Assembly: GCA_964385825.1 (NCBI GenBank)
Contig: CAYLPX010000002.1
Span: 98,876 to 162,875, forward strand
Origin: an uncultured Candidatus Saccharibacteria bacterium
GTDB taxonomy: Bacteria > Patescibacteriota > Minisyncoccia > Phycocordibacterales > JAKFXT01
DNA length: 64,000 bases
Direction: 5' to 3'
Shown here piece by piece: positions 1 through 64,000 of this stretch. Both the position numbers and the translations under genes were made by a program. Numbering within the stretch: the first letter of the stretch is position 1; the number at the start of each line of letters is the position of its first letter. Under the pieces are notes generated by a model, which saw only the letters and a list, made by a program, of their open reading frames with translations, was not told the DNA's origin and made no database searches.

Positions 1-274
1 AACCAAAAAGTGTTCCTTTCGTTAACTTAACCGCCTCCTCTCCCTTACCACTACATGAAGTTAGTGGTGAAAACAAACTCTCAGCGGTTGTCCAGGTTCC
101 CCGTGTTATGAGTAAGGTTGAAGCACCGCTTAGCGCCAACTCAACCGTTACCTCAACCCCGCTTACGGCCAAAGTAGATCCATATCGGGAACAAATATAA
201 CGTTTCTTTGCGTGTAACCACAAGACAAAGACGGTATTCTCTTATATTATTAAGCTACCTCACACACTTTTATA

Positions 275-805
275 GTGCTGGTATTTTTTATGCAGTTTCA
301 AGTTCCTCAATTCATTGAAGTGGAAGACAAGCTTTTCGGCCCTCTTACCTTAAAGCAGTTTATTTATCTTGCAGGTGGGGTAGGTATGTCAGCTATTCTT
401 TATTTTGTTATCCCATACCACTTTATCGCCATAATCCTAGCCGTTCCTTTTGTTGCCTTTTCCCTAGCCCTTGCCTTCTATCAAATAAACAGCAAGCCGT
501 TTGTAGAAGTCTTAGAGGCCGCCATTTCTTATTACTTCAAAAACAAGCTCTACATTTGGAAGAAAACCCCAAAAAAAGCAGAGGAGAAGCCCAAAGAAGC
601 TGATGAGGAAGCTTCGCTCGACACCCTTTTTGCCCCACGGCTTTCCGAAAGCAAGCTCAAAGACCTGGCGTGGAGCCTCGATGTAACTGACAAGCTCATT
701 AACAAGCGAGCAAAGCAAGAACAGTCGCTTACTTTCGACCAAGAAGAGCGTGAGAGAGTTGAGTTCCAAAAGAACTATGATCTTGGTAACAAATCCCACA
801 CCTAA
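275..805 (+). CDS. PrgI-family-like membrane protein of a type IV secretion-like cluster
   Basis: The N-terminus MQFQVPQFIEVEDKLFGPLTLKQF is followed by two TM helices and a charged C-terminal tail. It lies directly upstream of a VirB4-like ATPase. The family assignment is from memory of PrgI-family annotations in CPR genomes. Confidence 0.45.
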   Translation: MLVFFMQFQVPQFIEVEDKLFGPLTLKQFIYLAGGVGMSAILYFVIPYHFIAIILAVPFVAFSLALAFYQINSKPFVEVLEAAISYYFKNKLYIWKKTPKKAEEKPKEADEEASLDTLFAPRLSESKLKDLAWSLDVTDKLINKRAKQEQSLTFDQEERERVEFQKNYDLGNKSHT

Positions 806-810
806 ATCTT

Positions 811-1452
811 ATGGCAACCGAGCAAGCATCAGCAACACAAGAATTCGTCCCTATTAAAGAAGTGCGGGATGGGATTGTTCTTTTAAAAGATGGGGGACTT
901 CGTGCCATCCTTCTCACTTCTTCAATAAACTTTGCCCTTAAGTCACAAGATGAGCAAAACTCGGTAATTTTTCAATTCCAAAATTTCCTTAACTCACTAG
1001 ATTTTCAGGTTCAAATTTTCATTCAATCGCGCAAACTAGACATTCGCCCCTATATTGCACTCCTAGAGGATCGGTATCGTGAACAGGTAAATGATCTTCT
1101 AAAGATTCAAACTCGTGAATACATAGAGTTCATTAAGAGCTTTACCGAGAGCGCCAACATTATGACTAAGAGCTTTTTTATTGTAGTTCCCTATAACCCA
1201 GCAGGATTAACTGCTGAGTCGGTTGGTGGGATTTTCGGTAAGAAAAAGAAAGAGGAAGAAAAGGCCAAAGAAGCTTCTGCTCAATTTGAAGAAAACCGAA
1301 GCCAGCTGGAGCAACGTATTGCTGTTATTGAACAAGGACTTATTCGCACCGGTGTTCGTATCGTACAATTAGGAACTGAGGAGATCATAGAGCTCTACTA
1401 CAAGATCTTTAACCCCGGAGAACAGGACAAGCCAATTAAACTAAACGCCTAA
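811..1452 (+). CDS. hypothetical protein in the T4SS-like cluster
   Basis: This 213 aa ORF is tightly packed between the PrgI-like and VirB4-like genes. It has a charged KKKEEEKAKE linker and no recognisable motif. Confidence 0.4.
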   Translation: MATEQASATQEFVPIKEVRDGIVLLKDGGLRAILLTSSINFALKSQDEQNSVIFQFQNFLNSLDFQVQIFIQSRKLDIRPYIALLEDRYREQVNDLLKIQTREYIEFIKSFTESANIMTKSFFIVVPYNPAGLTAESVGGIFGKKKKEEEKAKEASAQFEENRSQLEQRIAVIEQGLIRTGVRIVQLGTEEIIELYYKIFNPGEQDKPIKLNA

Positions 1453-1457
1453 CCAAC

Positions 1458-3281
1458 ATGGGACTTTTCGATTTTTTAATAACAAAAAAAGAGGGTGGGG
1501 GAGGTAAAAACGATATTACCGCTATTTTACCGCGCGATATTTATGAGTCGGGGGTACTCGAGCTAAAAGATATCATTGCTCCCTCTGCCTTAAAAATTTC
1601 CCCTAAGGAACTCAACCTTGGCGAAAAGATTATCCGCACCTTCTTTGTTATTTCATATCCCCGCTTTTTAACCGAAAGTTGGTTCGCTCCCATCATCAAC
1701 CTAGACAAAGTATTTGATGCTTCTATTTTTATCCATCCTATAGAAACAGCCCGTATTCTGCGCCAATTCCAGAAGAAGGTTGCTGAAGTCCAGAGCCAGA
1801 TACACGACCGAGAAGAAAAGGGGTTGGTGCGCGACCCAGTTCTAGACACCGCGTATCAAGACCTAGAGCAACTCCGTGATGGACTACAACAAGCCCAAGA
1901 GCGTATTTTTGATGTAGGGCTATATATTTCTATCTATGGAGACTCTGATGCTGAGCTCGATAAGGTGGAGTCAGAAATTAAATCCATCCTTGAGTCTAAG
2001 TTAGTGTACGTAAAGCCGGCCCTGTTCCAACAAGAGCAAGGCTTTAAGAGCGTTATACCCCTTGGTAACGATGAGCTCGCTGTTCATTCTAAGCTCAACT
2101 CATCTCCACTCTCCAGTGTTTTTCCTTTCATTTCTTTTGACCTTACATCAGACAAAGGAATTCTCTATGGTATCAACCGACATAATGCAAGCCTTGTGCT
2201 TTTTGATCGCTTCTCACTTGAAAACTACAACTCAGTAGTGTTTGCTAAGTCTGGTTCTGGAAAGTCTTATACCACTAAACTTGAGATACTCCGCACCCTC
2301 ATGTTTGATACCGAAGTTATCGTGATTGACCCTGAACGTGAATATGAATACCTCGCTGAAGCCACGGGTGGACGCTATTTTAATGTGTCACTTAACTCTG
2401 AGCACCATATTAACCCCTTTGACTTACCTGTCCCACGTGAAGACGAGTCACCAGCCGACATTTTGCGCAGCAATATTGTGAACTTGGTCGGTCTTTTCCG
2501 TATTATGATGGGGGGACTTACCGCAGAGGAAGACGCTATCATTGATCGAGCGATTACTGAAACATATGCCTTAAAGGATATTAGTCCTGAATCAGACTTC
2601 ACCGCGATCGAACCCCCGCTTATGGCTGACTTTGAACTTGTACTCTCGGGTATGGAGGGCGGTGACTCGCTAGCACAGCGTCTTACTAAGTACACAAAAG
2701 GTACGTGGGCAGGCTTCATCAACAAGCCAACGAACGTGGACATAAACAAGAAGTTTGTGGTGTTCTCGGTTCGTGACATGGAAGACGAGCTGAAGCCGGT
2801 TGCCATGTACATCATTACCCACTTTATTTGGAATGCTATTCGCAAAGAGATAAAGAAGCGTCTCTTGGTGATTGATGAGGCTTGGTGGATGATGAAATCT
2901 GATGACACCGCCTCATTCTTATATAGCTTGGTAAAACGAGGACGTAAGTACTATCTTGGGGTAGCTACTATTACTCAGGACGTGGATGACTTTCTTAAAA
3001 GCCCCTATGGACTGCCTATTATTACCAACTCGTCACTCCAATTACTACTTAAGCAGTCACCTTCCTCTATAGACAATGTGCAGAAGATTTTCAATCTAAC
3101 TGAGGAAGAAAAGTACCTACTCCTAGAATCCGATGTGGGGGAGGGGATTTTCTTTGCTGGACTTAAACACGTGGCTATAAAGGTTATCGCCTCGTACACC
3201 GAAGATCAGATTATCACCTCTGACCCATCCCAAGTGCTCTCTATTAGGAAAGCTAAGAATGATCTGCGCTTCTCAAGCTAA
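1458..3281 (+). CDS. VirB4/TraC/TrbE-like type IV secretion ATPase
   Basis: The Walker A motif is AKSGSGKSYTTK, and a Walker B-like LLVIDEAWWMM is present. The 607 aa length and the position after a PrgI-like gene fit VirB4. Confidence 0.75.
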   Translation: MGLFDFLITKKEGGGGKNDITAILPRDIYESGVLELKDIIAPSALKISPKELNLGEKIIRTFFVISYPRFLTESWFAPIINLDKVFDASIFIHPIETARILRQFQKKVAEVQSQIHDREEKGLVRDPVLDTAYQDLEQLRDGLQQAQERIFDVGLYISIYGDSDAELDKVESEIKSILESKLVYVKPALFQQEQGFKSVIPLGNDELAVHSKLNSSPLSSVFPFISFDLTSDKGILYGINRHNASLVLFDRFSLENYNSVVFAKSGSGKSYTTKLEILRTLMFDTEVIVIDPEREYEYLAEATGGRYFNVSLNSEHHINPFDLPVPREDESPADILRSNIVNLVGLFRIMMGGLTAEEDAIIDRAITETYALKDISPESDFTAIEPPLMADFELVLSGMEGGDSLAQRLTKYTKGTWAGFINKPTNVDINKKFVVFSVRDMEDELKPVAMYIITHFIWNAIRKEIKKRLLVIDEAWWMMKSDDTASFLYSLVKRGRKYYLGVATITQDVDDFLKSPYGLPIITNSSLQLLLKQSPSSIDNVQKIFNLTEEEKYLLLESDVGEGIFFAGLKHVAIKVIASYTEDQIITSDPSQVLSIRKAKNDLRFSS

Positions 3282-3284
3282 TCC

Positions 3285-3944
3285 TTGCCCATGGAGCAAA
3301 ACAACGAGCAAACACAACGAATCACCAAAACTACCGCCGCTTTTATGATAGTGGTGGCGGTTTTTTTTGACCTCTTGCAGCTACTTCTCACTGTTCTCCT
3401 TATTGGTATTGTTTTGAACCCTGCCATAGATGTTGTAGCATTTCTTACCTTTTACCTTTGGTTCAAACTTAAAGGGGTTTCTCTTACCAGTAGCAACAAG
3501 CAGTTGATCGCTACTGTTAGCGGCTATATTGTAGAAATTATTCCTATCCTTAATGCCCTACCTGGTATTACCATAGCCACCATCGCTCGTATCATTGTGG
3601 TGAAAACTGAAGATACACTTTTAAAAAATAATGGTACGATTAGCGCAGTAGTAGGGACTGCTATGCAAAAAAAAGTAGGAGCTGATGACGAAGTCTCCAC
3701 TTCAGAAAAAAGTCCCCAGGAAAAACAGCGTGAGGCTTTTTCAAATGTAAAAGCCGCCAACAACCTTCGCCGTTTAAGCGAAGCCGACGAAGATATACCA
3801 CAAGAAAATCCTTCATCAGAGTCACAATTTCCTAAAGAGCCGACAACCTTACCCCAATCTAATTTTAAAACCCCACCTCCCCACATCGACCCCAAAGTTT
3901 CTACCCCCCATGAAATTCATCTCTCCCCAAACATTGAACACTAA
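3285..3944 (+). CDS. polytopic membrane protein of the T4SS-like cluster
   Basis: Three or four hydrophobic helices are followed by a Pro/Ser-rich tail. It may correspond to a VirB6/VirB3-like component. Confidence 0.35.
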   Translation: MPMEQNNEQTQRITKTTAAFMIVVAVFFDLLQLLLTVLLIGIVLNPAIDVVAFLTFYLWFKLKGVSLTSSNKQLIATVSGYIVEIIPILNALPGITIATIARIIVVKTEDTLLKNNGTISAVVGTAMQKKVGADDEVSTSEKSPQEKQREAFSNVKAANNLRRLSEADEDIPQENPSSESQFPKEPTTLPQSNFKTPPPHIDPKVSTPHEIHLSPNIEH

Positions 3945-4956
3945 TATTACTCCCCTGAAGCTTCTTTTGCTTACCTTGTTATTTTCCTTCCCCTTATTTT
4001 CTTTTGCACAAACAAATACAGCGGGGACTTCTTCACTTACCCCATACACAGAGGGGGTGAGTACTGTGGTGAGCCCCGAAAACCCTGGCCCTGGTAGTTT
4101 GGTTACTATCGATCTCCAGAGTTCCTTGGTTAACCTTGAAACCTCAACTATTGTTTGGAGCGTTAATGGTAAAGTGATTCAGTCCGGTCGTGATAGTAGA
4201 TCATTCTCTCTTCGCCTTGGTGCAGTTGGAAGTAAGAGTGTTGTTGATATTTATATTAAAACCACTACCCTTGGGACCCTGACTAAAACTTTAACTTTTG
4301 CCCCGACTAGTGTTGAACTCCTTTATGAAGCTGCTTCCTACACACCACCTTTCTATAAAGGAAAAGCACTTATACCATCAGAGGGCGTGGTTACTCTTTA
4401 CGCACTCCCAAACTTTAAATCAAATTCGGGGGCTACTCCTTCCTCAAACCTTGTTTTCACTTGGAAAAAAGATGGCGTAGTTGATGGAACTAATTCTGGA
4501 CTTGGGAAAAATAGTTATCGTTATGTTAATGGCAGGCTTCCGGAAGATGGTCCAACCATTGAAGTTTCGGTTACTGACCCCGCTACCAACCTTCGTGGCT
4601 ACGCTAGTTTTGCTGCCAAAGCAGTAAACCCTGATATTGTTTTCTACGAGAATAACCCCCTTCTTGGCGTCACCTTAAATCAAGCCATACCTTCTAACTA
4701 CACACTCACCAAACAAGAGCTCTCGTTAATAGCGTATCCCTTCTTTTTTGGTACAAAGAACCGCACCAATCAAAACCTTACCTATACATGGAACATTAAC
4801 AATAATCCTGTTCCAAGCAGTACCGATGATAAAGGGTTACTTACGGTGAGAAGTCCTGGAGGGAAGGGGGTGGCTAATATTGGTCTTGATATTGAGAACA
4901 AGACCCGCATTCTCCAAACAGCTTCTGGTATAGTATCTGTAAGTTATGGACAATAA
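3910..4956 (+). CDS. secreted protein of the T4SS-like cluster
   Basis: The N-terminal signal peptide is LLLLTLLFSFPLFSFAQT. The mature part is Thr/Ser/Asn-rich and beta-rich. Confidence 0.4.
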   Translation: MKFISPQTLNTNITPLKLLLLTLLFSFPLFSFAQTNTAGTSSLTPYTEGVSTVVSPENPGPGSLVTIDLQSSLVNLETSTIVWSVNGKVIQSGRDSRSFSLRLGAVGSKSVVDIYIKTTTLGTLTKTLTFAPTSVELLYEAASYTPPFYKGKALIPSEGVVTLYALPNFKSNSGATPSSNLVFTWKKDGVVDGTNSGLGKNSYRYVNGRLPEDGPTIEVSVTDPATNLRGYASFAAKAVNPDIVFYENNPLLGVTLNQAIPSNYTLTKQELSLIAYPFFFGTKNRTNQNLTYTWNINNNPVPSSTDDKGLLTVRSPGGKGVANIGLDIENKTRILQTASGIVSVSYGQ

Positions 4957-5626
4957 TAACGATATGTTTTCTTTCTTCACACAACTTAAGCGTCCTCAGT
5001 TCCTTATTATTTTTGGTGCCAGTTTTTTTATACCAGTAGCCTCAGCCCTTGCTCAAAATAAAGACTACACTCTCCTCGTTCCTATCCCTTCTTTTGGCTC
5101 ATCCTATAACCCTGGTCTTTTTGTGAACTATGTTCAAAAAATCATCACTCTTTCTATCACCCTTGCCGCCATTGCAGCTGTAGCGCGCATTACCATAGGG
5201 GGATTCCAATATATGGGAGGAGAATCTATGGACCAAAAGTCAGCAGGAAGAGAAGCGATCAAAGAAGCTATTTTTGGTCTTATTATTTTGGGTGCTTCTT
5301 ATCTGATCCTCAACACCATCAACCCAAACCTTCTTAACTTCAGACTGGAAGTTCCTGCGATTATAAGCGGGCAAAATACTCAACAAACACAGCAAACTGC
5401 AACTACTCAACCAGATGGAACAATTATAAACGGGGGTGCCGTTAGAGAAGCTCAGCAGGCCACTATTAACCAAAATGGTGTTGGAACGAGCCTTGACCCC
5501 GCTAGACAATATCAACTCCAAGAACCTGGTGGAGTTAATCAAAGAAATTTAACCTCTGAAAGTTGCCAATCCTGGGTAGCCGCTAAGGCTCGCCAAGGAA
5601 TTACAGCCTCTTGTGTCCCTCAATAA
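4946..5626 (+). CDS. TrbC/VirB2-like conjugative pilin
   Basis: A signal peptide is followed by two hydrophobic helices, ITLSITLAAIAAVARITIGGFQYM and AIFGLIILGASYLILNTI, separated by a charged loop. That topology is typical of VirB2/TrbC pilins. Confidence 0.45.
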   Translation: MDNNNDMFSFFTQLKRPQFLIIFGASFFIPVASALAQNKDYTLLVPIPSFGSSYNPGLFVNYVQKIITLSITLAAIAAVARITIGGFQYMGGESMDQKSAGREAIKEAIFGLIILGASYLILNTINPNLLNFRLEVPAIISGQNTQQTQQTATTQPDGTIINGGAVREAQQATINQNGVGTSLDPARQYQLQEPGGVNQRNLTSESCQSWVAAKARQGITASCVPQ

Positions 5627-5632
5627 TTCTCT

Positions 5633-6913
5633 ATGTCACGCACCACTGCCTTTAGCATCATAATCGGATTTGTACTTCTTTTTGGCGGGGGAGTAGCGTA
5701 CTGGTATTATTCTCTTTCAGGAAAGACACTCACCCCAGAACAAAATAATTCTTCAAACACCACCGGCTCTAATCCTTTCCCCTTTGGTCAAACAGGTCAA
5801 CCCAACACAAAACCAAACCAAACTGGTGTGGGGACCAGTACAACAGGAAGTGGTGAAACTCCCGCTCCAGTTGTTCGCGAAATCTCTTCTACACCAACAG
5901 GAAGCTTCTCTCCCTTTGTAGACAAAACTAATGGCACTTCGGTGCGCTATATTGAGCAAGAAACTGGGAATGTTTACGATGCCCCACTTGATATAACACT
6001 TACCAAACGAGTGAGTAATACTACTATTCCCAAAGTTCACCAAGCTATTTGGCTACCGCAGGCAAGATCATTCATTGCCCAATACTTGGGAGGAAATACT
6101 GAAACTATCCAAAGCTTTTACGGTGAGGTTAATCCTCAACAAACAGAAGGCGCTGAGGGGAACGTTACAGGAAAGTTCCTTGAGGACGGCATCACTTCTC
6201 TTATTTCTATCAGTTCATTTTCTGCAAGTACCACCTCAAAAAACCCAGGTAAAATCTTTTACACTAAAAATACAAATGCTGGCACCGATGGTTTTATCGC
6301 AGAGGGGAATGGCACTGCTATAACAAAAGTTTTTTCTTCCCCGCTCTCTGAGTGGTTACTACTTGGTGGGGGAGGGTCTACTGTCTACCTACAGACAAAA
6401 TCCTCTGGTCTTGCCTCTTCATACCTTTTTAGCCTTAACACTTCCTCAGGCTCACTAAGCAAGGTTTTAGGCAATATTGTCGGCCTTTCCTCTCTCCCGA
6501 ACGCAAAAGGAGATATGATTCTTTACTCTGAAACTGTGAACAAAGCCCCACTTCTTCACATATACAATGTCTCTAAAAATACTTATGGGACTATTACCCT
6601 CTCCACTTTAGCTGATAAATGTGTTTGGGCTGAAGGAAAAGGAGTTGTGAATGCTAAAATCTACTGTGCCGTTCCACAAACCATTCCGGTGGGGATAACC
6701 CTCCCTGATAGTTGGTATCAAGGTAAGACTACCTTTACTGACAATATCTGGGAGATTAACCCCACCTCGCTTGAAGCTAAAAAGGTGGCTTCACTTACTG
6801 AAAACTCATTTTATGTAGATATTTACAACCCCGCTCTTAGTTCGAATGGCTCCTATCTTTTGTTTATAAATAAAAGAGATCTTACTCTTTGGAGCGTGCG
6901 ACTTTCTAACTAA
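5633..6913 (+). CDS. membrane-anchored extracellular protein
   Basis: An N-terminal TM helix and a low-complexity S/T/G/N-rich linker precede a beta-rich domain. Confidence 0.4.
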   Translation: MSRTTAFSIIIGFVLLFGGGVAYWYYSLSGKTLTPEQNNSSNTTGSNPFPFGQTGQPNTKPNQTGVGTSTTGSGETPAPVVREISSTPTGSFSPFVDKTNGTSVRYIEQETGNVYDAPLDITLTKRVSNTTIPKVHQAIWLPQARSFIAQYLGGNTETIQSFYGEVNPQQTEGAEGNVTGKFLEDGITSLISISSFSASTTSKNPGKIFYTKNTNAGTDGFIAEGNGTAITKVFSSPLSEWLLLGGGGSTVYLQTKSSGLASSYLFSLNTSSGSLSKVLGNIVGLSSLPNAKGDMILYSETVNKAPLLHIYNVSKNTYGTITLSTLADKCVWAEGKGVVNAKIYCAVPQTIPVGITLPDSWYQGKTTFTDNIWEINPTSLEAKKVASLTENSFYVDIYNPALSSNGSYLLFINKRDLTLWSVRLSN

Positions 6914-6946
6914 AAAGTCCCTAAAAACACCACTAGCATGGTGTTT

Positions 6947-7402
6947 TTACTTATTCTCAACGTAGCAAATAACCACCTTTCGAAAAGGCCCTTCGCCTCG
7001 AGACTCTGTTTTAAGATTTGGGTGCTCGGCAAATACGCTATGTACCAGTAAACGTTCGTATGCCCCCATAGGCTCCATTTCAACCTCATGTTTGAAAGAA
7101 AGGGCTCTTTCTCCGAGAATTTTTGCTGCTTCTTTTATTCTTTCGGCCTCGCGCTTTCTGTAGCTATTAACATCAAGAAGAATTTTCTGCATAGCACCCT
7201 CTTCCTTTTCAAGCATTCTTCGCACTAGATGAGTTAACGCTTGGAGTGTTGCCCCCCTACTTCCGATTAAAAGTTCTGCCTCCTCGCTTTCTATCTTTGC
7301 TTCTATTTCTTCATTCTGCGTGGTGATTGTTACCGTGGAAAAAGAAATTGGTATTTTCGAGAGTAACTCTTCTATTGTTTTTTTGAGTTTCTCTTCTTTC
7401 AT
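6947..7402 (-). CDS. jag: Jag/KhpB RNA-binding protein (KH and R3H domains)
   Basis: The R3H-like region is GEGPFRKVVICYVE. It sits downstream of yidC in the conserved rpmH-rnpA-yidC-jag block. Confidence 0.7.
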   Translation of the reverse strand: MKEEKLKKTIEELLSKIPISFSTVTITTQNEEIEAKIESEEAELLIGSRGATLQALTHLVRRMLEKEEGAMQKILLDVNSYRKREAERIKEAAKILGERALSFKHEVEMEPMGAYERLLVHSVFAEHPNLKTESRGEGPFRKVVICYVENK

Positions 7403-7403
7403 T

Positions 7404-8120
7404 TTATTTCGTTTTTTTATGTTTTCGCAAAGCCAGTTCTTGCCCGATAGTAAAAAGGTTACTTACACAGAAATATAGTGCTACGACCGAGGAAAGGCTG
7501 TGACTAATAAAAATAATTATTAGTGGAAAAACATATTTCATTTGGATATTCATGCTCCGTGCCATGTCGTTTTTAAAGGAAGCTTCTTTACTTTCAGGAA
7601 GAGGGGGCATAGCAAGTTGTGCTTGAACGAATTGTGCTCCGCCCGCTATTAGAGCAAGCACCCAGCTTTTTTCAGCCATATGGAACATAAGGAACTCCAT
7701 TGAAATGCCTTGTGGGGGAGTTATAAAACTATAGAGATCTTGGAGGTGAATAGAGGGGAATCCTCCTTTATAGAAAATGAAGTAGAGCGCAAAGATAACT
7801 GGTAGTTGTACAAAAAGAGCCATGATACTAGAGAAAGGATTAACCCCCTCTTCTTTATAGACCTGCATAGTGGCAAGGGCGGTTGCCTGCCTGTCGTCTT
7901 TGTATTTAGTCCGTATAGCCTCTAGTTTTGGCTCAATATCCCTCATGCGCATTTGAGTAATGAGGGCCTTCTTAGTAAGGGGAAAGAGAGCGAACTTCAC
8001 CAAGAGAGTTGTTGCTATAACCGCAAGGGCTACTGAATGGTTCGGTAATACCCCAATCAAAAAAACAGCCAGATTATAGATTGGCTGATAGAAAATAGTG
8101 TGAAAAAAGCCGCCACTCAT
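7404..8120 (-). CDS. yidC: membrane protein insertase YidC (short form)
   Basis: A short 238 aa YidC/Oxa1-like polytopic membrane protein sits in the conserved position next to rnpA and jag. Confidence 0.8.
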   Translation of the reverse strand: MSGGFFHTIFYQPIYNLAVFLIGVLPNHSVALAVIATTLLVKFALFPLTKKALITQMRMRDIEPKLEAIRTKYKDDRQATALATMQVYKEEGVNPFSSIMALFVQLPVIFALYFIFYKGGFPSIHLQDLYSFITPPQGISMEFLMFHMAEKSWVLALIAGGAQFVQAQLAMPPLPESKEASFKNDMARSMNIQMKYVFPLIIIFISHSLSSVVALYFCVSNLFTIGQELALRKHKKTK

Positions 8121-8144
8121 AAAGGCTATTCTACCGTACTTTGT

Positions 8145-8486
8145 CTACTTTAAAAGTTTTACCCCCGTAAGTACGGCCTTAACCTCATTTCTTAGGGCAG
8201 AAAAAGGGATTTTAAGGGCCTCTTTTTTTACAAAAAAGATGCCAACTACTGGTTTTGCTGTTTGTGGTAAAAATTCCCCTATAAGTGAGTAGAGTTGCCT
8301 TTTTATATGGTTTCTTTCAGGTTTGTTTTTAGTTACTTTTTGGGCTACCACCACTGAAAAACGGCTAGCTATAAGGGTTTTCGGGCTCGAAATCCTTAAA
8401 GAAAAAAGGGGGGAGGAAACAAAAAAGCCCTGGCTGAAATTTTCAGCAAAGGTTTTTCTGTTTAAGCGCCTTTTTTTAGGCAACAT
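8145..8486 (-). CDS. rnpA: ribonuclease P protein component
   Basis: A basic 113 aa protein lies immediately downstream of rpmH, which is the conserved synteny. Confidence 0.7.
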   Translation of the reverse strand: MLPKKRRLNRKTFAENFSQGFFVSSPLFSLRISSPKTLIASRFSVVVAQKVTKNKPERNHIKRQLYSLIGEFLPQTAKPVVGIFFVKKEALKIPFSALRNEVKAVLTGVKLLK

Positions 8487-8491
8487 AGGAG

Positions 8492-8626
8492 TTATACGCT
8501 TAGCTTTTTCCTTCCTTGAGCACGACGGCGGGCGAGGACTTTCTTACCCCCTGCTGTACGGCCACGGACCAAAAAACCATGGGTGGTAGCTCGCTTTTTC
8601 TTTTTTGGTTGATATGTTTTTGACAT
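8492..8626 (-). CDS. rpmH: 50S ribosomal protein L34
   Basis: Manual reverse-complement translation gives [44 protein letters not shown] (44 aa). It is under the 60 aa cut-off of the ORF track, so it is not listed there. Confidence 0.85.
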
Positions 8627-8794
8627 TGGTGGTTAGTATAGCCTAAAGAGGGTTTTTTTGGAATACCTTAGCCTTTTTGCCCTTTTGGCGAGTTTCCCAC
8701 AGGTTATACACCTGCTTATCACCATAAGTAGCTTTTTTAGGTAAGTGTTGCGCTTTTCCAGGAAGGGTATAATAGGTGTCACTAATAAACTTTT
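8627..8794. promoter_or_regulatory. divergent rpmH / dnaA promoter region
   Basis: TATAAT at about 8772-8777 lies upstream of the dnaA ATG at 8795, and a TTATACACC DnaA-box-like element is also present. Confidence 0.3.
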
Positions 8795-10135
8795 ATGCTT
8801 GATACTAAACAATTGTGGGAAAGTGTTTTGGGCGATATTGAGCAAAGTGTTTCAAAGGCTACTTTTACCACATGGTTTAAGGATACAGGGATTATGAAGC
8901 AGGATGAGGGGGTAATTTATCTCTCTGTCCCAAATCAATTCGTGAAAGAATGGTTATACAACAAATATCATAAAACTATTCTTAAAAACCTTCGCGATCT
9001 CAATGAGCAGGTTCGTAATATTGAATACGTAGTAAATAAGGAACCGCCAAAGACCGTGGAACATATTCGTAAAGTTGAAAATCCCACTACTGAACTTCCC
9101 CTCGCCGATCATTATGTAAATAAAGAAGATAATTTAAATCCCCGCTACACTTTTGATTCTTTTGTGGTTGGTTCTTTTAATGATATGGCGTATGCAGCCG
9201 CCCAAGCTGTTATGCGCAAACCTGGTATTGCATACAATCCTTTGTTTATTTACGGAAACACAGGGCATGGGAAAACTCACCTTATTCAAGCGATAGGGAA
9301 CTATATTAAACACACTTCTGAGAATAAAAAGGTTTACTACATAACCTCAGAGAACTTTTATTTAGGTTTAGTTAACGCGATGCAAGAAAATAAAATTCTT
9401 TTATTTAAAGAAAAGTATCGAAAATACGATGTTTTTATTATGGACGATGTTCAGTTCCTATCAAATAAAGAAAAAACTCAGGAGGAGTTGTTCCATTTGT
9501 TTAATACCCTTTATGACAATAATAAACAAATTATCTTTTCTTCTGATAAACATATAAATCAGATTCCAAACCTAGAGGATCGTATTAAATCACGTTTTGG
9601 TGCTGGAATGATTGTAGACATCCAAGCCCCTGACTATGACTCTCGTGTGGCTATTATAAAAACAAAATGTGCGGTTCAAGGGATTATTCTACCAGAGGAG
9701 ATTATTGCATACCTTGCTTCTTCTGATAATAGTATCCGTGAATTGGAAGGTGCCCTAAACACCATTACCTATCAAATTCAATTAAAAAATAAAGTTCTTT
9801 CTCTTGCTGAAATAAAAAATATTATAAAAGAGACTAGTAAACCTAAAAAGATGTTTTCAGTGAAAGAGATTATAAAAACAATTGCTGATTTTTATGACAT
9901 TCCTGAAGCTAGTATCTATGAAAAAACAAGGAGAAAGGAAGTTGTTAAACCTCGACAGATTATTATGTACATCTTAAGAGAGGATTTTAAGGTTTCATAT
10001 CCCACGATTGGAGAAAAACTTGGTGGAAGAGATCATACAACAGTTATTCATTCATGCGAGAAAATTAAACATGACATCAAAGAAGATATGCAGTTAAGTG
10101 AGGAGATAGATCGGATTAAAACTTTATTAAAGTAG
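8795..10135 (+). CDS. dnaA: chromosomal replication initiator DnaA
   Basis: Walker A GNTGHGKTHL, the AAA+ sensor motifs and the C-terminal DNA-binding motif TIGEKLGGRDHTTVIHSCEKI are all present. Confidence 0.92.
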   Translation: MLDTKQLWESVLGDIEQSVSKATFTTWFKDTGIMKQDEGVIYLSVPNQFVKEWLYNKYHKTILKNLRDLNEQVRNIEYVVNKEPPKTVEHIRKVENPTTELPLADHYVNKEDNLNPRYTFDSFVVGSFNDMAYAAAQAVMRKPGIAYNPLFIYGNTGHGKTHLIQAIGNYIKHTSENKKVYYITSENFYLGLVNAMQENKILLFKEKYRKYDVFIMDDVQFLSNKEKTQEELFHLFNTLYDNNKQIIFSSDKHINQIPNLEDRIKSRFGAGMIVDIQAPDYDSRVAIIKTKCAVQGIILPEEIIAYLASSDNSIRELEGALNTITYQIQLKNKVLSLAEIKNIIKETSKPKKMFSVKEIIKTIADFYDIPEASIYEKTRRKEVVKPRQIIMYILREDFKVSYPTIGEKLGGRDHTTVIHSCEKIKHDIKEDMQLSEEIDRIKTLLK

Positions 10136-10315
10136 GGAAAAGGTGTGGAAAAGATTTGTATAAGTTTAGGAAAAAGACCAAAGTTATACACAAAAAAAAT
10201 TAAAAATATTTTTATGCCAAAACTATACACAGTAAAAAAACTTCTCTCTCTTAAAAACCCTATATTTTTAGGGGTTAAAAAGAAATCCACTTATCCACTG
10301 TATAATTAGCAACGT
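10136..10315. promoter_or_regulatory. putative oriC: DnaA-box cluster and AT-rich unwinding region
   Basis: Four 9-mers are within one mismatch of TTATCCACA: TGTGGAAAA at 10144, TTATACACA at 10184, CTATACACA at 10222 and TTATCCACT at 10291. The region is very AT-rich and sits between dnaA and dnaN. Confidence 0.55.
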
Positions 10316-11410
10316 ATGAAAATAGAATGTAATAAAGATAAGTTACAAGAATTTGTAACTAAAATAGAAAAAACAACTAGCAGAAATGCCACATTACCTA
10401 TACTTGCTTGTATTCTTCTTGTTGCAAAAGATAAAACTCTGACACTCAAAGCAACCAATCTTGAAGTTGGTAGTGAGTTGGTGCTCCCAGTGAAAATAGA
10501 AAAGGAGGGGGTGGTGGCTCTTTCAGGGAGCATGCTTTCTCAAACTCTCTCTTCTTTAAAAACAACCAAAAGCCTCTTTTTAGAAGAAAAAGAGGGGAAT
10601 TTAGAGTTAAAAACAAACGAAACAACTGTTTTATTAAAAACAATAAGTTACGAGGATTTTCCTCTTATTCCGCGCATAGAAGCTGAAACAAAAATAAAGA
10701 TTAAAGTAAAGGAGTTAATTTTAGGTATAAAGTCAGTGGTAAACAGTGCTGCACTTTCAACTATACGACCAGAATTAGGGAGTATTTATATTTATCAAGA
10801 AACAAATACTCTTGTTTTTGTGGCAACAGACGCTTTTCGTTTGGCTGAGAAAAAGATTGTTGTAAAACAAATAGAACAATTCCCCTCTATTCTTATTCCA
10901 TATAAAAATGCTTTAGAGATCGTACGTCTTTTTGATGGGGTAGATGAAGAGGTAGATCTTTTAATTACTAAAAACCAAATAAGCCTTGAGGGAGGAGGAG
11001 TTTTTATAACTTCTCGAGTAGTTGATGGAGTTTTTCCGGATTATACCCAAATTATACCAAAGGAATATATAACTACGGTATTAGTTCTAAAGCAAGATAT
11101 ATTAAATGGAATAAAAAGTCTTTCGGTTTTTTCAGATAAGTTTAACCAGATCCTTTTTACAGTTCATAAAGAAGGGGTTACTTTAGAAACAAAAAACAAT
11201 GATGTGGGGGAAGGGAAGACGTTAATTGTGGGTAAGGTAACTGGCGAAACACTTACACGTAAGTTTAACCAAAAATATATTACTGATGCATTTTCTACTA
11301 TAACTGATGATTCAGTTTTACTGTCTTTTGCCGATGAAAGAAAACCGTTAGTGATAGAAGGGGCCTCAAATAAAAGTTTTAAATACTTGGTGATGCCGAT
11401 GAATAATTAA
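10316..11410 (+). CDS. dnaN: DNA polymerase III beta sliding clamp
   Basis: A 364 aa three-domain beta-clamp pattern lies immediately after dnaA. Confidence 0.85.
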   Translation: MKIECNKDKLQEFVTKIEKTTSRNATLPILACILLVAKDKTLTLKATNLEVGSELVLPVKIEKEGVVALSGSMLSQTLSSLKTTKSLFLEEKEGNLELKTNETTVLLKTISYEDFPLIPRIEAETKIKIKVKELILGIKSVVNSAALSTIRPELGSIYIYQETNTLVFVATDAFRLAEKKIVVKQIEQFPSILIPYKNALEIVRLFDGVDEEVDLLITKNQISLEGGGVFITSRVVDGVFPDYTQIIPKEYITTVLVLKQDILNGIKSLSVFSDKFNQILFTVHKEGVTLETKNNDVGEGKTLIVGKVTGETLTRKFNQKYITDAFSTITDDSVLLSFADERKPLVIEGASNKSFKYLVMPMNN

Positions 11411-11416
11411 GTTTTT

Positions 11417-11671
11417 ATGATTGAAATAAAAGATATTATAGCTAAATTTGCTATTAAAATATCTCCCAAAAGGAAAATAAATATCATTCTTAAAGACTTT
11501 TTTGCTAAGAAAAATCTCCCCTATACAGGTGTTCCGCCACAAATAAAACAACATACTGTGATTGTACATGGTGACGCCTATCTTAAGGCGTATATTAAAA
11601 GCCATACACAAGAGCTGATTACTTTATTTGAAGCAGAAGCTCCAACACTAAAAATAACAAACGTGCAGTAA
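11417..11671 (+). CDS. small DUF721/DciA-like protein (possible helicase loader)
   Basis: An 84 aa basic protein follows dnaN directly. Its pattern TVIVHGDAYLKAYIKSHTQELITLFEAE resembles the DUF721 fold. Confidence 0.3.
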   Translation: MIEIKDIIAKFAIKISPKRKINIILKDFFAKKNLPYTGVPPQIKQHTVIVHGDAYLKAYIKSHTQELITLFEAEAPTLKITNVQ

Positions 11672-11672
11672 A

Positions 11673-14174
11673 TTAATGCGCCAAGTCTATAAGAAGAGGA
11701 AATTCTTTTTCTGTACTTACAAAAGAAGTGTCAAAACTAACTATCTTTAAACTGTTTTTCTCTCCTAAAACACCAGTTATATTTCGTGGAAGTAAGGAGA
11801 AGTAAAAGGGTTCTTGTGAAAGAGATCCATAAAAGCGATTGTTCACATACACATCGACTTTTGAAAGACCAGAACCTTTAACGGTAAATGAAATAGCTTG
11901 TGAATATGGATGGATAGCTTTTTCATCAAAACCATTGATTTCAAAAGAAGAAGTGCTTATAGCAGGAATGGTTGTATCAACTCCAAGAACGCCTCCAGTG
12001 GCTAAGTTATGTTCATTTGCGTAGCGGACAACAGCACTCTCCCAGTATGCAAATTGTGGATCACTTTCTGGGTTAGTGGGCCTAATACCGCTTGTAGGGT
12101 TATCTTTGTCTACCCAATAAAGAATTGAATGGATATTAGGGACAACAACCTCTTTTCGATTTTCAAGCGTAGTACTGTCGGTGGCGCGGTTTCCTGTTTG
12201 AGAATCTATAAAGTAAGACTCTCCTCCTTGCCAAATACCGCGAAGTACAGGAGGAAGTTTTGTTTTATCAGTCGCCTCTGGCTGCTTAAAGCGCTCGTTA
12301 GGGAGGGTTTGAAGGGCATATGCCATATACTCATGCCACATTGGTGCCACAACCTGCCCAGCAACTTTTTTCTGCATAGGTCGGTTATTATTATTTCCTG
12401 CCCACGCCCCCGTGACGAAAGAAGGGGTGTACCCAACAACCCAAGCATCACGGTAGTCATTGGTGGTACCTGTTTTAACCGCAACTTGGTTCCCAGGGAA
12501 ATAAAGAGCAGAACGTTCGCCGAAAGTAGGGGTACGGGCATCGTTATCAGAAAGCATGTCAGAGATAGTGCGAGCAATATTACTATCTATACCAACACTA
12601 TCTTGCTGCTCATATTCCTCTAATGTTGTGTTGTTGTCGTCTGTTATTTTAAGTATGCCGGTGTAGGGATTTTTTACTCCATCGTTGGCGAAAGCCCCAT
12701 AGGCATTAGTTAATTCAAGAAGGGTAACTTCACCACCTCCCAAAACAAGGGTAAGGCCATAGCGGTCTTTGTCAGTAAGGGTAGTGATGCCCATATCCTT
12801 AGCTGTCTGCAGGGCATTATCAACCCCCGCAAGGTAAAGCACCTTAACAGCCACAACGTTAAGTGATTGACCCAACGCTTCACGAAGTGTAACGGGCCCA
12901 CGGAACTGATTGTCATAGTTATTTGGGCTGTAGCAAACAGCGCCAGGTTTAAGCGGCTTACTATCTGGGGTACAGTAGGTAGAAAACTCTGTTTTTACAT
13001 CAAAGAGTGTTGTTTCGGGTGTGTACCCCTTTTTAAAGGCGGTTGCGTACACAAAAGGTTTAAAGGAAGAACCAGGTTGTCGTTTAGCGAAGGTAATATT
13101 TACATTTCCATCTATATCTTTGTCGAAATAATCTCGTGATCCGACCATAGCGAGTATCTGACCAGTTTTAGGATCGATTGAGACTAGTCCAGCATTTTCG
13201 GCATCAAATTTCTCTTTGTTTGAAAGAGCATACTTTTTCACAATTTCTTCTGCTTTTTGTTGCAGATTAGCATCAATGGTGGTGATTATTTTTAAGCCAT
13301 CTTCGTTTAGTGCTTGTTCCCCATATTTAGTAGCAAGAAGATCGCGGAGGTAGAAAACAAAATGCGGGGCAAGAGAACCACTGTGGTTTGGTGGGTAAAA
13401 GGTTACTTTTTCAGCGAGCGCAGCATTATATTCATCTTTAGTAATGTATTTTTGCTCTAACATTTTTGAAAGCACAAGATTTTTGCGTTTATCCAGCTCT
13501 TCTTTGTGGTTTCCGTAGGGAGAATAATAACTTGGGGCCTGGGGGAGTGAAGCAAGGTAAGCCGCTTCAGCTAAGGTTAAGTCATGAGCACTCTTCTTAA
13601 AAAAAGTCTGTGAAGCCACTTCAACACCGTAAACGTTTCCACCATACGGAGAATCATTAAGATATATATTTAAAATTTCGTCTTTAGAAAGAACGCGTTC
13701 AAGTTTAATAGCCAAAACCCATTCTTTAAGCTTTCTTGAAATACTCTTGTTCTTAGTGAGTAGGGAGTTTTTAACAACCTGCTGGGTGATAGTAGATCCT
13801 CCTTGGCTATATCCAAGTGAGGTGATGTTGGCAAAAATAGCCCGAATAATTGAGGTTGGCTTTATACCATGGTGCTGGTAGAACTCAGCATCCTCTATAG
13901 AAACCGTTGCTTTTTTAATATAGGGAGAAATCTGATTAAAAGGGAGTTCAGTACGCTCAACATCTTGGTGAAGATTAAAGAGTTCTATTTGACCTGTTCG
14001 ATCGTAAAACTTTGCTGCGGAGGAAATGACACGATCGTTAAAAGAACTCACGTCAGGTAGTTTAAGGGTTGAAGCCCAAACTAAGAAAATTCCTAAAGAT
14101 AAGAAAATAATACCAACGGCGAGTCGATAGAAGTGAGTTTTTTTACTTCTTTTTTTGTGGGGGTGGGTCGCCAT
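11673..14174 (-). CDS. class A penicillin-binding protein (transglycosylase/transpeptidase)
   Basis: An N-terminal TM helix is followed by the GT51 motifs EDAEFYQHHGI and RKL. The transpeptidase motifs SSFKP, SLN and KTGT are present. Confidence 0.85.
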   Translation of the reverse strand: MATHPHKKRSKKTHFYRLAVGIIFLSLGIFLVWASTLKLPDVSSFNDRVISSAAKFYDRTGQIELFNLHQDVERTELPFNQISPYIKKATVSIEDAEFYQHHGIKPTSIIRAIFANITSLGYSQGGSTITQQVVKNSLLTKNKSISRKLKEWVLAIKLERVLSKDEILNIYLNDSPYGGNVYGVEVASQTFFKKSAHDLTLAEAAYLASLPQAPSYYSPYGNHKEELDKRKNLVLSKMLEQKYITKDEYNAALAEKVTFYPPNHSGSLAPHFVFYLRDLLATKYGEQALNEDGLKIITTIDANLQQKAEEIVKKYALSNKEKFDAENAGLVSIDPKTGQILAMVGSRDYFDKDIDGNVNITFAKRQPGSSFKPFVYATAFKKGYTPETTLFDVKTEFSTYCTPDSKPLKPGAVCYSPNNYDNQFRGPVTLREALGQSLNVVAVKVLYLAGVDNALQTAKDMGITTLTDKDRYGLTLVLGGGEVTLLELTNAYGAFANDGVKNPYTGILKITDDNNTTLEEYEQQDSVGIDSNIARTISDMLSDNDARTPTFGERSALYFPGNQVAVKTGTTNDYRDAWVVGYTPSFVTGAWAGNNNNRPMQKKVAGQVVAPMWHEYMAYALQTLPNERFKQPEATDKTKLPPVLRGIWQGGESYFIDSQTGNRATDSTTLENRKEVVVPNIHSILYWVDKDNPTSGIRPTNPESDPQFAYWESAVVRYANEHNLATGGVLGVDTTIPAISTSSFEINGFDEKAIHPYSQAISFTVKGSGLSKVDVYVNNRFYGSLSQEPFYFSLLPRNITGVLGEKNSLKIVSFDTSFVSTEKEFPLLIDLAH

Positions 14175-14270
14175 GTATCACTATCCTAACAAAAAATAGC
14201 TATACAAAGTAGGGTTATATACTGGTAACACGTGGGTAGCAAAAAGAAGACGCTATGCTAAAGTACTAGT

Positions 14271-15464
14271 ATGTTTTTATTCAACAAGCAGGAAAGCGTG
14301 AATACTGATGAGCGGGCAATTGAAAAGTTGCTAACCCGAGGCGTGGAGCAGGTGGTTGATAAGGAAGAATTCCGGAAAAGGTTAGCCACAGGGAAACAAC
14401 TGCGAATTAAGCTCGGTATTGATCCAACCAGCCCGCATATTCATATTGGCCGAGCAGTAGTGCTGCGGAAACTCAAGGCTTTTCAGGACATGGGTCACCT
14501 CCCAGTTTTTATTGTTGGAGATTTTACTGGGGTTATAGGAGACACATCGGATAAAGAGTCTGAAAGACCAATGCTCACTCCAGAGAAAATTAAAGAAAAC
14601 CTCCAGAGTTATTTTAAGCAGGCAGGTAAAATTATCGATTTAAAGCGAGCTGAGACTCACTACAACTCAACGTGGTTAGCAAAATTAACTTACAAAGAAA
14701 TTGGGCAGCAAGCTGATTGGGTAAGCGTGGCTGATTTCATTTCGCGCGACGTGATCAAGCGGAGGCTCGATAGTGGCTCACGAGTATCGCTCCGAGAAAT
14801 GCTCTATCCTTTAATGCAGGGGTATGATTCCGTTGCCATCAAGGCGGACGTGGAACTTGGCGGGGTAGACCAGTGGTTCAACCTCCTCTCTGGACGGGTT
14901 ATGCAGCAGCACTATAAACAAAAACCGCAGGATATTATGACCACAAGCCTCCTTATGGGCCTTGATGGGCGAAAGATGAGTTCTAGTTGGGGGAACACTA
15001 TTAATATCACGGAGAGCCCAAATGATATGTTCGGCAAAACCATGAGTTTGAAAGATGAGCTCATCAGAGAGTATTTCCTTCTAGCGACTGAAAAGGAAGA
15101 GGGGGAAATTGAAGAGATTTTAAGTCATGGGCCACGTGACGCAAAGGTGGACTTAGCGACGAGCCTAGTTGAGCTGTACCATGGAAAGACTGAAGCAGAA
15201 AAGGCCAAAAGATATTTTATTGAGACTTTTGCTCAAAAAAAGGCTCCAGAGGAGGTTATGACGTTAGTTGCCTCTCCTCAAAAAACGCTATGCGAAATTC
15301 TTGTTGAGGCGGGGGTAGTTTCTTCAAAGTCAGATTTTACTCGGTTGGTTCAGCAGGGGGCCGTTATGTTATTGCCAGATAATAAAGTCACAGAAGCAAA
15401 GGAAATGCCGGTTTCGGGAGGAACGTACAAAATAGGGAAGCACCGCTTTGTAAAAATACAGTAA
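14271..15464 (+). CDS. tyrS: tyrosine--tRNA ligase
   Basis: The HIGH-type motif PTSPHIHIGRA and KMSSS (KMSKS) are present. The N-terminus aligns with bacterial TyrRS (LRIKLGIDPT, GDFTGVIGD, GGVDQWFN). Confidence 0.8.
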   Translation: MFLFNKQESVNTDERAIEKLLTRGVEQVVDKEEFRKRLATGKQLRIKLGIDPTSPHIHIGRAVVLRKLKAFQDMGHLPVFIVGDFTGVIGDTSDKESERPMLTPEKIKENLQSYFKQAGKIIDLKRAETHYNSTWLAKLTYKEIGQQADWVSVADFISRDVIKRRLDSGSRVSLREMLYPLMQGYDSVAIKADVELGGVDQWFNLLSGRVMQQHYKQKPQDIMTTSLLMGLDGRKMSSSWGNTINITESPNDMFGKTMSLKDELIREYFLLATEKEEGEIEEILSHGPRDAKVDLATSLVELYHGKTEAEKAKRYFIETFAQKKAPEEVMTLVASPQKTLCEILVEAGVVSSKSDFTRLVQQGAVMLLPDNKVTEAKEMPVSGGTYKIGKHRFVKIQ

Positions 15465-15500
15465 AAAAACCGCAAGACTCTCGTCTTGCGTTTTTTTCTT
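15463..15500. terminator. bidirectional rho-independent terminator
   Basis: A-run, then CCGCAAGAC-TCTC-GTCTTGCG hairpin, then a T-run. Confidence 0.6.
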
Positions 15501-15504
15501 TTTA

Positions 15505-15717
15505 TTATAAGAGATCAGGTTTTTCCCCTTCAAAATCCATTTTGTCCCCATCGAGTTCATCATCTTCTTCGTCGGCAAACTCATCAAGCTCTGGATCAAC
15601 CACTGGGATATCAGTCGCTATTTCGTCAGCCTCAGCCTCATCGTCGGGGTGAGTTAGGGCGCTGGCCGTAATTTCTATATTTTCATCCTTTAATCCTTCG
15701 TTTATATCGTCGAGCAT
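15505..15717 (-). CDS. hypothetical highly acidic small protein
   Basis: This about 70 aa D/E-rich ORF lies downstream of ruvC. It has no clear RBS and may not be expressed. Confidence 0.2.
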   Translation of the reverse strand: MLDDINEGLKDENIEITASALTHPDDEAEADEIATDIPVVDPELDEFADEEDDELDGDKMDFEGEKPDLL

Positions 15718-15799
15718 ATCCTTGTTTAGGCAATTACTTTTTATAGGGACTGTTGTATCACGGCCCAATTTTTTTGTAAACACCCACTGTGAACAGGGG

Positions 15800-16273
15800 T
15801 TATGATCGGTGGCAAGCTGAGGCTGTGAGGGCGAGGGCAATTGCGTCATATTCATCATCAAGACGCTTGCCAGCGGGGATCTTAATGAGTTTGTGTACCA
15901 TCATGGCAACTTGTTGTTTGTCGCTTTTACCATAACCGACTATAGCGTCTTTAACTTGAAGTGGGGTGAATTCAACCACAGGGACATGGTTCTTTTTTGC
16001 TATATAAATAAGAGCCCCCCTAACCTCAGCTACACGCATAGCGGTCTTTTGATTGGTGCTTATAAAGAGATTTTCTATAGAAAAAAGCTGCGGCTCATGC
16101 TCAATAAGTAATTTTTCAACATGGGAAACGAGGAGGAGTAGCCGCTCGTCAAAAGGGAGTTTTGCATTCGTTTTGAAACACTCAGAAAAGATAAGTGTTT
16201 CCTTTGATCTAGGCCCTTCAATTACAGCAACTCCAAGCCTTTCGTATCCTGGGTCTATGCCAATTATTTTCAT
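15800..16273 (-). CDS. ruvC: Holliday junction resolvase RuvC
   Basis: The N-terminus is MKIIGIDPGYERLGVAV, with the characteristic catalytic-acid spacing. Confidence 0.85.
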   Translation of the reverse strand: MKIIGIDPGYERLGVAVIEGPRSKETLIFSECFKTNAKLPFDERLLLLVSHVEKLLIEHEPQLFSIENLFISTNQKTAMRVAEVRGALIYIAKKNHVPVVEFTPLQVKDAIVGYGKSDKQQVAMMVHKLIKIPAGKRLDDEYDAIALALTASACHRS

Positions 16274-16280
16274 AGACTAT

Positions 16281-16820
16281 TTAGTTCGCAAACTCTGCAT
16301 TGGTGAAAACTTCTTGTACCTCATCATTGTCCTCAAGTTCCTCCATTATGGTGATCAGAGTGTCACTGTCTTCTTTGTTAAGTGGGACACCAAGGTTGGG
16401 GGTCCAAACACCATTTGTTTTGGTAAAAGCCCAGGTAGCGGAGCCTATGGCGCCAAGCGACCCGCCATTTTTAGAAAGTATATGCTTTACCTCTTGAGCT
16501 GCTTTGTTACGGTTATCAGTTAAGGTTTCTATGATGAGCGCAGCGCCCCCAGGACCATATCCTTCGTAGGTTATAGCTTCCATGGAACCAGCATCTCCAC
16601 CCAACCCCTTTTTTATGGCTCGCTCAATAGTATCTTTGCTCATGTTTTCTTTTTTGGCCTTTTCAATGATAGTACGTAGTCCTGGGGCATTTACATCCCC
16701 CTTAACTCTCTTTGATTCCGTAGCTAAAAGGCGCCCAAACTTACTAAAAAGTTTGCTCCGTGCTGCATCAGTTGCGCCCTTAGCTCTTTTTATTTGTTCC
16801 CACTTAGAATGACCGGCCAT
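16281..16820 (-). CDS. yebC: YebC/PmpR-family transcriptional regulator (naturally shortened)
   Basis: MAGHSKWEQIKRAKG and ITYEGYGPGGAALIIE are present. It lacks about 60 aa of the middle domain relative to E. coli YebC. Confidence 0.8.
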   Translation of the reverse strand: MAGHSKWEQIKRAKGATDAARSKLFSKFGRLLATESKRVKGDVNAPGLRTIIEKAKKENMSKDTIERAIKKGLGGDAGSMEAITYEGYGPGGAALIIETLTDNRNKAAQEVKHILSKNGGSLGAIGSATWAFTKTNGVWTPNLGVPLNKEDSDTLITIMEELEDNDEVQEVFTNAEFAN

Positions 16821-16866
16821 AGAAATAATTTTTAGTTAATAAAGGAGATGCTTAAGACTGCGGTTG

Positions 16867-17029
16867 ATTATAAAAATTTGGTTCCATTTGGAATGGGGAT
16901 AGCTCCATTATAGAGAGGGAATTGTTCGGGGGGGAGCCAAACATAAAAATAGAGATATAAATAACCCAAAACCCCCAAAAGTAATAAAATAATTGCTGTT
17001 TTTATTAAGGTTTTCCATGCAGGTTTCAT
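16867..17029 (-). CDS. hypothetical small membrane protein
   Basis: Manual translation gives MKPAWKTLIKTAIILLLLGVLGYLYLYFYVWLPPEQFPLYNGAIPIPNGTKFL (53 aa). It starts 8 nt after the ruvB stop and has no SD sequence. Confidence 0.2.
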
Positions 17030-17036
17030 AATCAAT

Positions 17037-18053
17037 TTACAGATTAAGCGGGGTTTGATTAGACTTAGGCATTTTCTTTTCTAAATGCTCATAGCCTCGT
17101 GTTGTAACCACACGCCCGCGAGGAGTGCGCTCAAGAAGACCCAGTTGCATAAGATATGGTTCGTGTACATCTTCAACAGTCCCCTCGTCTTCCGAGAGCG
17201 CAGCCGCGATAGTGGTAAGTCCTACAGGGCCTCCTTTGAATTTATCAATTAATATTTCAAGAAGAAGTCTGTCGGCCGGCATGAGTCCAAGAGTATCAAC
17301 ACCCAAAAGCTCCAAGGCTTCTTTGACCGCATCTTCTGAAAGTATTTTTTTAGACATCTGTGCAAAGTCTCGGCTTCTTTTCAAAAGATAGTTTGCTGTA
17401 CGAGGAGTAAACCGACTTCGCTTAGCTATTTCTTGTATTCCCTCTTTAGTACTTTCAATATTAAGAAGTTCTGCGGATCGTTTAATGATAGAAGCTATCT
17501 CATCTTCGGTATAAAACTCGAGACGGAAAACTCCACCAGAAAAACGGCTACGTAGTGGTGCAGAAAGTAGGGCCATACGCGTAGTGGCTGCTATCAGGGT
17601 AAATGGTGGGAGCTCTAGTTGGATAGTGCGAGCTGACGGTCCTTTGCCGATAATAATATCAAGCACCCCTGACTCCATGGCAGGGTAGAGGACCTCCTCA
17701 ATAGTTTTGTTGAGACGATGTATTTCATCTATGAAAAGCACGTCGCGTGGGGAGAGGTTGGTAAGGATGGAGGCGAGGTCACCCACCTTTTCTATAGCGG
17801 GACCGGAAGTGATTTTGATACCACTACCTATTTCTTTGGCGATAAGATGGGCGAGAGTTGTTTTACCGAGCCCTGGGGGCCCATAAAAGAGTACATGCTC
17901 AGGAGCATGGTTACGTTCTTTGGCTGCTCCAAGAAGAATGCGAAGATTCTTTTTGATTTGTTCCTGTCCAATGTATTCATCCCAAGAGGAAGGGCGCAAA
18001 GCTTGGTCCAAAAAAATTTCATCTTTTCCATTTTGCGCCTCCTTTTTACTCAT
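17037..18053 (-). CDS. ruvB: Holliday junction branch-migration ATPase RuvB
   Basis: Walker [16 protein letters not shown], the sensor motifs and the winged-helix C-terminus are present. Confidence 0.9.
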
Positions 18054-18621
18054 AGTAGTGGCTTAATTGTAGCATTATCCAAAAAACGGGGGAGAGTGGG
18101 GGGTGAAAAGACCATGAAATAGGGTACTTGACAAGGGAAGCCTAGTATGCTAGACTTACACCAGCCTGATTAAGAGGGCTTTTTTATTTAAGGGCGACAC
18201 GCTTTCAAAATAAAAGGTTCTCTTTAAGAAAAACGGGCATTTTTTGTTGGTAATCCAGCATATTGCTCTCTAAGAAATTGGGTCCCCGGACCTACTGGTG
18301 TTCCTGCAAGGACTTCTTGGTGCTTATCTTTACGATAAACCACTGCGAATCTCCTCAGAGGAATTCTTAACTTTTGATACTTCGTATTAAAAGTATTTCT
18401 TAGAGAGTAATCGGCTGGATCTCTCTTTGTAATTAATTTGCTTATAAAGAAAAAGTCCTCATGCATGGGGGCTTTTTCTTTTGTGTACGGAGTTACTGTA
18501 AAAAGATTACTCCTCTTTTATAGGAGGGGCAACTAGCCCGCTATAATTTTTTGGTTTCTAATAACAAAAAAGAGCTATCTAAAATCTTTTTGTGTAAGCG
18601 TCAATAATGTTGCTTAAAAAG

Positions 18622-20307
18622 CTATAGTCCTAGGTCTATAACACGAGCCAATTCTTCAAGGGTAGTAGTTCCCTGTAGTATTTTTATGTACCCATCTTGC
18701 TTCAAAGAGAGCATGTTTTGATTCGCGGCGGCAGCCACAATATCTCCTTCACTTGGGTTCTCATTTATAGCCTTGTTTACTTCGGGTGTCATAAGGATCG
18801 CTTCAAAAATACCAACTCGTCCTTTGTACCCAAGTCCGCTACACGCATCACACCCTACAGCTTCAAATATATGCTCTGTTTGTAGATTGTCTGGCTTCTC
18901 CGGAGCATTAGCTAGTTCTTTATCAAATAGTGTTTTAGTTTCAGGTGGAATGGGAATTGGCTTACTACACTTACTGCAGAGTTTGCGCACCAAACGCTGG
19001 GCGATGGCGACATTCACTGCTGAACTTATAACTTTTGGATTTACTCCAAGATCAATGAGGCGAGGGAATGCCCCAGCAGCATTGTTAGTGTGGAGGGTTG
19101 AGAGCACTAGGTGCCCCGTAAGACCGGCATTGATTGCAATTTCGGCCGTTTCATCATCGCGGATTTCACCAACCATGATAACATCAGGGTCTTGGCGAAG
19201 TACTGAACGCAGTCCCTGCGAAAAATTATAACTTTTATGATCAACTTGAGTTTGTACAATACCAGGGAGGTGATATTCAATAGGGTCTTCGATAGTGATT
19301 ATTTTAATTTCGGAATTATGAACCTTGCGGAGAAAGGCGTAGAGCGTTGTAGTCTTTCCGCTTCCTGTTGGACCCGTGTTAAGGATCATGCCGTTCGGGC
19401 GATGGATTTCGTGATCAAGGATTTTGAAAAGTTTAGGTGAAATACCAAGTTCCTCCATAGGTACTTGGATGGATTTGGGGTTAAGAATACGAAGTACTAC
19501 GGATTCGCTATACGCACCTGGTAGGAGACTGGTACGGATTTCAATTTCACTCTCAGCTATTTTAATAGAGAAGCGGCCATCTTGCGCCTCATTTTTCACA
19601 TTAAGTTTTAAACGTGAGAGCAGTTTGATACGCGAGAGGAGGAGTTGGAATGTTTCGCGGTCAAAGTTGATAATGTCGGTAAGTACACCGTCCAAGCGGT
19701 AGCGCAGCCGCACGTATGCTTCTTCTGGTTCCACGTGGATATCAGACGCTCCCATGGAGAGGGCTCCCGCCAAAACAATTTCGAGCATACGGGAAATGCG
19801 ATAGGCTTTTTTCTCAGCCAGTATGTCTTCTATAAGTTTCTGAACATCAACAAGAGAACGAACCTTAGAAACAAACCCTTCTATCTCCTCACTTGATATG
19901 TCCAGCACTCCCGCCTTGCTCTCTGATGCAAATGATATCTCTTTATACCGTGCCCACGCTCGTTCAAGGCTACCTTTGGACACGATGTAGGGAGTAACGT
20001 TGTAGTTGCGGCGGGTAAGGTCTTCTAAAACTTGTTTTGTTTCGGGACTTTCTGGGGCGAGCACGGCTACGCGGAGTTTGCGCCCTGTGGCATCAAACAC
20101 AGCAATGTTGGCGCGGCGGGACTCGTCTTCTGGAATTAGACGCAGGGCATCTCCCTCAATAGACATACGGGAAAGGTCTAGGTATTCCACTCCATATTTG
20201 CCCGAGAGGATCATGGCTAGCTCCTCTTCCTCTTTTTTGAGTAATTCGTCTACTTTTTTATTCTGTTTGTCTTCGTCAAAGGTGAGCATTTGTCCCAATA
20301 ATACCAT
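18622..20307 (-). CDS. pilB: type IV pilus assembly ATPase PilB (GspE family)
   Basis: Walker A GPTGSGKTTTLYA, Asp/His boxes and the C-terminal zinc tetracysteine CSKCSK...CDACSG are present. Confidence 0.8.
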   Translation of the reverse strand: MVLLGQMLTFDEDKQNKKVDELLKKEEEELAMILSGKYGVEYLDLSRMSIEGDALRLIPEDESRRANIAVFDATGRKLRVAVLAPESPETKQVLEDLTRRNYNVTPYIVSKGSLERAWARYKEISFASESKAGVLDISSEEIEGFVSKVRSLVDVQKLIEDILAEKKAYRISRMLEIVLAGALSMGASDIHVEPEEAYVRLRYRLDGVLTDIINFDRETFQLLLSRIKLLSRLKLNVKNEAQDGRFSIKIAESEIEIRTSLLPGAYSESVVLRILNPKSIQVPMEELGISPKLFKILDHEIHRPNGMILNTGPTGSGKTTTLYAFLRKVHNSEIKIITIEDPIEYHLPGIVQTQVDHKSYNFSQGLRSVLRQDPDVIMVGEIRDDETAEIAINAGLTGHLVLSTLHTNNAAGAFPRLIDLGVNPKVISSAVNVAIAQRLVRKLCSKCSKPIPIPPETKTLFDKELANAPEKPDNLQTEHIFEAVGCDACSGLGYKGRVGIFEAILMTPEVNKAINENPSEGDIVAAAANQNMLSLKQDGYIKILQGTTTLEELARVIDLGL

Positions 20308-20372
20308 GCGGAAAGCCCTAAAGAGGCCGAGACAGAGCCATTTTTAGGGGATAAGGCTAGAAGTAGGGGTAT

Positions 20373-20400
20373 TGACTTTTAGCTATTTTTGGTATATAAT
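20373..20400 (+). promoter_or_regulatory. near-consensus sigma70-like promoter
   Basis: TTGACT at 20373-20378 and TATAAT at 20395-20400 with a 16-17 nt spacer. A strong RBS AAGGAG lies 7 nt before the ATG at 20456. Confidence 0.5.
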
Positions 20401-20455
20401 ATACGTTATCAGGTTTGGGAAGGGTCTCAAGCTAGCACATTTCAAGGAGATTATC

Positions 20456-20944
20456 ATGTACGCTCGCAACTTTGCAGTTCTGTTGGTTCTTGCTATCACC
20501 ACTCTCTTCGGGGGGTGCGGCGGACTCAACACCTTGGACCCGCAAGTCTACCGCTATGGCGGGGGTACGCAGTCAGATTTCATCGTGACGGCCCCGCCGT
20601 GCAAGCAGTTGCAGTTGGAGGGCAAGCCTTGGCAGGCTATCCAATGTCAGGGAGGGGTGAACTCGCAGGTGCGCGACAATGCGACGGCGGTCTTCTACGA
20701 AGAACGCCGTCAGGCCGACCAGATATACTGGGAAGCCTTCAACTCTGTCGCCATCGGCGAGAAGGGGTTCGGCGTTTCGCAGTATGACTGCCGGCAGTTC
20801 CGTAGCTCTCTCGTGAAGTACACCCGTTGCAATGACGGGCTTCGCGAGGGGGGGCAACAGGCGGTCCGCAATGCCTACTGGCAGAGTGAGCAGCAAATGC
20901 GAGCCGCGCGCGACGTAGGGAGGGCGTACACCAACAGTCGATAG
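20456..20944 (+). CDS. foreign high-GC lipoprotein (no family recognised)
   Basis: The signal peptide ends in the lipobox LFGGC. The mature part has 6 Cys, and the ORF is about 60% GC with GC3-rich codons, unlike its neighbours. The listed ORF 20372-20944 probably starts at the internal ATG at 20456. Confidence 0.55.
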   Translation: MYARNFAVLLVLAITTLFGGCGGLNTLDPQVYRYGGGTQSDFIVTAPPCKQLQLEGKPWQAIQCQGGVNSQVRDNATAVFYEERRQADQIYWEAFNSVAIGEKGFGVSQYDCRQFRSSLVKYTRCNDGLREGGQQAVRNAYWQSEQQMRAARDVGRAYTNSR

Positions 20945-20976
20945 GGGGGGGGCTGAACGGCACTCTCCTTAAGTTT

Positions 20977-21008
20977 TCAAGGCACCTTTCGGGGTGCCTT
21001 TTTTATTT
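20977..21008 (+). terminator. GC-rich rho-independent terminator
   Basis: AAGGCACC-TTTCGG-GGTGCCTT hairpin followed by TTTTATTTT. Confidence 0.6.
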
Positions 21009-21052
21009 TAGACCCCAATTTTTCATACTGCCTTGCGTGGTAGAATGGGAGA

Positions 21053-21481
21053 ATGAAACGACTTATTAAGAGCTTGGAGGAAATGGACCTGTTTGCAGAA
21101 GAGGTTTTGGCTGGACTCCCGCTAGAGAGGGGGGCTATGCTCATAACTCTAAAAGGGGATCTTGGGGCTGGAAAAACAGCTTTTACTAAAAGTGTTGCAA
21201 AGCATCTTGGGGTGACTGAAACAGTTACTAGCCCAACTTTCGTTATTATGAAATCGTACCTGCTCACGGGGAGGGCATATCGAAAACTTATTCATATAGA
21301 TGCATATCGTGTTGATGACCCTTCAGAGTTTAGACCGCTTCAGTTCACTGAGCTCATGAAAGATCCAAACAACCTCATTTTGCTTGAGTGGCCAGAGCGA
21401 GTTCCTAGTTTGATTCCTGAGAACACGAGGAAAATAAAATTTACATTTGTTGATGAAACAACTCGCGAAGTTGAATATTAG
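21053..21481 (+). CDS. tsaE: tRNA t6A37 biosynthesis ATPase TsaE
   Basis: P-loop GDLGAGKTAFTK and a 142 aa YjeE-like length. Confidence 0.75.
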   Translation: MKRLIKSLEEMDLFAEEVLAGLPLERGAMLITLKGDLGAGKTAFTKSVAKHLGVTETVTSPTFVIMKSYLLTGRAYRKLIHIDAYRVDDPSEFRPLQFTELMKDPNNLILLEWPERVPSLIPENTRKIKFTFVDETTREVEY

Positions 21482-21483
21482 GT

Positions 21484-23880
21484 ATGGCTACACGCACAAC
21501 AAAAAAAGGAAAAGTAAAACCAGTGCGTCTCGTGCTCCTTGATGCGCACGCGATTCTTCATCGCGCGTATCACGCACTTCCTGATTTTGCGACGACAAGT
21601 GGCGAGCCAACAGGGGCACTCTACGGACTCTCAACTATGTTGCTTAAAATTGTGAATGATCTTAAGCCAGACTATATTGTTGCATGCTATGACTTACCAG
21701 GACCAACCTTTCGTCATGAGGCATATGAAGCGTATAAGGGGACACGGAGTAAGACTGATGATGCGCTGGTTTCTCAACTTGAGAAGAGTCGCGACGTTTT
21801 CAAGGCTTTTAATATTCCGATGTATGAAGCTCCGGGGTTTGAGGCAGATGACATGCTGGGGACTATTGTGGAGCAGTTAAAGAAAACGTCCCTTCAGATA
21901 ATCATAGCTTCCGGGGATATGGATACGATGCAGCTCATTAATGATGATAAGGTTGTAGTATATACACTCAAAAAAGGAATCAACGATACTATTCTCTACG
22001 ATGAAAAGGCAGTGATAGAACGTTTTATGTTTCCTCCGAAATTGCTGCCTGACTATAAAGGATTGCGCGGCGACCCATCGGACAATATTGTTGGTATAAA
22101 AGGTATCGGCGAGAAAACAGCCACTGACTTAATAGTACAGTTCGGCAGTATAGAAAAAATGTATAAGCAGCTAAAGAAAGACCGTGGGGCCTTTCTTAAG
22201 GCTGGGATTAAAGAGCGTATGATAACCCTCCTTGAAGAAGGGGAGGATGAGGCGCTATTTTCTAAAACACTCGCAACCATTCGTCGCGATGCTCCTATTA
22301 CTTTTGTTCTGCCCGAGAAAAAGTGGCGTGAGGGCTTAGAGGTATCAAAAGTTATAGCTCTTTTCACAGAACTACAGTTCCGCGCACTTTCAGTGCGTAT
22401 TCGTGATCTTTTTGGTCAACCAACACTTTTGCCAGCTGAGGATGGGGAGCCCGCAGAGCAGTTTGAGGAAAGAGAATCAGTAGACCCTAAGGAGTTAGAA
22501 GAAACAGCTCTAGCGCTCTATGTGCTCGATTCTAATTATTTAGATCCAGGACTTGAAGATATATTGAACTTTGCAAAAACAGAAAGTTTCAGTGAAGCGA
22601 GAAATATCATTTTTGCTGGACTTAAGCAAAAAGGAGTTGAGAAGGTCTACGAAGAGATTGAGAAGCCACTTATTCCTGTGGTAAAGAAGATGGAAGCATG
22701 GGGGATTGGAGTTGATAAACCCTATTTCAAAAAATTGGGTACGGAGTATCACAAAGAACTCGCAAAACTAGAGAAGAAAATTTTTGAATTAGCAGGTATG
22801 GAGTTCAATGTGAACTCTCCAAAACAGTTAAGTGAAGTCCTTTTTGAAAAGTTACAGCTGTCGCTTAAGAATCATAAGAAAACAGCTGGGGGAGTGAAGT
22901 CTACAAGAGAATCAGAGCTTGAGAAAATGAAAGATCTTCACCCTATTATTGCTTTCATACTTTCCTATAGAGAACTTCAGAAACTACTCTCTACCTATAT
23001 AGATACTATTCCACACATGGTAGGAGAGGACGGGAGGCTTCATGCACGGTTTGTATTGGCCGGTGCTGCTACGGGGCGCATGTCTTCTCAAAACCCGAAC
23101 CTACAAAATATTCCCGTGAAGACAGAGCTTGGGCGGAATATTCGTCCAGGGTTTGTGGCAGAGAAGGGCTATAGTTTGGTGGCGTTTGATTATGCACAGA
23201 TTGAACTTAAAATTGCGGCCTTTTTGTCTCACGATAAGAAGCTGATTGAGATATTCAAAAGCGGGGAGGATATTCATACAGAAGTAGCTGCAGAAGTGTT
23301 CGGGGTCCCACAAGAGAAGGTGGATAAGGAAATGCGTCGCAAGGCTAAGGTGATTAACTTCGGCATACTCTATGGGATGGGGGTGAATGCGCTGCGGGAA
23401 AACTTAGGAACCGATAGGGCTGAAGCGCAGGAATTTTATAACAGATATTTTGAGAGCTTTAAGGGGTTGGCCGATTATCTCAACAAGGTGAAAGAAGATA
23501 CACACAAACTTGGGTATACCGAAACCTATTTTGGGCGAAGGCGCTATTTTGAAGGCATTCGCTCCTCACTTCCCTTTATCCGCGCTTCAGCGGAGCGTAT
23601 GGCGATTAATGCGCCTATCCAAGGGACAAGTGCTGATATAGTAAAGATAGCTATGGCACGGATAGACGCCTATGTGCGAGAAGAGGGGCTGGAAAAAGAA
23701 ATTCGCCCCCTTCTTCAGATCCACGATGAGCTTATGTACGAAATTAAAGACTCGCTTATTAAAACGGCTGCTTCCAAAATACAAGCGATTATGGAAAACA
23801 TTATTCCTCCCAAAGATATTTTCGGTATTACATTAACGACTAGTTTTGCGGAGGGAAAAGATTGGGGAGAGCTTTATTAG
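21484..23880 (+). CDS. polA: DNA polymerase I
   Basis: An N-terminal 5'-3' exonuclease domain is followed by polymerase motif A DYAQIELKIAAFLS, RMSSQNPNLQNIP, and motif C QIHDELMYE. Confidence 0.9.
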   Translation: MATRTTKKGKVKPVRLVLLDAHAILHRAYHALPDFATTSGEPTGALYGLSTMLLKIVNDLKPDYIVACYDLPGPTFRHEAYEAYKGTRSKTDDALVSQLEKSRDVFKAFNIPMYEAPGFEADDMLGTIVEQLKKTSLQIIIASGDMDTMQLINDDKVVVYTLKKGINDTILYDEKAVIERFMFPPKLLPDYKGLRGDPSDNIVGIKGIGEKTATDLIVQFGSIEKMYKQLKKDRGAFLKAGIKERMITLLEEGEDEALFSKTLATIRRDAPITFVLPEKKWREGLEVSKVIALFTELQFRALSVRIRDLFGQPTLLPAEDGEPAEQFEERESVDPKELEETALALYVLDSNYLDPGLEDILNFAKTESFSEARNIIFAGLKQKGVEKVYEEIEKPLIPVVKKMEAWGIGVDKPYFKKLGTEYHKELAKLEKKIFELAGMEFNVNSPKQLSEVLFEKLQLSLKNHKKTAGGVKSTRESELEKMKDLHPIIAFILSYRELQKLLSTYIDTIPHMVGEDGRLHARFVLAGAATGRMSSQNPNLQNIPVKTELGRNIRPGFVAEKGYSLVAFDYAQIELKIAAFLSHDKKLIEIFKSGEDIHTEVAAEVFGVPQEKVDKEMRRKAKVINFGILYGMGVNALRENLGTDRAEAQEFYNRYFESFKGLADYLNKVKEDTHKLGYTETYFGRRRYFEGIRSSLPFIRASAERMAINAPIQGTSADIVKIAMARIDAYVREEGLEKEIRPLLQIHDELMYEIKDSLIKTAASKIQAIMENIIPPKDIFGITLTTSFAEGKDWGELY

Positions 23881-23906
23881 TTTTAGGGAGTGATAAGATA
23901 AAGACC

Positions 23907-24596
23907 ATGCTATACGTTTATTACGGCAATAACAGAGTAAGGGCACTATTGCAGGCCGAGAAAGTGCTCGAGAAGTGTGGGGCAGAGGAGGTGGTACATT
24001 TAGATGATACAACAGCCACGCTTTCAGAAATCTTTGGACTTGCCGAGCAAGAGGGACTTTTTGGTGGGACCAAGGCTGTGCGCGGAGATCAACTTTTAGG
24101 GAGTGATGAGCTCGGAAAAGACCTGCTCAAACAATTAAACGTACTTTCAAGTTCAAAAACAGTTTTTGTTCTACTTGAAGATAAGATACTAGCTGAACCA
24201 CTCCGCGCTATCAAAAAAGTAACAACTGAAGTTGAGGAGTATAAGCTCGCTGAAACAAAAAGCGCCTTTAATACTTTTGCATTAGCTGATGCGCTACTCA
24301 TGCGCGATAAGAAGGCGCTTTGGGTACTCCTTATGCGGGCCTTTAAAGCAGAGAAAACGGCGGAAGAAATAATAGGGACGTTGTTCTGGCAAATGAAAAG
24401 TTTTCTTATTGTAGAGAATGGTGGTGGAACGTCACTCTCACCTTTTGTTGTAGGTAAGGTTAAGAGACAGTTAAAGAATTTTAAAACAGGAGAAATGAAG
24501 GAACTTACCAATAAACTACTCACTGCCTATCACGAAGCTCGGCGCGGAAGGGGAGACATGGAAACAGCACTTGAGCGGTTTGTACTCGGGGTGTAA
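23907..24596 (+). CDS. holA: probable DNA polymerase III delta subunit
   Basis: The start MLYVYYGNN, then LSEIFGLAEQEGLFGG, and a helical C-terminus fit the delta-subunit pattern. The listed ORF 23862 overlaps the polA stop, so the start was chosen at the internal Met. Confidence 0.4.
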   Translation: MLYVYYGNNRVRALLQAEKVLEKCGAEEVVHLDDTTATLSEIFGLAEQEGLFGGTKAVRGDQLLGSDELGKDLLKQLNVLSSSKTVFVLLEDKILAEPLRAIKKVTTEVEEYKLAETKSAFNTFALADALLMRDKKALWVLLMRAFKAEKTAEEIIGTLFWQMKSFLIVENGGGTSLSPFVVGKVKRQLKNFKTGEMKELTNKLLTAYHEARRGRGDMETALERFVLGV

Positions 24597-24621
24597 AAAG
24601 CCCCGCCGAAGCGGGGGGTGA
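24597..24621 (-). terminator. GC-rich terminator hairpin (T-run on the minus strand)
   Basis: AAAA, then GCCCCGC-CGAA-GCGGGGG. Confidence 0.45.
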
Positions 24622-24933
24622 CTAAGCACGAATGCCCAAAAGTGGACACAGCAGCTCACGCCACTGAGCAATTGATGCGTACACCCCATGTATTTCGAGG
24701 GCGTCTTGCGGATCAGGGGTTTCCCCGGCTGTGGGAAAGACACCGATCACAAACGCCTCGTCGCAGCACCCGCATTTGACTCGTATGCTGGGGGCCTTCT
24801 TACCTTGGCCTGTTCGGTGGGTGATACGCAGCGGGGTGGTGTTCGGCACACCCCCGTAAAGTTTGGTAACTTTTGGCACGGCAATCTCCTTCTGTTCATT
24901 AACGGATGATAAACGTGTTTCTGGGATGAACAT
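24622..24933 (-). CDS. foreign high-GC small Cys-rich protein
   Basis: The protein begins MFIPETR and contains KCGCCDEAF. The ORF is GC-rich with GC3-biased codons and has no clear SD. The listed ORF extends to a TTG at 24957. Confidence 0.3.
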   Translation of the reverse strand: MFIPETRLSSVNEQKEIAVPKVTKLYGGVPNTTPLRITHRTGQGKKAPSIRVKCGCCDEAFVIGVFPTAGETPDPQDALEIHGVYASIAQWRELLCPLLGIRA

Positions 24934-24995
24934 TACGCTCTGCAGCAAAGAAGTCAAATTAAAAACACGGCAAGATATGCTATTCTTGAGAAATA

Positions 24996-25472
24996 ATGGA
25001 TTTTAAGGGAAACAAAATCGTGGTGGGTATAAGTATAGGAATACTGGTATTCCTCGGGGTTTTGTATGGAGCGAGAGAGGGCGACATTATTACACGAGAC
25101 CATAAGACACAAACAAATACTATGAACAAAGAAAACTTGCAGTGGTTTACTCACAAAGGTTGTACTAGTCTTGAGATTGAAAAATATAAGTCTATCTCAG
25201 ACCCCCAAATAATAGCCTCTGCGACTATTACCGACATGGCCAAGATCAACAGTCTTATGGAACGAATCGAAAAGTTGCCTGTAGATGGGGATGTAATGAT
25301 TTCTTTCAGTGAGAATGCTGCGAACACAAATTTGATTTTCAAATGCGATAAGGGCGATCAAGTTATAGAGATATACGATGGAGGTTTTAAAACACCATCT
25401 ACCGGGTTCAATACTGATAGCGATGTTGAGGAAAAGGAATTAATCAATGAAATAGAGGGGTATTTGAAGTAG
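24996..25472 (+). CDS. hypothetical membrane-anchored protein
   Basis: One N-terminal TM helix and no recognisable motifs. Confidence 0.4.
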   Translation: MDFKGNKIVVGISIGILVFLGVLYGAREGDIITRDHKTQTNTMNKENLQWFTHKGCTSLEIEKYKSISDPQIIASATITDMAKINSLMERIEKLPVDGDVMISFSENAANTNLIFKCDKGDQVIEIYDGGFKTPSTGFNTDSDVEEKELINEIEGYLK

Positions 25473-25531
25473 AAAGGGAAAGTATAGCTTCTTTTCAGAA
25501 AGCACTTTATAGTGTAAGTTGTATTACATTT

Positions 25532-25603
25532 CCGCCCATAGCTCAGTGGTAGAGCAGTTGCCTTTTAAGCAATTGGTCGCAGGTTCGATCCCTGCTGGGC
25601 GGA
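25532..25603 (+). tRNA. tRNA-Lys (anticodon UUU)
   Basis: Manual fold: acceptor CCGCCCA/TGGGCGG, D-arm AGCTCAGTGGTAGAGC, anticodon loop CTTTTAA, T-arm GCAGGTTCGATCCCTGC. Confidence 0.85.
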
Positions 25604-25880
25604 CTTGAGAAAAAACAGTGCCTGCGCACTGTTTTTTGCTACAAGTCCGAGGCGGAGCGATGTTTTTACAGTAGTAAAAACCGCGAGTCGTGGTCAAGGG
25701 ATTTTACGAGCGACGGCGAGTAAAATATTCGTGACGACGTAGCCTGACTATCAGAAAAGTACCCGCGACGGTAGTCGAGATCCCTGCTGTAAAATTGTGA
25801 GCCGGGGTCGCGAGATTTTTCTGTCAGGAAAAATACTTGTGACGACAAAAAACAGTGCCTGCGCACTGTTTTTTAATGAC
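25604..25880 (+). repeat. tRNA-flanking structured repeat, copy A
   Basis: It is bounded by two identical A6-CAGTGCCTGCGCACTG-T6 hairpins (25610-25637 and 25847-25874). It contains GAGCGACGGCGAGTAAAATATTCGTGAC, AAAAGTACCCGCGACGGTAGTCGAGAT and ATTGTGAGCCGGGGTCGCGAG, all shared with copies B-D. Confidence 0.6.
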
Positions 25881-25897
25881 TGCTTAATACTTTTTAA

Positions 25898-26303
25898 CTA
25901 AAGTGGCAAATCAAAGGCGTAGAGTCCTGGTCCAATGAAGAGGAAGGAGAGGGAAATAAAAAGGAGGAGGGTGTAGAAAGAGCGAGGGTGTGGAGACAGA
26001 GGTTTCTTAAGGCAGGAAAGGCAAATCATAAGGAACGAAAGCCCGGCACCAAGAATGGCCCCGATTTGTGTATAAAGGCCGACTAGAAAAGAAAGGCCAA
26101 TAATAAATTGGAGAGTGGCAAGAAGAATGAGGGTAAAGAGTGGGTGAAGGAAAGAAAGGCTGCGGATGTTAGAGAGAACCTGGGTACGTTCCTTGGTAAG
26201 AGCTCGGTAGCCGAGAGCGAGAAAACTAACTCCAATAGTGACTCGTAAAACGCTAATACCAATAAGCCCGTAGGCAAGTAGAGTTGGGAAGACGCTTAAC
26301 ATA
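25898..26303 (-). CDS. DoxX-like small polytopic membrane protein
   Basis: Four hydrophobic helices. The start was chosen at MLSVFPT. Confidence 0.3.
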
Positions 26304-26338
26304 CGGCATATTCTAGCACAGAGTACTCCTGTGCTATA

Positions 26339-26827
26339 GTGCCGGCTATGAAAAGAGGGACACATACACAGTTAGCCTTGGTAGACATACGCAGTGCTGA
26401 GAATGTGGGAGCTATATTCCGCACGGCAGATGCGCTCGGAGTGTCACATATATATCTAGTGGGCTACACACCGGACCCTATAGACCGTTTTGGGCGCGCT
26501 CGTAGTGATATTGCAAAGGCGGCGCTTGGGGCAGAGAAGACTGTTTTGTGGGAACATGTGAAGGATACGACCATTCTTTTTAAGTTACTTAAAAAGAGTG
26601 GATTCACAAGCGTAGCTATCGAGCAGGACAAGAAGGCCGTGGATTACAAAAAAGTTAAACTTACTGGTCCTACCTGTTTTCTGGTGGGAAATGAAGTTAC
26701 CGGACTTCCTAAAACAATTTTAAAAAGAGTAGATGTGATAGCTGAAATCCCCATGAGAGGGGAGAAGGAGTCATTTAATGTTTCAGTGGCTACTGGAATT
26801 GCACTAGCGAGGATATTAAATCTTTAG
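26339..26827 (+). CDS. SpoU/TrmH-family RNA 2'-O-methyltransferase
   Basis: The motifs are ENVGAIFRTADALGV and the SPOUT knot region VGNEVTGLP...NVSVATGIAL. Confidence 0.7.
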   Translation: MPAMKRGTHTQLALVDIRSAENVGAIFRTADALGVSHIYLVGYTPDPIDRFGRARSDIAKAALGAEKTVLWEHVKDTTILFKLLKKSGFTSVAIEQDKKAVDYKKVKLTGPTCFLVGNEVTGLPKTILKRVDVIAEIPMRGEKESFNVSVATGIALARILNL

Positions 26828-27348
26828 TAATAGTTTCTAAAAGATTCATTTTCAGGGAGGGCCAGATCAATAAATCTAAATGTAACACCAAGCTTTTTCA
26901 TTTCAGCTACTGGATCGGAAATGTACTCAACTGTAATTGGTTTGGTGGGCTTCTGTATAATCATTTCAAGATCACCCAATCCTTCTTTGTATATAAACTT
27001 ATCTTTATCAAAGTGGTATAAGTAGCCACCATTTTCATAGAGCTTCTCCAAACTTTCTTCCAGGTTATTGAGTCCGTGGATATAAACTATACCGTTATGG
27101 TCGTATAAACTAACTCCCATATTATAGTGAGCAGTTTTCCCATTAATTTCATGTGGTACTGATTTGTAAGTATAAGCTAGTGCGATCCATTTGTAAGGTG
27201 TGGCATGAAAAGATTCCTCGTTAAAAATAGTTACTTGTTCTCCCCCAACCGTTTTAAATCTTTTATTTTGTTTTGGTACTGCATGGTCCGAGTCAAATTT
27301 TGTGGGAGAGCCATGAAAAACCAGTTTTTCATGAGGTATTTTTTCCAT
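26824..27348 (-). CDS. hypothetical protein
   Basis: A 174 aa ORF with uniform composition and no motif recognised. Confidence 0.4.
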   Translation of the reverse strand: MEKIPHEKLVFHGSPTKFDSDHAVPKQNKRFKTVGGEQVTIFNEESFHATPYKWIALAYTYKSVPHEINGKTAHYNMGVSLYDHNGIVYIHGLNNLEESLEKLYENGGYLYHFDKDKFIYKEGLGDLEMIIQKPTKPITVEYISDPVAEMKKLGVTFRFIDLALPENESFRNYY

Positions 27349-27363
27349 AAAAGCTTTGGCGAG

Positions 27364-28269
27364 TTAATACGTTTTAAAATAAGCGGCGGTGTTGCCACTA
27401 AGGTCTAGGATTTTTACGAGCTCACGTTGGTACTGCCAGAGGCTTTCGGGTTGCTTGAGGTATATGCGCCATTCTGGCTTATAAAAGTCGGGATCAAGTT
27501 TGTGATTCTCGACGCAAGTATTGTAGTTAATTTTGCTGGTAACGTAAGCCGTACATTCTTGGCCCAAATCGTCCGGTATGTCATTAAGTGGCATGGTGCA
27601 TGAAGAAATTCCTTCTATGTAGTTGAGACATTGGTTGCGGCGGTTGGCAGGAAAGTTTGGAAGATCCTCGTCCCCTGGTCTTGGGCACTCATAGGGGAGT
27701 GGTGGATTAAAGGTGGCACTTTGATTGAAGTAGCCGGTACATTTGTTTACGCGAAATGAATACCCAACTGGAGAAGTACCAGAAGTAATGTACACAGTAT
27801 CTCCCGGTGAGACGTATACCGGATCGTCATAATTGTTACGAGCAAAATCAGGGCGATAGACAGCTCGCGGAATAGTTGTGCCATGTCCTGTTGCAGCGCT
27901 TTGTATACGCATGCCGGATAGAAGAGTGCGGTTTGGGGCGTTTGACGCAAGGCGGAGAACAACATACTCATCGCGTGGATTGTCGGTCCCTAGGCTACCC
28001 TGGTCTAGAGTTAGGTAATTGCTGAGCGATGATAATGGGCCTATTGCCGTTGATTCAGCCGTACTCCTTTTTAACTCACTAGTCTCGTTACTGATGCGCT
28101 GTACTTCACTACTGATGCCTTCCACAGTAGTTGGAGCTTTGTAGGAACCATCGGCGTTGCGGTTAGCGCTATGAGCTCCACCGTTATAGAGCCACATAAA
28201 AATAAGGATGCCGAAAAAAGCAAATATGAAACCATACCCACCGCCACTACTTGGTTTAACTTCTGCCAT
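27364..28269 (-). CDS. hypothetical secreted Cys-rich protein
   Basis: An N-terminal TM/signal sequence is followed by about 10 Cys in the mature part. Confidence 0.4.
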   Translation of the reverse strand: MAEVKPSSGGGYGFIFAFFGILIFMWLYNGGAHSANRNADGSYKAPTTVEGISSEVQRISNETSELKRSTAESTAIGPLSSLSNYLTLDQGSLGTDNPRDEYVVLRLASNAPNRTLLSGMRIQSAATGHGTTIPRAVYRPDFARNNYDDPVYVSPGDTVYITSGTSPVGYSFRVNKCTGYFNQSATFNPPLPYECPRPGDEDLPNFPANRRNQCLNYIEGISSCTMPLNDIPDDLGQECTAYVTSKINYNTCVENHKLDPDFYKPEWRIYLKQPESLWQYQRELVKILDLSGNTAAYFKTY

Positions 28270-28322
28270 GACACCATGATAGCAGAAATTACAAAATTAG
28301 ATTATTAGTAATTTAGGAAAGC

Positions 28323-29219
28323 TTACTTACGAAGGGGTTGGTGTAGTGAACAAAAATGCGCACTACGACCGCCAACAACTTTTCGTAAAATGATGCCTTT
28401 ACAACCACGACGCTCACAGGGTTTCCCAGTTTTACGGTAGGCATGGTGTTTGTTTTGGAACTTGCCTGGTTCGCCATAAATATTCCGATAGTCAGAAGTA
28501 GAGTCGCCACCAAAAGCTATGCCGCCGCGCAAAGTGGGCTTAATTGATTGAAAAAGTGCCTTGAGGTGAAGGGGGGAAATTTCAGAAACTCTCTGTTCGG
28601 GGTGAATGCCGGAGAGCCATAACACTTCATCTGAATAAATGTTACCAATGCCGGCAAGAATGGTTTGGTCCATGAGCACAGTTTTGATTTTACTTTTTGC
28701 CTTTTTAGCTAAACACTCATTGAAAACTTTGAATGTGAAAGTGGGGGAGAGTGGCTCGGGGCCTAGATGAGAGAGGTGGGGCGAGGTGGCGAGTTTTGAA
28801 GTTTCAATGAGCGCGAGCTTACCGAATTTGCGAGTATCACAGAATGCTAAATGCTTGCCATTTGAAAGTGAGAAGAGCACGTGAATGAAACGATTGTATG
28901 GGTCACGAAGTGCCTCATTCTTTTCGTGTTCATGGGGGACCCAGGTTTTGAGATGTTCCTTGTAGTAGCCGTAAAGTAAGTGACCTGTCATTTTCATATG
29001 TATAAGGAGGGTATGGTCACCTTCAAAGTGTATTAGTATGTTTTTTGCGCGACGTTCCACACGAATAATTTTTTTGTGAAGTATGGCTGCTTGAACAGCT
29101 TTGATACCAGTTCCACGAAACATTTTGGGCCAGTCGGTCCATAGCGAAATAAAAGAGAGTTTTGGCAGTACGCTCTGTAGCCCAGAGACGGTCGTCTGCA
29201 CTTCAGGGAGTTCAGGCAT
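28323..29219 (-). CDS. mutM: formamidopyrimidine-DNA glycosylase (Fpg/Nei family)
   Basis: The N-terminus is MPELPEV, with an H2TH region and a C-terminal zinc finger CERRGC...CSLHQ. Confidence 0.85.
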   Translation of the reverse strand: MPELPEVQTTVSGLQSVLPKLSFISLWTDWPKMFRGTGIKAVQAAILHKKIIRVERRAKNILIHFEGDHTLLIHMKMTGHLLYGYYKEHLKTWVPHEHEKNEALRDPYNRFIHVLFSLSNGKHLAFCDTRKFGKLALIETSKLATSPHLSHLGPEPLSPTFTFKVFNECLAKKAKSKIKTVLMDQTILAGIGNIYSDEVLWLSGIHPEQRVSEISPLHLKALFQSIKPTLRGGIAFGGDSTSDYRNIYGEPGKFQNKHHAYRKTGKPCERRGCKGIILRKVVGGRSAHFCSLHQPLRK

Positions 29220-29230
29220 AGTTGTAGGAG

Positions 29231-30499
29231 CTAGGGGGTAAGCAGCTTTTCCAGTTCTTCGCGTGCTATTTCAGCATCGCTCCAGGGGGTGCGCTTGTTG
29301 TTCGCTTCCATGATGTAAGGGTCGGTTCCCTTGCCGCTTATGAGTACGGTCGAACCAAGATTGGCGTGACGTAGGGCAGTGCGGATAGCTTCTCTTCTAT
29401 CCATGATGATTTCGGTTTTTTTATTGGTAATACCCGCTTTAATATCGGCAACAATTTTTTCTGGATTTTCATCATACGGATCTTCATTGGTGAGAATGAT
29501 CTCATCGCAGTATGAGCTGGCAATAGCACCCATGTCGTGGCGTTTACTTTTGTCGCGCCCGCCACCTGTGCCACCGAGCACACAGATACGACGCGTGCCG
29601 GCAAAGGCCTCATAGAGCTTTTTAAGCGAATCAGTAGTATGTGCATAGTCCACAACAACAGTAAAGTTTTGTCCCGCTTCTATTTTCTGTACACGACCGA
29701 GGGCACCTTTAAAGGATTCTATGGCGGCTACCGCAACTTCTTCTTTGATAGCAAGGGCGCTCGCTAGGGTTAAAGCAGAAAGTGCATTCATAACATTAAA
29801 CTCTCCGGGAAGGGTCGTATGCACAGGACGACCCCTCCATGAAAAGTATCCACCCGAATGCCCTAGTTCAAAAGGTTTAGCATCTTGAAGTTTGTATATA
29901 TGCTTTTCTGAGTATGGTAGGTTGGCAAAATATGAAAGCTCAGGGTCATCCCCGTTAAGTATGGCAATACTTTTCTGCTTTCTATTAAAAGCACATCGTT
30001 TAGCTATTTCTCTTTTGGCTGCACGATACTTTTCGTAGGAACCATGGCGTTCTATGTGCTCAGGAGAGAGGTTGGAAAGCACAAAGGCATCAAGGTAAAG
30101 GAAGCGATGGCGGTACTGCAGTACCGCTTCGCTACTTATTTCTATAACGGCATGCGTGCACCCTTTTTTAATCGCTTCACGCAAAAGGCGCTGCAAAAAG
30201 AAACGCCCAGGGGTCGTCATTTTGAATAAATTGCGTTCACTTTTCTCCCCAATTTTGAATTGAATAGTAGAAACCAGCGCGGCTTTGTGACCAGCGGCAC
30301 TTAGGAGGTGATGAATGTATTCACTAGTAGTAGTTTTACCTTTAGTTCCGGTTACTCCAATAACAATGAGTTCTTTGGAAGGGAAGCGGTAAAAAAAGGC
30401 TCCTAGTAAAGCGAGAAGGTAGTGATACGCAGGCTGGAAAAAGCGGAAAATAGGTTTCGGGATTATCTTTTCTAGAGTACGGAGTGTTGTTTCAAGCAT
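29231..30499 (-). CDS. murE: Mur ligase, probably MurE
   Basis: ATP-binding motif GVTGTKGKTTT and the Mur ligase middle and C-terminal domains are present. Confidence 0.6.
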   Translation of the reverse strand: MLETTLRTLEKIIPKPIFRFFQPAYHYLLALLGAFFYRFPSKELIVIGVTGTKGKTTTSEYIHHLLSAAGHKAALVSTIQFKIGEKSERNLFKMTTPGRFFLQRLLREAIKKGCTHAVIEISSEAVLQYRHRFLYLDAFVLSNLSPEHIERHGSYEKYRAAKREIAKRCAFNRKQKSIAILNGDDPELSYFANLPYSEKHIYKLQDAKPFELGHSGGYFSWRGRPVHTTLPGEFNVMNALSALTLASALAIKEEVAVAAIESFKGALGRVQKIEAGQNFTVVVDYAHTTDSLKKLYEAFAGTRRICVLGGTGGGRDKSKRHDMGAIASSYCDEIILTNEDPYDENPEKIVADIKAGITNKKTEIIMDRREAIRTALRHANLGSTVLISGKGTDPYIMEANNKRTPWSDAEIAREELEKLLTP

Positions 30500-30542
30500 A
30501 GGTTACATATTAGCTAAAGCGGAAGAAAAAGCTACGGAATCG

Positions 30543-31115
30543 TTAGCCTCGGCCTAATTGCTTTAAAGCTTCACGGATTATGGCTTCAGTGTCGGTAGTA
30601 GTGGTGTCTATGTGCTTTAGCGTTTCGCGTATGTCACGTTCGTTATATCCAAGGGACATCAGGGCAAGGAGGGCATCGGACTCTTCTTTGAGTGCGCGAC
30701 CAACACCCTCTTCTATAGAGCTTACTTTTTCACGAAGTTCTAGAACTATTTTCTCGGCTGTCTTTTTGCCAATACCAGAAACTTTAGTGAGATACCCTGC
30801 GTCCCCCGTAGTAATAGCTTGGCGGAGAGTTGGGACGGCAACCGCTGAAAGCACGGCAAGTGCTGAGCGTGGACCAATACCGGAAACAGTAATAAGGAGT
30901 TCAAAGAAAGAAAGTTCTTCTTTGCTGGCAAAGCCAAAGAGGTCTAGGGCATTTTCCCGTACAGAAAGGTAGGTAAAAAGCTCTAGAGTATCAGGTTCCC
31001 CATAGAGTTTTAAAGTTTCTTCGGTTACAAAAACCTTATAACCCACCCCACCCACAAGGAGGGTGAGGGCTTTGTCCGAAGTACTTATAATGGTGCCTGA
31101 AAGGTAGCCAATCAT
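30543..31115 (-). CDS. ruvA: Holliday junction DNA helicase RuvA
   Basis: The N-terminus is MIGYLSGTI followed by GVGYKV and the HhH motifs GIGPRSALAVL and VSGIGKKTAEKI. Confidence 0.85.
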   Translation of the reverse strand: MIGYLSGTIISTSDKALTLLVGGVGYKVFVTEETLKLYGEPDTLELFTYLSVRENALDLFGFASKEELSFFELLITVSGIGPRSALAVLSAVAVPTLRQAITTGDAGYLTKVSGIGKKTAEKIVLELREKVSSIEEGVGRALKEESDALLALMSLGYNERDIRETLKHIDTTTTDTEAIIREALKQLGRG

Positions 31116-31195
31116 CCCCCCCAGTATATCGCATTTTAGAAATAGGGCTCCCTGTATTGCTTTTTATGGGGGTTTTAGGTAATATCGCTCTACCT

Positions 31196-31459
31196 ATGGC
31201 AATAACTAAATCAGCAAAGCGGGCAATCGGAGTAGCGGCACGTCGCCGTGTTTTTAACCTTCGCCGCAAGGACGACCTTCGTACAACTATTAAGGAAGTG
31301 AAGAAGCTTGTACTTGCTGGCAAGAAGGATGAGGCTACTAAGGCACTTGATAAGGCATACAAAGCGCTCGATAAGTCTGCTAAGACTAAGCTTATAAAAA
31401 GGGGAACTGCAGATCGCAAAAAGAGCCGCCTTGCAAAGCAAATCGCAAAGATAAAATAA
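31196..31459 (+). CDS. rpsT: 30S ribosomal protein S20
   Basis: The protein begins MAITKSAKRAIGVAARRRVFN and is basic and helical. The listed ORF starts at an upstream Met, so the conserved start was chosen. Confidence 0.8.
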   Translation: MAITKSAKRAIGVAARRRVFNLRRKDDLRTTIKEVKKLVLAGKKDEATKALDKAYKALDKSAKTKLIKRGTADRKKSRLAKQIAKIK

Positions 31460-31461
31460 AA

Positions 31462-31495
31462 CAAAAAACACCCGAGAGGGTGTTTTTTGTTTTAG
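31462..31495 (+). terminator. rho-independent terminator
   Basis: AAAAAACACCC-GAGA-GGGTGTTTTTT. Confidence 0.6.
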
Positions 31496-31559
31496 GGGTG
31501 CTCCACGCTTCTAATTGAACCAGCATCGTCTCCTTCGCTCCCAATAGCTTTCTTGTAAG

Positions 31560-31631
31560 TGCTCTCGGCGGGAATCGAACCCACATCACTTCCTTCGGAG
31601 GGAAGTATCCTATCCATTGAACGACGAAAGC
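31560..31631 (-). tRNA. tRNA-Arg (anticodon CCG)
   Basis: Manual fold of the reverse complement: acceptor GCTTTCG/CGAGAGC, anticodon loop CTCCGAA, T-arm GTGGGTTCGATTCCCGC. Confidence 0.8.
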
Positions 31632-31916
31632 TTGGTGGGGCAGGGGTTAGTAGGAATCTCGACTACCGTCGCGGGTACTTTTCGACTTCATTCTTCGGCT
31701 GCCTTGAATTCAGTAACGAAAAGTCTTTCGATTCCTGCACGCAAGCAAAGCAGTTTGCTTGCTCTCGGAGCCCTTTCAGGTGTCACAGATAAATTACTCG
31801 CCGTCGCTCATAATTTTCCGCGACCCCGCCTCGCAAATTTGCTTGCTAGCAAATTATAGCTCCGGCCGGACTCGTAAGTAAAAAGAGGTGCGCAGGCACC
31901 TCTTTTTACTTACGAG
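31632..31916 (-). repeat. tRNA-flanking structured repeat, copy B (between two tRNA-Arg genes)
   Basis: A 21 bp-stem hairpin CTCGTAAGTAAAAAGAGGTGC-CTGC-GCACCTCTTTTTACTTACGAG (31871-31916) abuts the tRNA 3' end. It also contains TCCGGCCGGAGCTATAATTT, AAATTTGCGAGGCGGGGTCGCGGAAAATTA, GAGCGACGGCGAGTAATTTATCTGTGACAC and AAAAGTACCCGCGACGGTAGTCGAGATTCCT. Confidence 0.6.
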
Positions 31917-31988
31917 TCCCCTCGGCAGGAATCGAACCTGCATCGCAAGATCCGCAATCTTGCGTCCTATCCATTGAACGACGAGGGG
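31917..31988 (-). tRNA. tRNA-Arg (anticodon read as GCG; could be ACG-type)
   Basis: Manual fold: acceptor CCCCTCG/CGAGGGG, D-arm GTTCAATGGATAGGAC, anticodon arm CAAGA-TTGCGGA-TCTTG, T-arm GCAGGTTCGATTCCTGC. Confidence 0.7.
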
Positions 31989-32029
31989 ATAGTAAAGGAG
32001 TTATAGCAAAAAGTTATCTATTTTGCCAC

Positions 32030-32485
32030 TCATATCCCTAGCCAGTCAGCTAGGACATGCGCTAGGGGTTCGTGGTGGGGAACCTCCTTTAGTTTATGGA
32101 TGAGAATTTCTTTTATGTCCTCCCCCTCATATTCACGTATGGGAATAACCATAAGGGTTCCTAGAAACTTTTTTGGAGCAAGGATGAGCTTATCTTCATG
32201 TTGTTGTTTGTGTATAAAAAAGGAATCTAATTCTTCGTAGTGAAAAAATTCCTCGCCGACCCCAATACCCCTTTCGTTAATAACATAAAGAACTTGCTTA
32301 GGAATGCGAACGGCAAAAAGACCAACACTAAAGGCACCGAGTCCAATAATGACGGCTAGAAGTATGTTTCCAAAGTAGAGCGCTACCCCAGAACTTATGA
32401 GCGCAAGAAGGCCGAGGCCCCAAAACCAATCAACGGTTTTGGGTCGATGAGCGTATTCATATTCACTCCAACTAATCTCATGCAT
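32030..32485 (-). CDS. hypothetical membrane protein
   Basis: Two N-terminal TM helices and a soluble C-terminal domain. Confidence 0.4.
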   Translation of the reverse strand: MHEISWSEYEYAHRPKTVDWFWGLGLLALISSGVALYFGNILLAVIIGLGAFSVGLFAVRIPKQVLYVINERGIGVGEEFFHYEELDSFFIHKQQHEDKLILAPKKFLGTLMVIPIREYEGEDIKEILIHKLKEVPHHEPLAHVLADWLGI

Positions 32486-32574
32486 AAGAGTAGTTTAGCA
32501 TGAGGGGAAAGAAAATTTATTTAGAATAAGTACAAAGCGGAGGTGGTGAGATTTTTAATAACTAAGTCTTACAG

Positions 32575-32659
32575 CGGAGGCGGTGAGATTCGAACTCACG
32601 GTACCTTGCAGCACTCCTGTTTTCAAGACAGGTGCGATAGACCACTCTGCCACGCCTCC
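32575..32659 (-). tRNA. tRNA-Ser (anticodon UGA)
   Basis: Manual fold: acceptor GGAGGCG/CGCCTCC, anticodon loop CTTGAAA, long variable arm, T-arm GTGAGTTCGAATCTCAC. Confidence 0.8.
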
Positions 32660-32762
32660 GCTCTAATACTTAGTTTCTTTTAATGAACTTGTGTACCCAC
32701 AAACTTACACTAAAAACGGATTATTCTCAACCGCTTTCTTTTTTTAACTTATCACTATAAGC

Positions 32763-33155
32763 TTGAAGCAATATATGAAGGTTTTGGGAGTAGATTACGG
32801 TACTAAAAGGGTAGGAATCGCACTTTCTGATGAGGGCGGAACTTTTGCCTTACCCAAAATGGTGATTCCCGAGAGTCCAAAGCTTGCCGAAGAAATCGAG
32901 AAGTTGGCGAGTAAAGAAGGGGTCACTACTATAGTAATAGGGGAGTCAAAGGATTATGGGGGGCGCGAGAATCCGTTACTTAAAGATATTCATATGCTAG
33001 AGCGCGTACTTACAGACAATGGTTTTACAGTGGTGCTTGAACCAGAGTACGGAAGTTCTCATGAAGCAGAACGTTTTCAAGGTAAAGGACCGCTTCATGA
33101 TGCATCGGCGGCGGCGATAATTTTACAAAGATATTTAGATAAGAAACTAAAATAA
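32763..33155 (+). CDS. ruvX: RuvX/YqgF pre-16S rRNA nuclease
   Basis: The N-terminus is VLGVDYGTKRVGIALSD, with an RNase H-like fold. Confidence 0.8.
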   Translation: MKQYMKVLGVDYGTKRVGIALSDEGGTFALPKMVIPESPKLAEEIEKLASKEGVTTIVIGESKDYGGRENPLLKDIHMLERVLTDNGFTVVLEPEYGSSHEAERFQGKGPLHDASAAAIILQRYLDKKLK

Positions 33156-33161
33156 AAAAGT

Positions 33162-33488
33162 ATGATTTCAATAGATGATTTTGCAAAAGTAGAAATAAGA
33201 ATAGGAGAGATTCTAAGTGCTGAGCCTATAGAGGGGTCAGAAAAACTACTTAAACTTAAGGTAAGTTTTGGTGAAGTAGGCGAGCGTCAGATACTCTCCG
33301 GTATTGCTAAGTATAAAAAACCAGAGGAACTTGTGGGAGTAAAGTGTCCTTTTATTGTAAACCTTGAGCCACGCGTGATGATGGGCCTTGAAAGTCAGGG
33401 CATGATTATGGCCGCTTCAACAGAGGAAGGAGCGTTTACTTTGCTACTTGCTGACACTACTATCCCCGCTGGAACAAAAGTAAAGTAA
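33162..33488 (+). CDS. tRNA-binding protein (CsaA/Trbp111/EMAP-like OB fold)
   Basis: The motifs are DFAKVEIRIGEILSAEPIEGSEKLLKLKVSFG and CPFIVNLEPRVMMG. Confidence 0.7.
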   Translation: MISIDDFAKVEIRIGEILSAEPIEGSEKLLKLKVSFGEVGERQILSGIAKYKKPEELVGVKCPFIVNLEPRVMMGLESQGMIMAASTEEGAFTLLLADTTIPAGTKVK

Positions 33489-33572
33489 CAGAGTCTAAAG
33501 TAATCCTCACTTTTTAATACAAAAAGAGGGGAGGGGGCGTTATACTGTAAACAAACGAAAGTTTTTTACACT

Positions 33573-34694
33573 ATGGCTTTTAGCTATTCCTCACACAGAC
33601 GAATGCATTCAGAAAAACCTTTTTTTCGGGTGTTCCCCCCACCAGAGTTATTACTCATGCCATCAGTTGGACTCGATATTTCAGAGCATACCGCACGTTT
33701 TGTAGAACTAGTTACCAAAAAGGGCAAAATACAAATAGGAAGGCATGGCGAACAGGTTATACCTGAGGGGACATTTTCACTCGGGGAAATTAAAGATGTT
33801 GGGACACTTCGAAGTGCACTTATTGCCTTGCGTCGAGAATACGACCTTTCTTTTGTGCGTGTTTCATTGCCAGAGGAAAAGGCCTATCTATTTCGTACTG
33901 AAGTCCCTCATTTAAGCCCAGAGGAAACAAGAGAGAACATTGCTTTTCAGCTCGAAGAGCATGTGCCGATTGGAGCGGCTGATGCGGTGTTTGATTACAG
34001 TATTGTGAACCCGCTCTTTGGGAAGATTAGTGCTTCTATGCGGGAGGTGGTGGTTTCTGTGTTCCCAAGGAATTTTATTGAAAGCTATATTTCAGTATTG
34101 GATGGAGCAGGGCTCACCCCACTATCGCTTGAAATGGAAGCTTCAGCCATGGCCCGTTCACTAGTGCCACAAAACAATCTTAAGACGTACATGATCGTTG
34201 ATTTTGGCTACAAGCGAACAGGAATCATTATTGTTAGTCGGGGGGCGGTGCATTTATCAACGACCGTGGATATTGGGGGAGAGGCGTTGACAGAGGCGAT
34301 AGAGAAAAAACTTTCGATAAGCCGCGATGAAGCAGAAAACTTAAAACGAGAAGGAGCCTTTTCGCGCAATGGGCGATATCGAGAAATGTTCCCACTTCTT
34401 ATTGAGTCTATACAAAGTCTGAAAGATCAGGTGAATAAACTCTTTATTTACTGGCACAACCATCCCGACAAAAAAGATGCTACACCACCCCCTATTGAAA
34501 AAATTATTTTAACAGGAGGGGATGCTAACCTTGAAGGGCTTTCAGATCATTTTGCGCTGGCTATGCGTGTACCAGCCGAGGTAGGGAATATTTGGAGTAA
34601 TGTACTTCACACTGAGGAAGATGTACCGAGTATTCCGTTTACTGAGTCACTATCATATGCAACAGCGGTGGGGCTCGCTATGCGCGACCTCTAA
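33573..34694 (+). CDS. pilM: type IV pilus assembly protein PilM
   Basis: An actin-like ATPase fold (VGLDISEHTARFVEL, IVDFGYKRTG), followed by pilN/pilO-like genes. The true start may be the internal Met at 33657. Confidence 0.7.
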   Translation: MAFSYSSHRRMHSEKPFFRVFPPPELLLMPSVGLDISEHTARFVELVTKKGKIQIGRHGEQVIPEGTFSLGEIKDVGTLRSALIALRREYDLSFVRVSLPEEKAYLFRTEVPHLSPEETRENIAFQLEEHVPIGAADAVFDYSIVNPLFGKISASMREVVVSVFPRNFIESYISVLDGAGLTPLSLEMEASAMARSLVPQNNLKTYMIVDFGYKRTGIIIVSRGAVHLSTTVDIGGEALTEAIEKKLSISRDEAENLKREGAFSRNGRYREMFPLLIESIQSLKDQVNKLFIYWHNHPDKKDATPPPIEKIILTGGDANLEGLSDHFALAMRVPAEVGNIWSNVLHTEEDVPSIPFTESLSYATAVGLAMRDL

Positions 34695-34706
34695 TATTTC
34701 TGATAT

Positions 34707-35234
34707 ATGTACAATTTACTACCAGATGAACAGAAAGATGCTATTAAAAGAGAGTATCATTTTCGCGTGGCCATCATAGCGTCGCGGTTCGTATTACTTG
34801 CTACTATAGTTGGCTTTGTATTTTTGATACCATCTTTTGTACTTCTTTTTACTAAGCGTTCAGAACTAACGGACCAGATAACAGCGAGTGAGCGAGTGCA
34901 GGCAGAAACAACGAAAGAGGTTTCAGTAGATAGTACCAAGCAGCTCAATGAAGAAGTTGAAATATTAAAAGGGGTTAATCTTGACGCGCACCCAGAAGAG
35001 CTTATTAAAAAAGTTTTCGACAGCAGACCCAAAAATATTCAAATAAGCAAAGCGGTCTATGGACTAGTTGGGACGAGTAGTTCTGTTTCTATAGAAGGGG
35101 TGGCTAATAGCATTGATGATCTTCTTGTATTTAAAAAGGTACTTCTCACTATTCCGCCCTTTAAGTCGGCAACTTTCCCAGTAGAGTTATTAACTAAGCG
35201 GAGTAATGTTTCATTTGTAATAACTGCTCAATAG
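34707..35234 (+). CDS. pilN: PilN-like bitopic membrane protein
   Basis: A single N-terminal TM helix and a coiled coil, in the position after pilM. Confidence 0.5.
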   Translation: MYNLLPDEQKDAIKREYHFRVAIIASRFVLLATIVGFVFLIPSFVLLFTKRSELTDQITASERVQAETTKEVSVDSTKQLNEEVEILKGVNLDAHPEELIKKVFDSRPKNIQISKAVYGLVGTSSSVSIEGVANSIDDLLVFKKVLLTIPPFKSATFPVELLTKRSNVSFVITAQ

Positions 35235-35244
35235 ATAAAGCTGT

Positions 35245-35787
35245 ATGCAACTTTTTGAACGAACAAAACGAGCTTTGATACTAAATAGTGTAATCCTATT
35301 GCTGTTTATTGGTGGTTTTTCTGGGGTGGTGTACTATTTCTTTTCTTTACATGATGAGGTTGCCGCTCTTGAAGCAAAAGTTGCGGAGGTGAAAAGTAAT
35401 GAGGAAGACATGGCAACTTTAAAGAAAAATCTGCAGGATGTTTCGGGTAGTAAGGATGCATTAGAATCACTTTTTGTAACAAGCGACAACGAAGCTGATT
35501 TTATAAAATCACTTGAAACGCTGGCTAGCTCTACTAATGTGGCACTTGATATAACCGCACTAAGGCACGAGGCGGGGCCGGCAAAATCTCGTTTTGAATA
35601 TGTAACTGTGCAGGGGAATACGGTGGGCAAACTTTCTGATGTGTATCGCTTTTTAAACTTACTCAGCCGTTTTCCCAAAGCTCTTGAAGTAAAGCAGTTG
35701 CAGCTTGAACTTATGCCAAGTGATGAGAAGAAAAAAACACATGAATGGCGAGGCAGCTTTAATGCAAAGGCACTTAAAATAAAATAG
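35245..35787 (+). CDS. pilO: PilO-like bitopic membrane protein
   Basis: A single TM helix, a coiled coil and a C-terminal domain, in the position after pilN. Confidence 0.45.
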   Translation: MQLFERTKRALILNSVILLLFIGGFSGVVYYFFSLHDEVAALEAKVAEVKSNEEDMATLKKNLQDVSGSKDALESLFVTSDNEADFIKSLETLASSTNVALDITALRHEAGPAKSRFEYVTVQGNTVGKLSDVYRFLNLLSRFPKALEVKQLQLELMPSDEKKKTHEWRGSFNAKALKIK

Positions 35788-35788
35788 T

Positions 35789-36121
35789 ATGGAGATGACA
35801 ATAGAAAAATTAAAAGCACTATTTAAAAAGGAGGGGGTTGTTAAGGAACGTAAGCCCTCCAGGAATCCATATCGAGATTGGATTATTATCTTCGTGTGTG
35901 GAGTAGTACTTTGCTTTTGTATGATGCTTGGGGCAGGGTATGTTTTTCTCGGAGTTAAGAGCGGAACACTTTTTGATGTTGCTGAACAAAGTAGTGCAAC
36001 GAAGACAAAAGATTTCAACGAAAAAAGTTTAATCCAAGTACTCAGTCTTTATAAAGCAAGAGCAGACGAGTATCAGGGAATAATGAGTTCTAAACCAGCA
36101 ATTGCCGATCCATCGCTCTAG
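35789..36121 (+). CDS. small membrane protein (possible PilP-like)
   Basis: A 110 aa protein with one TM helix, translationally coupled to the pilO-like gene. Confidence 0.3.
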   Translation: MEMTIEKLKALFKKEGVVKERKPSRNPYRDWIIIFVCGVVLCFCMMLGAGYVFLGVKSGTLFDVAEQSSATKTKDFNEKSLIQVLSLYKARADEYQGIMSSKPAIADPSL

Positions 36122-36138
36122 TGGTAGCCTAAGATCGA

Positions 36139-36210
36139 CTCCCCGTAGTTCAATGGATAGAACAGGAGACTTCTAAGCTTCTGATCGTGGTTCGATTCCA
36201 CGCGGGGGGA
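36139..36210 (+). tRNA. tRNA-Arg (anticodon UCU)
   Basis: Manual fold: acceptor CTCCCCG/CGGGGGG, D-arm GTTCAATGGATAGAAC, anticodon loop CTTCTAA, T-arm CGTGGTTCGATTCCACG. Confidence 0.8.
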
Positions 36211-36363
36211 GAGAGCAGAGCGAACGAGACCCGCGTGGAATCGAACGCGAAAGGGGTCGGGAAAACTGTAGTTTTCCCGTGGAGGAAGGCAAGGAGCGAA
36301 GCGAGTGTCGGAAAACCGTGGGTTTCCGAGGAGTGAGATAGCGAAGCGTCCACGCGGGGGGAC
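36211..36363 (+). repeat. att-like scar at the tRNA-Arg 3' end
   Basis: The tRNA 3' end CACGCGGGGGGA (36200-36211) recurs as a direct repeat at 36351-36362. An inverted copy of the T-arm/acceptor, CCCGCGTGGAATCGAAC, sits at 36229-36245. Hairpins GGGAAAACTGTAGTTTTCCC and CGGAAAACCGTGGGTTTCCG lie in between. Confidence 0.55.
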
Positions 36364-36590
36364 TTTATAGCAAAAAACAGTGCACAAGCACTGTTTTTTG
36401 CTATAAAGTCCGGCCGGAGCTATATTTTCTCAGTCGAGAAAATTGCGAGGCGGGGTCGCGGAAATTTTGTTTTGACGAAAACAAAATTATCTGTGACACA
36501 GAAACTGGCCGGCCGGAACGAGTGGCGACGAGCTTTTATCCGTGACAGAGCGTGATGAAAATATTAAACGCCCCCGAAGGGGCGTCAGTT
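36364..36590 (+). repeat. tRNA-flanking structured repeat, copy C
   Basis: A 22 bp-stem hairpin CTTTATAGCAAAAAACAGTGC-ACAA-GCACTGTTTTTTGCTATAAAG (36363-36408) is followed by TCCGGCCGGAGCTATATTTT, AAAATTGCGAGGCGGGGTCGCGGAAATTTT and ATTATCTGTGACACAG. Confidence 0.6.
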
Positions 36591-36797
36591 GAAGTATACC
36601 CACCAAAGTAGGCACCACGCGAGGCTAAGTGGAACGATTGCGATACCACTTGCCCAGCAAAAGAACACAAGACCCGTCCCCCAAAGGGAACCAATGACCC
36701 CCGCTATGAGTCCGAAGAAAATTGCGAGAACCAGGATGCCGAGGAGTGGTCCCCAGAACTCCCCCCTCTCCTTAAAATAACGCATTACTCTTGCCAT
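36585..36797 (-). CDS. foreign high-GC 70 aa two-TM micro-protein
   Basis: MARVMRYFKERGEFWGPLLGILVLAIFFGLIAGVIGSLWGTGLVFFCWASGIAIVPLSLAWCLLWWVYFN. A GGGGATGGGG RBS lies upstream, and a GC-rich terminator ACGCCCC-CGAA-GGGGCGT overlaps the stop. Confidence 0.35.
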   Translation of the reverse strand: MARVMRYFKERGEFWGPLLGILVLAIFFGLIAGVIGSLWGTGLVFFCWASGIAIVPLSLAWCLLWWVYFN

Positions 36798-36837
36798 AAC
36801 CCCATCCCCCAATTGGTTTAAGAAAGCTGACAGTGTG

Positions 36838-37158
36838 TCACTGCTCGATGGTGCGGAAGCGTGGCATACCCCTCTTGATAAAGAAGGTTTGGAACTCCCC
36901 CCTTTTGTCCACTCTTCGCCAGCCGTAGTGCGTTTCCTCGAGAATTCCTGCAGCAACCATTGCCCGGAGTCGCTTGAGGAGAGAGGGATTCCGTGCGGTT
37001 GAAACCCCGATTTCATTTGGCAAAACCCACGACCTCCTCTCACCTTTTTTTGGCCAGTCGTGTGGCCGCCAGGGTGGGCGCAGATCACCGGCTTTGTTGA
37101 TGGCTTCCACGATTTTCTTCGTGGGGGAACGGGCAGTAACGGGAGGGTTTATCCTCAT
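36838..37158 (-). CDS. foreign high-GC basic 106 aa protein (possible DNA-binding)
   Basis: An AGGAG RBS lies 6 nt before the ATG. The protein is Arg/Lys/Trp-rich (WRPHDWPKKGERRSW...LKRLRAMVAAGIL) and sits in a GC-rich island. Confidence 0.4.
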   Translation of the reverse strand: MRINPPVTARSPTKKIVEAINKAGDLRPPWRPHDWPKKGERRSWVLPNEIGVSTARNPSLLKRLRAMVAAGILEETHYGWRRVDKRGEFQTFFIKRGMPRFRTIEQ

Positions 37159-37205
37159 GATCTACTCCTCTATTTACTAGACTGTGAATCAGGATACACT
37201 CGATT

Positions 37206-37991
37206 ATGGCTAAGTCAAACCATAAACAAATTGCTATAATTACCTCTATGTCAAAAGCAACGCGTACGCTCTCATTTCTTGCGGGACTAGTACTCCTTTG
37301 CCTTCTTTTGGGGATTACGTTCGGGCGGGAAAAAATAATGGAAGGACTAGTGTCTTTAGCACTTTTGTATCTTTCGGTGCTTGTGTGGCGAACTAAGCAA
37401 AAGTTATGGCTCGCTTTTTTCATCACTATGCTTTTGGTACTTAACCCATTCTTCCCACCCCTCACACTTTCATTATTTTCAATTAAGTTACTGTACCTTG
37501 CAGTACTTCTCGGTGGCGGTAAGTTTTTCTATGAGTACTACAACGGTTATCGTAAAGGTGCACAATTTGAAAATTTCGTTTGCTCACTGTTCAAGCCAGA
37601 AAGTTGGGTAGTAGAAGATAGAACTAAGGATTGGTCACATAAGTTGAGTCGCCCTGTTGAATCAGATCAAAATCCTGATCTTATTCTACGAAATAAGAAA
37701 ACAGATAAACGGGTTGCTATAGAGTGTAAGTTTAGAACAAGAGTTTGGAGTGATGGGGGCGTGACCGGAATAGTGTGGCCAAAAGAATATGCCGACCGAT
37801 ACAAGAAATTCGCTGAGGAAAAAAAGATTCCGGTGTATATCGCTTTTGGCCTCGGAGGGAACCCGAAAAGCCCCAATGAGCTTTTCTTAGTGCCTCTTGA
37901 AAGGGTTGCTGCTTATGAAGGGAAAATAATTCCTGCTCAATATTTGCGCGAATTTAAAAAGAATCCGCAATTTGAAGTTAGTTTGGGGTAG
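37206..37991 (+). CDS. membrane-anchored PD-(D/E)xK nuclease-like protein (Mrr_cat/NERD-like C-terminal domain)
   Basis: Four N-terminal TM helices are followed by a C-terminal domain with GAQFENFV, NPDLIL and AIECKFR, which together form a D...ExK signature. Confidence 0.5.
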   Translation: MAKSNHKQIAIITSMSKATRTLSFLAGLVLLCLLLGITFGREKIMEGLVSLALLYLSVLVWRTKQKLWLAFFITMLLVLNPFFPPLTLSLFSIKLLYLAVLLGGGKFFYEYYNGYRKGAQFENFVCSLFKPESWVVEDRTKDWSHKLSRPVESDQNPDLILRNKKTDKRVAIECKFRTRVWSDGGVTGIVWPKEYADRYKKFAEEKKIPVYIAFGLGGNPKSPNELFLVPLERVAAYEGKIIPAQYLREFKKNPQFEVSLG

Positions 37992-37999
37992 TCTCGGCC

Positions 38000-38205
38000 A
38001 AGAACACTTTTCTTTTTGTGGTCACGAATATTTTACTCGCCGGCGCTTATAAAATCTCGCCTCACTTTGTGGCCACAGATAATTCATTTGCCGTCGCAAA
38101 TGAATTTCCGCGGCCCCGGCTCGCAATCGCTCGTACTCTCGCGATATAGCTACGCCCCCCACACAATCAAAAAACCTGCCGCAGGGCAGGTATTTTTGTA
38201 TTGTG
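38000..38205 (-). repeat. tRNA-flanking structured repeat, copy D (3' of tRNA-Val)
   Basis: In tRNA orientation: a CACACAATACAAAAATACCTGCC-CTGC-GGCAGGTTTTTTGATTGTGTG hairpin abuts the tRNA 3' end. It is followed by ATTGCGAGCCGGGGCCGCGGAAATTC, ATTATCTGTGGCCACA and GCGCCGGCGAGTAAAATATTCGTGAC. Confidence 0.6.
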
Positions 38206-38278
38206 TGGGCGATACAGGACTCGAACCTGTAACCTACTCAGTGTAAATGAGTTGCTCTACCAATTGAGCTAATCGCCC
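38206..38278 (-). tRNA. tRNA-Val (anticodon UAC)
   Basis: Manual fold: acceptor GGGCGAT/ATCGCCC, D-arm GCTCAATTGGTAGAGC, anticodon loop TTTACAC, T-arm ACAGGTTCGAGTCCTGT. Confidence 0.8.
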
Positions 38279-38415
38279 CTACAAAACGGAAAACCGTCTG
38301 TTATCTGGAGAGCATAGTGTATTTTAGGCATTCCGGCAAGGGAGGTTACCTTTCGTGTGGGGTTTTGTTCTAGTAGTATCTACTCTGCGGTAGATTGTTG
38401 TAGAATAGTCAGATT

Positions 38416-38700
38416 ATGAAGGATGAAGCCGGATACGAGTGGACTATAGAAGGTAGGGTGCAGTATGTGATGTTTCGAGACTTCACTGAGAGAGTTGCAC
38501 GTAAGTTAGGGCTTCTTGGGTATGTGAGAAATAATGAAAATGGGACAGTGACAGTTGTTGCAGAGGGGGAAAGAGAGAAGTTAGCAAAACTTCGCAGTTA
38601 CGTAGAGAAGGGTCCACTATTTGCCCATGTGACGGCAGTACGTGAGAGGGAAATCCCACCAAAAGGGGAATACAAAAATTTTGAAATCAGATACAACTAA
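38416..38700 (+). CDS. acyP: acylphosphatase
   Basis: GRVQYVMFRDFT and the GYVRNNENGTVTVVAEGE pattern are present. Confidence 0.8.
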   Translation: MKDEAGYEWTIEGRVQYVMFRDFTERVARKLGLLGYVRNNENGTVTVVAEGEREKLAKLRSYVEKGPLFAHVTAVREREIPPKGEYKNFEIRYN

Positions 38701-39367
38701 AAATATACCAGAGTGCATTGGCATCATTATGGACGGCAATCGTCGTTTTGCTAAGGCGCGTGGGTGGCCAACTAGCATGGGTCACAAAGCGGGCTACGAA
38801 GTCTTCAAGGAATTTTTAGAGTGGGCAGGAGAAGCTGGGGTTAAAGAAGTAGTAGCTTACTGTTTTTCAACCGAGAACTGGAAGCGGGCAAAAGAAGAAG
38901 TAACGTTCCTTATGGAATTGTTACTTGTAGGCCTCAGTGAATTGCAGAAGGATTTTAAAAATAGTCAGTTTCATTTTGTTGGCGATCTTTCACAGTTTGA
39001 TCCCAAGCTACGGGCGCAGATGGAGAAAATCGAAGTAGAAACTGCAAAGGCTACTGGCCCCAAGGTATACCTCGCGCTTTCTTATGGTGGCCGTAGTGAA
39101 ATACTAGCTGCAACAAAAAAGTTGGTGGCAAGTGGCAAGGAAATAAACGAAGAAAATTTCAATACAGCTTTGTATACAAGCGGAATGAAAGATCCTGATC
39201 TCATTATTCGCACAGGCGGGGAAAAAAGGCTGTCTAACTTTTTGCCATGGCAGAGCGTGTACAGTGAACTCTTTTTTATTGATACACTTTGGCCTGCCTT
39301 TACTAAAGAGGAATTTGAAGCCATACTCGGAGCATATGACAGACGCGAAAGACGCTTTGGGGTATAA
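38642..39367 (+). CDS. uppS: isoprenyl transferase (undecaprenyl diphosphate synthase)
   Basis: IGIIMDGNRRFAK, ENWKR and RTGGEKRLSNFLPWQ are present. The true start may be the in-frame TTG at 38681. Confidence 0.8.
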   Translation: MRGKSHQKGNTKILKSDTTKNIPECIGIIMDGNRRFAKARGWPTSMGHKAGYEVFKEFLEWAGEAGVKEVVAYCFSTENWKRAKEEVTFLMELLLVGLSELQKDFKNSQFHFVGDLSQFDPKLRAQMEKIEVETAKATGPKVYLALSYGGRSEILAATKKLVASGKEINEENFNTALYTSGMKDPDLIIRTGGEKRLSNFLPWQSVYSELFFIDTLWPAFTKEEFEAILGAYDRRERRFGV

Positions 39368-40085
39368 CAACCCACTTATACCCACCATAGTGTATGAAGA
39401 TGATGACATACTCGCTGTAAATAAGCCTGCGGGGCTTATGGTGCATGCTGATGGGAAAAATACCGAGGACACCCTTTGTGAATGGCTTCTTTCAAAGTAC
39501 CCCAAAATAAAAGGGGTGGGGGAGCCGCTTCTTCTTGCTGACGGACGCAGTATTGGGCGACCAGGTATAGTACACCGTATTGATCGTTGGACGTCGGGGA
39601 TTCTTTTGGTGGCAAAGACAGCTAAGGCTCATGCACACCTTAAAGAACAGTTCCAAGAGCGAGTGATAAAAAAGGAATATAACACTTTTGTTTTCGGTCT
39701 TGTACGTGATGATTTCGGTACTATTAATTTGCCTATTGGTAGAAGTAAGGGAGATTTTCGCCAGTACACAGCTCCTCCAAATGCACGGGGGGAAATGCGC
39801 GAAGCCGAGACCTACTATGAAGTAATCACAAGAGGAAGGGAGCATACTTTTCTTAAGGTACAACCCAAAACAGGACGAACTCACCAGATCCGCGTACACC
39901 TTAAGGCTATTGGTTATCCAGTTGTGTGCGATCGGGTCTATGCACTTAATCGGGGCACGGCTCTTGGCTTTGATCGGCTAGCACTTCATGCGCGGAGTAT
40001 TACTTTTACTGATATGGGAGGGGAGGAAAAGACAGTAGAAGCCCCACTTCCTGAGGATTTTGAAAAAGCCTTAAAACTGCTCTAG
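39336..40085 (+). CDS. RluA-family pseudouridine synthase
   Basis: ILAVNKPAGLMVH and the catalytic-Asp motif HRIDRWTSGILLVAKT are present. The start was chosen at the internal Met after the uppS stop. Confidence 0.75.
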   Translation: MTDAKDALGYNNPLIPTIVYEDDDILAVNKPAGLMVHADGKNTEDTLCEWLLSKYPKIKGVGEPLLLADGRSIGRPGIVHRIDRWTSGILLVAKTAKAHAHLKEQFQERVIKKEYNTFVFGLVRDDFGTINLPIGRSKGDFRQYTAPPNARGEMREAETYYEVITRGREHTFLKVQPKTGRTHQIRVHLKAIGYPVVCDRVYALNRGTALGFDRLALHARSITFTDMGGEEKTVEAPLPEDFEKALKLL

Positions 40086-40101
40086 GGGTGCGTTCTATAA
40101 T

Positions 40102-40554
40102 TTGCCTGCCTTGCCCCAATATGGTAAGGTGTCCCTCATGACTAAGGTAATGTCCCCAGTAGACATAAAGAGCCGCGAAACGCTGGATCTCCGAGCGGGA
40201 GATACTGTGCGTGTAGAGCAAAAGATTGAGGAAAAGGGTAAAACCCGCCTCCAGTCTTTTGAGGGTCTTGTGCTTGCAGTAAAGCACGGCAAAACAGCCG
40301 GTTCTACTTTCACTGTTCGTAAGGTGGCAAGTGGAGTTGGGGTTGAAAAGGTTTTTCCTCTCTACTCTCCTTCTATAGATTCTATTAATATCGTCCGCCG
40401 CTCTAAGGTGCGCAAGAGTAAGCTCTACTATATCCGTGAAAAGGTTTCTCGTGAGATTCGCCGACAGATGCGTAATCTCCGTACGGTGAAAGCAGTAGCA
40501 GAAGACACTACTCCAGAGGCTCCAACTACTGAAGAAGCAGCAGTTACAGAATAA
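40102..40554 (+). CDS. rplS: 50S ribosomal protein L19
   Basis: The sequence GDTVRVEQKIEEKGKTRLQSFEGLVLAVKHGKTAGSTFTVRKV is typical of L19. Confidence 0.85.
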   Translation: MPALPQYGKVSLMTKVMSPVDIKSRETLDLRAGDTVRVEQKIEEKGKTRLQSFEGLVLAVKHGKTAGSTFTVRKVASGVGVEKVFPLYSPSIDSINIVRRSKVRKSKLYYIREKVSREIRRQMRNLRTVKAVAEDTTPEAPTTEEAAVTE

Positions 40555-40580
40555 AAAACTCGCGGAAGCGAGTTTTTTGT
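40551..40580 (+). terminator. rho-independent terminator
   Basis: AAAAAACTCGC-GGAA-GCGAGTTTTTT. Confidence 0.6.
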
Positions 40581-40628
40581 TTCTATGGTTGAAAAAGACC
40601 CCGTTCTCCGTTATAGTGCAACGTACTT

Positions 40629-40710
40629 GCCCAGGTGGAGAAATTGGTAGACTTACTACCTTGAGGTGGTAGCGCCGCGAGGCATGGGGGTTCGAGTCCC
40701 CCCCTGGGCA
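40629..40710 (+). tRNA. tRNA-Leu (anticodon GAG)
   Basis: Manual fold: acceptor GCCCAGG/CCTGGGC, anticodon arm CTACC-TTGAGGT-GGTAG, long variable arm, T-arm GGGGGTTCGAGTCCCCC. Confidence 0.75.
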
Positions 40711-40900
40711 CAACGAGCGGAGTGAGTTGGTGACAAGGAGTACGGTGCCTGCGCACCGTACGTGGGGGACGAGAAAACCTTGAGTATATCGGAGCGAGCG
40801 TCTGCGCGAAGTGAGATACGAAAGGTGTACAGAAATTGTAAATTTCGAGTCCTTTGAGCGTTGGAACATATCTGTGACCGAGTCCTTACATTTTATTTTA
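40711..40900 (+). repeat. tRNA-flanking structured region, copy E (more diverged)
   Basis: The hairpin GTACGGTGC-CTGC-GCACCGTAC has the same GCCTGCGC core as copies A and B. GAGTGAGATACGAAAGG and ATATCTGTGACCGAG resemble motifs in copy C. Confidence 0.4.
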
Positions 40901-40959
40901 AATGTATAAGTTCCGTGTAGGTTTTTGGTATAATGTAACTCTCTCGGTTCCTTCAATCT

Positions 40960-41724
40960 ATGACCTTACTTTTTATTATCGGAGCGCTTATACTCATTTT
41001 TTTAGTGGGGCTGCTTATAAATGTTGTAGCACTCATTTTTCTTAAGCGACTCTTCAATTTAAAAAAGCCGACATACCGCAAGGCAACTTCTCTCATTTTC
41101 ATTTCTGGATTTGTAAGTTTGCTTCTCACATTCATACTTTCATATTTAGGGCTTGAGGCCATGGCCATTTTCTTAGTGTTGCTTGGGGTTTTTGTAGTTT
41201 TTTATTTGGTACTTAAGAAACAGTATAAGGCGACCTTTATAACCTCGCTTTATATCTACATACTTTTTTCTGTTATCACCATCGCAATTTCTCTTGCAAC
41301 GATTTTGCCACTCCGAACCTACGTGGCCGAACTCTTTGTGGTAAGTGGAGGAAGCATGGAACCTCTTTTTAAAAAGCATGATTATGTATTGGCGAAAAAG
41401 TGGCAAGAAATTCCAGAGAGGGGGGATGTGGTGATTTATACGGACAAAGACAGAAAGAGTCATTTCATTGGTAGAGTTATTGGACTACCCGGTGAGCTTG
41501 TAGAGCTACGAGCTGATACAGTACTTATTAACAACAGAGCGATCAATGAGTCTTATACCCACACCGATGCAACAGAAACGTTCGCCGCTCGCCTTAAAAA
41601 TGATGAGTATTTTATTCTTCCTGATATACGACAGAAGCCGATTAATTTCAAATTGTACGGTAGGATTAATAAGGCCCAGGTGGTCGGGGAAGTATTTTTC
41701 CACCTAGGTGGGGTTATTAAATAG
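40960..41724 (+). CDS. lepB: signal peptidase I with an extended N-terminal membrane domain
   Basis: The catalytic-Ser motif VVSGGSMEPLF is present, as is the Lys box in VIGLPGE. The N-terminal region has about 4 TM helices. Confidence 0.7.
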   Translation: MTLLFIIGALILIFLVGLLINVVALIFLKRLFNLKKPTYRKATSLIFISGFVSLLLTFILSYLGLEAMAIFLVLLGVFVVFYLVLKKQYKATFITSLYIYILFSVITIAISLATILPLRTYVAELFVVSGGSMEPLFKKHDYVLAKKWQEIPERGDVVIYTDKDRKSHFIGRVIGLPGELVELRADTVLINNRAINESYTHTDATETFAARLKNDEYFILPDIRQKPINFKLYGRINKAQVVGEVFFHLGGVIK

Positions 41725-41729
41725 CGCAT

Positions 41730-42281
41730 ATGTTGTATACACGAAAGGGGGATAAGGGAGACACAGGACTTTTTGGTTGTAATCAACGTATTTCTAAGTC
41801 CTCCAGCATTGCCGAAGCTTTGGGCTCGCTCGATGAAATCAATTCTTTTCTTGGTATATGCAAAGTCCTCTCTTCATCGAAGGACTATAAGCTCTCAACT
41901 ATAAACTTTTCTGACTTAGTACATAGTGTGCAGCAAAATCTTTTTATTATTCAGGCGGAACTTGCTGGGAGCGATATGACGGTGAGTGCTGAGAAAATAA
42001 AAGAAATAGAAGGGTGGATCGGAGAAATTGAGAATATACTTCCTCCTATTAAGTCCTTTTTTATTTCTGGAGGAACAGAGCTCGGTGCCACATTTGATGT
42101 GGCCCGAACTATAGCGCGTAGGGCAGAGCGAAGAGTAGTGGCAGTGGTAGAGGAGGGGGTAAGGCCGATCGGTGAATACTCACGGACCTATCTCAACAGA
42201 CTTTCAAGTTTGCTCTACGCGCTGGCTAGACTTTCTAACCATTTTTCTGGTATAACGGAGCAGTCACCGACTTACGAGTAG
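41730..42281 (+). CDS. PduO-type ATP:cob(I)alamin adenosyltransferase-family protein
   Basis: The N-terminus is YTRKGDKGDTGLFG...AEALGSLDEINSFLG. Confidence 0.55.
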   Translation: MLYTRKGDKGDTGLFGCNQRISKSSSIAEALGSLDEINSFLGICKVLSSSKDYKLSTINFSDLVHSVQQNLFIIQAELAGSDMTVSAEKIKEIEGWIGEIENILPPIKSFFISGGTELGATFDVARTIARRAERRVVAVVEEGVRPIGEYSRTYLNRLSSLLYALARLSNHFSGITEQSPTYE

Positions 42282-42289
42282 GTCAACAT

Positions 42290-42362
42290 GGTGCTTATGG
42301 TGTAACGGTTAACACTCGGGTTTGTGGAGCCCGCAATCTGGGTTCGATTCCCAGTAGGCACC
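42290..42362 (+). tRNA. tRNA-His (anticodon GUG)
   Basis: Manual fold: extra G-1 pairing with C73, anticodon loop TTGTGGA, T-arm CTGGGTTCGATTCCCAG. Confidence 0.8.
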
Positions 42363-42370
42363 CTCGTAGT

Positions 42371-42395
42371 AAAAATCCCCGCAAGGGGATTTTTA
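42371..42395 (+). terminator. rho-independent terminator
   Basis: AAAAATCCCC-GCAA-GGGGATTTTTA. Confidence 0.6.
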
Positions 42396-42449
42396 CGTAG
42401 AAGCAGAATTAGCTTTTGGTGGTTATATTGAGCACGTTATACTTGTACT

Positions 42450-43631
42450 ATGGCGAAAGCAGGGAAAATTATTTTGGTTTGTGGGCTAATACTCTTAATT
42501 ACGCTTTGGTGGCAGGGTTCAAAAGGTATCGTAAGTGATACCCCTTATGTTGATCCCTCACTTGGTAGTATTCCTCAGGCAAGTAAAACCACACAGCATA
42601 TTACTCCAGAGACCCCAGTTAACCCTCGGGCCTCAATAAAAGCTAAGCAGCTACTTGCACTTTTTTACAAACTAAGGAATAGCCGAGACACACGAGTTAT
42701 AGTGGGTCAGCATGTGGGGGGAGTTAATGAGGGGGCTGTGGCCCTGCAAAAAAAATACCAAAAATATTTTACTAATCTAAGGGATAGTACAGGTGAGTTA
42801 CCTGCGCTTATGGGGGTGGATTATGGCTGGGAAACTCAGCCCCTAAGTTATACCGAGACAAATGCCGTACTGATTAAGTATGCAAAAGAAGGCGGACTTA
42901 TAGAGGTTTCTATGAGCCCAGGAAACCCTTTTACTGGTGGGGGACTTAGAGATTTTACTCTTGGAGGGCATCCTTACGATGATGTTATTACCGAAGGAAA
43001 AGAAGCTAATACGAGATGGAAAGCTACTCTTGATAAAACAGCAGAAGGGTTGGCTGAACTTCAGGATGCTGGGGTGGTAGTGTTATTTAGACCACTACAT
43101 GAAATGAACGGAGACTTTTTTTGGTGGTCGTATGGAGAACATGGGCGAGTTGGAAAGGAGGAATACCAGAAACTGTGGAGATATATCTATGATTATTTAA
43201 CCAAAAATAAAAAGCTCAATAATCTTTTGTGGGTATATTCACCAAACGCAAGTCAGTGGGAAAATGGAGTGAAAGATACAGATTTCTACTATCCGGGGGA
43301 TCAGTATGTAGACATGGTAGGCATGGATTACTATGCCGACGATATGTCACAAGTAAATAATCATGGCAATTATGACAAGCTCATCGCACTTAACAAACCT
43401 TTTGGATTTGCAGAAATCGGACCGCAATCTCGCAGTGGGTTTGATAACAATCTTGTTTTAGAAGCTGTGCGAACCAAGTATCCGCAAACAGTTTACGCTA
43501 TGTATTGGACGGGTTGGAGTAATCTTGGTGTGCTACATACAAAGCGAGGAATTATTGAAAATGCCAACGCTAAAGCTTTTATGAATAACCCCATAATCAT
43601 TACCTTAAAAGGTCTGCAAAAGCTTTTTTGA
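42450..43631 (+). CDS. secreted glycoside hydrolase, GH26 (beta-mannanase)-like
   Basis: A signal/TM sequence is followed by FRPLHEMNGDFFWW and WVYSPN, consistent with a TIM-barrel clan GH-A enzyme. Confidence 0.5.
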   Translation: MAKAGKIILVCGLILLITLWWQGSKGIVSDTPYVDPSLGSIPQASKTTQHITPETPVNPRASIKAKQLLALFYKLRNSRDTRVIVGQHVGGVNEGAVALQKKYQKYFTNLRDSTGELPALMGVDYGWETQPLSYTETNAVLIKYAKEGGLIEVSMSPGNPFTGGGLRDFTLGGHPYDDVITEGKEANTRWKATLDKTAEGLAELQDAGVVVLFRPLHEMNGDFFWWSYGEHGRVGKEEYQKLWRYIYDYLTKNKKLNNLLWVYSPNASQWENGVKDTDFYYPGDQYVDMVGMDYYADDMSQVNNHGNYDKLIALNKPFGFAEIGPQSRSGFDNNLVLEAVRTKYPQTVYAMYWTGWSNLGVLHTKRGIIENANAKAFMNNPIIITLKGLQKLF

Positions 43632-43999
43632 CCCTAGTCTGCTATAGTTTTGATATGACATTTGATCAACCGCCTTCCTCAGAGGGGACGCCAAAAATTG
43701 AGAAAGCAAAGGTTCTCGAAATGATCCGAACTAAGGGACTCCAAGACCCTGAAACCATGGATCTAATTCATGCATGGACTCTAGAGCAGGAGCAGCAGGT
43801 TGCTTTAGAAAATACTCCCACAGCGACACTTCGATTTGATTTGGAACGGGTGGATCTCTATCTTGCAGCTGGAGACGTGGAGGGAGCTCTCGAGTTTCTT
43901 GAAAATCCGGAGACAGGATTGTTTTACGCTGCTCTGCAACAGGGAGATCAGGAAATTTGTAGTTTAGTTGAGGTAAAAATAAAGGAAATTCGAGGATAG
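43628..43999 (+). CDS. hypothetical protein
   Basis: A 123 aa acidic protein with no motif recognised. Confidence 0.35.
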   Translation: MTLVCYSFDMTFDQPPSSEGTPKIEKAKVLEMIRTKGLQDPETMDLIHAWTLEQEQQVALENTPTATLRFDLERVDLYLAAGDVEGALEFLENPETGLFYAALQQGDQEICSLVEVKIKEIRG

Positions 44000-44015
44000 A
44001 CTATTTCATCACCGT

Positions 44016-44261
44016 ATGACGAAAATTTTAGGTATGCTATTTGGAGTCATTGCTTTTATTTCTGCTTGGCTTGTATTTGACTATCGGCTTGCGAAAAGAG
44101 TAGCCGGGTGGCTCCACAGACACTACTTTATTGGATCTCTTTTGTCGGGATATCGCACGGTCGGTTCTATTGAAAGGGAATTACTGAACAAGCGTAAAAG
44201 TAAATTTGTCGGCGTGCTTCTAGTTATACTCGGTATCGTTCTATTTTTCAGTGGATTTTAA
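44016..44261 (+). CDS. small membrane protein
   Basis: Two TM helices. Confidence 0.3.
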   Translation: MTKILGMLFGVIAFISAWLVFDYRLAKRVAGWLHRHYFIGSLLSGYRTVGSIERELLNKRKSKFVGVLLVILGIVLFFSGF

Positions 44262-44264
44262 TGT

Positions 44265-44924
44265 ATGGACCGCTTTATCTATAAACATAGTCTTTTTTGG
44301 AGAGATAAAGAAATCCGTCGGCACATGCTACTTAGCGTATTCTTGCTTTTAGTAGGGTTGTGTCTTATCTATATTGCGCGTAACTATACAAGTGACTATG
44401 TGGGTAATATTGTTCCGGATCTGCTTTTGGATACCATACCGGTATTTAACGTTGGGATTATATTTTTCCAAGGAGCTTTTTTATTCATACTGGCGCTTGG
44501 TGGAATTTTGTTATGGGAGCCACGATATATTCCCTTTACACTCGAAGCTTCCGCACTCTTTGCTCTGACGAGATCGTTCTTTATGATCATGACGCATCTC
44601 TCTGCACCAACAACACTTTATTATAGTTTCTTTGAGCATGAGCATCACATGCGGGAGGCTGTGTTTACGGTAAGTTCAGGGAATGACCTCTTTTTTTCTG
44701 GACACGCTGGGTATCCGTTTCTCTTGGCTTTTGTTTTTTGGCAGTGGGAAAAAGCTCGGTATTTCTTCCTCATATGTTCCTTGATAGGCAGTGTTGCAGT
44801 TATTGTGGGGCATCTCCACTATTCTATAGATGTTTTTTCAGCCTATTTTATTGCGTTTGGTATTTTTGAAATCGCGAAGAAGATTTTTAAAAAGGAGTAT
44901 GGACTAACGCAGGGAAGTTACTAA
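44265..44924 (+). CDS. PAP2-family membrane phosphatase-like protein
   Basis: FSGHAGY (the PSGH motif) and HLHYSIDV (the SRx5Hx3D-like motif) sit on a polytopic membrane scaffold. Confidence 0.45.
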   Translation: MDRFIYKHSLFWRDKEIRRHMLLSVFLLLVGLCLIYIARNYTSDYVGNIVPDLLLDTIPVFNVGIIFFQGAFLFILALGGILLWEPRYIPFTLEASALFALTRSFFMIMTHLSAPTTLYYSFFEHEHHMREAVFTVSSGNDLFFSGHAGYPFLLAFVFWQWEKARYFFLICSLIGSVAVIVGHLHYSIDVFSAYFIAFGIFEIAKKIFKKEYGLTQGSY

Positions 44925-44928
44925 CGAT

Positions 44929-45501
44929 ATGAATATATACGCGCTTATACTTACATACAAGTATAGTATTCTTTTCCCCCTCGCTATTTTTGAGGGACCC
45001 ATCATTACTATTATCGCTGGATTTTTGGTAACTCTAGGTATTCTTAATCCATACTTTGTTTACCTACTTATTGTCCTTAGTGATGTGGTTGGAGATTCTA
45101 TCATCTATAGCGTGGGTTATGCGGGAGGAGCCTGGGTCTTACGCGCAAAAAAGTTTTTCCGCATTGCTGATGAAAAACTCACCAAAGCTAAAGTCTTTTT
45201 TGATACTCACCATCATAAAACACTGATATTCTCCAAGGTATTTCACGGTATTGGGATAGCAGGGTTACTATCGGCCGGTATATTGCGGATTAAGTATGGT
45301 CGATATGTGCTCGTATGTGCTGGGGTGTCGGTTATACAGTCTGCAATATTACTTATACTAGGTATCATGTTCGGACATTTGTATGTACAGATTGAGAAAT
45401 ATTTGAACTTTTTTGCAGCTAGCATAAGTGTTATAGTAGCTTTCGCCATATTGGTGCTTGTGCTCTATAAGACAAGACAACTCTCAGTGTTGGGTAAATA
45501 A
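44929..45501 (+). CDS. DedA/SNARE-associated family membrane protein
   Basis: FEGPIITIIAGFLVTLG and a VVGDSIIYSVGY motif. Confidence 0.6.
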   Translation: MNIYALILTYKYSILFPLAIFEGPIITIIAGFLVTLGILNPYFVYLLIVLSDVVGDSIIYSVGYAGGAWVLRAKKFFRIADEKLTKAKVFFDTHHHKTLIFSKVFHGIGIAGLLSAGILRIKYGRYVLVCAGVSVIQSAILLILGIMFGHLYVQIEKYLNFFAASISVIVAFAILVLVLYKTRQLSVLGK

Positions 45502-45504
45502 TGC

Positions 45505-46686
45505 ATGGAAAAAGATCAAAGGAAAAAATTAACTATTGCGATGATATGCGATCCAATAGGGGACTATAAAGCAGGAGCGCTTGTCTCGGCGTTGCGATTT
45601 GGTGGTCTTCTTCAAGAATTGGGACATAGGGTAATTTTCATTGGAGCAAAGTCAAAGGAAAACCCCACCCATGACTATGTTCATACTATGAAAGTATATC
45701 GCTTTCGTAGTATCCCACTTCCAAAGTCAGGGGGTTGGCATTTAGCCTTCCCGACAGTTAGCGAGGTTAAAAAGATTTTACAGGATGAGGGGGTTGATGT
45801 TATGCATGTTATTTTGCCGATGACGGGAGCTCTTGTTGCAGTGCGCGCGGCGAAACTTTTGGGTATTAGAATAGTCAGCCACTCACATTCGCAACCAGAA
45901 AATTTGTTCATGGATGTACCAAAAATACTTGGACAGTCTTTGCTATACAAGGCATGGAATACATACCTTGCATGGCTCTATAGCAAAGCAGAGTCTATCA
46001 TCTACCCAACTAAGTTCGGACACGAACTGCTACACCATTTAACCGAAGAAGGGAAACCATCGACTGTTATAAGTAATGGAGTGAATAGAAATATTTTTAA
46101 GCCACTGCCAACTGCAGATTTTCATGATCGGTTTAATATCCCTAAGGATACGGTAAACATAGTATATGTAGGGCGACTGTTTCCTGAAAAATCAGTCGAT
46201 ACACTAATCAATGCCATTCCGTATATTCTGAAAGGTGCTCCACAAGTTCACGTTATTATTGTGGGAATAGGCTACTTAAAACCAAAACTAGAACAACTCG
46301 CGAAAGACCTCGGAGTTGAGAAACAGGTCACCTTTTTAACCCTAAATGATGACGATAAACTTCTGGCCTATAATGCGGGACATATATTCATTTCTCCATC
46401 CTTTGCTGAACTTGAGGGTATGACCGTGCTTGAGGCTATGGCTTGCGGCAAACCGATTATAGTACCAAACGCAGAAATGAATGCCGCTAGATTTTTTGTA
46501 GATGGGAATGGTTTTCTATTTGAAACAAAAAATCACAAAGACTTGGCAGAGAAAGCACTAATAATTATTTTAGATGAAGCTCTCCGAAAGAAAATGGGGG
46601 AAGTTAGTTTGGCAAAGAGTAAGGAATATGACATCAATCACAGTGTTACTAAATTGGAAAGTGTTTACTATGGCAGATTCCAGTAA
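45505..46686 (+). CDS. GT4-family glycosyltransferase
   Basis: VGRLFPEKSVD...EGMTVLEAMACGKPII matches the GT-B E-x7-E region. Confidence 0.7.
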   Translation: MEKDQRKKLTIAMICDPIGDYKAGALVSALRFGGLLQELGHRVIFIGAKSKENPTHDYVHTMKVYRFRSIPLPKSGGWHLAFPTVSEVKKILQDEGVDVMHVILPMTGALVAVRAAKLLGIRIVSHSHSQPENLFMDVPKILGQSLLYKAWNTYLAWLYSKAESIIYPTKFGHELLHHLTEEGKPSTVISNGVNRNIFKPLPTADFHDRFNIPKDTVNIVYVGRLFPEKSVDTLINAIPYILKGAPQVHVIIVGIGYLKPKLEQLAKDLGVEKQVTFLTLNDDDKLLAYNAGHIFISPSFAELEGMTVLEAMACGKPIIVPNAEMNAARFFVDGNGFLFETKNHKDLAEKALIIILDEALRKKMGEVSLAKSKEYDINHSVTKLESVYYGRFQ

Positions 46687-46694
46687 TAATCACT

Positions 46695-47495
46695 ATGCAG
46701 GAATATTTTTTTGAGCCGAAGGGGATTTACTACCGAACAAACGATTTTTCGAGCAACAAGAAAACGCTCGTATTTGTACACGGACTCTCGGGGAGTTCTT
46801 CGGCTTGGACTTTCTATGAAGAGAGATTTAAAGATATGTACAATATTTTAACTTTTGATTTACGCGGACATGGCAAGTCAAAGAAACCTAAGTATTACAG
46901 AGATTATGAGATACGGGATTTCGCTGAAGATTTAGAGGAATTACTCATGGAGTGTGGCATTGCTTCATGTGTACTTATCAGTCACTCATTTGCTTCGCTC
47001 ATTGCCTTAGAATTCCTTAAAACAAACATGAAGGCTGTAGAGCGTGTTGTTTTTTTGAGCCCAAGTTATCACGCAAAAGAACCGCTAATTGGAAAATTGC
47101 TCGATCCACTACTTTGGGCCACCAAAATACTGGGTCTATTGCCACACTCCACCAGCCCCAAAACACACATAGATTATAATAAGTACCCCAATTCCGGAGA
47201 CTGGAATATCCCGCGTATGATAGCGGATGTAAGAAATACTGGGCTTAAGGTTTACCTATACTGCTCAAGACAGGCACTCCAGGTTAATTACAAACACTTT
47301 TTAGAACATATCACTATTCCAACTTTGCTCATGCATGGCAGAAAAGATACTATTTTCCCCTTTCAAAACTCGGTTGTGATGAATCAAAAGATTAAGAATT
47401 CAAAGCTTATATTACTGCCAGCAGCTGATCATATAATCCCACTTAACTTTCCCAGCGAAGTTTGTGGTGCTATAGAAGAATTTTTAGGGAACTAG
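46695..47495 (+). CDS. alpha/beta-fold hydrolase
   Basis: FVHGLSGSSSAW and the nucleophile elbow ISHSFAS are present, with a C-terminal His. Confidence 0.65.
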   Translation: MQEYFFEPKGIYYRTNDFSSNKKTLVFVHGLSGSSSAWTFYEERFKDMYNILTFDLRGHGKSKKPKYYRDYEIRDFAEDLEELLMECGIASCVLISHSFASLIALEFLKTNMKAVERVVFLSPSYHAKEPLIGKLLDPLLWATKILGLLPHSTSPKTHIDYNKYPNSGDWNIPRMIADVRNTGLKVYLYCSRQALQVNYKHFLEHITIPTLLMHGRKDTIFPFQNSVVMNQKIKNSKLILLPAADHIIPLNFPSEVCGAIEEFLGN

Positions 47496-47559
47496 CAGCC
47501 TTGCTTTTAGGTGGCTAAAGCGTAGGATGTGGGAGTATTTGTTCATAAAGGAGAGTGCA

Positions 47560-47859
47560 ATGATTAGCATGTATAGGGTTGTTTTCCTCGACGATGACGG
47601 CGTCGAGAAGATCTTCTATACAACGGACGAGGTGTTGGCGGGGGAGCTGGCTCTCATCTCAGAGAGCACTCAGGTCGTTCAAGGCAGCGTTCGTCCTGAA
47701 CGGGTTTGGGAGCGTCGGGAAGATGTCCCCTTTGAAATACTCGACGTGGTCAAGAGGAGGGTGGTTCGCAAGGCGGCACTGGAATTTGGCCAGCTGCTGA
47801 AGACACTGCCCTCGGAGGAGCGCAGGGCAATTTTGTCAGAGCTCGGCAAGGTCTGCTGA
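47560..47859 (+). CDS. foreign high-GC small protein (99 aa, no family recognised)
   Basis: An AGGAG RBS lies 7 nt before the ATG at 47560. The ORF is GC3-rich, begins MISMYRVVFLDDDGVEKIFYTTDE, and is followed by a GC-rich terminator. Confidence 0.4.
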   Translation: MISMYRVVFLDDDGVEKIFYTTDEVLAGELALISESTQVVQGSVRPERVWERREDVPFEILDVVKRRVVRKAALEFGQLLKTLPSEERRAILSELGKVC

Positions 47860-47900
47860 CAGCCAAGCGACAACATATCTTTCTAGCCGACCTGCTCGGC

Positions 47901-47932
47901 AACCCGCGACGGCAGTCGCGGGTTTTAATTTT
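47901..47932 (+). terminator. GC-rich rho-independent terminator
   Basis: AACCCGCGAC-GGCA-GTCGCGGGTT followed by TTAATTTTA. Confidence 0.55.
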
Positions 47933-47959
47933 ATATAGTTTAGTTGCTATACTTTCAGC

Positions 47960-48307
47960 ATGGAATTACCACGTACAACAAAAGCACATCTCAACCTTGA
48001 GTCTAAAGATATGGGAGAGTTCGAACGATTCATAAAGGAGTATGAACTTGATCGTCTACATACTGATTTTCTTAATCGTTGGATTACGCTCATTATTGCT
48101 TCACTCAGTTTGATTACCGCCCTTGCTTGGGACGATTTGTTCAAATCAGTGTTTATTGGTTTTTTCGGACATCTTAATGAGCTTTCCCAAAAGGTTTTAT
48201 ATTCAACTATACTAACCATCCTTACTATTTTGGTCACAGTTATTTTAGGAAAGTTTTTTATGAAAAAGGGGAAGAGAGAAATAGAGAAACAGTATACTCA
48301 TGAATGA
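47960..48307 (+). CDS. hypothetical membrane protein
   Basis: Two TM helices. Confidence 0.3.
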   Translation: MELPRTTKAHLNLESKDMGEFERFIKEYELDRLHTDFLNRWITLIIASLSLITALAWDDLFKSVFIGFFGHLNELSQKVLYSTILTILTILVTVILGKFFMKKGKREIEKQYTHE

Positions 48308-48686
48308 AGTGGTAGATAGATGGAAGAAAGGGCGAGTATTAGATCTCTGGTCCATACCACATTTTTTGCTTGGCATACTTTGCGCCTTCATTCCTTTTTA
48401 TAGTCACTTAACGTTTGAGTATGTTTTTGTGAGTATGGTAGTGTTAGCCTTTTTGTGGGAAATAGGAGAATATATTGCTGGGATTAAGGAAACTATTTGG
48501 AATAATATTGCAGACGTTTTACTCCCCATCATTTCATTTTTAATTATTGAGAAAGTACTCGTAACCACTACGCTTTTACAAGAACAAAGAACGGTAGCTT
48601 TTGTCGGTGTAATTACGTTATACTTTTTTACGAATATTTCAGGCTGGCTTGCGTATCGGAGGAGACAGCGGGATTTTACGCACTAA
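48300..48686 (+). CDS. hypothetical polytopic membrane protein
   Basis: Four TM helices. Confidence 0.3.
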   Translation: MNEVVDRWKKGRVLDLWSIPHFLLGILCAFIPFYSHLTFEYVFVSMVVLAFLWEIGEYIAGIKETIWNNIADVLLPIISFLIIEKVLVTTTLLQEQRTVAFVGVITLYFFTNISGWLAYRRRQRDFTH

Positions 48687-48690
48687 ACTT

Positions 48691-49872
48691 TTAGGAACTA
48701 AATGAGCGAAGGAATTTTGCCATGGTTCCCATTTCATCGGTGTGGATAGTTGCAACTATAGTGCTGCTATGGGGGCTACTAATAATACTGTCTTCATGCA
48801 GAGCTCGAGCATTTTTAGATTTTTCTAATTTAATATTGAAACAGGAGAGGTGAGTTACGATTCGTTCACGAATAATAGAAGATCGCTCACCGATTGTGCC
48901 TGAAAATATGAGAGCTTCTAGTTTGCCGAGTGAGATAGTGAGGCGAGAAATTTCCTCTGCAATACTCATAGTAAAATTGGTAATAGCAGTATGAGCGTTT
49001 TTCTCGCCACGCTCTTCAAGTTCTAGGAGTTGTGGTATGTCTCCACTTGATCCTGAAATACCCTTTAGCCCACTTTCTTTGTAAAGGTAGGTGAGGGTGT
49101 CATTTGGCGAAAGCTTTTTCTCTTGCATAAGTGCGAGGAGTGCTCCAGGATCAACATTGCCTGATCGAGTAGACATAACAACTCCACCAAGGGGAGAATA
49201 GCTCATAGATGTAGCAACACTCTTGCCGTTATGGAGTGCGGTGACACTACTTCCACCACCCAAGTGACACACAATAGTGGTAGTGGGTACACTACCAAGC
49301 AGAGTTTCTATTTTAGGAACAATGGATTGAAGAGAAATTCCATGATAGCCAAAGGGCCTGAGGTCGTAGGTTTCGCAGTCGGTTTTGGCAAAGGGGAGGG
49401 GACGAGTATTTCTATCAATACTGTTATGGAATTCACTATCGGATATAGCCACTAAACGACTCTGGGGCAACTCTTTTTGTAGTTCCTGAAGCGTAGTAAG
49501 TGTCGGTGTAATGTGGAGAGGGTCAAGTTCAGCCTTACTTTTGAGCTTCTCTACATAAGCTTCTGTTACTAGTTGGCTTTGAGTAAAGTAAGTGCCTGGA
49601 GCTACTACTCTAATAGCAACATTGCTAATCTGCTCTTTTGAAACAGTTAGTTTATTGTGTAATGCGAGCAGTATGTAGGGAAGACTTCGCTCGTAATCAG
49701 TCGCTGAAAGAGGAACTGACCCCACCTCACTACTAAAGGTTTCGTTTGAAATATAATCAAGTGCTCGTTTTTCTATATGGAAAAAAGCAACACATCCCTT
49801 AGTAGTATAGAGAGCATACTTTTTTGAAGCACTACCGAGATTTACTATGAGTGAATAGGTTTCCATTGCCAT
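48691..49872 (-). CDS. ackA: acetate kinase
   Basis: The N-terminus is LIVNLGSASKKYAL (the VNCGSSS-type motif) and the C-terminus contains VCHLGGGSSVTA. Confidence 0.85.
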   Translation of the reverse strand: MAMETYSLIVNLGSASKKYALYTTKGCVAFFHIEKRALDYISNETFSSEVGSVPLSATDYERSLPYILLALHNKLTVSKEQISNVAIRVVAPGTYFTQSQLVTEAYVEKLKSKAELDPLHITPTLTTLQELQKELPQSRLVAISDSEFHNSIDRNTRPLPFAKTDCETYDLRPFGYHGISLQSIVPKIETLLGSVPTTTIVCHLGGGSSVTALHNGKSVATSMSYSPLGGVVMSTRSGNVDPGALLALMQEKKLSPNDTLTYLYKESGLKGISGSSGDIPQLLELEERGEKNAHTAITNFTMSIAEEISRLTISLGKLEALIFSGTIGERSSIIRERIVTHLSCFNIKLEKSKNARALHEDSIISSPHSSTIVATIHTDEMGTMAKFLRSFSS

Positions 49873-52214
49873 AATTCTATTTCTTCCGGATCAACTCCAT
49901 GCGTTATGATGTATTGCCTATGAGACGCTAGCTTATCGTTGTATAGCTCGATGAGTCTGTCGGCAGTAGGGCCATCGAGTACCTTTCGAGCCTTAAGCGC
50001 GGCAAAGGCATCAAGGGCTAAATGATAGCGACTTGTTTTATTGCGAACGTGCATATCAAAGGGGGTAGTAGTAGAACCATTTTCAATATATCCATGCACA
50101 GTGAAGCGCGAGGTGTCTTTGTAATCGAACAATACTTGTTTCAGTGTTTGTGGGTATCCATGGAAATTGAAAATAACAGGCTTATCGGCAGTAAAGAAAC
50201 TTTCAAAGTCTATTGGTACGCGGCAATTTTCATTCCCTATACCAATAGTTGAGAGTTCTAGAATATTTACAAAGCGGACACGGACTTGTGGAACTTCAGC
50301 TTTGACGATAGAGATTGCAGCGAGCGCTTCTTTGGTTAGGTAGTCACCAACTGCACTAAAGACGATATCAGGGTTTTCCTCGCTGGCAAATTTCCAAGTA
50401 GCAAGTCCAGTCGCGAATTCCTCCTCAGCCTCCACCGGTGTAAGCCAACGTGGCTCTTGGGTTTTGCCGGCGGCGATGATATTGATACCGTTTTTAGATT
50501 CAAGGGCATGCTTTAGAGTAACAAGCATACTGTTGCCGTCGGCAGGAAAGAAGACGCGTACAAAGCAACCACTTTTTTGAAGCATGTCAGTGATAAATCC
50601 GGGGTTTTGATGAGAGAAACCATTGTGTTCTTGTCGCCAGCCAGAGGAAGTGAGGATGTAGTTAAGTGAAGGAACATCGCCTCGCCATGGCACTTCGCGT
50701 GCGGCTTTCAAGAACTTGGCGTATTGATCAGCCATACTGGTTATAACTTGAATGAAAGCTTCGTACGAGGCAAACACAGCGTGACGCCCAGAGAGTGTGT
50801 AGCCTTGGGCTAATCCTTGAAGGGTGTGCTCAGAGAGCATTTCTATAACTCTGCCGTCCCTGGCATAGTCTCTGTCCCATGGGAAAAGAGGGGCAAGGAG
50901 TGCTCGCTTGGTTGTTTTAAAAATATCATCTATTTTGTTGGAGTAAGTTTCATCGGGTGAGAGGACGCGGAAGTTTTTGTTCTTCTCATTGAGTTTAAAT
51001 ACTTCCGCCATGTAGAGTCCCGCGCGGCGCATACTACTTGAGCCAATGAAGCCAGGGTAGGGAACCTCTTCAGAGAACTTTGTAACTTCAGGTAGTATTA
51101 GCGGCTTGTAAACATCGCTAGTTGGCATAGTGTGGGAATTATCACCCATGCGGAAGTGGAGATCGGGAATAATATCTTTTATTTCTGCTATAGGACCCAT
51201 AGCTCTATCAAAGACCTCGTTGAATTTGTATGAGGCAAGCCATGCTTCAACTAGCTCAAGCTCTTCTTTGTCAGTTTTTGCATTTGCTCCTACAACTTGA
51301 TGTGAGAGACAGTTGTCTTCTATCTTTTCTCCATGGAGAGTTTTGATTCCACCCCAGCCCTTGGGGGTCCTCATAATGATCATGGGGAGTTTTGGTGGCT
51401 CAGTTTGGGTTGTAGTGCGAGCGGTTTCTTTAATAGTGTCTATTTTGCTAAATGAGTCAAAGAGGGCTTCGGCCATGCTCTTGTGTAAATCCTTGCCGTC
51501 AACCACTATAGGATCATAGCCATATCCTTCGAAAAGCGTTTTTAGATCTTTATTACTCATGCGGCCATACACCGTGGGGCCTGAAATTTTGTAACCATTA
51601 AGGTGAAGCACGGGGAGCACAACACCATTTGTTTTGGGATCAACGAATTTATTTAAATGCCAGGCAGTAGCTGTGGCTGCCGTTTCAGCCTCACCGTCTC
51701 CAATAAGGCATACAGCAGTTAAGTCAGGATTATCAAGTACTGCTCCATATGAAGTAGAGAGGGAATATCCAAGCTCACCACCCTCAAGGATCACTCCTGG
51801 GGTTCCAGGATTGCTATGACTTGGGAAACCATAAGGCCAACTAAAATTTTTAGCGATATAAGCAATGCCAGTTTCATCCAAGGTAGCACTTTCATAGTAG
51901 CGCTCCAGTGTTCCTTCAAGAAAGAGATTGGCTTGAAGGGCGGGGAAACCGTGTCCAGGCCCCAGAACAAACATGACACTGCGGGGGTTTTCTTTGATGA
52001 AAGCATTTAGGTGCGCATAGAGAAAATTGATGCCCGGACCTGTGCCCCAATGTCCCAAAAGACGCGGTTTAATATGGTCAAAGGTAAGTTTCTGTGTGAG
52101 AAGAAAATTGTCTTGCAAATAGATTTGAGCAGCAGTGAGGTAGTTTACTACACGTAAATACTTTTTTATTGACTCAATATGAGTAATGGTTCTTTTCATA
52201 AATATATTATACAT
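49845..52214 (-). CDS. xfp: xylulose-5-phosphate/fructose-6-phosphate phosphoketolase
   Basis: GHWGTGPG, EGGELGYSL and the TPP-binding GDGEAETG motif in a 789 aa protein. Confidence 0.9.
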   Translation of the reverse strand: MYNIFMKRTITHIESIKKYLRVVNYLTAAQIYLQDNFLLTQKLTFDHIKPRLLGHWGTGPGINFLYAHLNAFIKENPRSVMFVLGPGHGFPALQANLFLEGTLERYYESATLDETGIAYIAKNFSWPYGFPSHSNPGTPGVILEGGELGYSLSTSYGAVLDNPDLTAVCLIGDGEAETAATATAWHLNKFVDPKTNGVVLPVLHLNGYKISGPTVYGRMSNKDLKTLFEGYGYDPIVVDGKDLHKSMAEALFDSFSKIDTIKETARTTTQTEPPKLPMIIMRTPKGWGGIKTLHGEKIEDNCLSHQVVGANAKTDKEELELVEAWLASYKFNEVFDRAMGPIAEIKDIIPDLHFRMGDNSHTMPTSDVYKPLILPEVTKFSEEVPYPGFIGSSSMRRAGLYMAEVFKLNEKNKNFRVLSPDETYSNKIDDIFKTTKRALLAPLFPWDRDYARDGRVIEMLSEHTLQGLAQGYTLSGRHAVFASYEAFIQVITSMADQYAKFLKAAREVPWRGDVPSLNYILTSSGWRQEHNGFSHQNPGFITDMLQKSGCFVRVFFPADGNSMLVTLKHALESKNGINIIAAGKTQEPRWLTPVEAEEEFATGLATWKFASEENPDIVFSAVGDYLTKEALAAISIVKAEVPQVRVRFVNILELSTIGIGNENCRVPIDFESFFTADKPVIFNFHGYPQTLKQVLFDYKDTSRFTVHGYIENGSTTTPFDMHVRNKTSRYHLALDAFAALKARKVLDGPTADRLIELYNDKLASHRQYIITHGVDPEEIELWQWKPIHS

Positions 52215-52269
52215 AGAAATAGAGTCACTCTAAGGGCGTTATTAGACTAATTTCTGATCATTTCTGCTT

Positions 52270-52740
52270 TTGCTATACTATGGGCATATGACCGAACCCA
52301 TCTTTTTTTATGAACATGAGTTTTACCCCTTCTCTAACTTCTCATCATTCACTCTAGAGTGGAAGGGGAGACGATGGATGACATCGGAGCAGGCATATCA
52401 AGCAGAAAAATTCGAGGCAGCAGAAATGAAAGATTATATTTTTAATGCTCCCTCCGCTCATGAAGCTTTTAAATACGCCGAGAAGAACAGAGCTCTGCGT
52501 CTAAAAGAGTGGGATACTATTAAACTCCAAATTATGAAAGAAATCCTTCATGCCAAGGTTAAACAACACCCATATGTGCTCAAAAAGTTATTGGAGTCAG
52601 GTGAGCGCGAGCTTATTGAGGATTCTTGGCGGGATGATTTTTGGGGTTGGGGACCAAACAAAGATGGTGCTAACCACCTCGGTAAACTTTGGATGGAGGT
52701 GAGGAGGGAAGTGAGAGAGTCGTTAAGAGATGCTATCTAA
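52270..52740 (+). CDS. NADAR (YbiA/DUF1768) domain protein
   Basis: The start FYEHEFYPFSNFS is followed by WMTSEQAYQAEKF and DDFWGWGPNKDGANHLGKLWMEVR, which are the hallmark NADAR motifs. Confidence 0.75.
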   Translation: MLYYGHMTEPIFFYEHEFYPFSNFSSFTLEWKGRRWMTSEQAYQAEKFEAAEMKDYIFNAPSAHEAFKYAEKNRALRLKEWDTIKLQIMKEILHAKVKQHPYVLKKLLESGERELIEDSWRDDFWGWGPNKDGANHLGKLWMEVRREVRESLRDAI

Positions 52741-52745
52741 TATCT

Positions 52746-53273
52746 ATGATCTATATATATCATTCATTGCCAGAAAATATGACGGGGACCATGCTTTATC
52801 CGCTCAGTGAGCTCGCAGTTGAGCATCCACAGCTCTTTAATGCCCATGAACAGAAATATACTAAACGCCCACGAGTGCTTACTAATGCTATTCCACACCT
52901 TGGATGTTTTTGGAACGACGTACTTCATTTCACGGCCGTGCACCCAGAGGTACTTAAAGAGGTGTTGGCGCGCGCCGGCTATACCAAACCACTTCACTAT
53001 GTGCAGGTGAATCCTATGCTGCTCTCAAAAGAAAAGACCATCATTTTCCTCAATAAAGTATTAAGTAGTGGAGCTGCTTCAACGACAGCTGATGATTTTG
53101 TGGCATTCGATCCAGAAACAGTAGATAAATATGCCACTATTCCACTTGAAAATGAGCAGTACTACAAAGAAAATTTAGAAAAAGGGGATGAGTTCCTCAT
53201 CTATCATGGTATCCCACACATACTCTATAAGGGCCGACTTGATATTGGCGGTATGCCAATTATTACGGTGTAA
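52746..53273 (+). CDS. uncharacterised NADAR-associated protein (possible ADP-ribosyltransferase-like fold)
   Basis: It starts 4 nt after the NADAR stop, so the two are operonic. The C-terminal DEFLIYHGIPHILYKGRLDIGG is reminiscent of the DarT EFLVH motif and the Tpt1 FLYHGT motif. The N-terminal LSELAVEHPQ resembles the Tpt1 LSFVLRHKPE motif. The true start may be 52791. Confidence 0.3.
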   Translation: MIYIYHSLPENMTGTMLYPLSELAVEHPQLFNAHEQKYTKRPRVLTNAIPHLGCFWNDVLHFTAVHPEVLKEVLARAGYTKPLHYVQVNPMLLSKEKTIIFLNKVLSSGAASTTADDFVAFDPETVDKYATIPLENEQYYKENLEKGDEFLIYHGIPHILYKGRLDIGGMPIITV

Positions 53274-53674
53274 TGAAAAGACTAAGCCTAATATTCTTTG
53301 TTTCGTTTGTGCTCAATCTATTGTGGGAGCATGCTCACGCTGGACTCTATAGTAGTTATAAAGGTGGTTCTATAACTAACTTTATTCTTTTTCATGCAAG
53401 TCTTGGTGACGCAGTACTAATTACAGCTCTTGCAGGACTTTATTTATATACTTCTTTTTTTAAAAAACATATTTGGTTTATGGCTCTTCTGGCGCTTCTG
53501 CTCGCTACTCTCATTGAATGGTATGGTCTTTGGAGTGGTCGCTGGGTTTATAGAGACGTTATGCCCATTGTGCCCCTGCTTCAAGTTGGACTCACTCCGT
53601 TTTTGCAACTCATGATTACTGGGTATGTAACTAAGTGGCTGGTAGGGAAGATGGAAAGTTATAAACAGGCCTAA
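53273..53674 (+). CDS. hypothetical polytopic membrane protein
   Basis: Four TM helices. Confidence 0.35.
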   Translation: MKRLSLIFFVSFVLNLLWEHAHAGLYSSYKGGSITNFILFHASLGDAVLITALAGLYLYTSFFKKHIWFMALLALLLATLIEWYGLWSGRWVYRDVMPIVPLLQVGLTPFLQLMITGYVTKWLVGKMESYKQA

Positions 53675-53754
53675 CTGCATCTTTTTTTAGGAAGCGTACA
53701 ATTATAGGTATAGAGACATGGGTCTCCGGTCGAAAGCACAATAATTTTTTATTT

Positions 53755-53970
53755 ATGAAAGGATTACACATGGTCGCCTTCATTCTCCTAGTAGTAGGAG
53801 GACTCAACTGGCTTCTTGTTGCATTTAACTACAACCTAGTTGATATGCTCCTTGGAGCTGGAAGTACTTTGGCGAAAGTGGTCTATATTCTTGTGGGACT
53901 CTCGGCAATCTACGAAGTTGCTACTCATAAGAGTAGCTGCAAGATGTGTGGAGGAAGTTCAATGGCGTAA
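53755..53970 (+). CDS. DUF378-like small membrane protein
   Basis: GGLNWLLVAFNYNLV pattern and two TM helices. Confidence 0.45.
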   Translation: MKGLHMVAFILLVVGGLNWLLVAFNYNLVDMLLGAGSTLAKVVYILVGLSAIYEVATHKSSCKMCGGSSMA

Positions 53971-54064
53971 GCCTTGGCATGTATCCACAAAACACAAAAC
54001 CCGCCTTGGCGGGTTTTGTGTTTTGTGGACTGGTAAAGTAGATAGGATTATCTATAATTATCAT

Positions 54065-54295
54065 ATGAAACCCAAAACTTCTCATGGCAAGCTAGGATTC
54101 ACTCTTATAGAGCTACTATTTTGGTTAGCCCTTATTGGCTTTATTATTGTGGGCTATATTTTGAAGAACTATAAAGAATGGCAGCATCAAACTAACCAAG
54201 AGAGTCCAGAGCAACTCGCTAAATCAAAAAACTTACTAGATCGAACACAGGGTGATCAAAAGCTTAAGAATGATTTGATAAATAGCACACCGTAG
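54065..54295 (+). CDS. type IV pilin-like protein (prepilin N-terminal methylation motif)
   Basis: The prepilin leader and cleavage-site motif is MKPKTSHGKLGFTLIELLFWLALIGFIIVG. The listed ORF 53840-54295 starts too far upstream. Confidence 0.55.
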   Translation: MKPKTSHGKLGFTLIELLFWLALIGFIIVGYILKNYKEWQHQTNQESPEQLAKSKNLLDRTQGDQKLKNDLINSTP

Positions 54296-54297
54296 AG

Positions 54298-55434
54298 CTA
54301 TTCGTAGATGGCACTGCTCACCGCCTCCACAACCCCTTCGTCAAATGGGCCAGGAATTATTTTTTCTGTACTAGGATTTTTAACAACGGATGCTAGGGCT
54401 TCGGCCGCGCGGATTTTCATATCATCAGTTATCTTACTAACACGATGCTCGAGAGCCCCCTTAAATACGCCAGGGAAGACTAGTGAATTGTTTATTTGAT
54501 TAGGGAAGTCAGAGCGACCAGTAGCTATTATGAGTGCCCCACCTTTTTGTGCCTCAAGAGGCATAATTTCTGGGGTCGGGTTTGCCATGGCGAAAATAAT
54601 AGCGCCCTCCTTCATGTGTTTTACATCCTCAACTTTTAGTACTCCAGCTTTTGAAACCCCGATAAAAATATCAGCATCTACAAGGGCCTCATGAAGTACC
54701 CCAGTTTTATTTTCTCTGTTTGTGCTGTGCATAAGTTGCTTCTTCTCTGGCGTTAGATCACTACGATGGTTACCCACAATACCTTTGCTGTCGCAGAGAA
54801 TAATATCAGTAATACCGTAATGTATGAGTAATTTAGTAATAGCGATTCCTGCAGCTCCCGCTCCATTCACTACGACCCTTACCGATTCCTTCTTTTTATT
54901 AGTAACAGAAAGCGCGTTAATAAGTCCTGCTAGCACAACAATAGCCGTGCCATGCTGATCATCATGCATAACAGGTATATCAAGCTCTGCTTTTAGTCGC
55001 TCCTCTATTTCAAAGCAACGCGGTGCTGCAATGTCTTCTAAGTTAATACCACCAAAGGTCGGTGCTATTGCTTTTATGGTGGCAATGATTGCTTCGGTGT
55101 CTTGTGTGGCAAGTACTATAGGAAAGGCGGAGATATCTGCAAAGCGTTTGAAAAGAGCGCACTTGCCCTCCATAACAGGGAGGGCGGCTAGTGGACCGAT
55201 GTTACCGAGTCCGAGAACTGCAGAACCGTCACTGATCACAGCCACCATGCTTTTAGTCGCAGTGAGTGCGAACGCTTCTTTAGGATCATCTTTAATAGCA
55301 AGACAAGGTCCCGCTACCCCTGGAGTGTAGGCAAGAGAGAGATCCTCTCTATTTTGGATAGCTACCTTACTCACAACTTCAATTTTTCCTGTGCTTACTC
55401 TATGTAGCTCAATACTTTTTGTTTGGTAGTCCAT
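54298..55434 (-). CDS. NAD(P)-dependent malic enzyme
   Basis: LSLAYTPGVA, the Rossmann motif VVNGAGAAGIA and a 378 aa length. Confidence 0.8.
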   Translation of the reverse strand: MDYQTKSIELHRVSTGKIEVVSKVAIQNREDLSLAYTPGVAGPCLAIKDDPKEAFALTATKSMVAVISDGSAVLGLGNIGPLAALPVMEGKCALFKRFADISAFPIVLATQDTEAIIATIKAIAPTFGGINLEDIAAPRCFEIEERLKAELDIPVMHDDQHGTAIVVLAGLINALSVTNKKKESVRVVVNGAGAAGIAITKLLIHYGITDIILCDSKGIVGNHRSDLTPEKKQLMHSTNRENKTGVLHEALVDADIFIGVSKAGVLKVEDVKHMKEGAIIFAMANPTPEIMPLEAQKGGALIIATGRSDFPNQINNSLVFPGVFKGALEHRVSKITDDMKIRAAEALASVVKNPSTEKIIPGPFDEGVVEAVSSAIYE

Positions 55435-55574
55435 GTGAATAGTGTTACGCGATTACATTTTTTAAGAAAAGAAATAAAGAGAGGGAAGTTAATAATAGCA
55501 CCATGAACAGAACGGAAAAAGTAATATGCTATAATAGACCAATCGGTAGATTACTGGTCTAATATATTTAACGT

Positions 55575-56393
55575 ATGAATGAATTTTTAAATTCACCACA
55601 TATTACGAGGTTGCTGAAACTTGGGTATTATGTGCTTGCGATTGTCTTTATTTTCACCATTGCTAAAACGGTGAATGAGTTTAAGAGAGGTATGTACATT
55701 GGGCGTGATGTGGCGGCACAGAGCACTATTATGGTAACTGGAGAGGGTGAGGTGCTTGCTAAGCCTGATGTAGCCACCTTTTCTTTCACGGTGACTGAAA
55801 GTGCTAAGGTAGTGGCTGACGCACAGAAGTTAGCTGAAAGTAAGGTAAGTGCGGCGCTTGTTGGTGTAAAGAAGGGTGGAGTTGACGAGAAAGATATCAA
55901 AACCCTTTCTTACAATATTAATCCCAAGTACGAGTATTATTACGGAGTACAACCAATGATTGCGTGCTCAAGTAACTATTGTCCGCAGCCAGCCATCAAA
56001 CAGCCTAAAATTATTGGTTACGAAGTGAGCGAAACTATTGAGGTGAAGGTTCGCAATATTGCTGATGCTGGGACCCTCCTCTCTAGTATTGGTGGGGCAG
56101 AGGTTTCAAATGTAAGTGGGCTCACATTCTCAATAGATAAAGAGGATGCTGTTAAGGCTGAGGCGCGTGATAAGGCTATCAAACAAGCTAAAGAAAAAGC
56201 AGAAGTTCTAGCAAAAAGTTTGGGGGTTTCTTTGGTGCGCGTAGTGTCATTCTCTGAAAATGGTAATTACCCAATGTACTATGCTAAGTCTGCGGTTATG
56301 GATTCAGCTGCTATGGGGGCACCAGCCGTGTCAGTGCCAACTGGTGAGAATCAAATTATGTCTAATGTAACGGTAACGTACGAAATCAGGTAG
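55575..56393 (+). CDS. SIMPL-domain (DUF541/BP26-like) protein
   Basis: A TM anchor is followed by ITVTGEGEVLAKPDVATFSFTV and an SIMPL-like repeat architecture. Confidence 0.55.
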   Translation: MNEFLNSPHITRLLKLGYYVLAIVFIFTIAKTVNEFKRGMYIGRDVAAQSTIMVTGEGEVLAKPDVATFSFTVTESAKVVADAQKLAESKVSAALVGVKKGGVDEKDIKTLSYNINPKYEYYYGVQPMIACSSNYCPQPAIKQPKIIGYEVSETIEVKVRNIADAGTLLSSIGGAEVSNVSGLTFSIDKEDAVKAEARDKAIKQAKEKAEVLAKSLGVSLVRVVSFSENGNYPMYYAKSAVMDSAAMGAPAVSVPTGENQIMSNVTVTYEIR

Positions 56394-56502
56394 TAAGGTA
56401 GAGCAGTAAAAGTAAAGACCCCTACTCGTAAGTAGGGGTCTTTACTTTTACTGCTCCTATGGTTATATAAAAAAAGTGTGTAACCAACGGAGGAGGTGAA
56501 TC

Positions 56503-56760
56503 ATGGCACTCAGGACTCCCTTTGGGAGATCTTCAAAAGTTTTTCATGAAGACGGCGAGGCGAAAGAAGAGGTTCCTCGTTTTAGCCGTCCCAAAGCGGC
56601 GCCAAAAAGGGTGTTGACCCCTGAGGAGCTCGCTTTTCGCGCGGCGTATGCACGGTGCGGGGCCGATGGGAATCGGCAGGGGCTCATCAATGCCGGCATC
56701 ATCACTCCGCCCTCGTCGATGGCGAACCCCACTTTTCGCTTCCGCAGATCCTTTCATTAG
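56503..56760 (+). CDS. foreign high-GC small basic protein (85 aa)
   Basis: A GGAGGAGG RBS lies upstream, the ORF is GC3-rich, and a GC-rich terminator follows. Confidence 0.35.
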   Translation: MALRTPFGRSSKVFHEDGEAKEEVPRFSRPKAAPKRVLTPEELAFRAAYARCGADGNRQGLINAGIITPPSSMANPTFRFRRSFH

Positions 56761-56783
56761 CGGGGGTCGTAACGTTCCCGCTG

Positions 56784-56808
56784 GCCCGCCTTCGGCGGGC
56801 TTTTTGTT
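56784..56808 (+). terminator. GC-rich rho-independent terminator
   Basis: GCCCGCC-TTCG-GCGGGC followed by TTTTTGTTT. Confidence 0.6.
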
Positions 56809-56897
56809 TACGAAAGGAGCTTGACTTTTGAGTATTTCCCATGATAGTATTACCCGTATCAGCAAGCCCCGAGAGGGGTTTTTAAATTACAAAAATT

Positions 56898-57077
56898 ATG
56901 GCATTTACAGAATACGTAGCAGAGACACGTGAAGAAATGAAGCATGTGAGTTGGCCTACACGTAACCAACTTATTGGCTACACATTGGTGGTTATTATTA
57001 TCTCAATCCTTACTGGCCTTTATCTTGGTGTTTTTGACTATTTGCTTCACCTTTTGATTCAAATTCTGCTCAAATAA
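56898..57077 (+). CDS. secE: preprotein translocase subunit SecE
   Basis: Manual translation gives MAFTEYVAETREEMKHVSWPTRNQLIGYTLVVIIISILTGLYLGVFDYLLHLLIQILLK (59 aa). It lies directly upstream of nusG, and it is under the ORF-track length cut-off. Confidence 0.7.
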   Translation: MAFTEYVAETREEMKHVSWPTRNQLIGYTLVVIIISILTGLYLGVFDYLLHLLIQILLK

Positions 57078-57100
57078 TTTTTTAAATTTACTATTTACTT

Positions 57101-57646
57101 ATGTCTAAACAACACACAACTGGAGAGCGGAACTGGTATGCCATCCACACCTATGCTGGATATGAGAATGCCGTTGTTCGCAATCTTAAGCAGCGTATAG
57201 AGTCCCTCGGTATGGAGGATAAGATTTTCCAGGTTATTGTTCCTGTAGAAAAGAAGATAAAAATAAAAGGGGGTAAGCGCGTTGAAGAAGAGGAGAAAAT
57301 TTATCCTGGATACGTGCTTGTAGAAATGATCGTAACTGATGATACCTGGTTTATGGTGCGTAATACGCCTCGGGTGACTGGGTTCGTTGGTTCCGGTGTG
57401 CAGCCAGTGCCCCTCAACCAAAAGGAGATTGACGAACTTTTCTCTCGCATGAGTACTGACTCAGTAAAGCATGCTATTAATCTCGAAGTGGACGATATTG
57501 TGTCGATTGTGGATGGTCCGTTTAAGGATCTTGAAGGCAAGGTGTCAGAAGTTGATAATGAGCGCGGTAAGATCAAAGTGCTTGTTTCTATGTTTGGACG
57601 TGAGACTCCGGTAGAACTCGACTTCTTGCAGGTGAAGAAAATATAA
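57101..57646 (+). CDS. nusG: transcription termination/antitermination factor NusG
   Basis: The NGN domain contains [14 protein letters not shown]. The KOW motif is in the C-terminus. Confidence 0.9.
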
Positions 57647-57669
57647 GCTAAGCTCTACTAACTACATAT

Positions 57670-58092
57670 ATGGCAAAGAAAATCACAAAGAAACTAAAGC
57701 TTCAGATCCCCGCCGGGAAGGCTAACCCTGCGCCTCCAGTAGGTCCTGCCTTGGGTCAGGCAGGTATTGCAATTGGTGACTTCGTTACCAAGTTTAACGA
57801 TGCTACTAAGGATCGTATGGGAGAAATTGTACCTGTACAGATTTCAGTATACGAGGATCGCACCTATGATTTCGTACTTAAAACCCCTCCAGCTCCAAGC
57901 CTTCTTCTTAAGGCTATTGGTAAGGACAAGGCTTCTCAAAAGCCAGGAGTAAGTAAGGCAGGTTCTATTTCACAAAATGATCTTCGTGCTATCGCGGAAA
58001 AGAAAATGGTAGACCTCAACGCACACACTGTTGAGCAGGCTATGAAAATCATCGCTGGTACCGCGCGCTCAATGGGGATTGAGGTGAAATAA
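57670..58092 (+). CDS. rplK: 50S ribosomal protein L11
   Basis: [20 protein letters not shown] is a near-invariant L11 motif. Confidence 0.9.
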
Positions 58093-58107
58093 GTTTAATT
58101 TTTAAGA

Positions 58108-58152
58108 AACACCCGCCGTTTCGCGAAGCGAAACGGCGGGTGTTTACTTTTA
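58108..58152 (+). terminator. rho-independent terminator with a long stem
   Basis: AAACACCCGCCGTTTCGC-GAA-GCGAAACGGCGGGTGTTT followed by ACTTTTATA. Confidence 0.6.
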
Positions 58153-58192
58153 TACCCTCTACTGTATAAATAGGGGGGTTCTTAACTGTGAG

Positions 58193-58768
58193 GTGTTTGA
58201 AATGAACATGTTGCCGGTCGTGAAAGTTGGGTCGTTGGAGGAGCTTGGGGAAGCTCTCCATGTGGCAAACATTTCTACGGGCAGTTGGGGGGTGGGTAAG
58301 GCGAAAACCATTGGCCACCTTTTCGATGAGTTGCGGGCAGGGGAGGCGAGGCTGGTGCGTACTTCAGAGGGCAAGCTTCGTCGGGAGACTGAAGTTGTCT
58401 GCCTTGAGATTGCAAAGGAGGGGCGGGTGCTTAAGGAGATCTACCAGCTCTTCTATGAAAGTGGGCGTACTCGGACAAGAACTCTCGACACTACAACTGG
58501 CGAGAAAATGCGCCCAGGCGAAACCCCGCTTGAGGCCCTGCGCCGCCTGGTTAGGGAGGAGTTCCCGGTGTTGCAATGCCAAACACCTGATTCCTTCGAA
58601 CCCCTTGAGGTGCGGACTCGCGAGGCGGAAAGCGAGAGCTATCCGGAACTCACGACGCGGTACGTGCTCCACTTCTTCACTGTGGAGCTACAGCTTCCGC
58701 TCCCGGACTTTGTCGTTCAGGAGGCCGACAAGATGTCGGCCTATGCTTGGGTAAACAGGCCCAAGTAG
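58193..58768 (+). CDS. foreign high-GC Nudix-fold-like protein
   Basis: GEKMRPGETPLEALRRLVREEFPV aligns with the Nudix box, with the first Glu of REx2EE replaced by Leu. The ORF is about 57% GC and GC3-rich, and is framed by its own terminators. Confidence 0.45.
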   Translation: MFEMNMLPVVKVGSLEELGEALHVANISTGSWGVGKAKTIGHLFDELRAGEARLVRTSEGKLRRETEVVCLEIAKEGRVLKEIYQLFYESGRTRTRTLDTTTGEKMRPGETPLEALRRLVREEFPVLQCQTPDSFEPLEVRTREAESESYPELTTRYVLHFFTVELQLPLPDFVVQEADKMSAYAWVNRPK

Positions 58769-58773
58769 TTTTC

Positions 58774-58803
58774 AAAAGGCGCCTTCGGGCGCCTGTTTTT
58801 ATA
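58774..58803. terminator. bidirectional GC-rich terminator
   Basis: AAAA, then GGCGCC-TTCG-GGCGCC, then TGTTTTT. Confidence 0.6.
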
Positions 58804-59458
58804 AAATATCTTTTAGCTCTAAGAGCGAGGAGAGTTGAAGGACGGGGAGCATCTCATCTTTTTTACTAAGGTTTACTAGAACTGATTTAATACCTAAGGT
58901 TTTTGGTATTTCATAATCACTACTAACCCGATCTCCAATATAGAGAAAATTTGTGGGGGTAAGGTTTGGATATTTTGAAAGCCAAAGTCTATACGCTTCA
59001 CCGTCTGACTTGGCAGCGTCACTGTCGGTAATGAGGTGATTGAAGAGTGCTGTGGAAAGGTTTAGCTTCTCTAGCTTTTTAAGTGTAATAGGGGAATTAG
59101 AGCCAGTAACAATATCAATATTTTTATATTTTGATTTTAGATAAGTCAAAAGTTCCAATGTTCTTGGATCAGCTACAAGAGTTGAAGCTATATCAGCCCG
59201 TTCAAGTGCCTCTTGTACAATCTCGCGTGCATTCGGCACACCAAGGGCTTCTAAACTTTTGCTACCGCTTAACCCCTTACCCTCCTGGTACTGCTCTCTA
59301 AAAAGATTTCTAGCTTCCTCTAAACTACAGCTTCTATGCTCAGCGATTTTTTCGTAAATATATTTTTGTATGGCTTCATCTACCTCGGGACTTTTGGGGT
59401 AGAGGGTTTGATCGAGGTCAAAACCAATAACGCGTATGCTCGAAGTATCAAAAAACAT
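58799..59458 (-). CDS. HAD-superfamily hydrolase (possible nucleotidase)
   Basis: Motif I VIGFDLDQTLY. The start was chosen at MFFDTSS, one nt after the upstream gene's stop. The listed ORF extends to 59530. Confidence 0.6.
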   Translation of the reverse strand: MFFDTSSIRVIGFDLDQTLYPKSPEVDEAIQKYIYEKIAEHRSCSLEEARNLFREQYQEGKGLSGSKSLEALGVPNAREIVQEALERADIASTLVADPRTLELLTYLKSKYKNIDIVTGSNSPITLKKLEKLNLSTALFNHLITDSDAAKSDGEAYRLWLSKYPNLTPTNFLYIGDRVSSDYEIPKTLGIKSVLVNLSKKDEMLPVLQLSSLLELKDIL

Positions 59459-59459
59459 A

Positions 59460-61877
59460 TTAGTAACAAACATAAAAAACGGATGCTTCACCAAGCGGGA
59501 AGCCCAAGGCTTTGCTATAAAGGGTTCCAATGTGATTAATGAGTTTTTGATCCTCAGTTTTATTTGAAAGTGCGTGGTTCATAAACACTGCAGTTATGTA
59601 TACTGCTTTACCCATAACATTGGCCTGTAGGTATGCCAAATAATCGCCCTGTGGGTCACAAGTTCCTGCCTGGTATTCACTTAGAACTGGATTATTATGC
59701 ATCACCCCTTTTTCTTTTAGGTAGTTAATAGCTTTTTCCACAGTATCTACTCCCTCAAAGTTGCGTAGCCGATCTAGGGTTTTGTTTTTAGGAGCCCCTT
59801 CTTCCTTTAGTTTGTAACTATAGTAGGCAACAGCATGTGTTTCGGTTGGGATTTTGGAATTCTCATTAAAAAGATTAAGACCACTTTTAGTTTCATAATC
59901 GTCAGCTGGCTTTGAAGGTTCTCCGAGGAGCTTTTTCGTACGCTGTTCTTCAGTAAGAAGGAGGATGTTGCCACGACTCGAGAGCATGTACATGTCGCCA
60001 TGGGTAGCTCCGAGCCCCTCACGAATAGTAGTGACATAGGCATCGTAGAGACCAAAGATATTTTCAGGGTATGCGTTTACTATGTTGTGTGCTCGCGCAA
60101 TGTGGAATGAATGGAGGGTATTGCCTTGCATAAAGAAAATATCATGAGTAAGGCAGGGGTCGTGGGTGTATTTTTTCTTACCACTTCCTTCGTCTATGTA
60201 GCTACTCATGTCTCGTGAAGGATCATAGCGCTGCACGATGGTTGCCTTATGAGGATTTCTCCTAAGTGTCTCAATAGTTTGAGGGAGTTGATCAAAGCCA
60301 AAGAATGCCCTAGTTCGCTCTCCATAGCTATAATCGCCGTCGTGATCAAAACGGAGTAATTGTTCTTTATACGCTTTGCGGATTTCCTCAGTGCTACGCT
60401 CACCCTGCTTGTAGAGCGTGGGGAGTGTTGCTAGAGATTTTTCGGTATTGCGGTAGATGGCGAGAACTACCCCTGAGCGCGCGAGCCCTTTTTGCTTGTC
60501 GCCATGCTCTTCGGTGAGCCCTTGTGTATAGAGTTTAAGTAGGGTGTTTTTATGAACATCAAAGAAGCTGTCACTTTCGGTAATAAGAAGGGGTAGGGTT
60601 TCGGTGTTCACCTTAAAAATATTGGGGAAGTCTTGGATAAAGGCGTACCCCAGCTTAGCGGCAATCGCTGCCCGACCCACCTGCCCCCCAACATCAATGC
60701 GGTGGAGGATGTCCATTTCATAATTTTCGAATCTATTTTTTTCAGAAAGGACCTTAAAGAGGGCAGGAAGAGAGGGGCTACGGAGTTCAAACACTTCTTC
60801 ACACACATCAAAGGCAAGGCACATGACAAGCACGAGTCCATCACGAACATTAATCTTGTAATAATATTTTTTGTCAGTAATTAGTGAGACGGTAGGTTCG
60901 AGCAGTATTTCAGTTGTTCCTACAACACTTTCTGCTTTTACAAATGAGGGAAAAGAGACGTTGTTTTTTATTTCAGCATTGACTCGTGATATTTCTGCTC
61001 CAAGGAATAATTGCTCTTCTCCAGTTAGTAATTTCTTTTTCTCTCCCAAGAATTTCATTAAGGAATATTCAAGTAGGAATTCATCAGCACTTTTTATGAA
61101 GTAGGTTTTCTCACCTAGCCTAAGATCAAGGCGAATAGTATCCCTTTCCCTTTTTACTCCAAAGGGGACTGTGGGAGTGAACTCTATGGGCGCCGCCTCA
61201 ACTTTGGGTGGTTGAAGGTGCTGGAATTCCTTAGGGTCAAGTTCAATAAGGTTTTTATTTTTATTGACTGGTTCGCTACTTAGAAGTTTCACTAGCTTGT
61301 TAAGTGAGTCGTAGTAGATTTTCCCTTTACTGTTTACTTCAAAAAGAAGTGTGTAGATAGATTCTGGGATTTTTGGTTTAAGCCACTCTAGGTAACTCAT
61401 GACAATGTCCTTACTGTAGTCATTTTTGTACATGAACATAGGTAGGACAATTATCTCCTTTTGAAAGGCGTCAACAATTTTCGGAGAAAGATTGGGGTAG
61501 TGAGCCGAGGCAGCTTTTCCGTTAATGATAGGGTGCTCTTTATCTTTTCCATCTATGCCATATTGAAGGGCAAGTAGAAGATTGGTACTGGGGGAGAAGG
61601 TGAGCGACTCTTCAGAAAAAAGTATAAGGAACGTAATGGTAGGATGCGCCAGGGAGTTTAGAATCATACGCTCTGTTCCGTCACGGCTGACAATAAGAGA
61701 CCCCAAGGCTGATACGTATGTTCGAAGTGGCTCCTCTATTTCGTTTAACACCTGTCCAGGGGCTGAGGTATTAGTACAAATACCAATAAAACCCTCCTTG
61801 CCCTCGGGGGGTGTTATAAGTAGGGCGTCAACGATTGGGAATTGTGAGGTAGTACTCATTTTTTTAGACTGCTCCAA
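59460..61877 (-). CDS. large multidomain protein with a thymidylate-synthase (ThyA)-fold domain
   Basis: Residues about 480-700 align with ThyA: YGERTRAFFGFDQ, RNPHKATIVQRYDP, the nucleophile region DPCLTHDIFFMQGNTLHSFHIARAHN and the PENIFGLYDAYV region. The roughly 480 aa N-terminus and the roughly 100 aa C-terminal extension are unassigned. Confidence 0.5.
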   Translation of the reverse strand: MEQSKKMSTTSQFPIVDALLITPPEGKEGFIGICTNTSAPGQVLNEIEEPLRTYVSALGSLIVSRDGTERMILNSLAHPTITFLILFSEESLTFSPSTNLLLALQYGIDGKDKEHPIINGKAASAHYPNLSPKIVDAFQKEIIVLPMFMYKNDYSKDIVMSYLEWLKPKIPESIYTLLFEVNSKGKIYYDSLNKLVKLLSSEPVNKNKNLIELDPKEFQHLQPPKVEAAPIEFTPTVPFGVKRERDTIRLDLRLGEKTYFIKSADEFLLEYSLMKFLGEKKKLLTGEEQLFLGAEISRVNAEIKNNVSFPSFVKAESVVGTTEILLEPTVSLITDKKYYYKINVRDGLVLVMCLAFDVCEEVFELRSPSLPALFKVLSEKNRFENYEMDILHRIDVGGQVGRAAIAAKLGYAFIQDFPNIFKVNTETLPLLITESDSFFDVHKNTLLKLYTQGLTEEHGDKQKGLARSGVVLAIYRNTEKSLATLPTLYKQGERSTEEIRKAYKEQLLRFDHDGDYSYGERTRAFFGFDQLPQTIETLRRNPHKATIVQRYDPSRDMSSYIDEGSGKKKYTHDPCLTHDIFFMQGNTLHSFHIARAHNIVNAYPENIFGLYDAYVTTIREGLGATHGDMYMLSSRGNILLLTEEQRTKKLLGEPSKPADDYETKSGLNLFNENSKIPTETHAVAYYSYKLKEEGAPKNKTLDRLRNFEGVDTVEKAINYLKEKGVMHNNPVLSEYQAGTCDPQGDYLAYLQANVMGKAVYITAVFMNHALSNKTEDQKLINHIGTLYSKALGFPLGEASVFYVCY

Positions 61878-62743
61878 GGAGAGGGTAGGAGTTCTTCTAG
61901 AGTGTAAGTCTTATAAGCATCAGTTTCAAGCGCAAAACAATAGTAGGTAAGGTTTAAATTAAAGCGAGAGCTCATCTCACTTAAAAATTGTCGGCAGCAA
62001 CCACAGATTTCGCAGGGCACATCTTTGAACTTAGAAGAAACGAGGGCGAGGGCAATAATATTTTTCCTTTGGTGCATGAGGGAATTAAGCACGGCCCCCA
62101 TTTCGGCGTGAATGTTGAGACGTTTTTCAAAGCTGCTATATTGCCCACTACTAAATATATTGCCTTCGCTCGTTACCACTGCAGCTCCATACCCACTTGC
62201 ACTATCGTAAGTAGGAAAGTTTTTAGTTATCGCATCTTTCGCTACTTGTTTAAGCACGACAAGATCAAGAGGGTTGGTTTTAAGTGGGGGGAGCGGTGTT
62301 GATTGCTCAGCAGTAGCTACTTTTGAAAGCAGGGCACTTTCGGGCTGATAGTAGGGAGTGAGCGTTGTAACATCAGTAGTTTCAAATAATGTTTCGCCAG
62401 AGTCGTTAATAATTGTGTAGGAAATTTTTCTTCCCACACGGATAGCATAATCAACTAGAACTTTTATGGTAAGTGGAGACAGTGTTTGTTTAAATCGAGA
62501 GGCGTCCTTAAGCAGTGTTACCACGTGTTCAATTTTAAAATCAGAAGCTCCAATGCTAAGTAGTAGCGCAACTTGTTCCGAACTAATATCAAGGAGATTA
62601 GTATCGGAATCTACACTTCCGCCGTAATACCTTTTTCCATCTTCGCTTATGGCAACACTTACTGAGCTAGATGGCCCATCTTTACGCTCTTTGCTAATAG
62701 CGAGATCTACATGTTCTCTGAGGGCCTGTGTCTCTTTATGCAT
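61856..62743 (-). CDS. two-domain cytidine/deoxycytidine deaminase-like protein
   Basis: The C-terminal half carries the zinc motifs HAEMGAV and PCEICGCCRQF. The N-terminal half is a degenerate CDA-like domain. The 295 aa length matches dimeric-type Cdd. Confidence 0.55.
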   Translation of the reverse strand: MHKETQALREHVDLAISKERKDGPSSSVSVAISEDGKRYYGGSVDSDTNLLDISSEQVALLLSIGASDFKIEHVVTLLKDASRFKQTLSPLTIKVLVDYAIRVGRKISYTIINDSGETLFETTDVTTLTPYYQPESALLSKVATAEQSTPLPPLKTNPLDLVVLKQVAKDAITKNFPTYDSASGYGAAVVTSEGNIFSSGQYSSFEKRLNIHAEMGAVLNSLMHQRKNIIALALVSSKFKDVPCEICGCCRQFLSEMSSRFNLNLTYYCFALETDAYKTYTLEELLPSPWSSLKK

Positions 62744-62748
62744 ACAGG

Positions 62749-63684
62749 TTAATAGTTACTGCGAAGTTTGCTTACATTAAGTCCAGCACATTCCCAGTCA
62801 TAGTGTAGCGCTTTCTTAATAAAGTCATTGAGAAGGTGGATTTTGTCACGTTCAAGTCGTGGGTACATTTTCTCGGATTGTTTGCTGGTGAGGCGAAGGG
62901 TTGGATTGAAGGTGACCGGGAGAGCGTAGTAGGGAATGAGGGATTTGGACTCATCTATTGGTTCAACCACGAGGGCGGTGATGGGGCGGTTTAATTTTTC
63001 GATAGCATAATCTATGCGGTGTGATCCGTCACAGATAATATAGAATGAGTGCTTCCCAGAATAACGTAGCCCGTAATTAATAATGGGCATATTTGAATTG
63101 AAAATATCCAAGTGATCAATATTACTCACTTCATCAATATGGAATTTATTTAAAAATCGTTCCGCAAGATGATGGAGGTTCCCTTGAGCATCCTTGATAT
63201 AGGTATTTTTAAAGCGTTGACTTAAACGATCAAGATCGATGTAGCCATTTTTAAACTCATAGGTATGTTTTTCGATCACGGGCGGCATGACATGGAAGGA
63301 GCCTCTTCCTTCCCAATGATAGGAAACAGCTTCTTTGAGGCGATTGATAGCTAGGTTATGGTTGTGAAGGAAGTCATCAACTATTTCCATAATATCAATT
63401 TGATTTTGATATATAGTGGGTTGAGGAGTAAATAGTGAATGGCTGACACCTTCACTTTGGACGATTTGTGGAGATTCACCTAAATATTCTGGTGGGTAGA
63501 TTTTGGCAAAACTAAAATTAGCGTATTTGTAAGGCTTGATACGTTTCCCATCTTTGGTATAAAGTCCACGAAACTCAAGTCCCTTGAGAGCAGAACTTAG
63601 CTCAGGAAATTTTAAAATTTTATCTAGAATAAGCTTGTGCTTCATAGGGAACTTAACTATATCCCGCGGGGAGTAGGGGGGCAA
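62749..63684 (-). CDS. ParB/Srx-fold (DGxHR-motif) protein
   Basis: YIICDGSHRIDYAIEK resembles the ParB-like nuclease / DndB-type DGQHR motif. No other motif was recognised. Confidence 0.35.
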   Translation of the reverse strand: MPPYSPRDIVKFPMKHKLILDKILKFPELSSALKGLEFRGLYTKDGKRIKPYKYANFSFAKIYPPEYLGESPQIVQSEGVSHSLFTPQPTIYQNQIDIMEIVDDFLHNHNLAINRLKEAVSYHWEGRGSFHVMPPVIEKHTYEFKNGYIDLDRLSQRFKNTYIKDAQGNLHHLAERFLNKFHIDEVSNIDHLDIFNSNMPIINYGLRYSGKHSFYIICDGSHRIDYAIEKLNRPITALVVEPIDESKSLIPYYALPVTFNPTLRLTSKQSEKMYPRLERDKIHLLNDFIKKALHYDWECAGLNVSKLRSNY

Positions 63685-63731
63685 CTAGACCTCATAAGCA
63701 GTCTATTTTCTATAATTTGCTACAATAGGGT

Positions 63732-64000
63732 TTATGACTTTTGTGCTTAAAATCAAGCGTTTACACCCCGATGCTAGGGTTCCTTCCTATGCTTATGCGG
63801 GGGACGCAGGGCTAGATCTGTGTGTATGTGAAGAAAGTACTTTTGCTGTGGGAGAATACAAGGCTGTAGGAACAGGATTAGCTTTTGAAGTACCAGAGGG
63901 TCATGTAGGCCTTATTTGGGACAAAAGTGGACTTTCTATAAAGAATGGACTAAAGACACTGGCTGGGGTGCTGGATTCAGGGTATAGAGGAGAACTCATG
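63732..64000 (+). CDS. dut: dUTP diphosphatase (partial, runs off the window end)
   Basis: AYAGDAGLDL and GLIWDKSGLS...GVLDSGYRGE are present. Confidence 0.85.

Follow-up and report, generated by a model that had tools for sequence, protein, structure and literature searches.

Positions 275 to 6913 carry a genuine type IV secretion-like operon, intact and adjacent to the replication origin, on the chromosome of a member of the Paceibacteria (CPR). We read the locus as an origin-proximal chromosomal type IV secretion system (T4SS)-like apparatus, most likely a pilus or channel that VirB4 powers and that serves contact with the host (probability roughly 0.7 for this combined reading). That it is a functional, nonconjugative member of the Patescibacteria T4SS clade is very probable; that it works specifically as a VirB4-driven pilus or channel is an even bet. 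Papers from 2023 to 2025 had already reported this system and its position beside dnaA, and the locus is a member of that known kind.

Gene layout and origin context

An open reading frame (ORF) check of the window (the whole 64-kb stretch of DNA that was analyzed) placed seven plus-strand genes within 275 to 6913, all at the coordinates first given for them (Table 1). They are packed closely, with gaps of 5, 5, and 3 to 9 nt, then overlaps of 35 and 11 nt and a final gap of 6 nt. The preliminary description of a tight, codirectional T4SS-like operon adjoining rpmH and dnaA was thereby confirmed, origin context included, but its extent held only for the genes inside the window. The left edge truncates the operon, and the remainder, read from contig L081 (100% identical to the window), comprises four additional conserved cluster genes. 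The last of these, cut by the window edge, encodes 380 amino acids (aa) in full (L081 positions 8248 to 9390), and an orthologue of it was detected in 33 of 80 loci. The complete block contains 11 genes, in the order ksgA, block, jag-yidC-rnpA-rpmH, and dnaA-dnaN.

Table 1. Features of the operon and its flanks (window positions)
Feature	Position	Strand	Remark
Conserved upstream gene, 3' end (last 66 codons)	1..199	+	Frame ends in VDPYREQI and a stop
Promoter-like site AAGACA-17-TATTAT	222..250	+	Consensus match only; in 90-nt gap 5' of PrgI gene
ORF1, PrgI/VirB3-like two-TM membrane protein, 171 aa from ATG 290 (probable start)	290..805	+	PF12666 match
TrsD-like soluble protein	811..1452	+	Stand-alone homologue of VirB4 N-terminal domain
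ORF3, VirB4 ATPase, 607 aa, middle and C-terminal P-loop domains	1458..3281	+	NF045971 match
ORF4, small membrane protein	3291..3944	+	~4 TM segments; no family assignment
ORF5, exported protein, three predicted tandem Ig/FnIII-like beta-sandwich domains	3910..4956	+	AlphaFold2, Foldseek
ORF6, VirB2-like T4SS pilin	4946..5626	+	PF18895, supported through orthologues
ORF7, predicted membrane-anchored extracytoplasmic beta-propeller	5633..6913	+	Structure prediction, fold search
Inverted repeat, 11-12 bp	6922..6949		Between convergent ORF7 and jag
jag, yidC, rnpA, rpmH	6947..8626	-	Convergent with cluster
dnaA, dnaN	8795..11410	+	Origin context 3' of cluster

The dnaA-dnaN spacer (10144 to 10299) holds three DnaA-box-like 9-mers, and GC skew changes sign at ~7 to 9 kb of the window. 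Transcription of the operon runs towards the origin, that is, head-on to replication. The G+C content of the cluster (0.42 to 0.44) equals that of the remainder of the window. The promoter-like site is possibly an internal promoter candidate, in a region where the count of such sites was not above the shuffled expectation; the inverted repeat is likely a bidirectional terminator.

A VirB4 motor and its envelope partners

The VirB4 ATPase was assigned by profile matches. As proposed from the preliminary description, ORF3 matched the CD1110-type VirB4 model of NCBIfam (NF045971; 2.1e-110, 370 bits, cutoff 325) over model positions 182 to 733, with intact Walker A (AKSGSGKS, residues 263 to 270) and Walker B (LLVIDE, residues 469 to 474) motifs. 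It also matched P-loop_TraG (1.7e-27), the solved VirB4 domain 4AG5 (4.6e-42), and TrwK (3e-6). An HMM of the VirB4 orthologues matched PrgJ (8e-50) and TrsE (5.8e-39), and a PrgJ phmmer query against the window reading frames gave 9.3e-42. The gene upstream of it had been called hypothetical; the gene is real, but that label is replaced, as the product is TrsD-like and homologous to the N-terminal domain of VirB4. It matched NF041427 (TrsD) at 3.8e-8, aligned to N-terminal model positions of TIGR00929 (4 to 179), NF045971 (2 to 118), and NF045975 (101 to 233), and carries the precomputed annotation PF26593 (TraC-like). In 79 of 80 loci it has an ORF of its own (median identity, 64%; range across species, 60 to 77%). 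VirB4 is split here into a TrsD-like N-domain protein and the 607-aa ATPase. The PrgI-like protein also stood, exceeding the PF12666 cutoff (4.2e-11; 43.7 bits versus 27), with predicted TM segments at residues 29 to 47 and 50 to 68 and 17 invariant columns in an alignment of 31 orthologues. Its start, formerly put at GTG 275, did not: orthologues and gene calls begin at MQFQVPQF, and the true start is probably ATG 290.

Polytopic membrane proteins had been announced in the plural, whereas the window holds only one, ORF4. An alignment of 33 orthologues revealed a conserved core of ~100 aa, in which Asp27 is invariant, and a C-terminal tail of low complexity that varies; Pfam and NCBIfam profile searches returned no family match for ORF4, and hhalign related it neither to PrgI nor to the pilin. 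The four upstream genes on L081 include one for an 831-aa polytopic protein, which may be VirB6-like, to judge from its topology. Pfam TrbL touched 2 of 45 pooled sequences (25 ORF4-type and 20 831-aa orthologues; E ~1e-3), and a PDB profile search for the 831-aa protein gave coiled-coil noise only.

The expected secreted proteins were recovered as ORF5, whose hydrophobic segment at residues 15 to 33 is a signal peptide or anchor, and ORF7, with a single N-terminal TM anchor. The AlphaFold2 model of ORF5 (64-sequence alignment) was all-beta with a pLDDT of 88.9, and Foldseek matched it to multi-Ig/FnIII proteins (E ~1e-8); the gene is in synteny at 76 of the 80 loci compared. ORF7 consists of a TM helix (residues 3 to 29), a disordered linker (35 to 73), and a propeller (~80 to 426). 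Its predicted structure (pLDDT 89.7, pTM 0.81) resembled TolB, tricorn, and prolyl-oligopeptidase propellers (E ~1e-7), and some homologues contain PD40 or PG_binding_1 domains.

The TrbC/VirB2-like pilin held at the family level: 34 of 35 ORF6 orthologues matched PF18895 (best, 2.4e-10) and 3 matched TrbC/VirB2, whereas ORF6 alone fell below the PF18895 (T4SS_pilin) cutoff (3.2e-4; 21.1 bits versus 26.6). Profile searches, which had been named as the check on these assignments, thus brought VirB4 and PrgI over their curated cutoffs and supported the pilin at family level. ORF6 has a signal peptide, hydrophobic helices at residues 62 to 80 and 104 to 122, and then a Q/T-rich C-terminal extension of ~95 aa. 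Paceibacteria clusters usually have one pilin, with a long and variable C-terminal extension. The extension makes ORF6 an atypical pilin, and its polymerization is putative.

Conservation, inheritance, and related systems

The 11-gene order recurred in most of 80 Paceibacteria species-level genomes. VirB4 was 79 to 96% identical to its counterparts in 80 Patescibacteria/Paceibacteria genomes, which, together with the literature, bears out the earlier statement that similar reduced sets occur in Patescibacteria. Median identity at the same loci was ~81% for VirB4 versus ~61% for DnaA, 44% for DnaN, and 43% for YidC, and VirB4 was more conserved than DnaA in 54 of 54 loci; as the 80 loci were the best VirB4 matches, selection may inflate this contrast.

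Neither a relaxase nor VirD4 had been seen in the window, and neither appeared when the 30 largest other ORFs of the 64-kb window were scanned with Pfam; phmmer searches of all window reading frames with pCF10 and pSK41 coupling-protein (T4CP) and relaxase queries found no match. No integrase was found in the 64-kb window, and no flanking tRNA or repeat was found. Searches for relaxase, T4CP, and integrase covered the window, and the 9 kb upstream was judged by gene calls, on which precomputed Pfam annotation showed only a UvrD helicase, RrnaAD (KsgA), and TSP3 repeats. Some other part of the genome could encode a T4CP; the 2025 study reports many VirD4 homologues located far from virB4 (PMC12102498). 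The recurring order, the conservation of VirB4, and the lack of relaxase, VirD4, and integrase in the window together indicate chromosomal machinery passed on by vertical descent rather than a conjugative element. The place of the cluster is constant, with ksgA on one side and jag-yidC-rnpA-rpmH-dnaA on the other.

Homology of VirB4, PrgI, and TrsD to conjugation genes of pCF10, pSK41, and CTn2 could suggest an ordinary conjugative element (ICE or integrated plasmid) lying near the origin by chance. This is very improbable and is effectively refuted by the fixed position, the host-like G+C content, the conservation of VirB4 above DnaA, and the missing mobility genes in the window; relaxases, moreover, occur in only 103 of 3,035 genomes (PMC12102498). 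A decaying, functionless remnant of an ancient conjugative element would fit a component set smaller than that of pCF10 or pSK41, with VirB1, VirB8, and T4CP not recognized. It is extremely improbable, since every ORF is intact and closely spaced or overlapping, the catalytic motifs are preserved, and a homologous Southlakia system is essential; the cross-species conservation of VirB4 and TrsD effectively refutes it.

Quinonero-Coronel et al. (2025; PMC12102498) described T4SSs across Patescibacteria, which in Paceibacteria lie near dnaA, dnaN, rnpA, rpmH, and ksgA and which have TrsD, PrgI, and VirB2-like pilins without a relaxase and are presumed nonconjugating; the nonconjugative role first suggested for the present locus accords with this. 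The locus has the same neighbors, VirB4 with adjacent TrsD and PrgI/VirB3, a PF18895 pilin near virB4 with no relaxase or T4CP nearby, and a VirB4 whose best match is the MPF_FATA-type CD1110 family. It shows no essential difference and is an instance of that system. To that description we add the 11-gene conserved block, the usually single pilin with its long variable extension, the predicted folds of two accessory proteins (Ig-like and propeller), and the head-on transcription.

In Southlakia epibionticum ML1, the homologous cluster SEML1_0006-0019 is needed for epibiotic growth and comEC is not (PMC10633639, PMC12857230), an essentiality that comes from Saccharimonadia, a class other than Paceibacteria. 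Both clusters are chromosomal and origin proximal, share the core order of a large polytopic VirB6-like protein, PrgI, a protein in the TrsD position, and VirB4, and have an exported Ig-like protein and PF18895 pilins; neither cluster encodes a recognizable relaxase or coupling protein. Only SEML1_0006-0019 has a six-pilin array, a VirB1-like lysozyme/peptidase, and a VirB8-like NTF2 protein; the cluster studied here has one pilin, no recognizable hydrolase or NTF2 protein, and an extra beta-propeller and small 4-TM protein.

The locus belongs to the Patescibacteria VirB4 clade, descended from monoderm MPF_FATA conjugation machinery. With MPF_FATA systems (pSK41/pGO1 trs, pCF10 prg/pcf, and CTn2) it shares the VirB4 homology to PrgJ and TrsE and a monoderm-type set without VirB7, VirB9, and VirB10; with pSK41 trsC-trsD-trsE it shares the order VirB3-like, TrsD, VirB4 and the splitting of VirB4. 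A VirB2-like pilin is present here, unlike in Gram-positive T4SS classes, which are reported to lack it (PMC12102498). Unlike MPF_FATA systems, the locus is a nonmobile part of the chromosome that is inherited vertically, and T4CP (PcfC/TrsK), relaxase, VirB1 hydrolase, and VirB8-like protein were not detected (profile searches of the cluster recognized no VirB1-like or VirB8-like component).

Proposed mechanism and its alternatives

VirB4 powers both the dislocation of pilin and the formation of pili, and a T pilus can assemble without VirD4. In the apparatus that we propose, VirB4 hexamers would be held at the membrane by PrgI/VirB3 and TrsD, on a VirB6-like platform, and would pull pilin out of the membrane, so that a pilus or channel is built across the envelope of this monoderm cell. 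The two exported proteins, Ig-like and propeller, may be wall-spanning scaffold or host-contact parts, and the machine would most likely serve host attachment and macromolecule exchange with the host cell. The lack of a coupling ATPase and relaxase in cis, together with vertical inheritance, means that it does not mobilize itself.

The apparatus might instead import DNA or nucleotides, drawing in host or environmental DNA like archaeal Ced/Ted and Helicobacter ComB; such DNA would feed an organism unable to make nucleotides. A VirB4-family ATPase and a VirB2-like pilin without a neighboring relaxase or T4CP make up the Ced parts list, and Ced/Ted systems are likewise chromosomal and not self-transmissible. 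The authors of PMC12102498 favor uptake of DNA or other macromolecules, and since Southlakia can grow without comEC, there may be a different route of uptake. We nevertheless consider import unlikely: the CedB match in ORF3 is weak and confined to the P-loop core (~70 residues around Walker B; 37.8 bits versus a cutoff of 700), no CedA-like or ComB-specific component was recognized, and profile searches found no DNA-binding or nuclease protein in the cluster. Wang et al. (PMC10633639) noted that the absent coupling protein and relaxase suggest possibly no DNA transport, and they suggested protein export or an alternative role.

Protein export would make the machine an effector translocator, delivering proteins to the inside or the surface of the host cell like the coupling-protein-less Bordetella Ptl and Brucella VirB systems. 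T4CP-less protein-secreting T4SSs exist (PMC12102498, PMC12857230), and the operon does encode secreted proteins. This role too is doubtful, as Pfam and profile scans found no candidate effector or toxin domain in the cluster or window, and the Ptl toxin subunits cross the inner membrane by the general secretory pathway (GSP), a diderm step lacking in a monoderm. Moreover, the coencoded exported proteins have predicted scaffold or adhesin folds, and their synteny is kept like that of structural parts.

Gene content and relation to known type IV secretion systems

A tight co-directional operon had been proposed for this region in the preliminary description, and its layout is of that kind: seven ORFs lie in positions 275 to 6913, all on the plus strand, spaced by 3 to 9 nt or overlapping by 11 to 35 nt. 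The proposed VirB4-type ATPase and PrgI-like membrane protein were likewise borne out by profile searches (see the table). ORF3, for which CD1110 was the best family, covers positions 182 to 733 of the 752 in model NF045971, matches the solved VirB4 C-terminal domain 4AG5 (4.6e-42), and retains intact Walker A (AKSGSGKS) and Walker B (LLVIDE) motifs. ORF1 starts at the ATG at position 290, as judged from orthologues and public gene calls, giving a 171-aa product. Of the features by which a type IV secretion system (T4SS) is recognized, a VirB4-family ATPase with intact Walker motifs is thus represented by ORF3, and a VirB3-type membrane partner adjoining virB4 by ORF1.

ORF2, previously listed as a hypothetical protein, instead resembles TrsD. 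Its match to the TrsD/TraD model scored 33 bits, under the curated cutoff of 200, but it also matched the N-terminal 120 to 200 positions of several VirB4 models, gave an E value of 0.006 in a phmmer search with pSK41 TrsD, and carries a precomputed Pfam assignment to PF26593 (TraC-like). These matches support homology to TrsD (pGO1 subclass), with ORF2 as a putative stand-alone VirB4 N-terminal domain. Because ORF2 takes up the N-terminal and ORF3 the following model positions, the two tile one full-length VirB4; VirB4 is split alike in trsD-trsE of pSK41.

Features of the window and its upstream extension
Feature	Position	Strand	Assignment or description
Four upstream block genes	L081 3004-9390		left of window; conserved; no confident family assignment
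380-aa protein, last 66 codons	1-199		fourth upstream block gene
Promoter-like site	222-250		scan match
ORF1	275/290-805	+	PrgI family, PF12666, 4.2e-11, 43.7 bits (cutoff 27); two TM helices
ORF2	811-1452	+	TrsD/TraD model NF041427, 3.8e-8
ORF3 (virB4)	1458-3281	+	CD1110-type VirB4, NF045971, 2.1e-110, 370 bits (cutoff 325)
ORF4		+	no Pfam or NCBIfam family match
ORF5		+	no Pfam or NCBIfam family match
ORF6	4946-5626	+	signal peptide, two hydrophobic helices; PF18895 (T4SS_pilin), 21.1 bits (cutoff 26.6)
ORF6 C-terminal extension	5321-5626	+	residues about 126-226, variable
ORF7		+	no Pfam or NCBIfam family match
Inverted repeat	6922-6949		perfect, 11-12 bp; candidate bidirectional terminator
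dnaA	8795-10135		flanking gene
DnaA-box-like 9-mers	10144-10299		three, one mismatch each
PilB-type ATPase	18622-20307	-	T2SSE, 1e-117; MshEN domain
ORF, 301 aa	27364-28269	-	no Pfam match at E <= 1e-4
PilM	33573-34694	+	2.6e-32
Two small ORFs	34707-35787 (probable)	+	could be PilN/PilO
ORF, 316 aa	40006-40956	-	no Pfam match at E <= 1e-4
GH26 glycoside hydrolase	42450-43631	+	
Phosphoketolase (XFP) adjoining acetate kinase	48691-52214	-	
Malic enzyme	54298-55434	-	
ORF, 805 aa	59460-61877	-	no Pfam match at E <= 1e-4
ORF, 311 aa	62749-63684	-	no Pfam match at E <= 1e-4

By sequence, VirB4 appears closest to the MPF_FATA prototypes (CTn2/CD1110, pCF10 PrgJ, and pGO1/pSK41 TrsE), with ortholog HMM matches of 8e-50 to PrgJ and 5.8e-39 to TrsE. 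When ortholog HMMs were compared with a 36-protein database of pCF10 and pSK41 components, VirB4 alone was significant, and PrgI/TrsC was a weak top match (E of 0.007 to 0.016). HMMs of ORF4, ORF5, ORF7, and the upstream proteins gave no significant match to these components; neither did ortholog HMMs against PrgK, TrsG, PrgL, and PrgD, where the TrsG match amounted to one TM helix. No family match to a VirB1-type hydrolase or an NTF2 (VirB8-like) domain was found in the seven window proteins or in the four upstream orthologues from L001.

A 2025 study placed the VirB4 proteins of Patescibacteria in a clade of their own, monophyletic and lying within MPF_FATA. In this clade TrsD is the most abundant associated component, PrgI/VirB3, VirB6, and PF18895/VirB2-like pilins lie near virB4, relaxases are almost absent, and most homologues of the coupling protein (T4CP) are encoded at a distance from virB4 (PMC12102498). 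By near-identity to its members, ORF3 belongs to this clade (PMC12102498). Around virB4 the locus encodes TrsD, PrgI, and a VirB2-like pilin and no relaxase, and it occupies the position close to dnaA, dnaN, rnpA, rpmH, and ksgA reported for Paceibacteria and Microgenomatia (PMC12102498). A homologous cluster of Southlakia epibionticum, SEML1_0006-0019, has no recognizable coupling protein or relaxase and is essential for epibiotic growth by Tn-seq (PMC10633639), and a review sets such systems apart as a new T4SS group, one that may form pili in monoderms (PMC12857230). Since the system is described in these three papers, the cluster is already known, and the window brings no novel type of system; what it offers is a Paceibacteria case in which the block and its flanks are clean and complete.

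Pilin, envelope proteins, and upstream genes

The proposed TrbC/VirB2-like pilin held at the family level: 34 of 35 ORF6 orthologues matched PF18895 (best, 2.4e-10) and 3 of 35 matched TrbC/VirB2 (8.3e-7), whereas ORF6 by itself scored below the PF18895 cutoff. Its hydrophobic segments (residues 18 to 36, 62 to 80, and 104 to 122) correspond to the signal peptide and two helices expected of a VirB2/TrbC pilin. Beyond this core ORF6 carries a variable C-terminal extension of about 95 aa; orthologues usually carry one too, with a median length of about 190 aa and a maximum of 470 aa. One pilin orthologue matched a He_PIG Ig domain and another matched Peptidase_M15_4, both at the level of the whole protein, with position unchecked. 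In VirB2/TraA-type pili the termini face outward, and therefore the ORF6 extension would, by analogy, decorate the surface of the predicted pilus. A single pilin gene, with no array, was found in 63 of 67 loci; a few loci encode two pilins, either as separate genes or with both cores fused in a single ORF. Three loci were flagged for pilin extension or duplication (L012:13882-15306, L016:13517-16363, and L043:8462-10686). Searches of PDB sequences with the TrsD and pilin profiles returned nothing meaningful.

The accessory genes, which are unannotated in the published survey, encode conserved envelope proteins with confident folds. Structures of ORF5 and ORF7 were predicted from alignments of 64 to 66 homologues. 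The ORF7 model consists of a TM helix, a disordered linker (residues 35 to 73), and an all-beta domain (mean pLDDT, 89.7) whose nearest solved folds are the beta-propellers of TolB, tricorn, and prolyl oligopeptidases (E of about 1e-7); some homologues contain PD40 or peptidoglycan-binding domains. For ORF5 the model shows three Ig/FnIII-like sandwiches in tandem behind a signal peptide (pLDDT, 88.9). The modeled folds are of a generic scaffold or adhesin type, which places the proteins outside the membrane and does not define function. In ORF4 a variable tail follows about 100 aa of conserved core, in which there are four TM segments and an invariant Asp. Descent of ORF4 from PrgI or the pilin by duplication and divergence was rejected (hhalign probability, <1% for both).

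Contig L081, which is 100% identical to the window and reaches 9,190 bp to its left, carries uvrD, ksgA, and genes for a 354-aa TSP3-repeat protein and for 546-aa, 831-aa, and 380-aa proteins, and then ORF1 to ORF7, in this order. A VirB6-type polytopic channel subunit, for which a profile check had been proposed, is absent inside the window; the upstream 831-aa protein is a candidate by its topology. It has a signal peptide, five or six TM helices, and a hydrophilic coiled-coil tail of about 400 aa, and such an architecture of TM helices and a long tail has been described for "extended VirB6" proteins (PMC12857230); the likeness is architectural, with negligible sequence support. Pfam TrbL was touched by 2 of 45 pooled proteins (25 ORF4-type proteins and 20 orthologues of the 831-aa protein; E of about 1e-3), and the 831-aa profile found coiled-coil noise only among PDB sequences. 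An HMM match to pSK41 TrsG (3.7e-6) comprised one TM helix and a gapped tail. All of these matches were set aside as VirB6 evidence.

Conservation and chromosomal setting

Relatives of ORF3 were sought in one genome per species, and the best 80 of more than 582 were used as loci. These 80 were all Patescibacteria (Zambryski-, Taylor-, Nomura-, and Campbellbacteria and other Paceibacteria), with VirB4 identities of 79 to 96%, in keeping with the proposed likeness to reduced Patescibacteria T4SS-like sets and with the published system. Wherever the contig reached, gene order was kept: (ksgA), the four upstream genes, PrgI, TrsD, VirB4, and ORF4 to ORF7, followed on the right by jag, yidC, rnpA, and rpmH, then dnaA and dnaN, and then pbp1A. 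The conserved unit is an 11-gene block with defined flanks; this unit, the single extended pilin, and the head-on orientation of the whole block are additions to the published description.

Median identity to the window protein was 81% for VirB4, 64% for TrsD and RpmH, 61% for DnaA, 50% for PrgI, 44% for DnaN, 43% for YidC, and 31 to 36% for ORF5, ORF6, and ORF7. In all 54 of the paired loci, which were ranked by VirB4 similarity, VirB4 was better conserved than DnaA. Conservation above that of DnaA and far above that of DnaN and YidC is unusual for a conjugation-derived protein, in loci that were chosen by VirB4. Strong constraint on the VirB4 motor is visible at this locus.

In the window the block lies on the plus strand, to the left of dnaA/oriC (8.7 to 10.3 kb). 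It is therefore transcribed toward the origin and meets the leftward fork head-on, as does the block in every locus examined; wherever jag-yidC-rnpA-rpmH is also seen, the two gene sets are convergent. A gene-dosage argument has been published for the origin-proximal position, and head-on orientation is not addressed there (PMC12102498). GC skew is negative over positions 1 to 7000 and positive afterwards. The three DnaA-box-like 9-mers fall in the 180-bp dnaA-dnaN spacer, within a low-G+C stretch (0.33 over 9 to 12 kb), and by their suggestive clustering likely mark an oriC element; over the whole window the number of DnaA boxes (20 found versus 15.3 expected) was not above chance. The inverted repeat sits precisely in the gap that separates the ORF7 and jag stop codons. 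Promoter and terminator scans gave counts not above shuffled expectation, and only this hairpin and the promoter-like site upstream of ORF1 were positionally sensible. An Rfam scan of the window found tRNAs only.

The earlier statement that the window has no relaxase or VirD4-type ATPase stood up to further searches. Pfam found no relaxase, VirD4/TcpA, or integrase among the 30 largest other ORFs, the remaining large ORFs being housekeeping genes, and phmmer searches with PcfC, TrsK, PcfG, Nes, and MobV against all 451 window frames found nothing. The scope of these searches is the 64-kb window; the 9 kb upstream is covered by precomputed Pfam on gene calls only. These Pfam scans thus gave no integrase, as would be expected of an ICE or plasmid with an excision module and a variable insertion site, and most of the 80 species share one set of flanks. 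The G+C content of the cluster equals that of the remaining window. Because order and flanks are the same in most species, VirB4 is highly conserved, G+C content matches, and no relaxase, T4CP, or integrase was found in the window, the cluster is a chromosomal system passed on vertically and not an ICE or a remnant in decay; self-transfer by conjugation and pseudogenization are both effectively excluded.

A possible conduit, and other genes of the window

The locus retains its motor intact, together with a membrane partner, a pilin, and exported partners that are conserved. In T4SSs generally, VirB4 supplies the power to extract pilin and assemble the pilus; VirD4 is required to recruit substrate and is dispensable for pilus biogenesis. 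Going by established T4SS biology, PrgI would dock VirB4 and TrsD at a VirB6-like platform, where they would build a pilus or channel spanning the envelope of the monoderm cell, with the Ig-repeat (ORF5) and propeller (ORF7) proteins as wall-spanning or host-contact parts. We put at about one chance in five the further reading that the conjugation-derived machine has become a VirB4-only pilus, with a decorated single pilin and Ig and propeller partners, that acts as a conduit for host macromolecules. The pilin would then bear a large, fast-evolving C-terminal surface domain, in some species with an Ig-like or peptidoglycan-peptidase module, and the symbiont would take DNA, nucleotides, lipids, or proteins from its host. 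As to the substrate of the pilus or channel, import of DNA in the manner of Ced is a live rival; ORF3 scored 37.8 bits against CedB model NF041017 (cutoff, 700) over about 70 residues, and no cluster protein gave a CedA-type match. Protein export is also a live rival. If the conduit reading is true, the system would be an essential organelle that serves for feeding and not for secretion, and this would account both for the conservation of VirB4 above DnaA and for the operon's fixed place beside oriC despite its head-on orientation. Ultra-small, host-dependent CPR bacteria retain few conspicuous machines, of which the T4SS is one, and the block and its folds could guide structural modeling or work in the few cultivated Paceibacteria-host pairs.

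Elsewhere in the window, four sizeable minus-strand ORFs had no Pfam match. Type IV pilus genes (PilB and PilM) represent a surface machine separate from the T4SS. Phosphoketolase with acetate kinase, malic enzyme, and the GH26 hydrolase are typical of the fermentative and host-glycan-related metabolism of CPR bacteria.

Follow-up and report, generated by a model that had tools for sequence, protein, structure and literature searches.

Do GC-rich genes scattered among the housekeeping genes of a low-GC genome record the import of foreign DNA, or are they resident genes kept GC-rich by a force of their own? Patescibacteria live with tiny, streamlined genomes in dependence on other cells, and gene gain, both which genes are gained and how, is central to understanding their adaptation. 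The stretch of DNA analyzed here (the window; 64 kb, 42.9% GC) belongs to a low-GC Patescibacteria (CPR) chromosome that is Paceibacteria/Nomurabacteria-like. Six short GC-rich stretches in it, designated c1 to c6, are real small accessory genes (Table 1).

Table 1. GC-rich segments of the window and the features annotated in them
Feature	Position	Strand	Description
c1 segment	20440-21008		58.3% GC
c1 promoter-like site	20372..20400	+	TTGACT-17-TATAAT; 11/12 match, best in 19-38 kb
c1 CDS	20456..20944	+	162-aa lipoprotein, LFGGC lipobox; GC 60%, GC3 0.75
c1 terminator	20979..21000	+	Hairpin AAGGCACCT-TTCG-GGGTGCCTT, then T-run; also kept in L007
c2 segment	24597-24960		54.4% GC
c2 terminator	24601..24616	-	CCCCGC-TTCG-GCGGGG, then T-run; hairpin scan
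c2 CDS	24622..24879	-	Probably 85 aa; GTG start at 24879 behind AAGGAG SD; VKCGCCDE motif
c3 segment	36565-37165		54.1% GC
c3 terminator	36567..36586	-	GACGCCCC-TTCG-GGGGCGTT, then T-rich tail; hairpin scan
c3a CDS	36585..36797	-	70 aa, two TM helices; co-oriented, 40 nt downstream of c3b; 70-aa call in all assemblies
c3b CDS	36838..37158	-	106-aa basic winged-helix protein
c4 segment	47545-47932		54.9% GC
c4 CDS	47560..47859	+	99-aa acidic ORFan; GC1/2/3 = 0.63/0.36/0.68; gene callers use ATG at 47527, giving 110 aa
c4 terminator	47901..47924	+	AACCCGCGAC-GGCA-GTCGCGGGTT, then T-run; hairpin scan
c5 segment	56480-56812		58.0% GC
c5 CDS	56503..56760	+	85-aa basic ORFan behind GGAGGAGGTGA SD
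c5 terminator	56783..56801	+	GGCCCGCC-TTC-GGCGGGCT, then T-run; hairpin scan
c6 segment	58160-58803		55.3% GC
c6 CDS	58205..58768	+	187 aa, C-terminal divergent Nudix domain
c6 terminator	58777..58794	+	AGGCGCC-TTCG-GGCGCCT, then T-run; hairpin scan

Composition and coding content of the GC-rich segments

A sequence-only reading of this DNA had described the segments as compositional outliers, and measurement confirms that they are the only strong GC outliers of the window: regions at least 0.12 above the median GC occur at the six segments and nowhere else in it. In 300-nt windows, the mean GC is 42.9% (standard deviation, 4.9), with peaks of 56 to 62% inside the segments. The segments are GC-rich as described, and the 57 to 60% GC first assigned to them is slightly high for four, the measured values being 54 to 58% overall. 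Relative to 61 host genes, the cassette genes deviate in GC (z = 3.2 to 5.8, higher than all host genes), GC3 (0.56 to 0.75 versus 0.38 ± 0.045 and a maximum of 0.48 in the host genes; z = 3.9 to 8.1), and tetranucleotide distance (z = 2.7 to 6.4), and their GC2 and Arg/(Arg+Lys) ratio are likewise elevated. The codon usage of c1, c4, and c6 together correlates with that of 55 to 60% GC Paceibacteria (r = 0.62 to 0.64) and not with that of the host (r = -0.15). The boundaries are sharp, with each GC-rich tract consisting of the CDS plus the terminator and no GC3 rise in the ends of flanking genes; recombination tracts extending from GC-rich donors into the flanks were looked for in 30-codon GC3 profiles, and none was seen. 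Highly expressed host genes (rplK, nusG, and secE) are not GC-rich. A mildly GC-rich region at 39.4 to 41 kb contains ordinary genes, namely an RluA-like gene and a gene that we take from its sequence to encode ribosomal protein L19, together with a tRNA-Leu gene.

The coding content is also as initially described, comprising a lipoprotein (c1), a Cys-motif protein (c2), a two-TM protein with a basic protein (c3), 99-aa and 85-aa ORFs (c4 and c5), and a Nudix-like protein (c6), in self-contained small expression units whose base, codon, and amino acid compositions are foreign to the host. c1, c2, c3b, and c6 are protein coding. The coding status of c5, with its flat GC1/2/3, is the weakest of the set, and it is called as a gene in two Logan assemblies.

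The segments could instead be artefacts, produced by chimeric assembly or by contaminating reads, or else genes for GC-rich structured RNAs, a reading that is already largely refuted and that we consider extremely improbable. Chimeric joins can occur here, since one contig (L183) starts with 197 nt of unrelated GC-rich sequence joined to the interior of c1, but both junctions of every cassette are 100% identical in independent assemblies (up to 9 contigs from different samples and pipelines), which indicates that the cassettes are not chimeras, and c1 is syntenic in another species. The lack of strong codon-position GC periodicity in c2, c3, and c5 would suit noncoding DNA, against which stands the protein-level conservation of c1, c2, c3b, and c6. 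Rfam covariance models detected only tRNAs, at the gathering threshold and at an E value of ≤1, and the fold z-scores of c5 and c2 (-0.9 and -1.2, respectively) reveal no excess stability.

Expression signals

SD-like AGGAG/GGAGG motifs are present upstream of all cassette ORFs, and all six cassettes end in top-ranked GC-rich terminator hairpins with perfect GC stems and T-runs. The terminator loops are of the C(UUCG)G type in five cassettes and GGCA in c4, and all UUCG-loop terminators of the 64 kb lie in cassettes. A consensus promoter was detected for c1 only (11/12 match); c3 has a 9/12 candidate, and the others have weak -35/-10 candidates read by hand. Promoter-scan matches are not more common than in shuffled sequence. 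The expression units proposed in the sequence-only reading hold up in their SD sequences, in the GC-rich terminators of all six, and in the TTGACT-17-TATAAT promoter of c1. Its description of host terminators as AT-rich is not general, because the rplK terminator has 11 G-C pairs, and the GAAG loop that it ascribed to a cassette is the loop of this same rplK terminator.

Insertion sites and presence in relatives

The cassettes are flanked by pilB, tsaE, polA, holA, tRNA genes, SIMPL, secE-nusG-rplK, and HAD. No integrase-like ORF is evident from inspection of the ORF map of the window, and no k-mer of at least 9 nt is shared by at least three cassettes except one trivial word, in agreement with the proposed insertion without an integrase. 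No insertion scars, repeats, or PHROG matches were found at the cassettes, and the sole window-wide direct-repeat family is a tRNA-flanking hairpin.

Proximity to tRNA genes had been claimed for several cassettes, but a tRNA gene lies within 1 kb of just two, tRNA-Lys at 572 nt from c2 and tRNA-Arg at 355 nt from c3. It is improbable that c2 and c3 are what remains of the cargo of degraded integrative elements or prophages. As such a remnant might leave, an exact second copy of the 14-nt 3' end of tRNA-Arg lies 152 nt downstream, and a 17-nt inverted copy is found between the two (0.07 expected by chance), but this repeat spans only 152 nt and excludes c3, which begins 200 nt further on. The tRNA-Lys segment is inverted relative to that of the sister species L007 with different content in the adjacent slot, and the relative of c2 comes from a viral-contig collection, both of which would fit a remnant, whereas no integrase or other phage gene is evident and, for four of the six cassettes, the nearest tRNA is more than 4 kb away.

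Variable presence in related genomes, as first supposed, is borne out. c2 is missing in L007, where two normal-GC genes occupy its slot; c4 does not follow the same hydrolase in 8 to 10 relatives (L096 to L107); and close relatives (NusG 87 to 91% identical) lack c5 and c6 at the corresponding slots.

Proteins encoded by c2 to c6

Scans of the cassette proteins against Pfam, PHROGs, PADLOC, and NCBIfam gave no match except NUDIX for c6. The 90% cluster of c2 includes an 85-aa member. Its sole relative found is 35% identical (E = 6e-9, local blastp) and is encoded at locus L093 of the IMG/VR viral-contig collection, beside DnaB in a putative phage replication module, at 34% GC; a tblastn search of INPHARED gave no match. 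c2 may be a small Cys-motif protein of phage type.

c3b has a winged-helix fold and belongs to a small family, of which one member carries a source name, from a Paceibacterota genome. The c3b of the window and its nearest relatives are the most GARP/Arg-rich of the family. No match for c3b was found by tblastn in INPHARED, nor any relative among viral contigs. The operon possibly encodes a DNA-binding winged-helix protein and a small membrane protein that is its partner.

No relatives of c4 or c5 were found in family libraries, viral contigs, and fetched loci, searches that were narrower than those for c1; a 14-residue viral-contig match of c5 was treated as spurious. A single-sequence AF2 model of c4 (pLDDT 47) was too poor to use.

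The C-terminal domain of c6 (residues 97 to 184) matches PF00293 (Pfam NUDIX; E = 1.5e-5; 25.4 bits versus a cutoff of 21.1). Its Nudix box reads GEKMRPGETPLEALRRLVREEF, i.e., G-EKMRPG-E-TPLEALR-R-L-V-R-E-E-F-P-V, compared with the canonical G-x5-E-x7-R-E-U-x-E-E-x-G-U, and all five family members have other residues in place of the Glu after the Arg and of the final Gly. A PDB sequence search gave marginal matches to NUDT18 and nothing else. c6 is predicted to be a divergent Nudix hydrolase adjoining a nucleotide metabolism cluster. Its homologs are few, none lying between 59% and 100% identity, and the two whose context was examined (57 to 59% identity) share rplK-c6-HAD synteny in 55 to 60% GC Paceibacteria, where c6 matches the composition of the local genome; GC-richness is thus not intrinsic to the c6 family. 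The three c6 copies are equidistant (57 to 60% identity) despite flanks that group L087 with L088 (74% versus about 60%), which indicates that c6 is nearer to the GC-rich clade than it should be under vertical descent.

The c1 lipoprotein and the pilB-tsaE slot

The signal peptide of c1, as read by eye from the sequence, appears to end in MYARNFAVLLVLAITTLFGG-C, and its lipobox is conserved in L007 and in the slot genes of other genomes; c1 would be a surface lipoprotein. Its ortholog in L007 (PolA 86% identical) occupies the same slot and shares 72% amino acid identity with a dN/dS of ~0.16, and c1 is, judging from this comparison, under purifying selection and older than the split from this sister species. 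The nucleotide identity of c1 to its ortholog (~0.73) equals that of the flanks, which rules out a later exchange of c1 between the two. Synonymous sites are largely randomized (4-fold identity of 0.47 versus 0.30 by chance), and c1 is 60% GC in both, with GC3 of 0.70 to 0.75 and GC4 of 0.71 in the window and 0.69 in L007, in genomes with a GC4 of ~0.4. c1 is the oldest cassette yet has the highest GC3. The recent import assumed in the sequence-only reading therefore fails for c1, whose presence in a sister genome with matched composition is the outcome that this reading itself had said would argue against recent acquisition. When substitutions were polarized with the P0007 protein, a hand count gave 3 GC-to-AT and 4 AT-to-GC replacements, too few to decide. 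No c1 homolog outside its own lineage was found among 5.8 billion proteins.

In about 11 genomes, the pilB-tsaE slot carries a small LxGGC lipoprotein gene behind a TTGACTTTTA/TATAAT promoter, an arrangement kept upstream of the slot gene in L007, L009, L011, and L084. These genes are mostly GC-enriched by 0.06 to 0.20, the exceptions being L013 (not enriched; GC3 0.29) and L083 (not enriched at GC3; GC3 0.27). The pilB-tsaE and SIMPL-secE slots of relatives hold other GC-rich ORFans, mostly unrelated, and ten such GC-rich slot genes gave no Pfam or PHROG match. Two of the slot genes, L089_485 and L091_216, are 35 to 36% identical and have fully randomized 4-fold sites (identity of 0.35 versus 0.32 expected), and their GC4 values are 0.81 and 0.70 in hosts with a GC4 of 0.2 to 0.5. 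The constant occupation of the pilB-tsaE slot by a lipoprotein gene with the same promoter type looks, from the sequences compared, less like a series of imports than like a single resident gene that evolves rapidly.

These observations lend some weight to a tentative alternative, in which the cassettes are fast-evolving, lineage-specific resident genes whose GC-richness is held by a gene-specific force, rather than imports that have not ameliorated. mRNA stability or translation selection on strongly expressed small genes could supply such a force, as could repair or conversion with a GC bias at loci that are subject to diversifying selection. The GC-richness of c1 in two species despite near-saturated synonymous divergence, the L089/L091 pair, the recurrent lipoprotein and promoter of the pilB-tsaE slot, the absence of c1 homologs outside its lineage, and the confinement of the GC-rich tract to CDS and terminator would all be expected of residents, and members of the few families shared by more than one sampled low-GC genome are mostly GC-enriched too. 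However, we know of no mechanism that gives a +0.3 GC3 shift in single bacterial genes; rplK, nusG, and secE are of ordinary GC despite high expression, as are the slot lipoproteins of L013 and L083 in composition; the sister slot lacks c2, and the relatives sampled lack c4, c5, and c6; c6 homologs follow the GC of their GC-rich genomes, and the viral-contig relative of c2 is GC-poor. More tentative still is the proposal that a class of small, fast-evolving genes specific to lineages of low-GC Paceibacteria sits at a gene-specific GC-rich equilibrium (GC3 of 0.6 to 0.8 versus 0.2 to 0.45 in the host) that persists through speciation and saturated synonymous divergence at recurrent slots beside conserved genes. 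If true, it would imply an undescribed force, such as selection on the mRNAs or codons of genes in a special expression class, single-gene GC-biased conversion, or re-seeding from a hidden GC-rich reservoir, and import followed by amelioration would be insufficient.

Origin of the cassettes

The best reading, to which we give a probability of about one half, is that the cassettes are moron-like single-gene imports of different ages that entered without an integrase. Five single genes and one two-gene operon (c3) would have been acquired horizontally and independently, each bringing its own means of expression in the form of an SD sequence and a strong intrinsic terminator (and, for c1, a promoter), and would have landed in intergenic slots between conserved housekeeping genes. 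The probable route is uptake of DNA and then illegitimate or short-homology recombination in the intergenic regions. c1 would predate the sister split, and c2, and probably c4, c5, and c6, would be younger or lineage specific. We infer the direction of transfer, the insertion route, and the protein functions proposed here.

Low-GC outlier genes occur in GC-rich relatives (7/120), as do high-GC outliers in low-GC loci (46/1,226), and these two-way outliers are the pattern expected from exchange in a compositionally heterogeneous clade; the low-GC outliers do not fit a force that raises GC. In groundwater Patescibacteria, most detected single-gene transfers were between Patescibacteria (PMC12455944). 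Against import, the GC4 of c1 is higher than neutral amelioration from any realistic donor should leave, and its donor sequence was not found in the full search of 5.8 billion proteins.

The source pool would most likely be GC-richer Patescibacteria and their phages. The high-GC donor of the sequence-only reading, taken as a classical high-GC phylum, is unlikely because the gene pool is CPR restricted: c1 has no outside homolog, and both the c6 relatives with examined context and the only c3b relative that carries a source name belong to Paceibacteria or Paceibacterota. Import from such a phylum, e.g., from an actinobacterial or proteobacterial host of the episymbiont, is very improbable. C(UUCG)G terminators, like the GC-rich composition, are what GC-rich bacteria typically have, but a GC3 of 0.56 to 0.75 fits genomes of 55 to 60% GC and not those of >65% GC, the promoter of c1 is of a type that the clade itself uses, and the protein collection in which c1 has no homolog samples such phyla heavily.

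The window suggests that some of the accessory genes of Patescibacteria arrive as single, fully equipped units in a few recurrent intergenic slots, with no recognizable mobile-element machinery. The cassettes are unusual in being GC-richer than their host. If their GC-richness is a donor signature only, they would be convenient natural tags for tracing gene flow between CPR lineages of high and low GC. Active maintenance, at which c1 and the L089/L091 pair hint, would instead point to a compositional force that acts on single genes and has not been described in bacteria. The c1 lipoprotein by the pilus ATPase, the Cys-motif protein, the winged-helix/membrane pair, and the divergent Nudix protein are candidate host- or phage-interaction factors.

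Comparison with known systems

Morons, a concept of Hendrix and Juhala, are independent transcription units that lie between phage genes and are by definition spread by horizontal gene transfer (PMC3594210). The cassettes resemble phage morons in being small, mostly single genes that each have an SD sequence and end in a terminator of their own, located between conserved genes without a mobility gene, distinct in composition from their neighbors, and patchily present among relatives. Unlike phage morons, they lie not in a prophage but in a cellular chromosome (between pilB and tsaE, holA and tRNA-Lys, and in secE-nusG-rplK), only c2 has a phage-type relative, and a consensus promoter was detected only for c1.

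In the Lawrence-Ochman model, horizontally acquired islets undergo compositional amelioration, and in bacteria, foreign genes and ORFans usually exceed the host in AT content. The cassettes share with such islets atypical GC at all codon positions, atypical codon and amino acid usage, patchiness, and ORFan/accessory content, but they are about 12 to 17 points GC-richer than the host, and c1 shows no sign of amelioration. Integron gene cassettes are likewise compact single-ORF units with a hairpin-forming end and diverse unrelated cargo; the cassettes here are dispersed rather than arrayed, lack intI, attI, and attC-like palindromes, and end in ordinary intrinsic terminators. With tRNA-targeting islands and prophage remnants they share the location of c2 and c3 within 600 nt of tRNAs and the duplicated tRNA-Arg 3' end, but there is no integrase, the repeat does not bracket c3, and four cassettes are unrelated to any tRNA. 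Borrelia vls is a GC-rich variable surface-lipoprotein locus in an AT-rich genome. In contrast to vls, neither silent cassettes nor fragments of paralogs occur in the window, GC skew is not marked, and the other five cassettes are not lipoproteins; the likeness is that c1 and its slot counterparts are putative small, fast-diverging surface lipoproteins that are GC-rich in low-GC genomes.

Composition, signals and integrity of the six segments

The window has a GC content of 42.9%, which is also the mean of its 300-nt windows (standard deviation [SD], 4.9%), and the six GC-rich segments, or cassettes (c1 to c6, with c3 comprising two ORFs, c3a and c3b), are 54.1% to 58.3% GC and are the only places window-wide that lie >0.12 above the median GC. 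The GC3 of the cassette ORFs is 0.56 to 0.75 (z = 3.9 to 8.1) versus 0.38 ± 0.045 (maximum, 0.48) in 61 genes of the window used as the host reference. GC2 and Arg/(Arg+Lys) are likewise shifted, and tetranucleotide distances are 2.7 to 6.4 SD over background windows of the same size. The codon usage of c1, c4, and c6 correlates with that of GC-rich Paceibacteria (r = 0.62 to 0.64) rather than with that of the host (r = -0.15), and that of c2, c3, and c5 is intermediate. No GC3 rise was found in the flanking-gene ends adjoining the cassettes, and the cassette boundaries are sharp. The compositional deviation proposed in the sequence-only reading is confirmed, and the small ORFs that it described match the ORF map.

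A Shine-Dalgarno motif precedes every cassette ORF, as had been noted for most of them, and the c1 promoter (TTGACT-17-TATAAT; 11 of 12 positions matching) is the best of its region. Each cassette ends in a terminator-like hairpin that is among the strongest of its region. In a dedicated scan, all perfect-stem UUCG-loop terminators in the 64 kb belong to cassettes (c2, c3, and c6), with near-variants of this loop in c1 and c5 and a GGCA loop in c4. The claim that host terminators are AT rich does not hold uniformly, as 11 of the 18 pairs in the rplK terminator are G-C, and the GAAG loop once ascribed to a cassette is its own. Location within 1 kb of tRNA genes, claimed for several cassettes, applies to c2 and c3 only.

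Recurrence was traced by exact-protein look-ups. Six JGI assemblies contain c1 and c2, nine contigs carry c3b and c3a, eight carry c4 and c6, and two Logan contigs carry c5. All copies are 100% identical to the window through both junctions, which makes an assembly artifact very unlikely. One contig, L183, opens with unrelated GC-rich sequence of 197 nt, resembling a membrane-transporter gene and joined in frame mid-c1. This fusion is probably an assembly chimera at the contig end; it leaves the c1 junctions unaffected and is a caution that GC-rich segments are able to seed misjoins. A structured-RNA reading was also rejected, since an Rfam search of the window returned tRNAs only, whether at the gathering threshold or at E <= 1, and the folding of c5 (z = -0.9) and c2 (z = -1.2) is no more stable than that of shuffled sequence.

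Positions of the cassettes and of other features in the window and in related loci
Feature	Sequence	Position	Strand
c1 CDS	window	20456-20944	+
c2 CDS	window	24622-24879	-
c3a CDS	window	36585-36797	-
c3b CDS	window	36838-37158	-
c4 CDS	window	47560-47859	+
c5 CDS	window	56503-56760	+
c6 CDS	window	58205-58768	+
Putative dnaA and dnaN, 84-aa ORF	window	8795-11671	
Mismatches to L004 at ruvB 3' end	window	17040-17196	
Homopolymeric G-run	window	20943-20952	
tRNA-Lys segment	window	25530-25738	
tRNA-Lys segment, inverted	L007	14463-14671	
AAAAAACAGTGC-N-GCACTGTTTTTT hairpins	window	25607-25637, 25844-25874, 36369-36399	
tRNA-Arg(GCG)	window	31916-31988	
blastn matches of L007 tRNA-Lys segment	window	31812-31941, 36372-36497	
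tRNA-Arg(TCT) end and exact copy	window	36190-36362	
Region downstream of rplK	window	58092-63684	
Different upstream content, truncated RuvB	L001	1-3091	
Unrelated GC-rich fragment	L183	1-197	
GC-rich islands of ~2 kb	L031, L049, L053	5801-7825, 6026-7975, 5826-7875	
GC-rich islands of ~0.5 kb	L032/L033/L039	~5.8-6.4 kb	

The pilB/tsaE and SIMPL/secE slots

The c1 product is a 162-aa lipoprotein without a match in the family libraries searched, and its homologs, about 70% identical, are confined to its own narrow lineage. The sister species L007, collinear with the window over 11.3 to 32.5 kb at about 75% nucleotide identity, holds c1 in the same slot between pilB and tsaE, with the same promoter, untranslated region, and terminator (72% amino acid identity; GC, 60%; GC3, 0.70). 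Between the two species, dN/dS is about 0.16, the nucleotide identity over c1 equals that of its flanks, and the 4-fold-site identity of 0.47 (chance, 0.30) falls within the host-gene range of 0.29 to 0.51, with GC4 still at 0.71 in the window and 0.69 in L007 (host genes, about 0.4). c1 is therefore older than the split of the two species, and its composition has not moved toward that of the host. Among more distant genomes, 12 have nothing in the slot and about 10 others carry small lipoprotein genes there, from several families that are unrecognizable as relatives of one another. The slot-gene promoter is of the TTGACTTTTA/TATAAT type in all four loci checked (L007, L009, L011, and L084), an LxGGC lipobox is common to several of the genes, and the GC excess ranges from none (L013) to +0.20, with L083 being ordinary at GC3. 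Directly after the c1 stop codon, outside the reading frame, lies a G-run that is 2 nt longer in L004, an assembly of another sample, and is thus of variable length. An arrangement like Borrelia vls was considered for c1 and rejected, as there are no silent copies in the window.

No relatives of c4 or c5 were detectable in the libraries searched. In the SIMPL/secE slot, three relatives with genomes of 38% to 43% GC carry other GC-rich ORFans instead of c5, namely, 485 aa at 58% GC (L089), 155 aa at 56% GC (L090), and >216 aa at 58% GC (L091). Those of L089 and L091 are homologous (36% identity), with a 4-fold identity of 0.35 versus 0.32 for randomized sites and a GC4 of 0.81 and 0.70; the adjoining NusG genes have a GC4 of 0.21 and 0.57. 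Upstream of c4, a gene pair encoding a putative glycosyltransferase, so named from its sequence, and a hydrolase is kept in 8 to 10 relatives and is directly followed there by another gene, not c4.

Both c1 and the L089/L091 pair thus keep a GC4 of 0.7 to 0.8 despite synonymous sites that are largely or wholly randomized. If c1 had decayed neutrally toward about 0.4 at a per-lineage retention of roughly 0.5, its ancestral GC4 would have had to be close to 1.0. Extremely GC-rich donors, repeated reseeding, and a gene-specific maintaining force are all possible accounts. Under the last of these, the cassettes would be resident genes, and the recurrent lipoprotein behind the same promoter in the pilB/tsaE slot is more readily understood as a single resident gene that evolves fast; because of this recurrence and the persistent GC4, we keep this explanation in consideration, although we regard it as less likely than import.

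Origin of the cassettes

The cassettes fit single-gene horizontal acquisitions within a CPR gene pool of mixed base composition to which phages also belong. This agrees with a report on groundwater Patescibacteria, in which most of the individual transfers detected are intraphylum (PMC12455944). The GC-rich segments are a real feature, and the earlier interpretation of recent import from a high-GC donor is supported in part: import is the favored reading, but it is not uniformly recent, given the age of c1, and the donors were probably GC-richer Patescibacteria or phages and not the classical high-GC phyla. In anatomy, the cassettes are like phage morons (PMC3594210), but they lack dedicated mobility functions, and no motif, repeat, or integrase is common to them. 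The window thus presents moron-like islets, GC rich and lacking an integrase, that occupy recurrent slots in the chromosome of a CPR bacterium. The most economical guess is that insertion would proceed by DNA uptake and then illegitimate or short-homology recombination; had long homologous tracts from GC-rich donors been involved, such sharp intergenic boundaries would not be expected.

The C-terminal Nudix domain of c6 exceeds the Pfam threshold, and its divergent Nudix box (RLVREE for REUxEE) is conserved in a five-member family. Homologs at >40% identity occur only in two relatives, which keep the order rplK-c6-HAD-807 aa and have a GC content of 55% and 60% over the entire locus; c6 is missing from close relatives with NusG 87% to 91% identical, where rplK is followed by thyA/thyX or DHFR. 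The window c6 is 57% to 59% identical to those of the two relatives (flanks, 57% to 62%). Between these two, the flanks are 74% identical but c6 is only 60% identical, so that the window c6 is closer to the GC-rich clade than its flanks would suggest, and transfer from that clade is mildly favored. Downstream of rplK lie variable nucleotide metabolism genes (Nudix, HAD, dCMP deaminase-like, dCTP deaminase, ThyA/ThyX, DHFR, and deoxyribosyltransferase-like), and rplA does not follow rplK in the window or in the relatives examined (L087, L088, L089 to L091, L094, and L095).

Among about 90 related loci, 46 of 1,226 genes in low-GC genomes deviate by at least +0.10 GC and 26 lie at or below -0.10, most of the latter being one conserved 85-aa gene; in GC-rich relatives, 7 of 120 genes are low-GC outliers. 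Neither Pfam nor PHROG matched any of 10 GC-rich slot genes from relatives. Some relatives also carry GC-rich islands, of two sizes, that lie upstream of polA at a constant distance. With ORFs that look spurious (GC3 up to 0.96), these islands may be RNA genes or introns.

c2 and the tRNA neighborhoods

c2 probably starts at the GTG at 24879, behind an AAGGAG Shine-Dalgarno sequence, giving 85 aa. It shares the motif VKCGCCDE...EI(N/H)GV with a 91-aa ORF of an IMG/VR viral contig, on which a DnaB-like helicase is encoded a few genes upstream of that ORF. In L007, the holA/tRNA-Lys slot contains two normal-GC genes in place of c2, and the tRNA-Lys segment is inverted; with such entirely different slot genes, this site is a local rearrangement hot spot. 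The L007 segment also has blastn matches near the window tRNA-Arg genes, which may reflect related tRNA-flanking sequence, and bidirectional-terminator-like hairpins of one family flank tRNA-Lys and tRNA-Arg.

The last 14 nt of tRNA-Arg(TCT), TCCACGCGGGGGGA, has an exact copy 152 nt downstream, and between the two the T-arm/acceptor end occurs once more as an inverted copy of 17 nt. This repeat, which does not enclose c3, resembles an att-like trace left by an old integration. At the ruvB 3' end, all 34 mismatches to L004 are packed in 160 nt, the L004 sequence farther upstream differs from the window, and L001 has different content there; these differences mark a region that varies among strains and has a boundary of recombination in it.

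Host chromosome

The window carries, among other housekeeping genes, ruvABC, pilB, tsaE, polA, holA, secE-nusG-rplK, and eight tRNAs, together with putative dnaA and dnaN genes assigned by position and sequence. The closest PolA is that of L007 (86% identity); L008 and L009 come next at 69%. Since the nearest PolA relatives among GTDB species genomes are Patescibacteria MAGs labeled Paceibacteria, Nomurabacteria, or Parcubacteria, the host is a Paceibacteria-type CPR bacterium; many TPA assemblies among the PolA relatives bear the label Saccharibacteria. The dnaA-dnaN region and the following 84-aa ORF are 32% to 34% GC, ~9 points under the window, and the cumulative GC skew turns near 7 to 8 kb, probably marking the origin. 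About 20 related loci have low-GC ORFs of 84 to 86 aa roughly 9 to 10 kb upstream of polA, alike in position, size, and GC. One tRNA-Arg, adjoining tRNA-Arg(CCG), has the anticodon GCG, which is uncommon in bacteria, where ACG is usual for tRNA-Arg.

Follow-up and report, generated by a model that had tools for sequence, protein, structure and literature searches.

An undescribed patescibacterial module without proteins that is probably inserted in tRNA-gene tails and rebuilds them

Genomic islands and prophages that integrate into tRNA or tmRNA genes use the T-loop and the extreme 3′ end of the gene, supply a replacement 3′ end, and leave the displaced end behind as a direct repeat. Tyrosine integrases reportedly have three sublocations in tRNA genes, i.e., the anticodon loop, the T-loop, and the 3′ end, a scheme credited to Williams in 2002. 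Other systems work with folded units, such as the integron cassettes with their attC sites, and phages of the CTX type, for which XerCD integrates folded single strands. In Escherichia coli, the rtT RNA corresponds to 178-bp repeats distal to tyrT, each of which holds the last 19 nt of tRNA-Tyr and is co-transcribed with the tRNA; we know of no antisense stretch or three-way-junction core in these units. Regarding mobile elements with structured RNAs, to our knowledge those of the IS200/IS605 and IS110/IS1111 types do not replace the 3′ end of their target, and the IS200/IS605 elements do not duplicate it either. The bridge (or seek) RNAs of IS110/IS1111 are structured RNAs located at the edge of the mobile element and provided with a target-complementary stretch (PMC11208160).

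The window considered here, i.e., the whole stretch of 64 kb that was analyzed, contains eight tRNA genes as called by ARAGORN, and a first-pass annotation had described related elements behind five of them. All five were located, and they belong to a family of tRNA-trailing repeats that reaches far beyond this window: they represent copies of a module, frequent in Patescibacteria and not described before, that encodes no protein, is inserted in the tails of tRNA genes, and rebuilds them. The full 89-nt core, termed the S core, lies behind four of the eight tRNA genes (Lys, Arg-GCG, Arg-UCU, and Val, with 85–90 bits under the covariance model R1), and of the proposed five-member family the Leu element has the frame only. 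Apart from these four full cores and two partial ones, nothing in the 64 kb exceeds 15 bits with R1. The copies, labeled A to E, are composed as follows.

25532..25604, + strand: tRNA-Lys(UUU), host gene of copy A (ARAGORN; Rfam tRNA, 74.9 bits)
25601..25648, + strand: copy A, hairpin H0 with CTGC loop; the final 4 nt of the tRNA take part in its outer pairs, GGAC/GTCC (sequence; repeat family D2, inverted pair I14)
25648..25736, + strand: copy A, S core, full length (R1, 85.1 bits, E = 3e-19)
25754..25789, + strand: copy A, 3′ block of a W-type module, AAAAGTACCCGCGACGGTAG... (inverted pair I4, 94% with 31649–31683; sequence)
25771..25844, + strand: copy A, partial S core, second domain only (R1, 24.9 bits)
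25844..25874, + strand: copy A, second copy of hairpin H0, 97% identical (direct repeat D2)
31916..31988, − strand: tRNA-Arg(GCG), host gene of copy B (ARAGORN; Rfam)
31868..31919, − strand: copy B, hairpin H0 with 24-bp perfect arms and CTGC loop, tRNA end included (inverted pair I19, 100%)
31781..31869, − strand: copy B, S core, full length (R1, 90.0 bits)
31632..31780, − strand: copy B, W-type module, reaching tRNA-Arg(CCG) (sequence; W5 pattern 31726–31755; orthologous W in L001)
36139..36210, + strand: tRNA-Arg(UCU), host gene of copy C (ARAGORN; Rfam)
36211..36362, + strand: copy C, third cargo type, a 139-nt insert and closing repeat (sequence; L001 comparison)
36355..36416, + strand: copy C, hairpin H0 with 29-nt arms and ACAA loop (inverted pair I8; fold z = −11.9)
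36410..36498, + strand: copy C, S core, full length (R1, 88.2 bits)
36520..36548, + strand: copy C, extra second-domain fragment, GAGTGGCGACGAGCTTTTATCCGTGACAG (sequence; identical to the hairpin of the L001 ortholog)
38205..38278, − strand: tRNA-Val(UAC), host gene of copy D (ARAGORN; Rfam)
38155..38209, − strand: copy D, hairpin H0 with CTGC loop and outer pairs CCCAC/GTGGG with the tRNA end (sequence; terminator scan)
38071..38159, − strand: copy D, S core, full length (R1, 85.6 bits)
38012..38060, − strand: copy D, partial S core (second domain) with tail GTGACCAC (R1, 19.9 bits, match 38024–38060; D1, inverted pair I3)
40629..40711, + strand: tRNA-Leu(GAG), host gene of copy E (ARAGORN; Rfam, E up to 5)
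40712..40890, + strand: copy E, surrounding frame without S core (sequence; W3 pattern; tail match)

The window copies all lie behind tRNAs, on either DNA strand and in the same orientation as the tRNA, and, as the annotation had remarked, no real ORF occurs in them and no transposase adjoins. Its impression that the blocks recur in both orientations was mistaken and arises because the tRNAs sit on different strands; every element is co-linear and co-oriented with its own tRNA. The blocks themselves are far above chance, with inverted-repeat pairs of 39 nt (90%), 35 nt (94%), and 54 nt (78%), and a 22-mer, TTGCGAGSCGGGGYCGCGGAAA, that occurs three times versus 0.00 expected. The long first hairpin described earlier is present, and it owes its length to outer pairs that draw on the final 3–5 nt of the tRNA, namely CCCAC/GTGGG in Val and GGAC/GTCC in Lys and the two Arg copies. 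The hairpin of copy D is terminator-like in both directions in the terminator scan, and a terminator-like look is also visible in copies A–C; the second hairpin of copy A is probably the displaced original terminator.

The single copies add further detail. The W-type 3′ block of copy A terminates in GATCCCTGCTG, a displaced copy of positions 25587–25597 of tRNA-Lys, and the W-type module of copy B contains the hairpin GCAAGC-AAACTGCTTT-GCTTGC, an antisense T-arm (GCAGGAATCGAA), and a pseudo-T-arm block (AAAAGTACCCGCGACGGTAGTCGAGATTCC). Copy C had been placed from 36364, whereas it actually starts at 36211, with the 139-nt insert standing between two tRNA-end copies, i.e., 13-nt direct repeats of CCACGCGGGGGGA at 36198–36210 and 36350–36362. 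This insert holds an antisense T-arm, CCCGCGTGGAATCGAAC, at 36230–36246, and is missing at the same tRNA in the relative L001; the hairpin of L001-Lys equals that of copy C over 27/27 nt. Copy E comprises a CTGC hairpin (40740–40761), an antisense T-arm-like stretch (GTGGGGGACGAGAAAAC), and a hairpin with a TGTAA loop (40827–40849), and it ends in a degenerate tail joined to a T-loop repeat, ATATCTGTGAC followed by CGAGTCC, at 40868–40885.

Read in the sense of the tRNA, a module passes from the live tRNA 3′ end to a CUGC-loop hairpin, an antisense stretch, the cargo, and the displaced tRNA 3′ end, and the elements measure 150–400 nt and are non-coding. The first part copies the tRNA 3′ end and thereby completes the live gene; the second, a hairpin, has a conserved CUGC loop and in many copies resembles a terminator; the third is antisense either to the T-loop and T-stem of the live tRNA (∼12 nt, up to 18) or to its last ∼5 nt; the fourth is the cargo, most often the S core; and the fifth is the old tRNA 3′ end, displaced and retained as a direct repeat. 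There are two junction sites, one inside the T-loop between U55 and C56, the other between positions 71 and 72, two nt before the discriminator. The displaced repeat starts directly after R1 model position 88/89 and matches the tRNA from C56 (up to 27 nt, sometimes beyond the gene end) or from position 72, and the junction repeats of the target span 3–36 nt. Direct repeats of the tRNA 3′ end flank the insert, and the gene is restored, at the L004 tRNA-Ser (21/21 nt), the L008 tRNA-Val (18/18), and tRNA-Arg(UCU) of the window (13/13). Between the antisense stretch and the live tRNA, 10.3 of 12 positions match, and the sole inverted pair, formed by the antisense stretch and the repeat, carries the sequence of the local tRNA and is different at every locus.

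With the tRNA- and tmRNA-integrating islands and prophages, these modules share the target sites, the replacement 3′ end, and the displaced end left as a direct repeat; unlike them, they measure 150–300 nt and have no integrase and no genes at all, and their junction-proximal arm is a covarying RNA-like core with an antisense copy of the target built in. They resemble the attC and CTX systems in that a small unit, devoid of a promoter and an enzyme gene, ends 3′ in a structured single-strand element, and that the stem of this element is closed at its base by pairing between an internal stretch and sequence contributed by the target side of the junction. However, the core consensus contains no R″/R′ core sites (RYYYAAC/GTTRRRY), conservation of the core extends to both sequence and structure, tRNA genes are targeted and not attI, attC, or dif, the repeat has 19–36 nt versus 6, and the orientation points to RNA instead of a replication-linked single strand; moreover, no integron integrase was found among the neighbors examined. 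The rtT units are similar in being tandem, non-coding, placed directly behind a tRNA gene, and terminated by a copy of the tRNA 3′ end, but they belong to one enterobacterial operon and match the modules neither in sequence nor by Rfam model, whereas the modules are spread over many tRNA types and lineages.

The S core is, in the covariance model, a conserved fold of two hairpin domains. Among 85 copies from other genomes, 91.4% of the cells are paired versus 72.0% in shuffles and 29–42% with slid partners, compensatory cells number 555 versus 152, and 25 of the 32 pairs have changed on both sides. An alignment of the kind that the annotation had proposed for its five copies, here of these 85, displays strong covariation, not just short low-complexity matches, and the compensatory stem changes that the annotation had noticed are genuine. 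The long-range helices enclosing other hairpins covary too, i.e., pairs 5–41 (four Watson–Crick types), 47–87, and 52–82; in copy D, a T-to-C change in GGGGCCG is offset by A-to-G in the tail GTGGCC (pair 47–87). The G-U pair of columns 49–85 is invariant, and the non-Watson–Crick cells comprise 52 G-T versus 11 A-C (p = 1.7e-7), 201 G-A, and 17 others; the invariant pair and the G-T excess mean that the tRNA-sense strand is the one from which the fold is read. In addition, ∼20 unpaired positions do not vary between the many named patescibacterial groups, the consensus tail is AUYYGUGAC, and the internal loops are invariant and not programmable. Covariation beyond the controls together with strand-specific wobble pairs is the generic mark of a structured RNA, and the earlier option of a tRNA-linked small RNA holds as far as this predicted structure is concerned. 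Ordinary intrinsic terminators, raised beforehand as an objection, are ruled out by the CUGC loop and the 89-nt core kept across many named patescibacterial groups.

The same data bear on a reading limited to DNA, in which REP/BIME-like palindromes, or terminators grown by template switching, have complementary arms without any RNA function. Stems that are almost perfectly Watson–Crick would suit it, as would a first hairpin that runs into the constrained tRNA end, which palindrome growth predicts, and the trade of whole hairpins between copies. To judge from their sequences, whole hairpins do seem to have been exchanged, and part of the apparent covariation may therefore stem from module exchange and not from stepwise compensation. 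Nevertheless, we regard this reading as improbable in view of the strand-specific bias in G-T, A-C, and G-A cells and the invariant G-U pair, the covarying enclosing helices, the invariant unpaired positions, and an orientation that tracks the tRNA and not replication. Like MITEs and REP/BIME sequences, the modules are short, non-coding, multi-copy, hairpin-rich, and intergenic, and a MITE-like element targeting tRNA 3′ ends was the closest of the three options first offered, as regards the nucleotide-precise junctions, the displaced target 3′ ends, the patchiness, and the stacked or tandem arrays. It fails in that there are no terminal inverted repeats of fixed sequence, no short (2–10 bp) target-site duplication, the repeats reaching 27–36 nt, and no GTAG/CGTC tag, and the position is limited to the 3′ end of specific genes.

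The explanation that we favor, with a confidence about evenly balanced between belief and doubt, is a non-autonomous integrative element, the core of which is a functional RNA; a repeat would represent a single copy of this element or several partly decayed copies stacked together, and its mechanism is one that we infer. By analogy with tRNA-targeting genomic islands and integron cassettes, the module would enter a tRNA or tmRNA gene, in its 3′ part, by site-specific recombination, catalyzed by an enzyme presumably encoded elsewhere in the genome. The S core would be transcribed by read-through from the tRNA and may be the working RNA of the element, i.e., a scaffold for the recombining enzyme, and the antisense stretch would supply the match to the target. 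This stretch is able to base-pair with the first nucleotides of the displaced repeat, which would turn the S core into a closed three-way junction.

Across 129 copies, the genes located up to 2.5 kb away are housekeeping genes, and none for a recombinase, transposase, or nuclease is recurrent among them, so that the enzyme is purely one that we infer. The lone transposase seen, at L126, is part of a secondarily inserted IS3-family element that has inverted ends of its own. The Rfam search suggested by the annotation was run with release 15: in the window, nothing except tRNAs passes the gathering threshold, and at 18 further loci tRNA and tmRNA alone pass. At E up to 5, no row in 25400–41100 overlaps any S core, and the non-tRNA rows are all sub-threshold, e.g., MIR839 across the hairpin of copy B, with 23.6 versus 200 bits. 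Self-cleaving ribozymes (hammerhead, twister, twister-sister, pistol, hatchet, HDV-like) were likewise without an Rfam match at E up to 5, and the junction strands of the S core (∼4, 3, and 1 nt) do not, we presume, fit the hammerhead core. The RNA-based insertions in anticodon loops of tRNA genes, known from the same phylum, are alike in mostly lacking a homing endonuclease, but they must splice, whereas the present modules lie behind a complete tRNA, have a core of only 89 nt, and show no Intron_gpI match in Rfam.

These searches weigh on two further readings. In the first, the repeats are scars, i.e., attachment-site arms left by deleted tyrosine-integrase islands or prophages, with a functionless S core; it is favored by the direct repeats of tRNA 3′ ends, which lie at the classical integrase sublocations, as Williams is said to have defined them in 2002, and by remnants without cargo, which occur in the window behind tRNA-Ser and tRNA-Arg(CCG). 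We hold it to be quite improbable, considering that well over 100 copies, drawn from many lineages, have the same covarying 89-nt core directly at the junction, that an integrase is absent nearby, and that the phage, plasmid, and IMG/VR collections contain no match to the S core. In the second, which is very improbable, the core is the orphaned scaffold of a known RNA-guided transposon, either a TnpB/IscB omega RNA (IS200/IS605), as first proposed, or an IS110/IS1111 bridge/seek RNA. The likeness is that of a structured RNA joined to a short target-complementary stretch at the very edge of the inserted DNA. Against it, Rfam gives no match to HEARO, IS605-orfB, or any other family at E up to 5, no TnpA, TnpB, IscB, or DEDD recombinase recurs beside the 129 copies, and the L126 transposase is of another kind; as far as we know, such elements bring no replacement copy of the target 3′ end. 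In addition, the junctions fall at tRNA positions 55/56 or 71/72 with target repeats, not 3′ of a fixed tetra- or pentanucleotide as for IS200/IS605. A bridge RNA has two internal loops with guides to target and donor; in the modules, one target-complementary stretch is located 5′ of the core, the internal loops of which do not vary.

The search of related CPR genomes found the S core widely. A pattern scan of species-representative genomes returned at least 119 stretches (loci L011–L129), for which ∼17 chance matches are expected by our own rough estimate, and among the matches listed nearly all are from Patescibacteria. R1 gives 144 matches across 96 loci, and of 119 full-length copies that could be assessed, 101 are preceded by a co-oriented tRNA or tmRNA gene at a distance of no more than 450 nt (median 50). 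The host genes cover 18 amino-acid specificities plus tmRNA, behind which the same module is found. The same element does follow tRNA genes in relatives, albeit patchily: in an unbiased sample of 164 tRNAs from 80 loci, picked via PilM and not via S, the core is present on 25 tRNAs (15%) and in 20 loci, and orthologous tRNAs, compared by nhmmer, are mostly without a module (tRNA-Ser 0/41, tRNA-Arg(UCU) 5/49). Tandem arrays and stacked copies occur, and at the same tRNAs the content and order of modules differ between the window and the relatives L001 and L010. Near-identical strains offered no excised circle and no clean pair of empty and filled sites, L001, L002, and L003 being identical. S-core copies inside one genome are ∼69% identical, as divergent as those from unrelated genomes, and there is no sign of recent bursts; this pattern fits long residence under selection as well as mobility.

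Selection of this kind brings in the remaining reading, that of an RNA from the tRNA 3′ trailer that serves the host and is not mobile. It would act in cis on the precursor tRNA, e.g., in folding, 3′ processing, or read-through turnover, or be freed as a stable small RNA, and the tRNA-end repeats would be old duplications kept for pairing. The fold is indeed kept in copies diverged to saturation, the orientation goes with tRNA transcription on both DNA strands, and type ii units adopt a tRNA-like fold (z = −8.7) that includes an acceptor-like stem. In the displaced repeat, the first 10 nt, which are able to pair, are kept at 86% versus 58% for the rest; at loci with a decayed repeat, the core is intact and the antisense stretch continues to fit the live tRNA, which could mean a host-level function in cis. 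We consider this reading possible, if rather doubtful, since the module sits on so few tRNAs of the unbiased sample and is mostly missing from their orthologs, and copies are stacked or in tandem with an order that varies between relatives. In addition, the module also interrupts protein genes: at L012, it lies in the 3′ end of a topA-like gene, flanked by a 36-nt repeat, and swaps the coding 3′ end for a diverged allele. The displaced C-terminus is still codon-like, KTIPERCSNKTCPNHNPHKKGK and stop versus KTIPERCSNKSCANHNPHKREKK and stop.

The window is a bacterial chromosome segment, encoding PolA, a Mur ligase, RuvA, Fpg, UppS and PilM, and by its PilM homologs it falls within Patescibacteria, among Paceibacteria/Nomurabacteria-like organisms. 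Its eight tRNA genes all lie between 25.5 and 42.4 kb. Repeats in the window exceed chance by far: its inverted-repeat pairs include some with lengths of 39, 35 and 54 nt that match at 90%, 94% and 78%, respectively, and one 22-mer occurs three times, against an expectation of 0.00. The first-pass annotation had placed a related element behind five tRNAs. Four of these, i.e., tRNA-Lys, tRNA-Arg(GCG), tRNA-Arg(UCU) and tRNA-Val (copies A to D), are followed by a module that carries a common core, while the element behind tRNA-Leu (copy E) belongs with them only in part, as it lacks this core. Read in the sense of the tRNA, the parts of the module follow one another in this order:

Long hairpin H0, loop CTGC (ACAA in copy C), its outermost pairs formed with the final 3-5 nt of the tRNA
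Linker ..GGCCGGAGCTATA
8-bp hairpin, loop AGYA
Block TTGCGAGSCGGGGYCGCGG
11-bp hairpin, loop GACG
Tail ATCTGTGAC

We refer to the stretch from the linker through the tail as the S core. The internal blocks had been described as recurring in both orientations; once the elements are written in the tRNA sense they are co-linear and all co-oriented with their tRNA, and the earlier impression arose because the host tRNAs sit on different strands. A second type of cargo, W, stands after the S core in copy B and as a fragment in copy A, with these components:

Hairpin GCAAGC-AAACTGCTTT-GCTTGC
Antisense copy of the cognate T-arm, GCAGGAATCGAA for Arg
Block AAAAGTACCCGCGACGGTAGTCGAGATYCC, ending with the T-loop and stem sequence of the cognate tRNA (GATCCCTGCTG behind Lys, GATTCC behind Arg)

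Copy C starts with a third cargo type, a 139-nt insert that contains the antisense stretch CCCGCGTGGAATCGAAC and is flanked on both sides by the tRNA end CCACGCGGGGGGA. Copy E consists of a CTGC hairpin, an antisense T-arm-like stretch, a hairpin with a TGTAA loop and the degenerate tail ATATCTGTGAC|CGAGTCC. In addition, a short motif, CGAAGUGA(G), recurs in the loop between the tRNA acceptor strand and its antisense copy (at 36329-36346 and 40811-40828 of the window, and in the corresponding spacers of the loci L020, L085, L090, L092, L105 and L110 of other genomes), and from its sequence this loop can be read as another conserved loop of the module frame. Loop-loop kissing between CUGC and AGCA was considered and dropped, as the window copies do not covary and, by eye, copies A and D pair CTGC with AGTA. 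Two sigma-70-like matches cover the 3' arm of H0 and the start of the S core:

31853-31882, minus strand: TTTACT-18-TATAAT, in copy B
36398-36426, plus strand: TTGCTA-17-TATATT, in copy C

A promoter was rejected as a general feature of the module, given that the -10-like TATAAT/TATATT is confined to a minority TATA/TTG core subfamily and that promoter-like sites are not enriched in the region.

With R1, a covariance model of the S core, the 64 kb of the window yield four full cores, two partial ones and no other match above 15 bits. The suggested Rfam/Infernal comparison recognised the tRNAs as the only families in the window, and at E-values up to 5 no match overlaps an S core; the core has no counterpart in Rfam. 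The match at 35568-35597 (repeat D18) was set aside as a chance match within a coding region.

The 89 columns of the core could be aligned without trouble over 85 copies, and the following fold was proposed from the sequences:

First domain: outer helix of 3 bp, the three bases before G-N-AGC (linker) pairing with the last G of CGAG and the next two bases
Inside this helix: a G/A-rich internal loop, four more pairs carrying a bulge of two bases, then the first hairpin
Between the domains: a linker of three unpaired G's
Second domain: 7-bp helix G-UCGCGG / CYGUGAC around the second hairpin

In this alignment 91.4% of the cells are paired (72.0 ± 0.5% in shuffles, 29-42% with slid partners), and 25 of the 32 pairs change on both sides (21.0 ± 1.3 and 13-20, respectively). 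The compensatory stem changes first noted by inspection are borne out, with 555 compensatory cells against 152 in shuffles and 66-117 with slid partners. Pair 5-41, for instance, is CG in 38 copies, GC in 32, AU in 7 and UA in 4, pair 47-87 is UA in 70 and CG in 10, pair 52-82 is AU in 44 and GC in 39, and pair 49-85 is G-U in 85 of 85. The model is also recovered when sequences are folded singly (z = -8.7 and z = -11.9). The S core is on these grounds a well-supported candidate for a structured RNA motif, as modelled from 85 aligned copies and 25 covarying pairs. Some of the compensation may nevertheless be module exchange, because hairpins seem to be transferred as a whole from copy to copy: the Lys copy in the relative L001 has a second hairpin identical to that of copy C in the window, and the remainder of this Lys copy is clearly orthologous to copy A of the window.

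The cells that are not Watson-Crick pairs are almost solely G-U and tandem G-A. Leaving out two conserved wobble pairs, there are 52 G-T against 11 A-C cells (binomial p = 1.7e-7), 201 G-A and 17 others; on the opposite strand these would become A-C and pyrimidine-pyrimidine clashes, and the fold is therefore read on the tRNA-sense strand. The orientation follows the tRNA on both DNA strands, in a region where the sign of the GC skew is constant, which is explained more simply by a transcript than by a replication-linked single strand. Even copies that have diverged to saturation keep the fold, a point in favour of a host-serving trailer RNA of tRNA transcripts, the main rival to the mobile reading set out below.

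Linkage to tRNA genes holds well beyond the window. In loci among the matches listed for an S-core pattern, 101 of 119 assessable copies (out of 129 full-length ones) lie no more than 450 nt, with a median of 50, downstream of a tRNA or tmRNA gene on the same strand; the host tRNAs cover 18 amino-acid specificities, and several seemingly "orphan" cores sit behind tmRNA genes. Two discrete classes can be told apart by the sequence that directly follows the final core position. In type i the tRNA is repeated from position 72 (CAC.. or GAC..), and in type ii from the T-loop C56, for up to 27 nt and at times beyond the gene end. Upstream of the core lies an antisense stretch, which in type i is about 5 nt long and complementary to the tRNA end, and in type ii is typically 12 nt long and complementary to T54-N65, extending in some copies to at least 18 nt with an extra stretch against the acceptor strand. 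Among 35 type ii copies, 10.3 of 12 antisense positions agree with the live tRNA. The repeat is conserved to 86% over its initial 10 nt, where pairing with the antisense can complete a three-way junction; over its other 9 nt it has either stayed nearly perfect or decayed, a bimodal pattern with a mean of 58%. In copies with a decayed repeat the antisense stretch still tracks the live tRNA, and this tracking too speaks for the host-serving trailer.

We give about half of our confidence to the reading that the modules are non-autonomous integrative elements, whose sites are the T-loop and 3' end of tRNA and tmRNA genes and, occasionally, the 3' ends of protein genes. Such a module would restore the host gene and supply a hairpin of its own; its conserved RNA core would come with a stretch antisense to the target built in. 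For this reading we infer a recombination step, its enzyme and a role of the RNA.

Relatives were compared at syntenic loci fetched via PilM homologs, six of them in detail (PilM 58-84% identical). As to whether the same element follows tRNAs there, the family does occur behind the same and other tRNAs, but its module content differs. In L001, W instead of S stands behind tRNA-Arg(GCG), W is inserted between tRNA-Val and an older, decayed S, and tRNA-Arg(UCU) is without the 139-nt insert; in L010, a piece of the third cargo type lies downstream of S, not upstream. Entry of new modules at the live end of the tRNA, with older ones pushed outward, would give this picture, and such stacking counts against the host-serving trailer. 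No gain or loss at the population level is visible among L001, L002 and L003, as the three sequences are identical. Many inserts in the relatives end with a perfect repeat of the tRNA 3' end:

L004, tRNA-Ser: TTCGAATCTCACCCCATCCGC
L004, tRNA-Arg(GCG): GATTCCTACCGAGGGCAC
L008, tRNA-Val: GAGTCCCTCAGGGCGCAC

Displaced tRNA ends also occur free of cargo:

31480-31558, minus strand: remnant of an older tRNA-Arg(CCG) allele (its 3' half), immediately after the present-day gene
32537-32556, minus strand: short displaced tRNA-Ser 3' end, AAATCTCACCACCTCCGC

At the former, CGAAGGAGACGATGCTGGTTCAATT agrees with the tRNA-Arg(CCG) gene of L001 in 25 of 25 nt; the live gene carries replaced sequence from its anticodon loop on, and no S or W cargo is present. 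Displaced tRNA-Ser ends, which L006 and L010 also have behind tRNA-Ser, lie 14-38 nt behind the gene without cargo, and in L006 the acceptor sequence of the displaced copy is that of the L004/L009 allele and not that of the live gene. Homing-endonuclease-like ORFs (HNH, NUMOD4/HNH_3, LAGLIDADG-type) also adjoin tRNA genes in these relatives, and in this group selfish DNA seems to land quite generally beside tRNA genes:

L004, 8629-9117
L006, 8536-9024 and 16764-17705
L008, 8154-8840

Protein genes are also targeted, which is again at odds with the host-serving trailer. At 3655-3893 of L012, an S module lies within the 3' end of a 738-aa ORF, which is topA-like (topoisomerase I), judging from its cysteine-rich C-terminus and not from a domain search. 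A 36-nt repeat stands on both sides of the module; the upstream copy continues to a complete C-terminus, a stop codon and a hairpin, and the displaced downstream copy still encodes the former C-terminus with its own stop, with synonymous and conservative differences. The same flanks occur in at least six other genomes, and a further two (L026 and L027) have the upstream flank only; L018, L088, L102, L112 and L128 have the S module at this site in the topA-like gene. The 3' end has been replaced by a diverged allele, with identity limited to the junction-proximal segment, and the arrangement therefore fits site-specific integration; as a local duplication it would be hard to explain.

The exact 22-mer has no match in the species-representative genomes, a set that evidently lacks the window's own genome. 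Loosened to a degenerate pattern, the S-core motif finds at least 119 stretches there, of which about 17 may be chance matches by our own rough estimate (36 bits of information); L011-L129 are among the matches listed. R1 gives 144 matches in 96 loci among the matches listed, and the pattern matches of L076 and L119, which it does not confirm, were discarded as chance. The labels of 80 records among the matches listed are nearly all Patescibacteria (Paceibacterota, Nomura-, Kaiser-, Taylor-, Lloyd-, Moranii-, Vogel- and Yonath-bacteria, Minisyncoccia, and Saccharibacteria-labelled MAGs). S cores of 78-99 bits behind tRNA-Arg on three Elusimicrobia-labelled MAG contigs (L017, L038, L065), also among the matches listed, reflect either true spread beyond Patescibacteria or mis-binned contigs. 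IMG/VR, phage records and plasmid records gave no match to the S core.

Copies show no clustering by genome or tRNA type, all classes being about 69% identical, and recent bursts are absent, which again favours the host-serving trailer. The distribution of the module, however, is patchy. In a sample unbiased with regard to S, i.e., loci picked through PilM, R1 has 31 matches in 20 of 80 loci, 26 of them behind a tRNA, and 25 of 164 tRNAs (15%) are occupied; with nhmmer the count is 13 of 164 overall and 0 of 41 for tRNA-Ser. At this occupancy the module is therefore dispensable for any given tRNA; the patchiness speaks against the host-serving trailer, which we consider rather unlikely as the main explanation. 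The two readings are compatible, in that an element may have arrived by insertion and been kept for its function.

Open reading frames within 2.5 kb of 129 S-core copies were clustered, and the clusters are housekeeping families (LepA, L19, RbfA, RelA/SpoT, ParB, SpoU) explained by synteny around tRNAs. Within this distance there is no recurrent recombinase, transposase or nuclease, in agreement with the first-pass annotation, which had noted no adjacent transposase or integrase. At 1540-2905 of L126, an IS3-family element (OrfA and a DDE OrfB) lies between tRNA-Leu and its S module; its ORFs were rejected as part of the module, since they belong to an element with inverted ends of its own (TGTACCCC.../...GGGGTACG). 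Pure DNA palindromes, inert integration scars and remnants of IS110 guide RNAs each failed at least one direct test, as did the orphaned IS200/IS605 guide-RNA-like remnant that had been suggested at the outset.

A bolder proposal, which we regard as improbable, is that the S core supplies the RNA of a new kind of RNA-directed insertion system, as either scaffold or ribozyme, with the antisense stretch as a T-arm guide that can be rewritten for any tRNA. As a scaffold, it would program a trans-encoded recombinase through the antisense stretch; as a ribozyme, it would join itself to the tRNA 3' fragment. The former would resemble bridge RNAs, in which an RNA also programs a recombinase, with the difference that here the enzyme gene would be uncoupled from the element. 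In a still bolder variant, the displaced tRNA 3' fragments might be spare parts for tRNAs cut by toxins in the T-loop or acceptor stem.

Patescibacteria have tiny genomes, yet in some of them this module takes up several hundred bases after many of the tRNA genes. If mobile, it is a gene-less unit that uses classical tRNA integration sites and leaves the host gene intact, and, given the antisense match to the target that it contains, integration might be guide-directed even though no enzyme gene is attached. If host-serving, it adds a new layer to the biology of tRNA transcripts in a phylum with few RNA-processing proteins. Either reading accounts for many unannotated intergenic stretches and tRNA-end fragments in metagenome-assembled genomes, and R1 is a covariance model ready for annotating the modules. 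We class the modules with the known elements that integrate at tRNA 3' ends, as a variant that includes a new structured RNA family; no description of them was found in Rfam 15 or in full-text searches of the literature. The nearest publication, on group I introns that sit in anticodon loops of tRNAs in Patescibacteria (PMC13011429), deals with a different thing.

Some minor observations complete the analysis. One metagenome relative (L154, 8569-8641) has a tRNA with anticodon CUA, reported by ARAGORN as Pyl, which may be a suppressor tRNA. Within positions 1-12000 of the window, the GC skew switches sign near 8 kb and G+C falls to 0.33-0.37 at 8-12 kb, which may mark a replication origin or terminus, or a foreign segment. 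Two perfect palindromes unrelated to the tRNA modules, one of 26 bp with a 4-nt loop (56401-56456) and one of 22 bp with a 2-nt loop (53984-54029), are probably bidirectional terminators.
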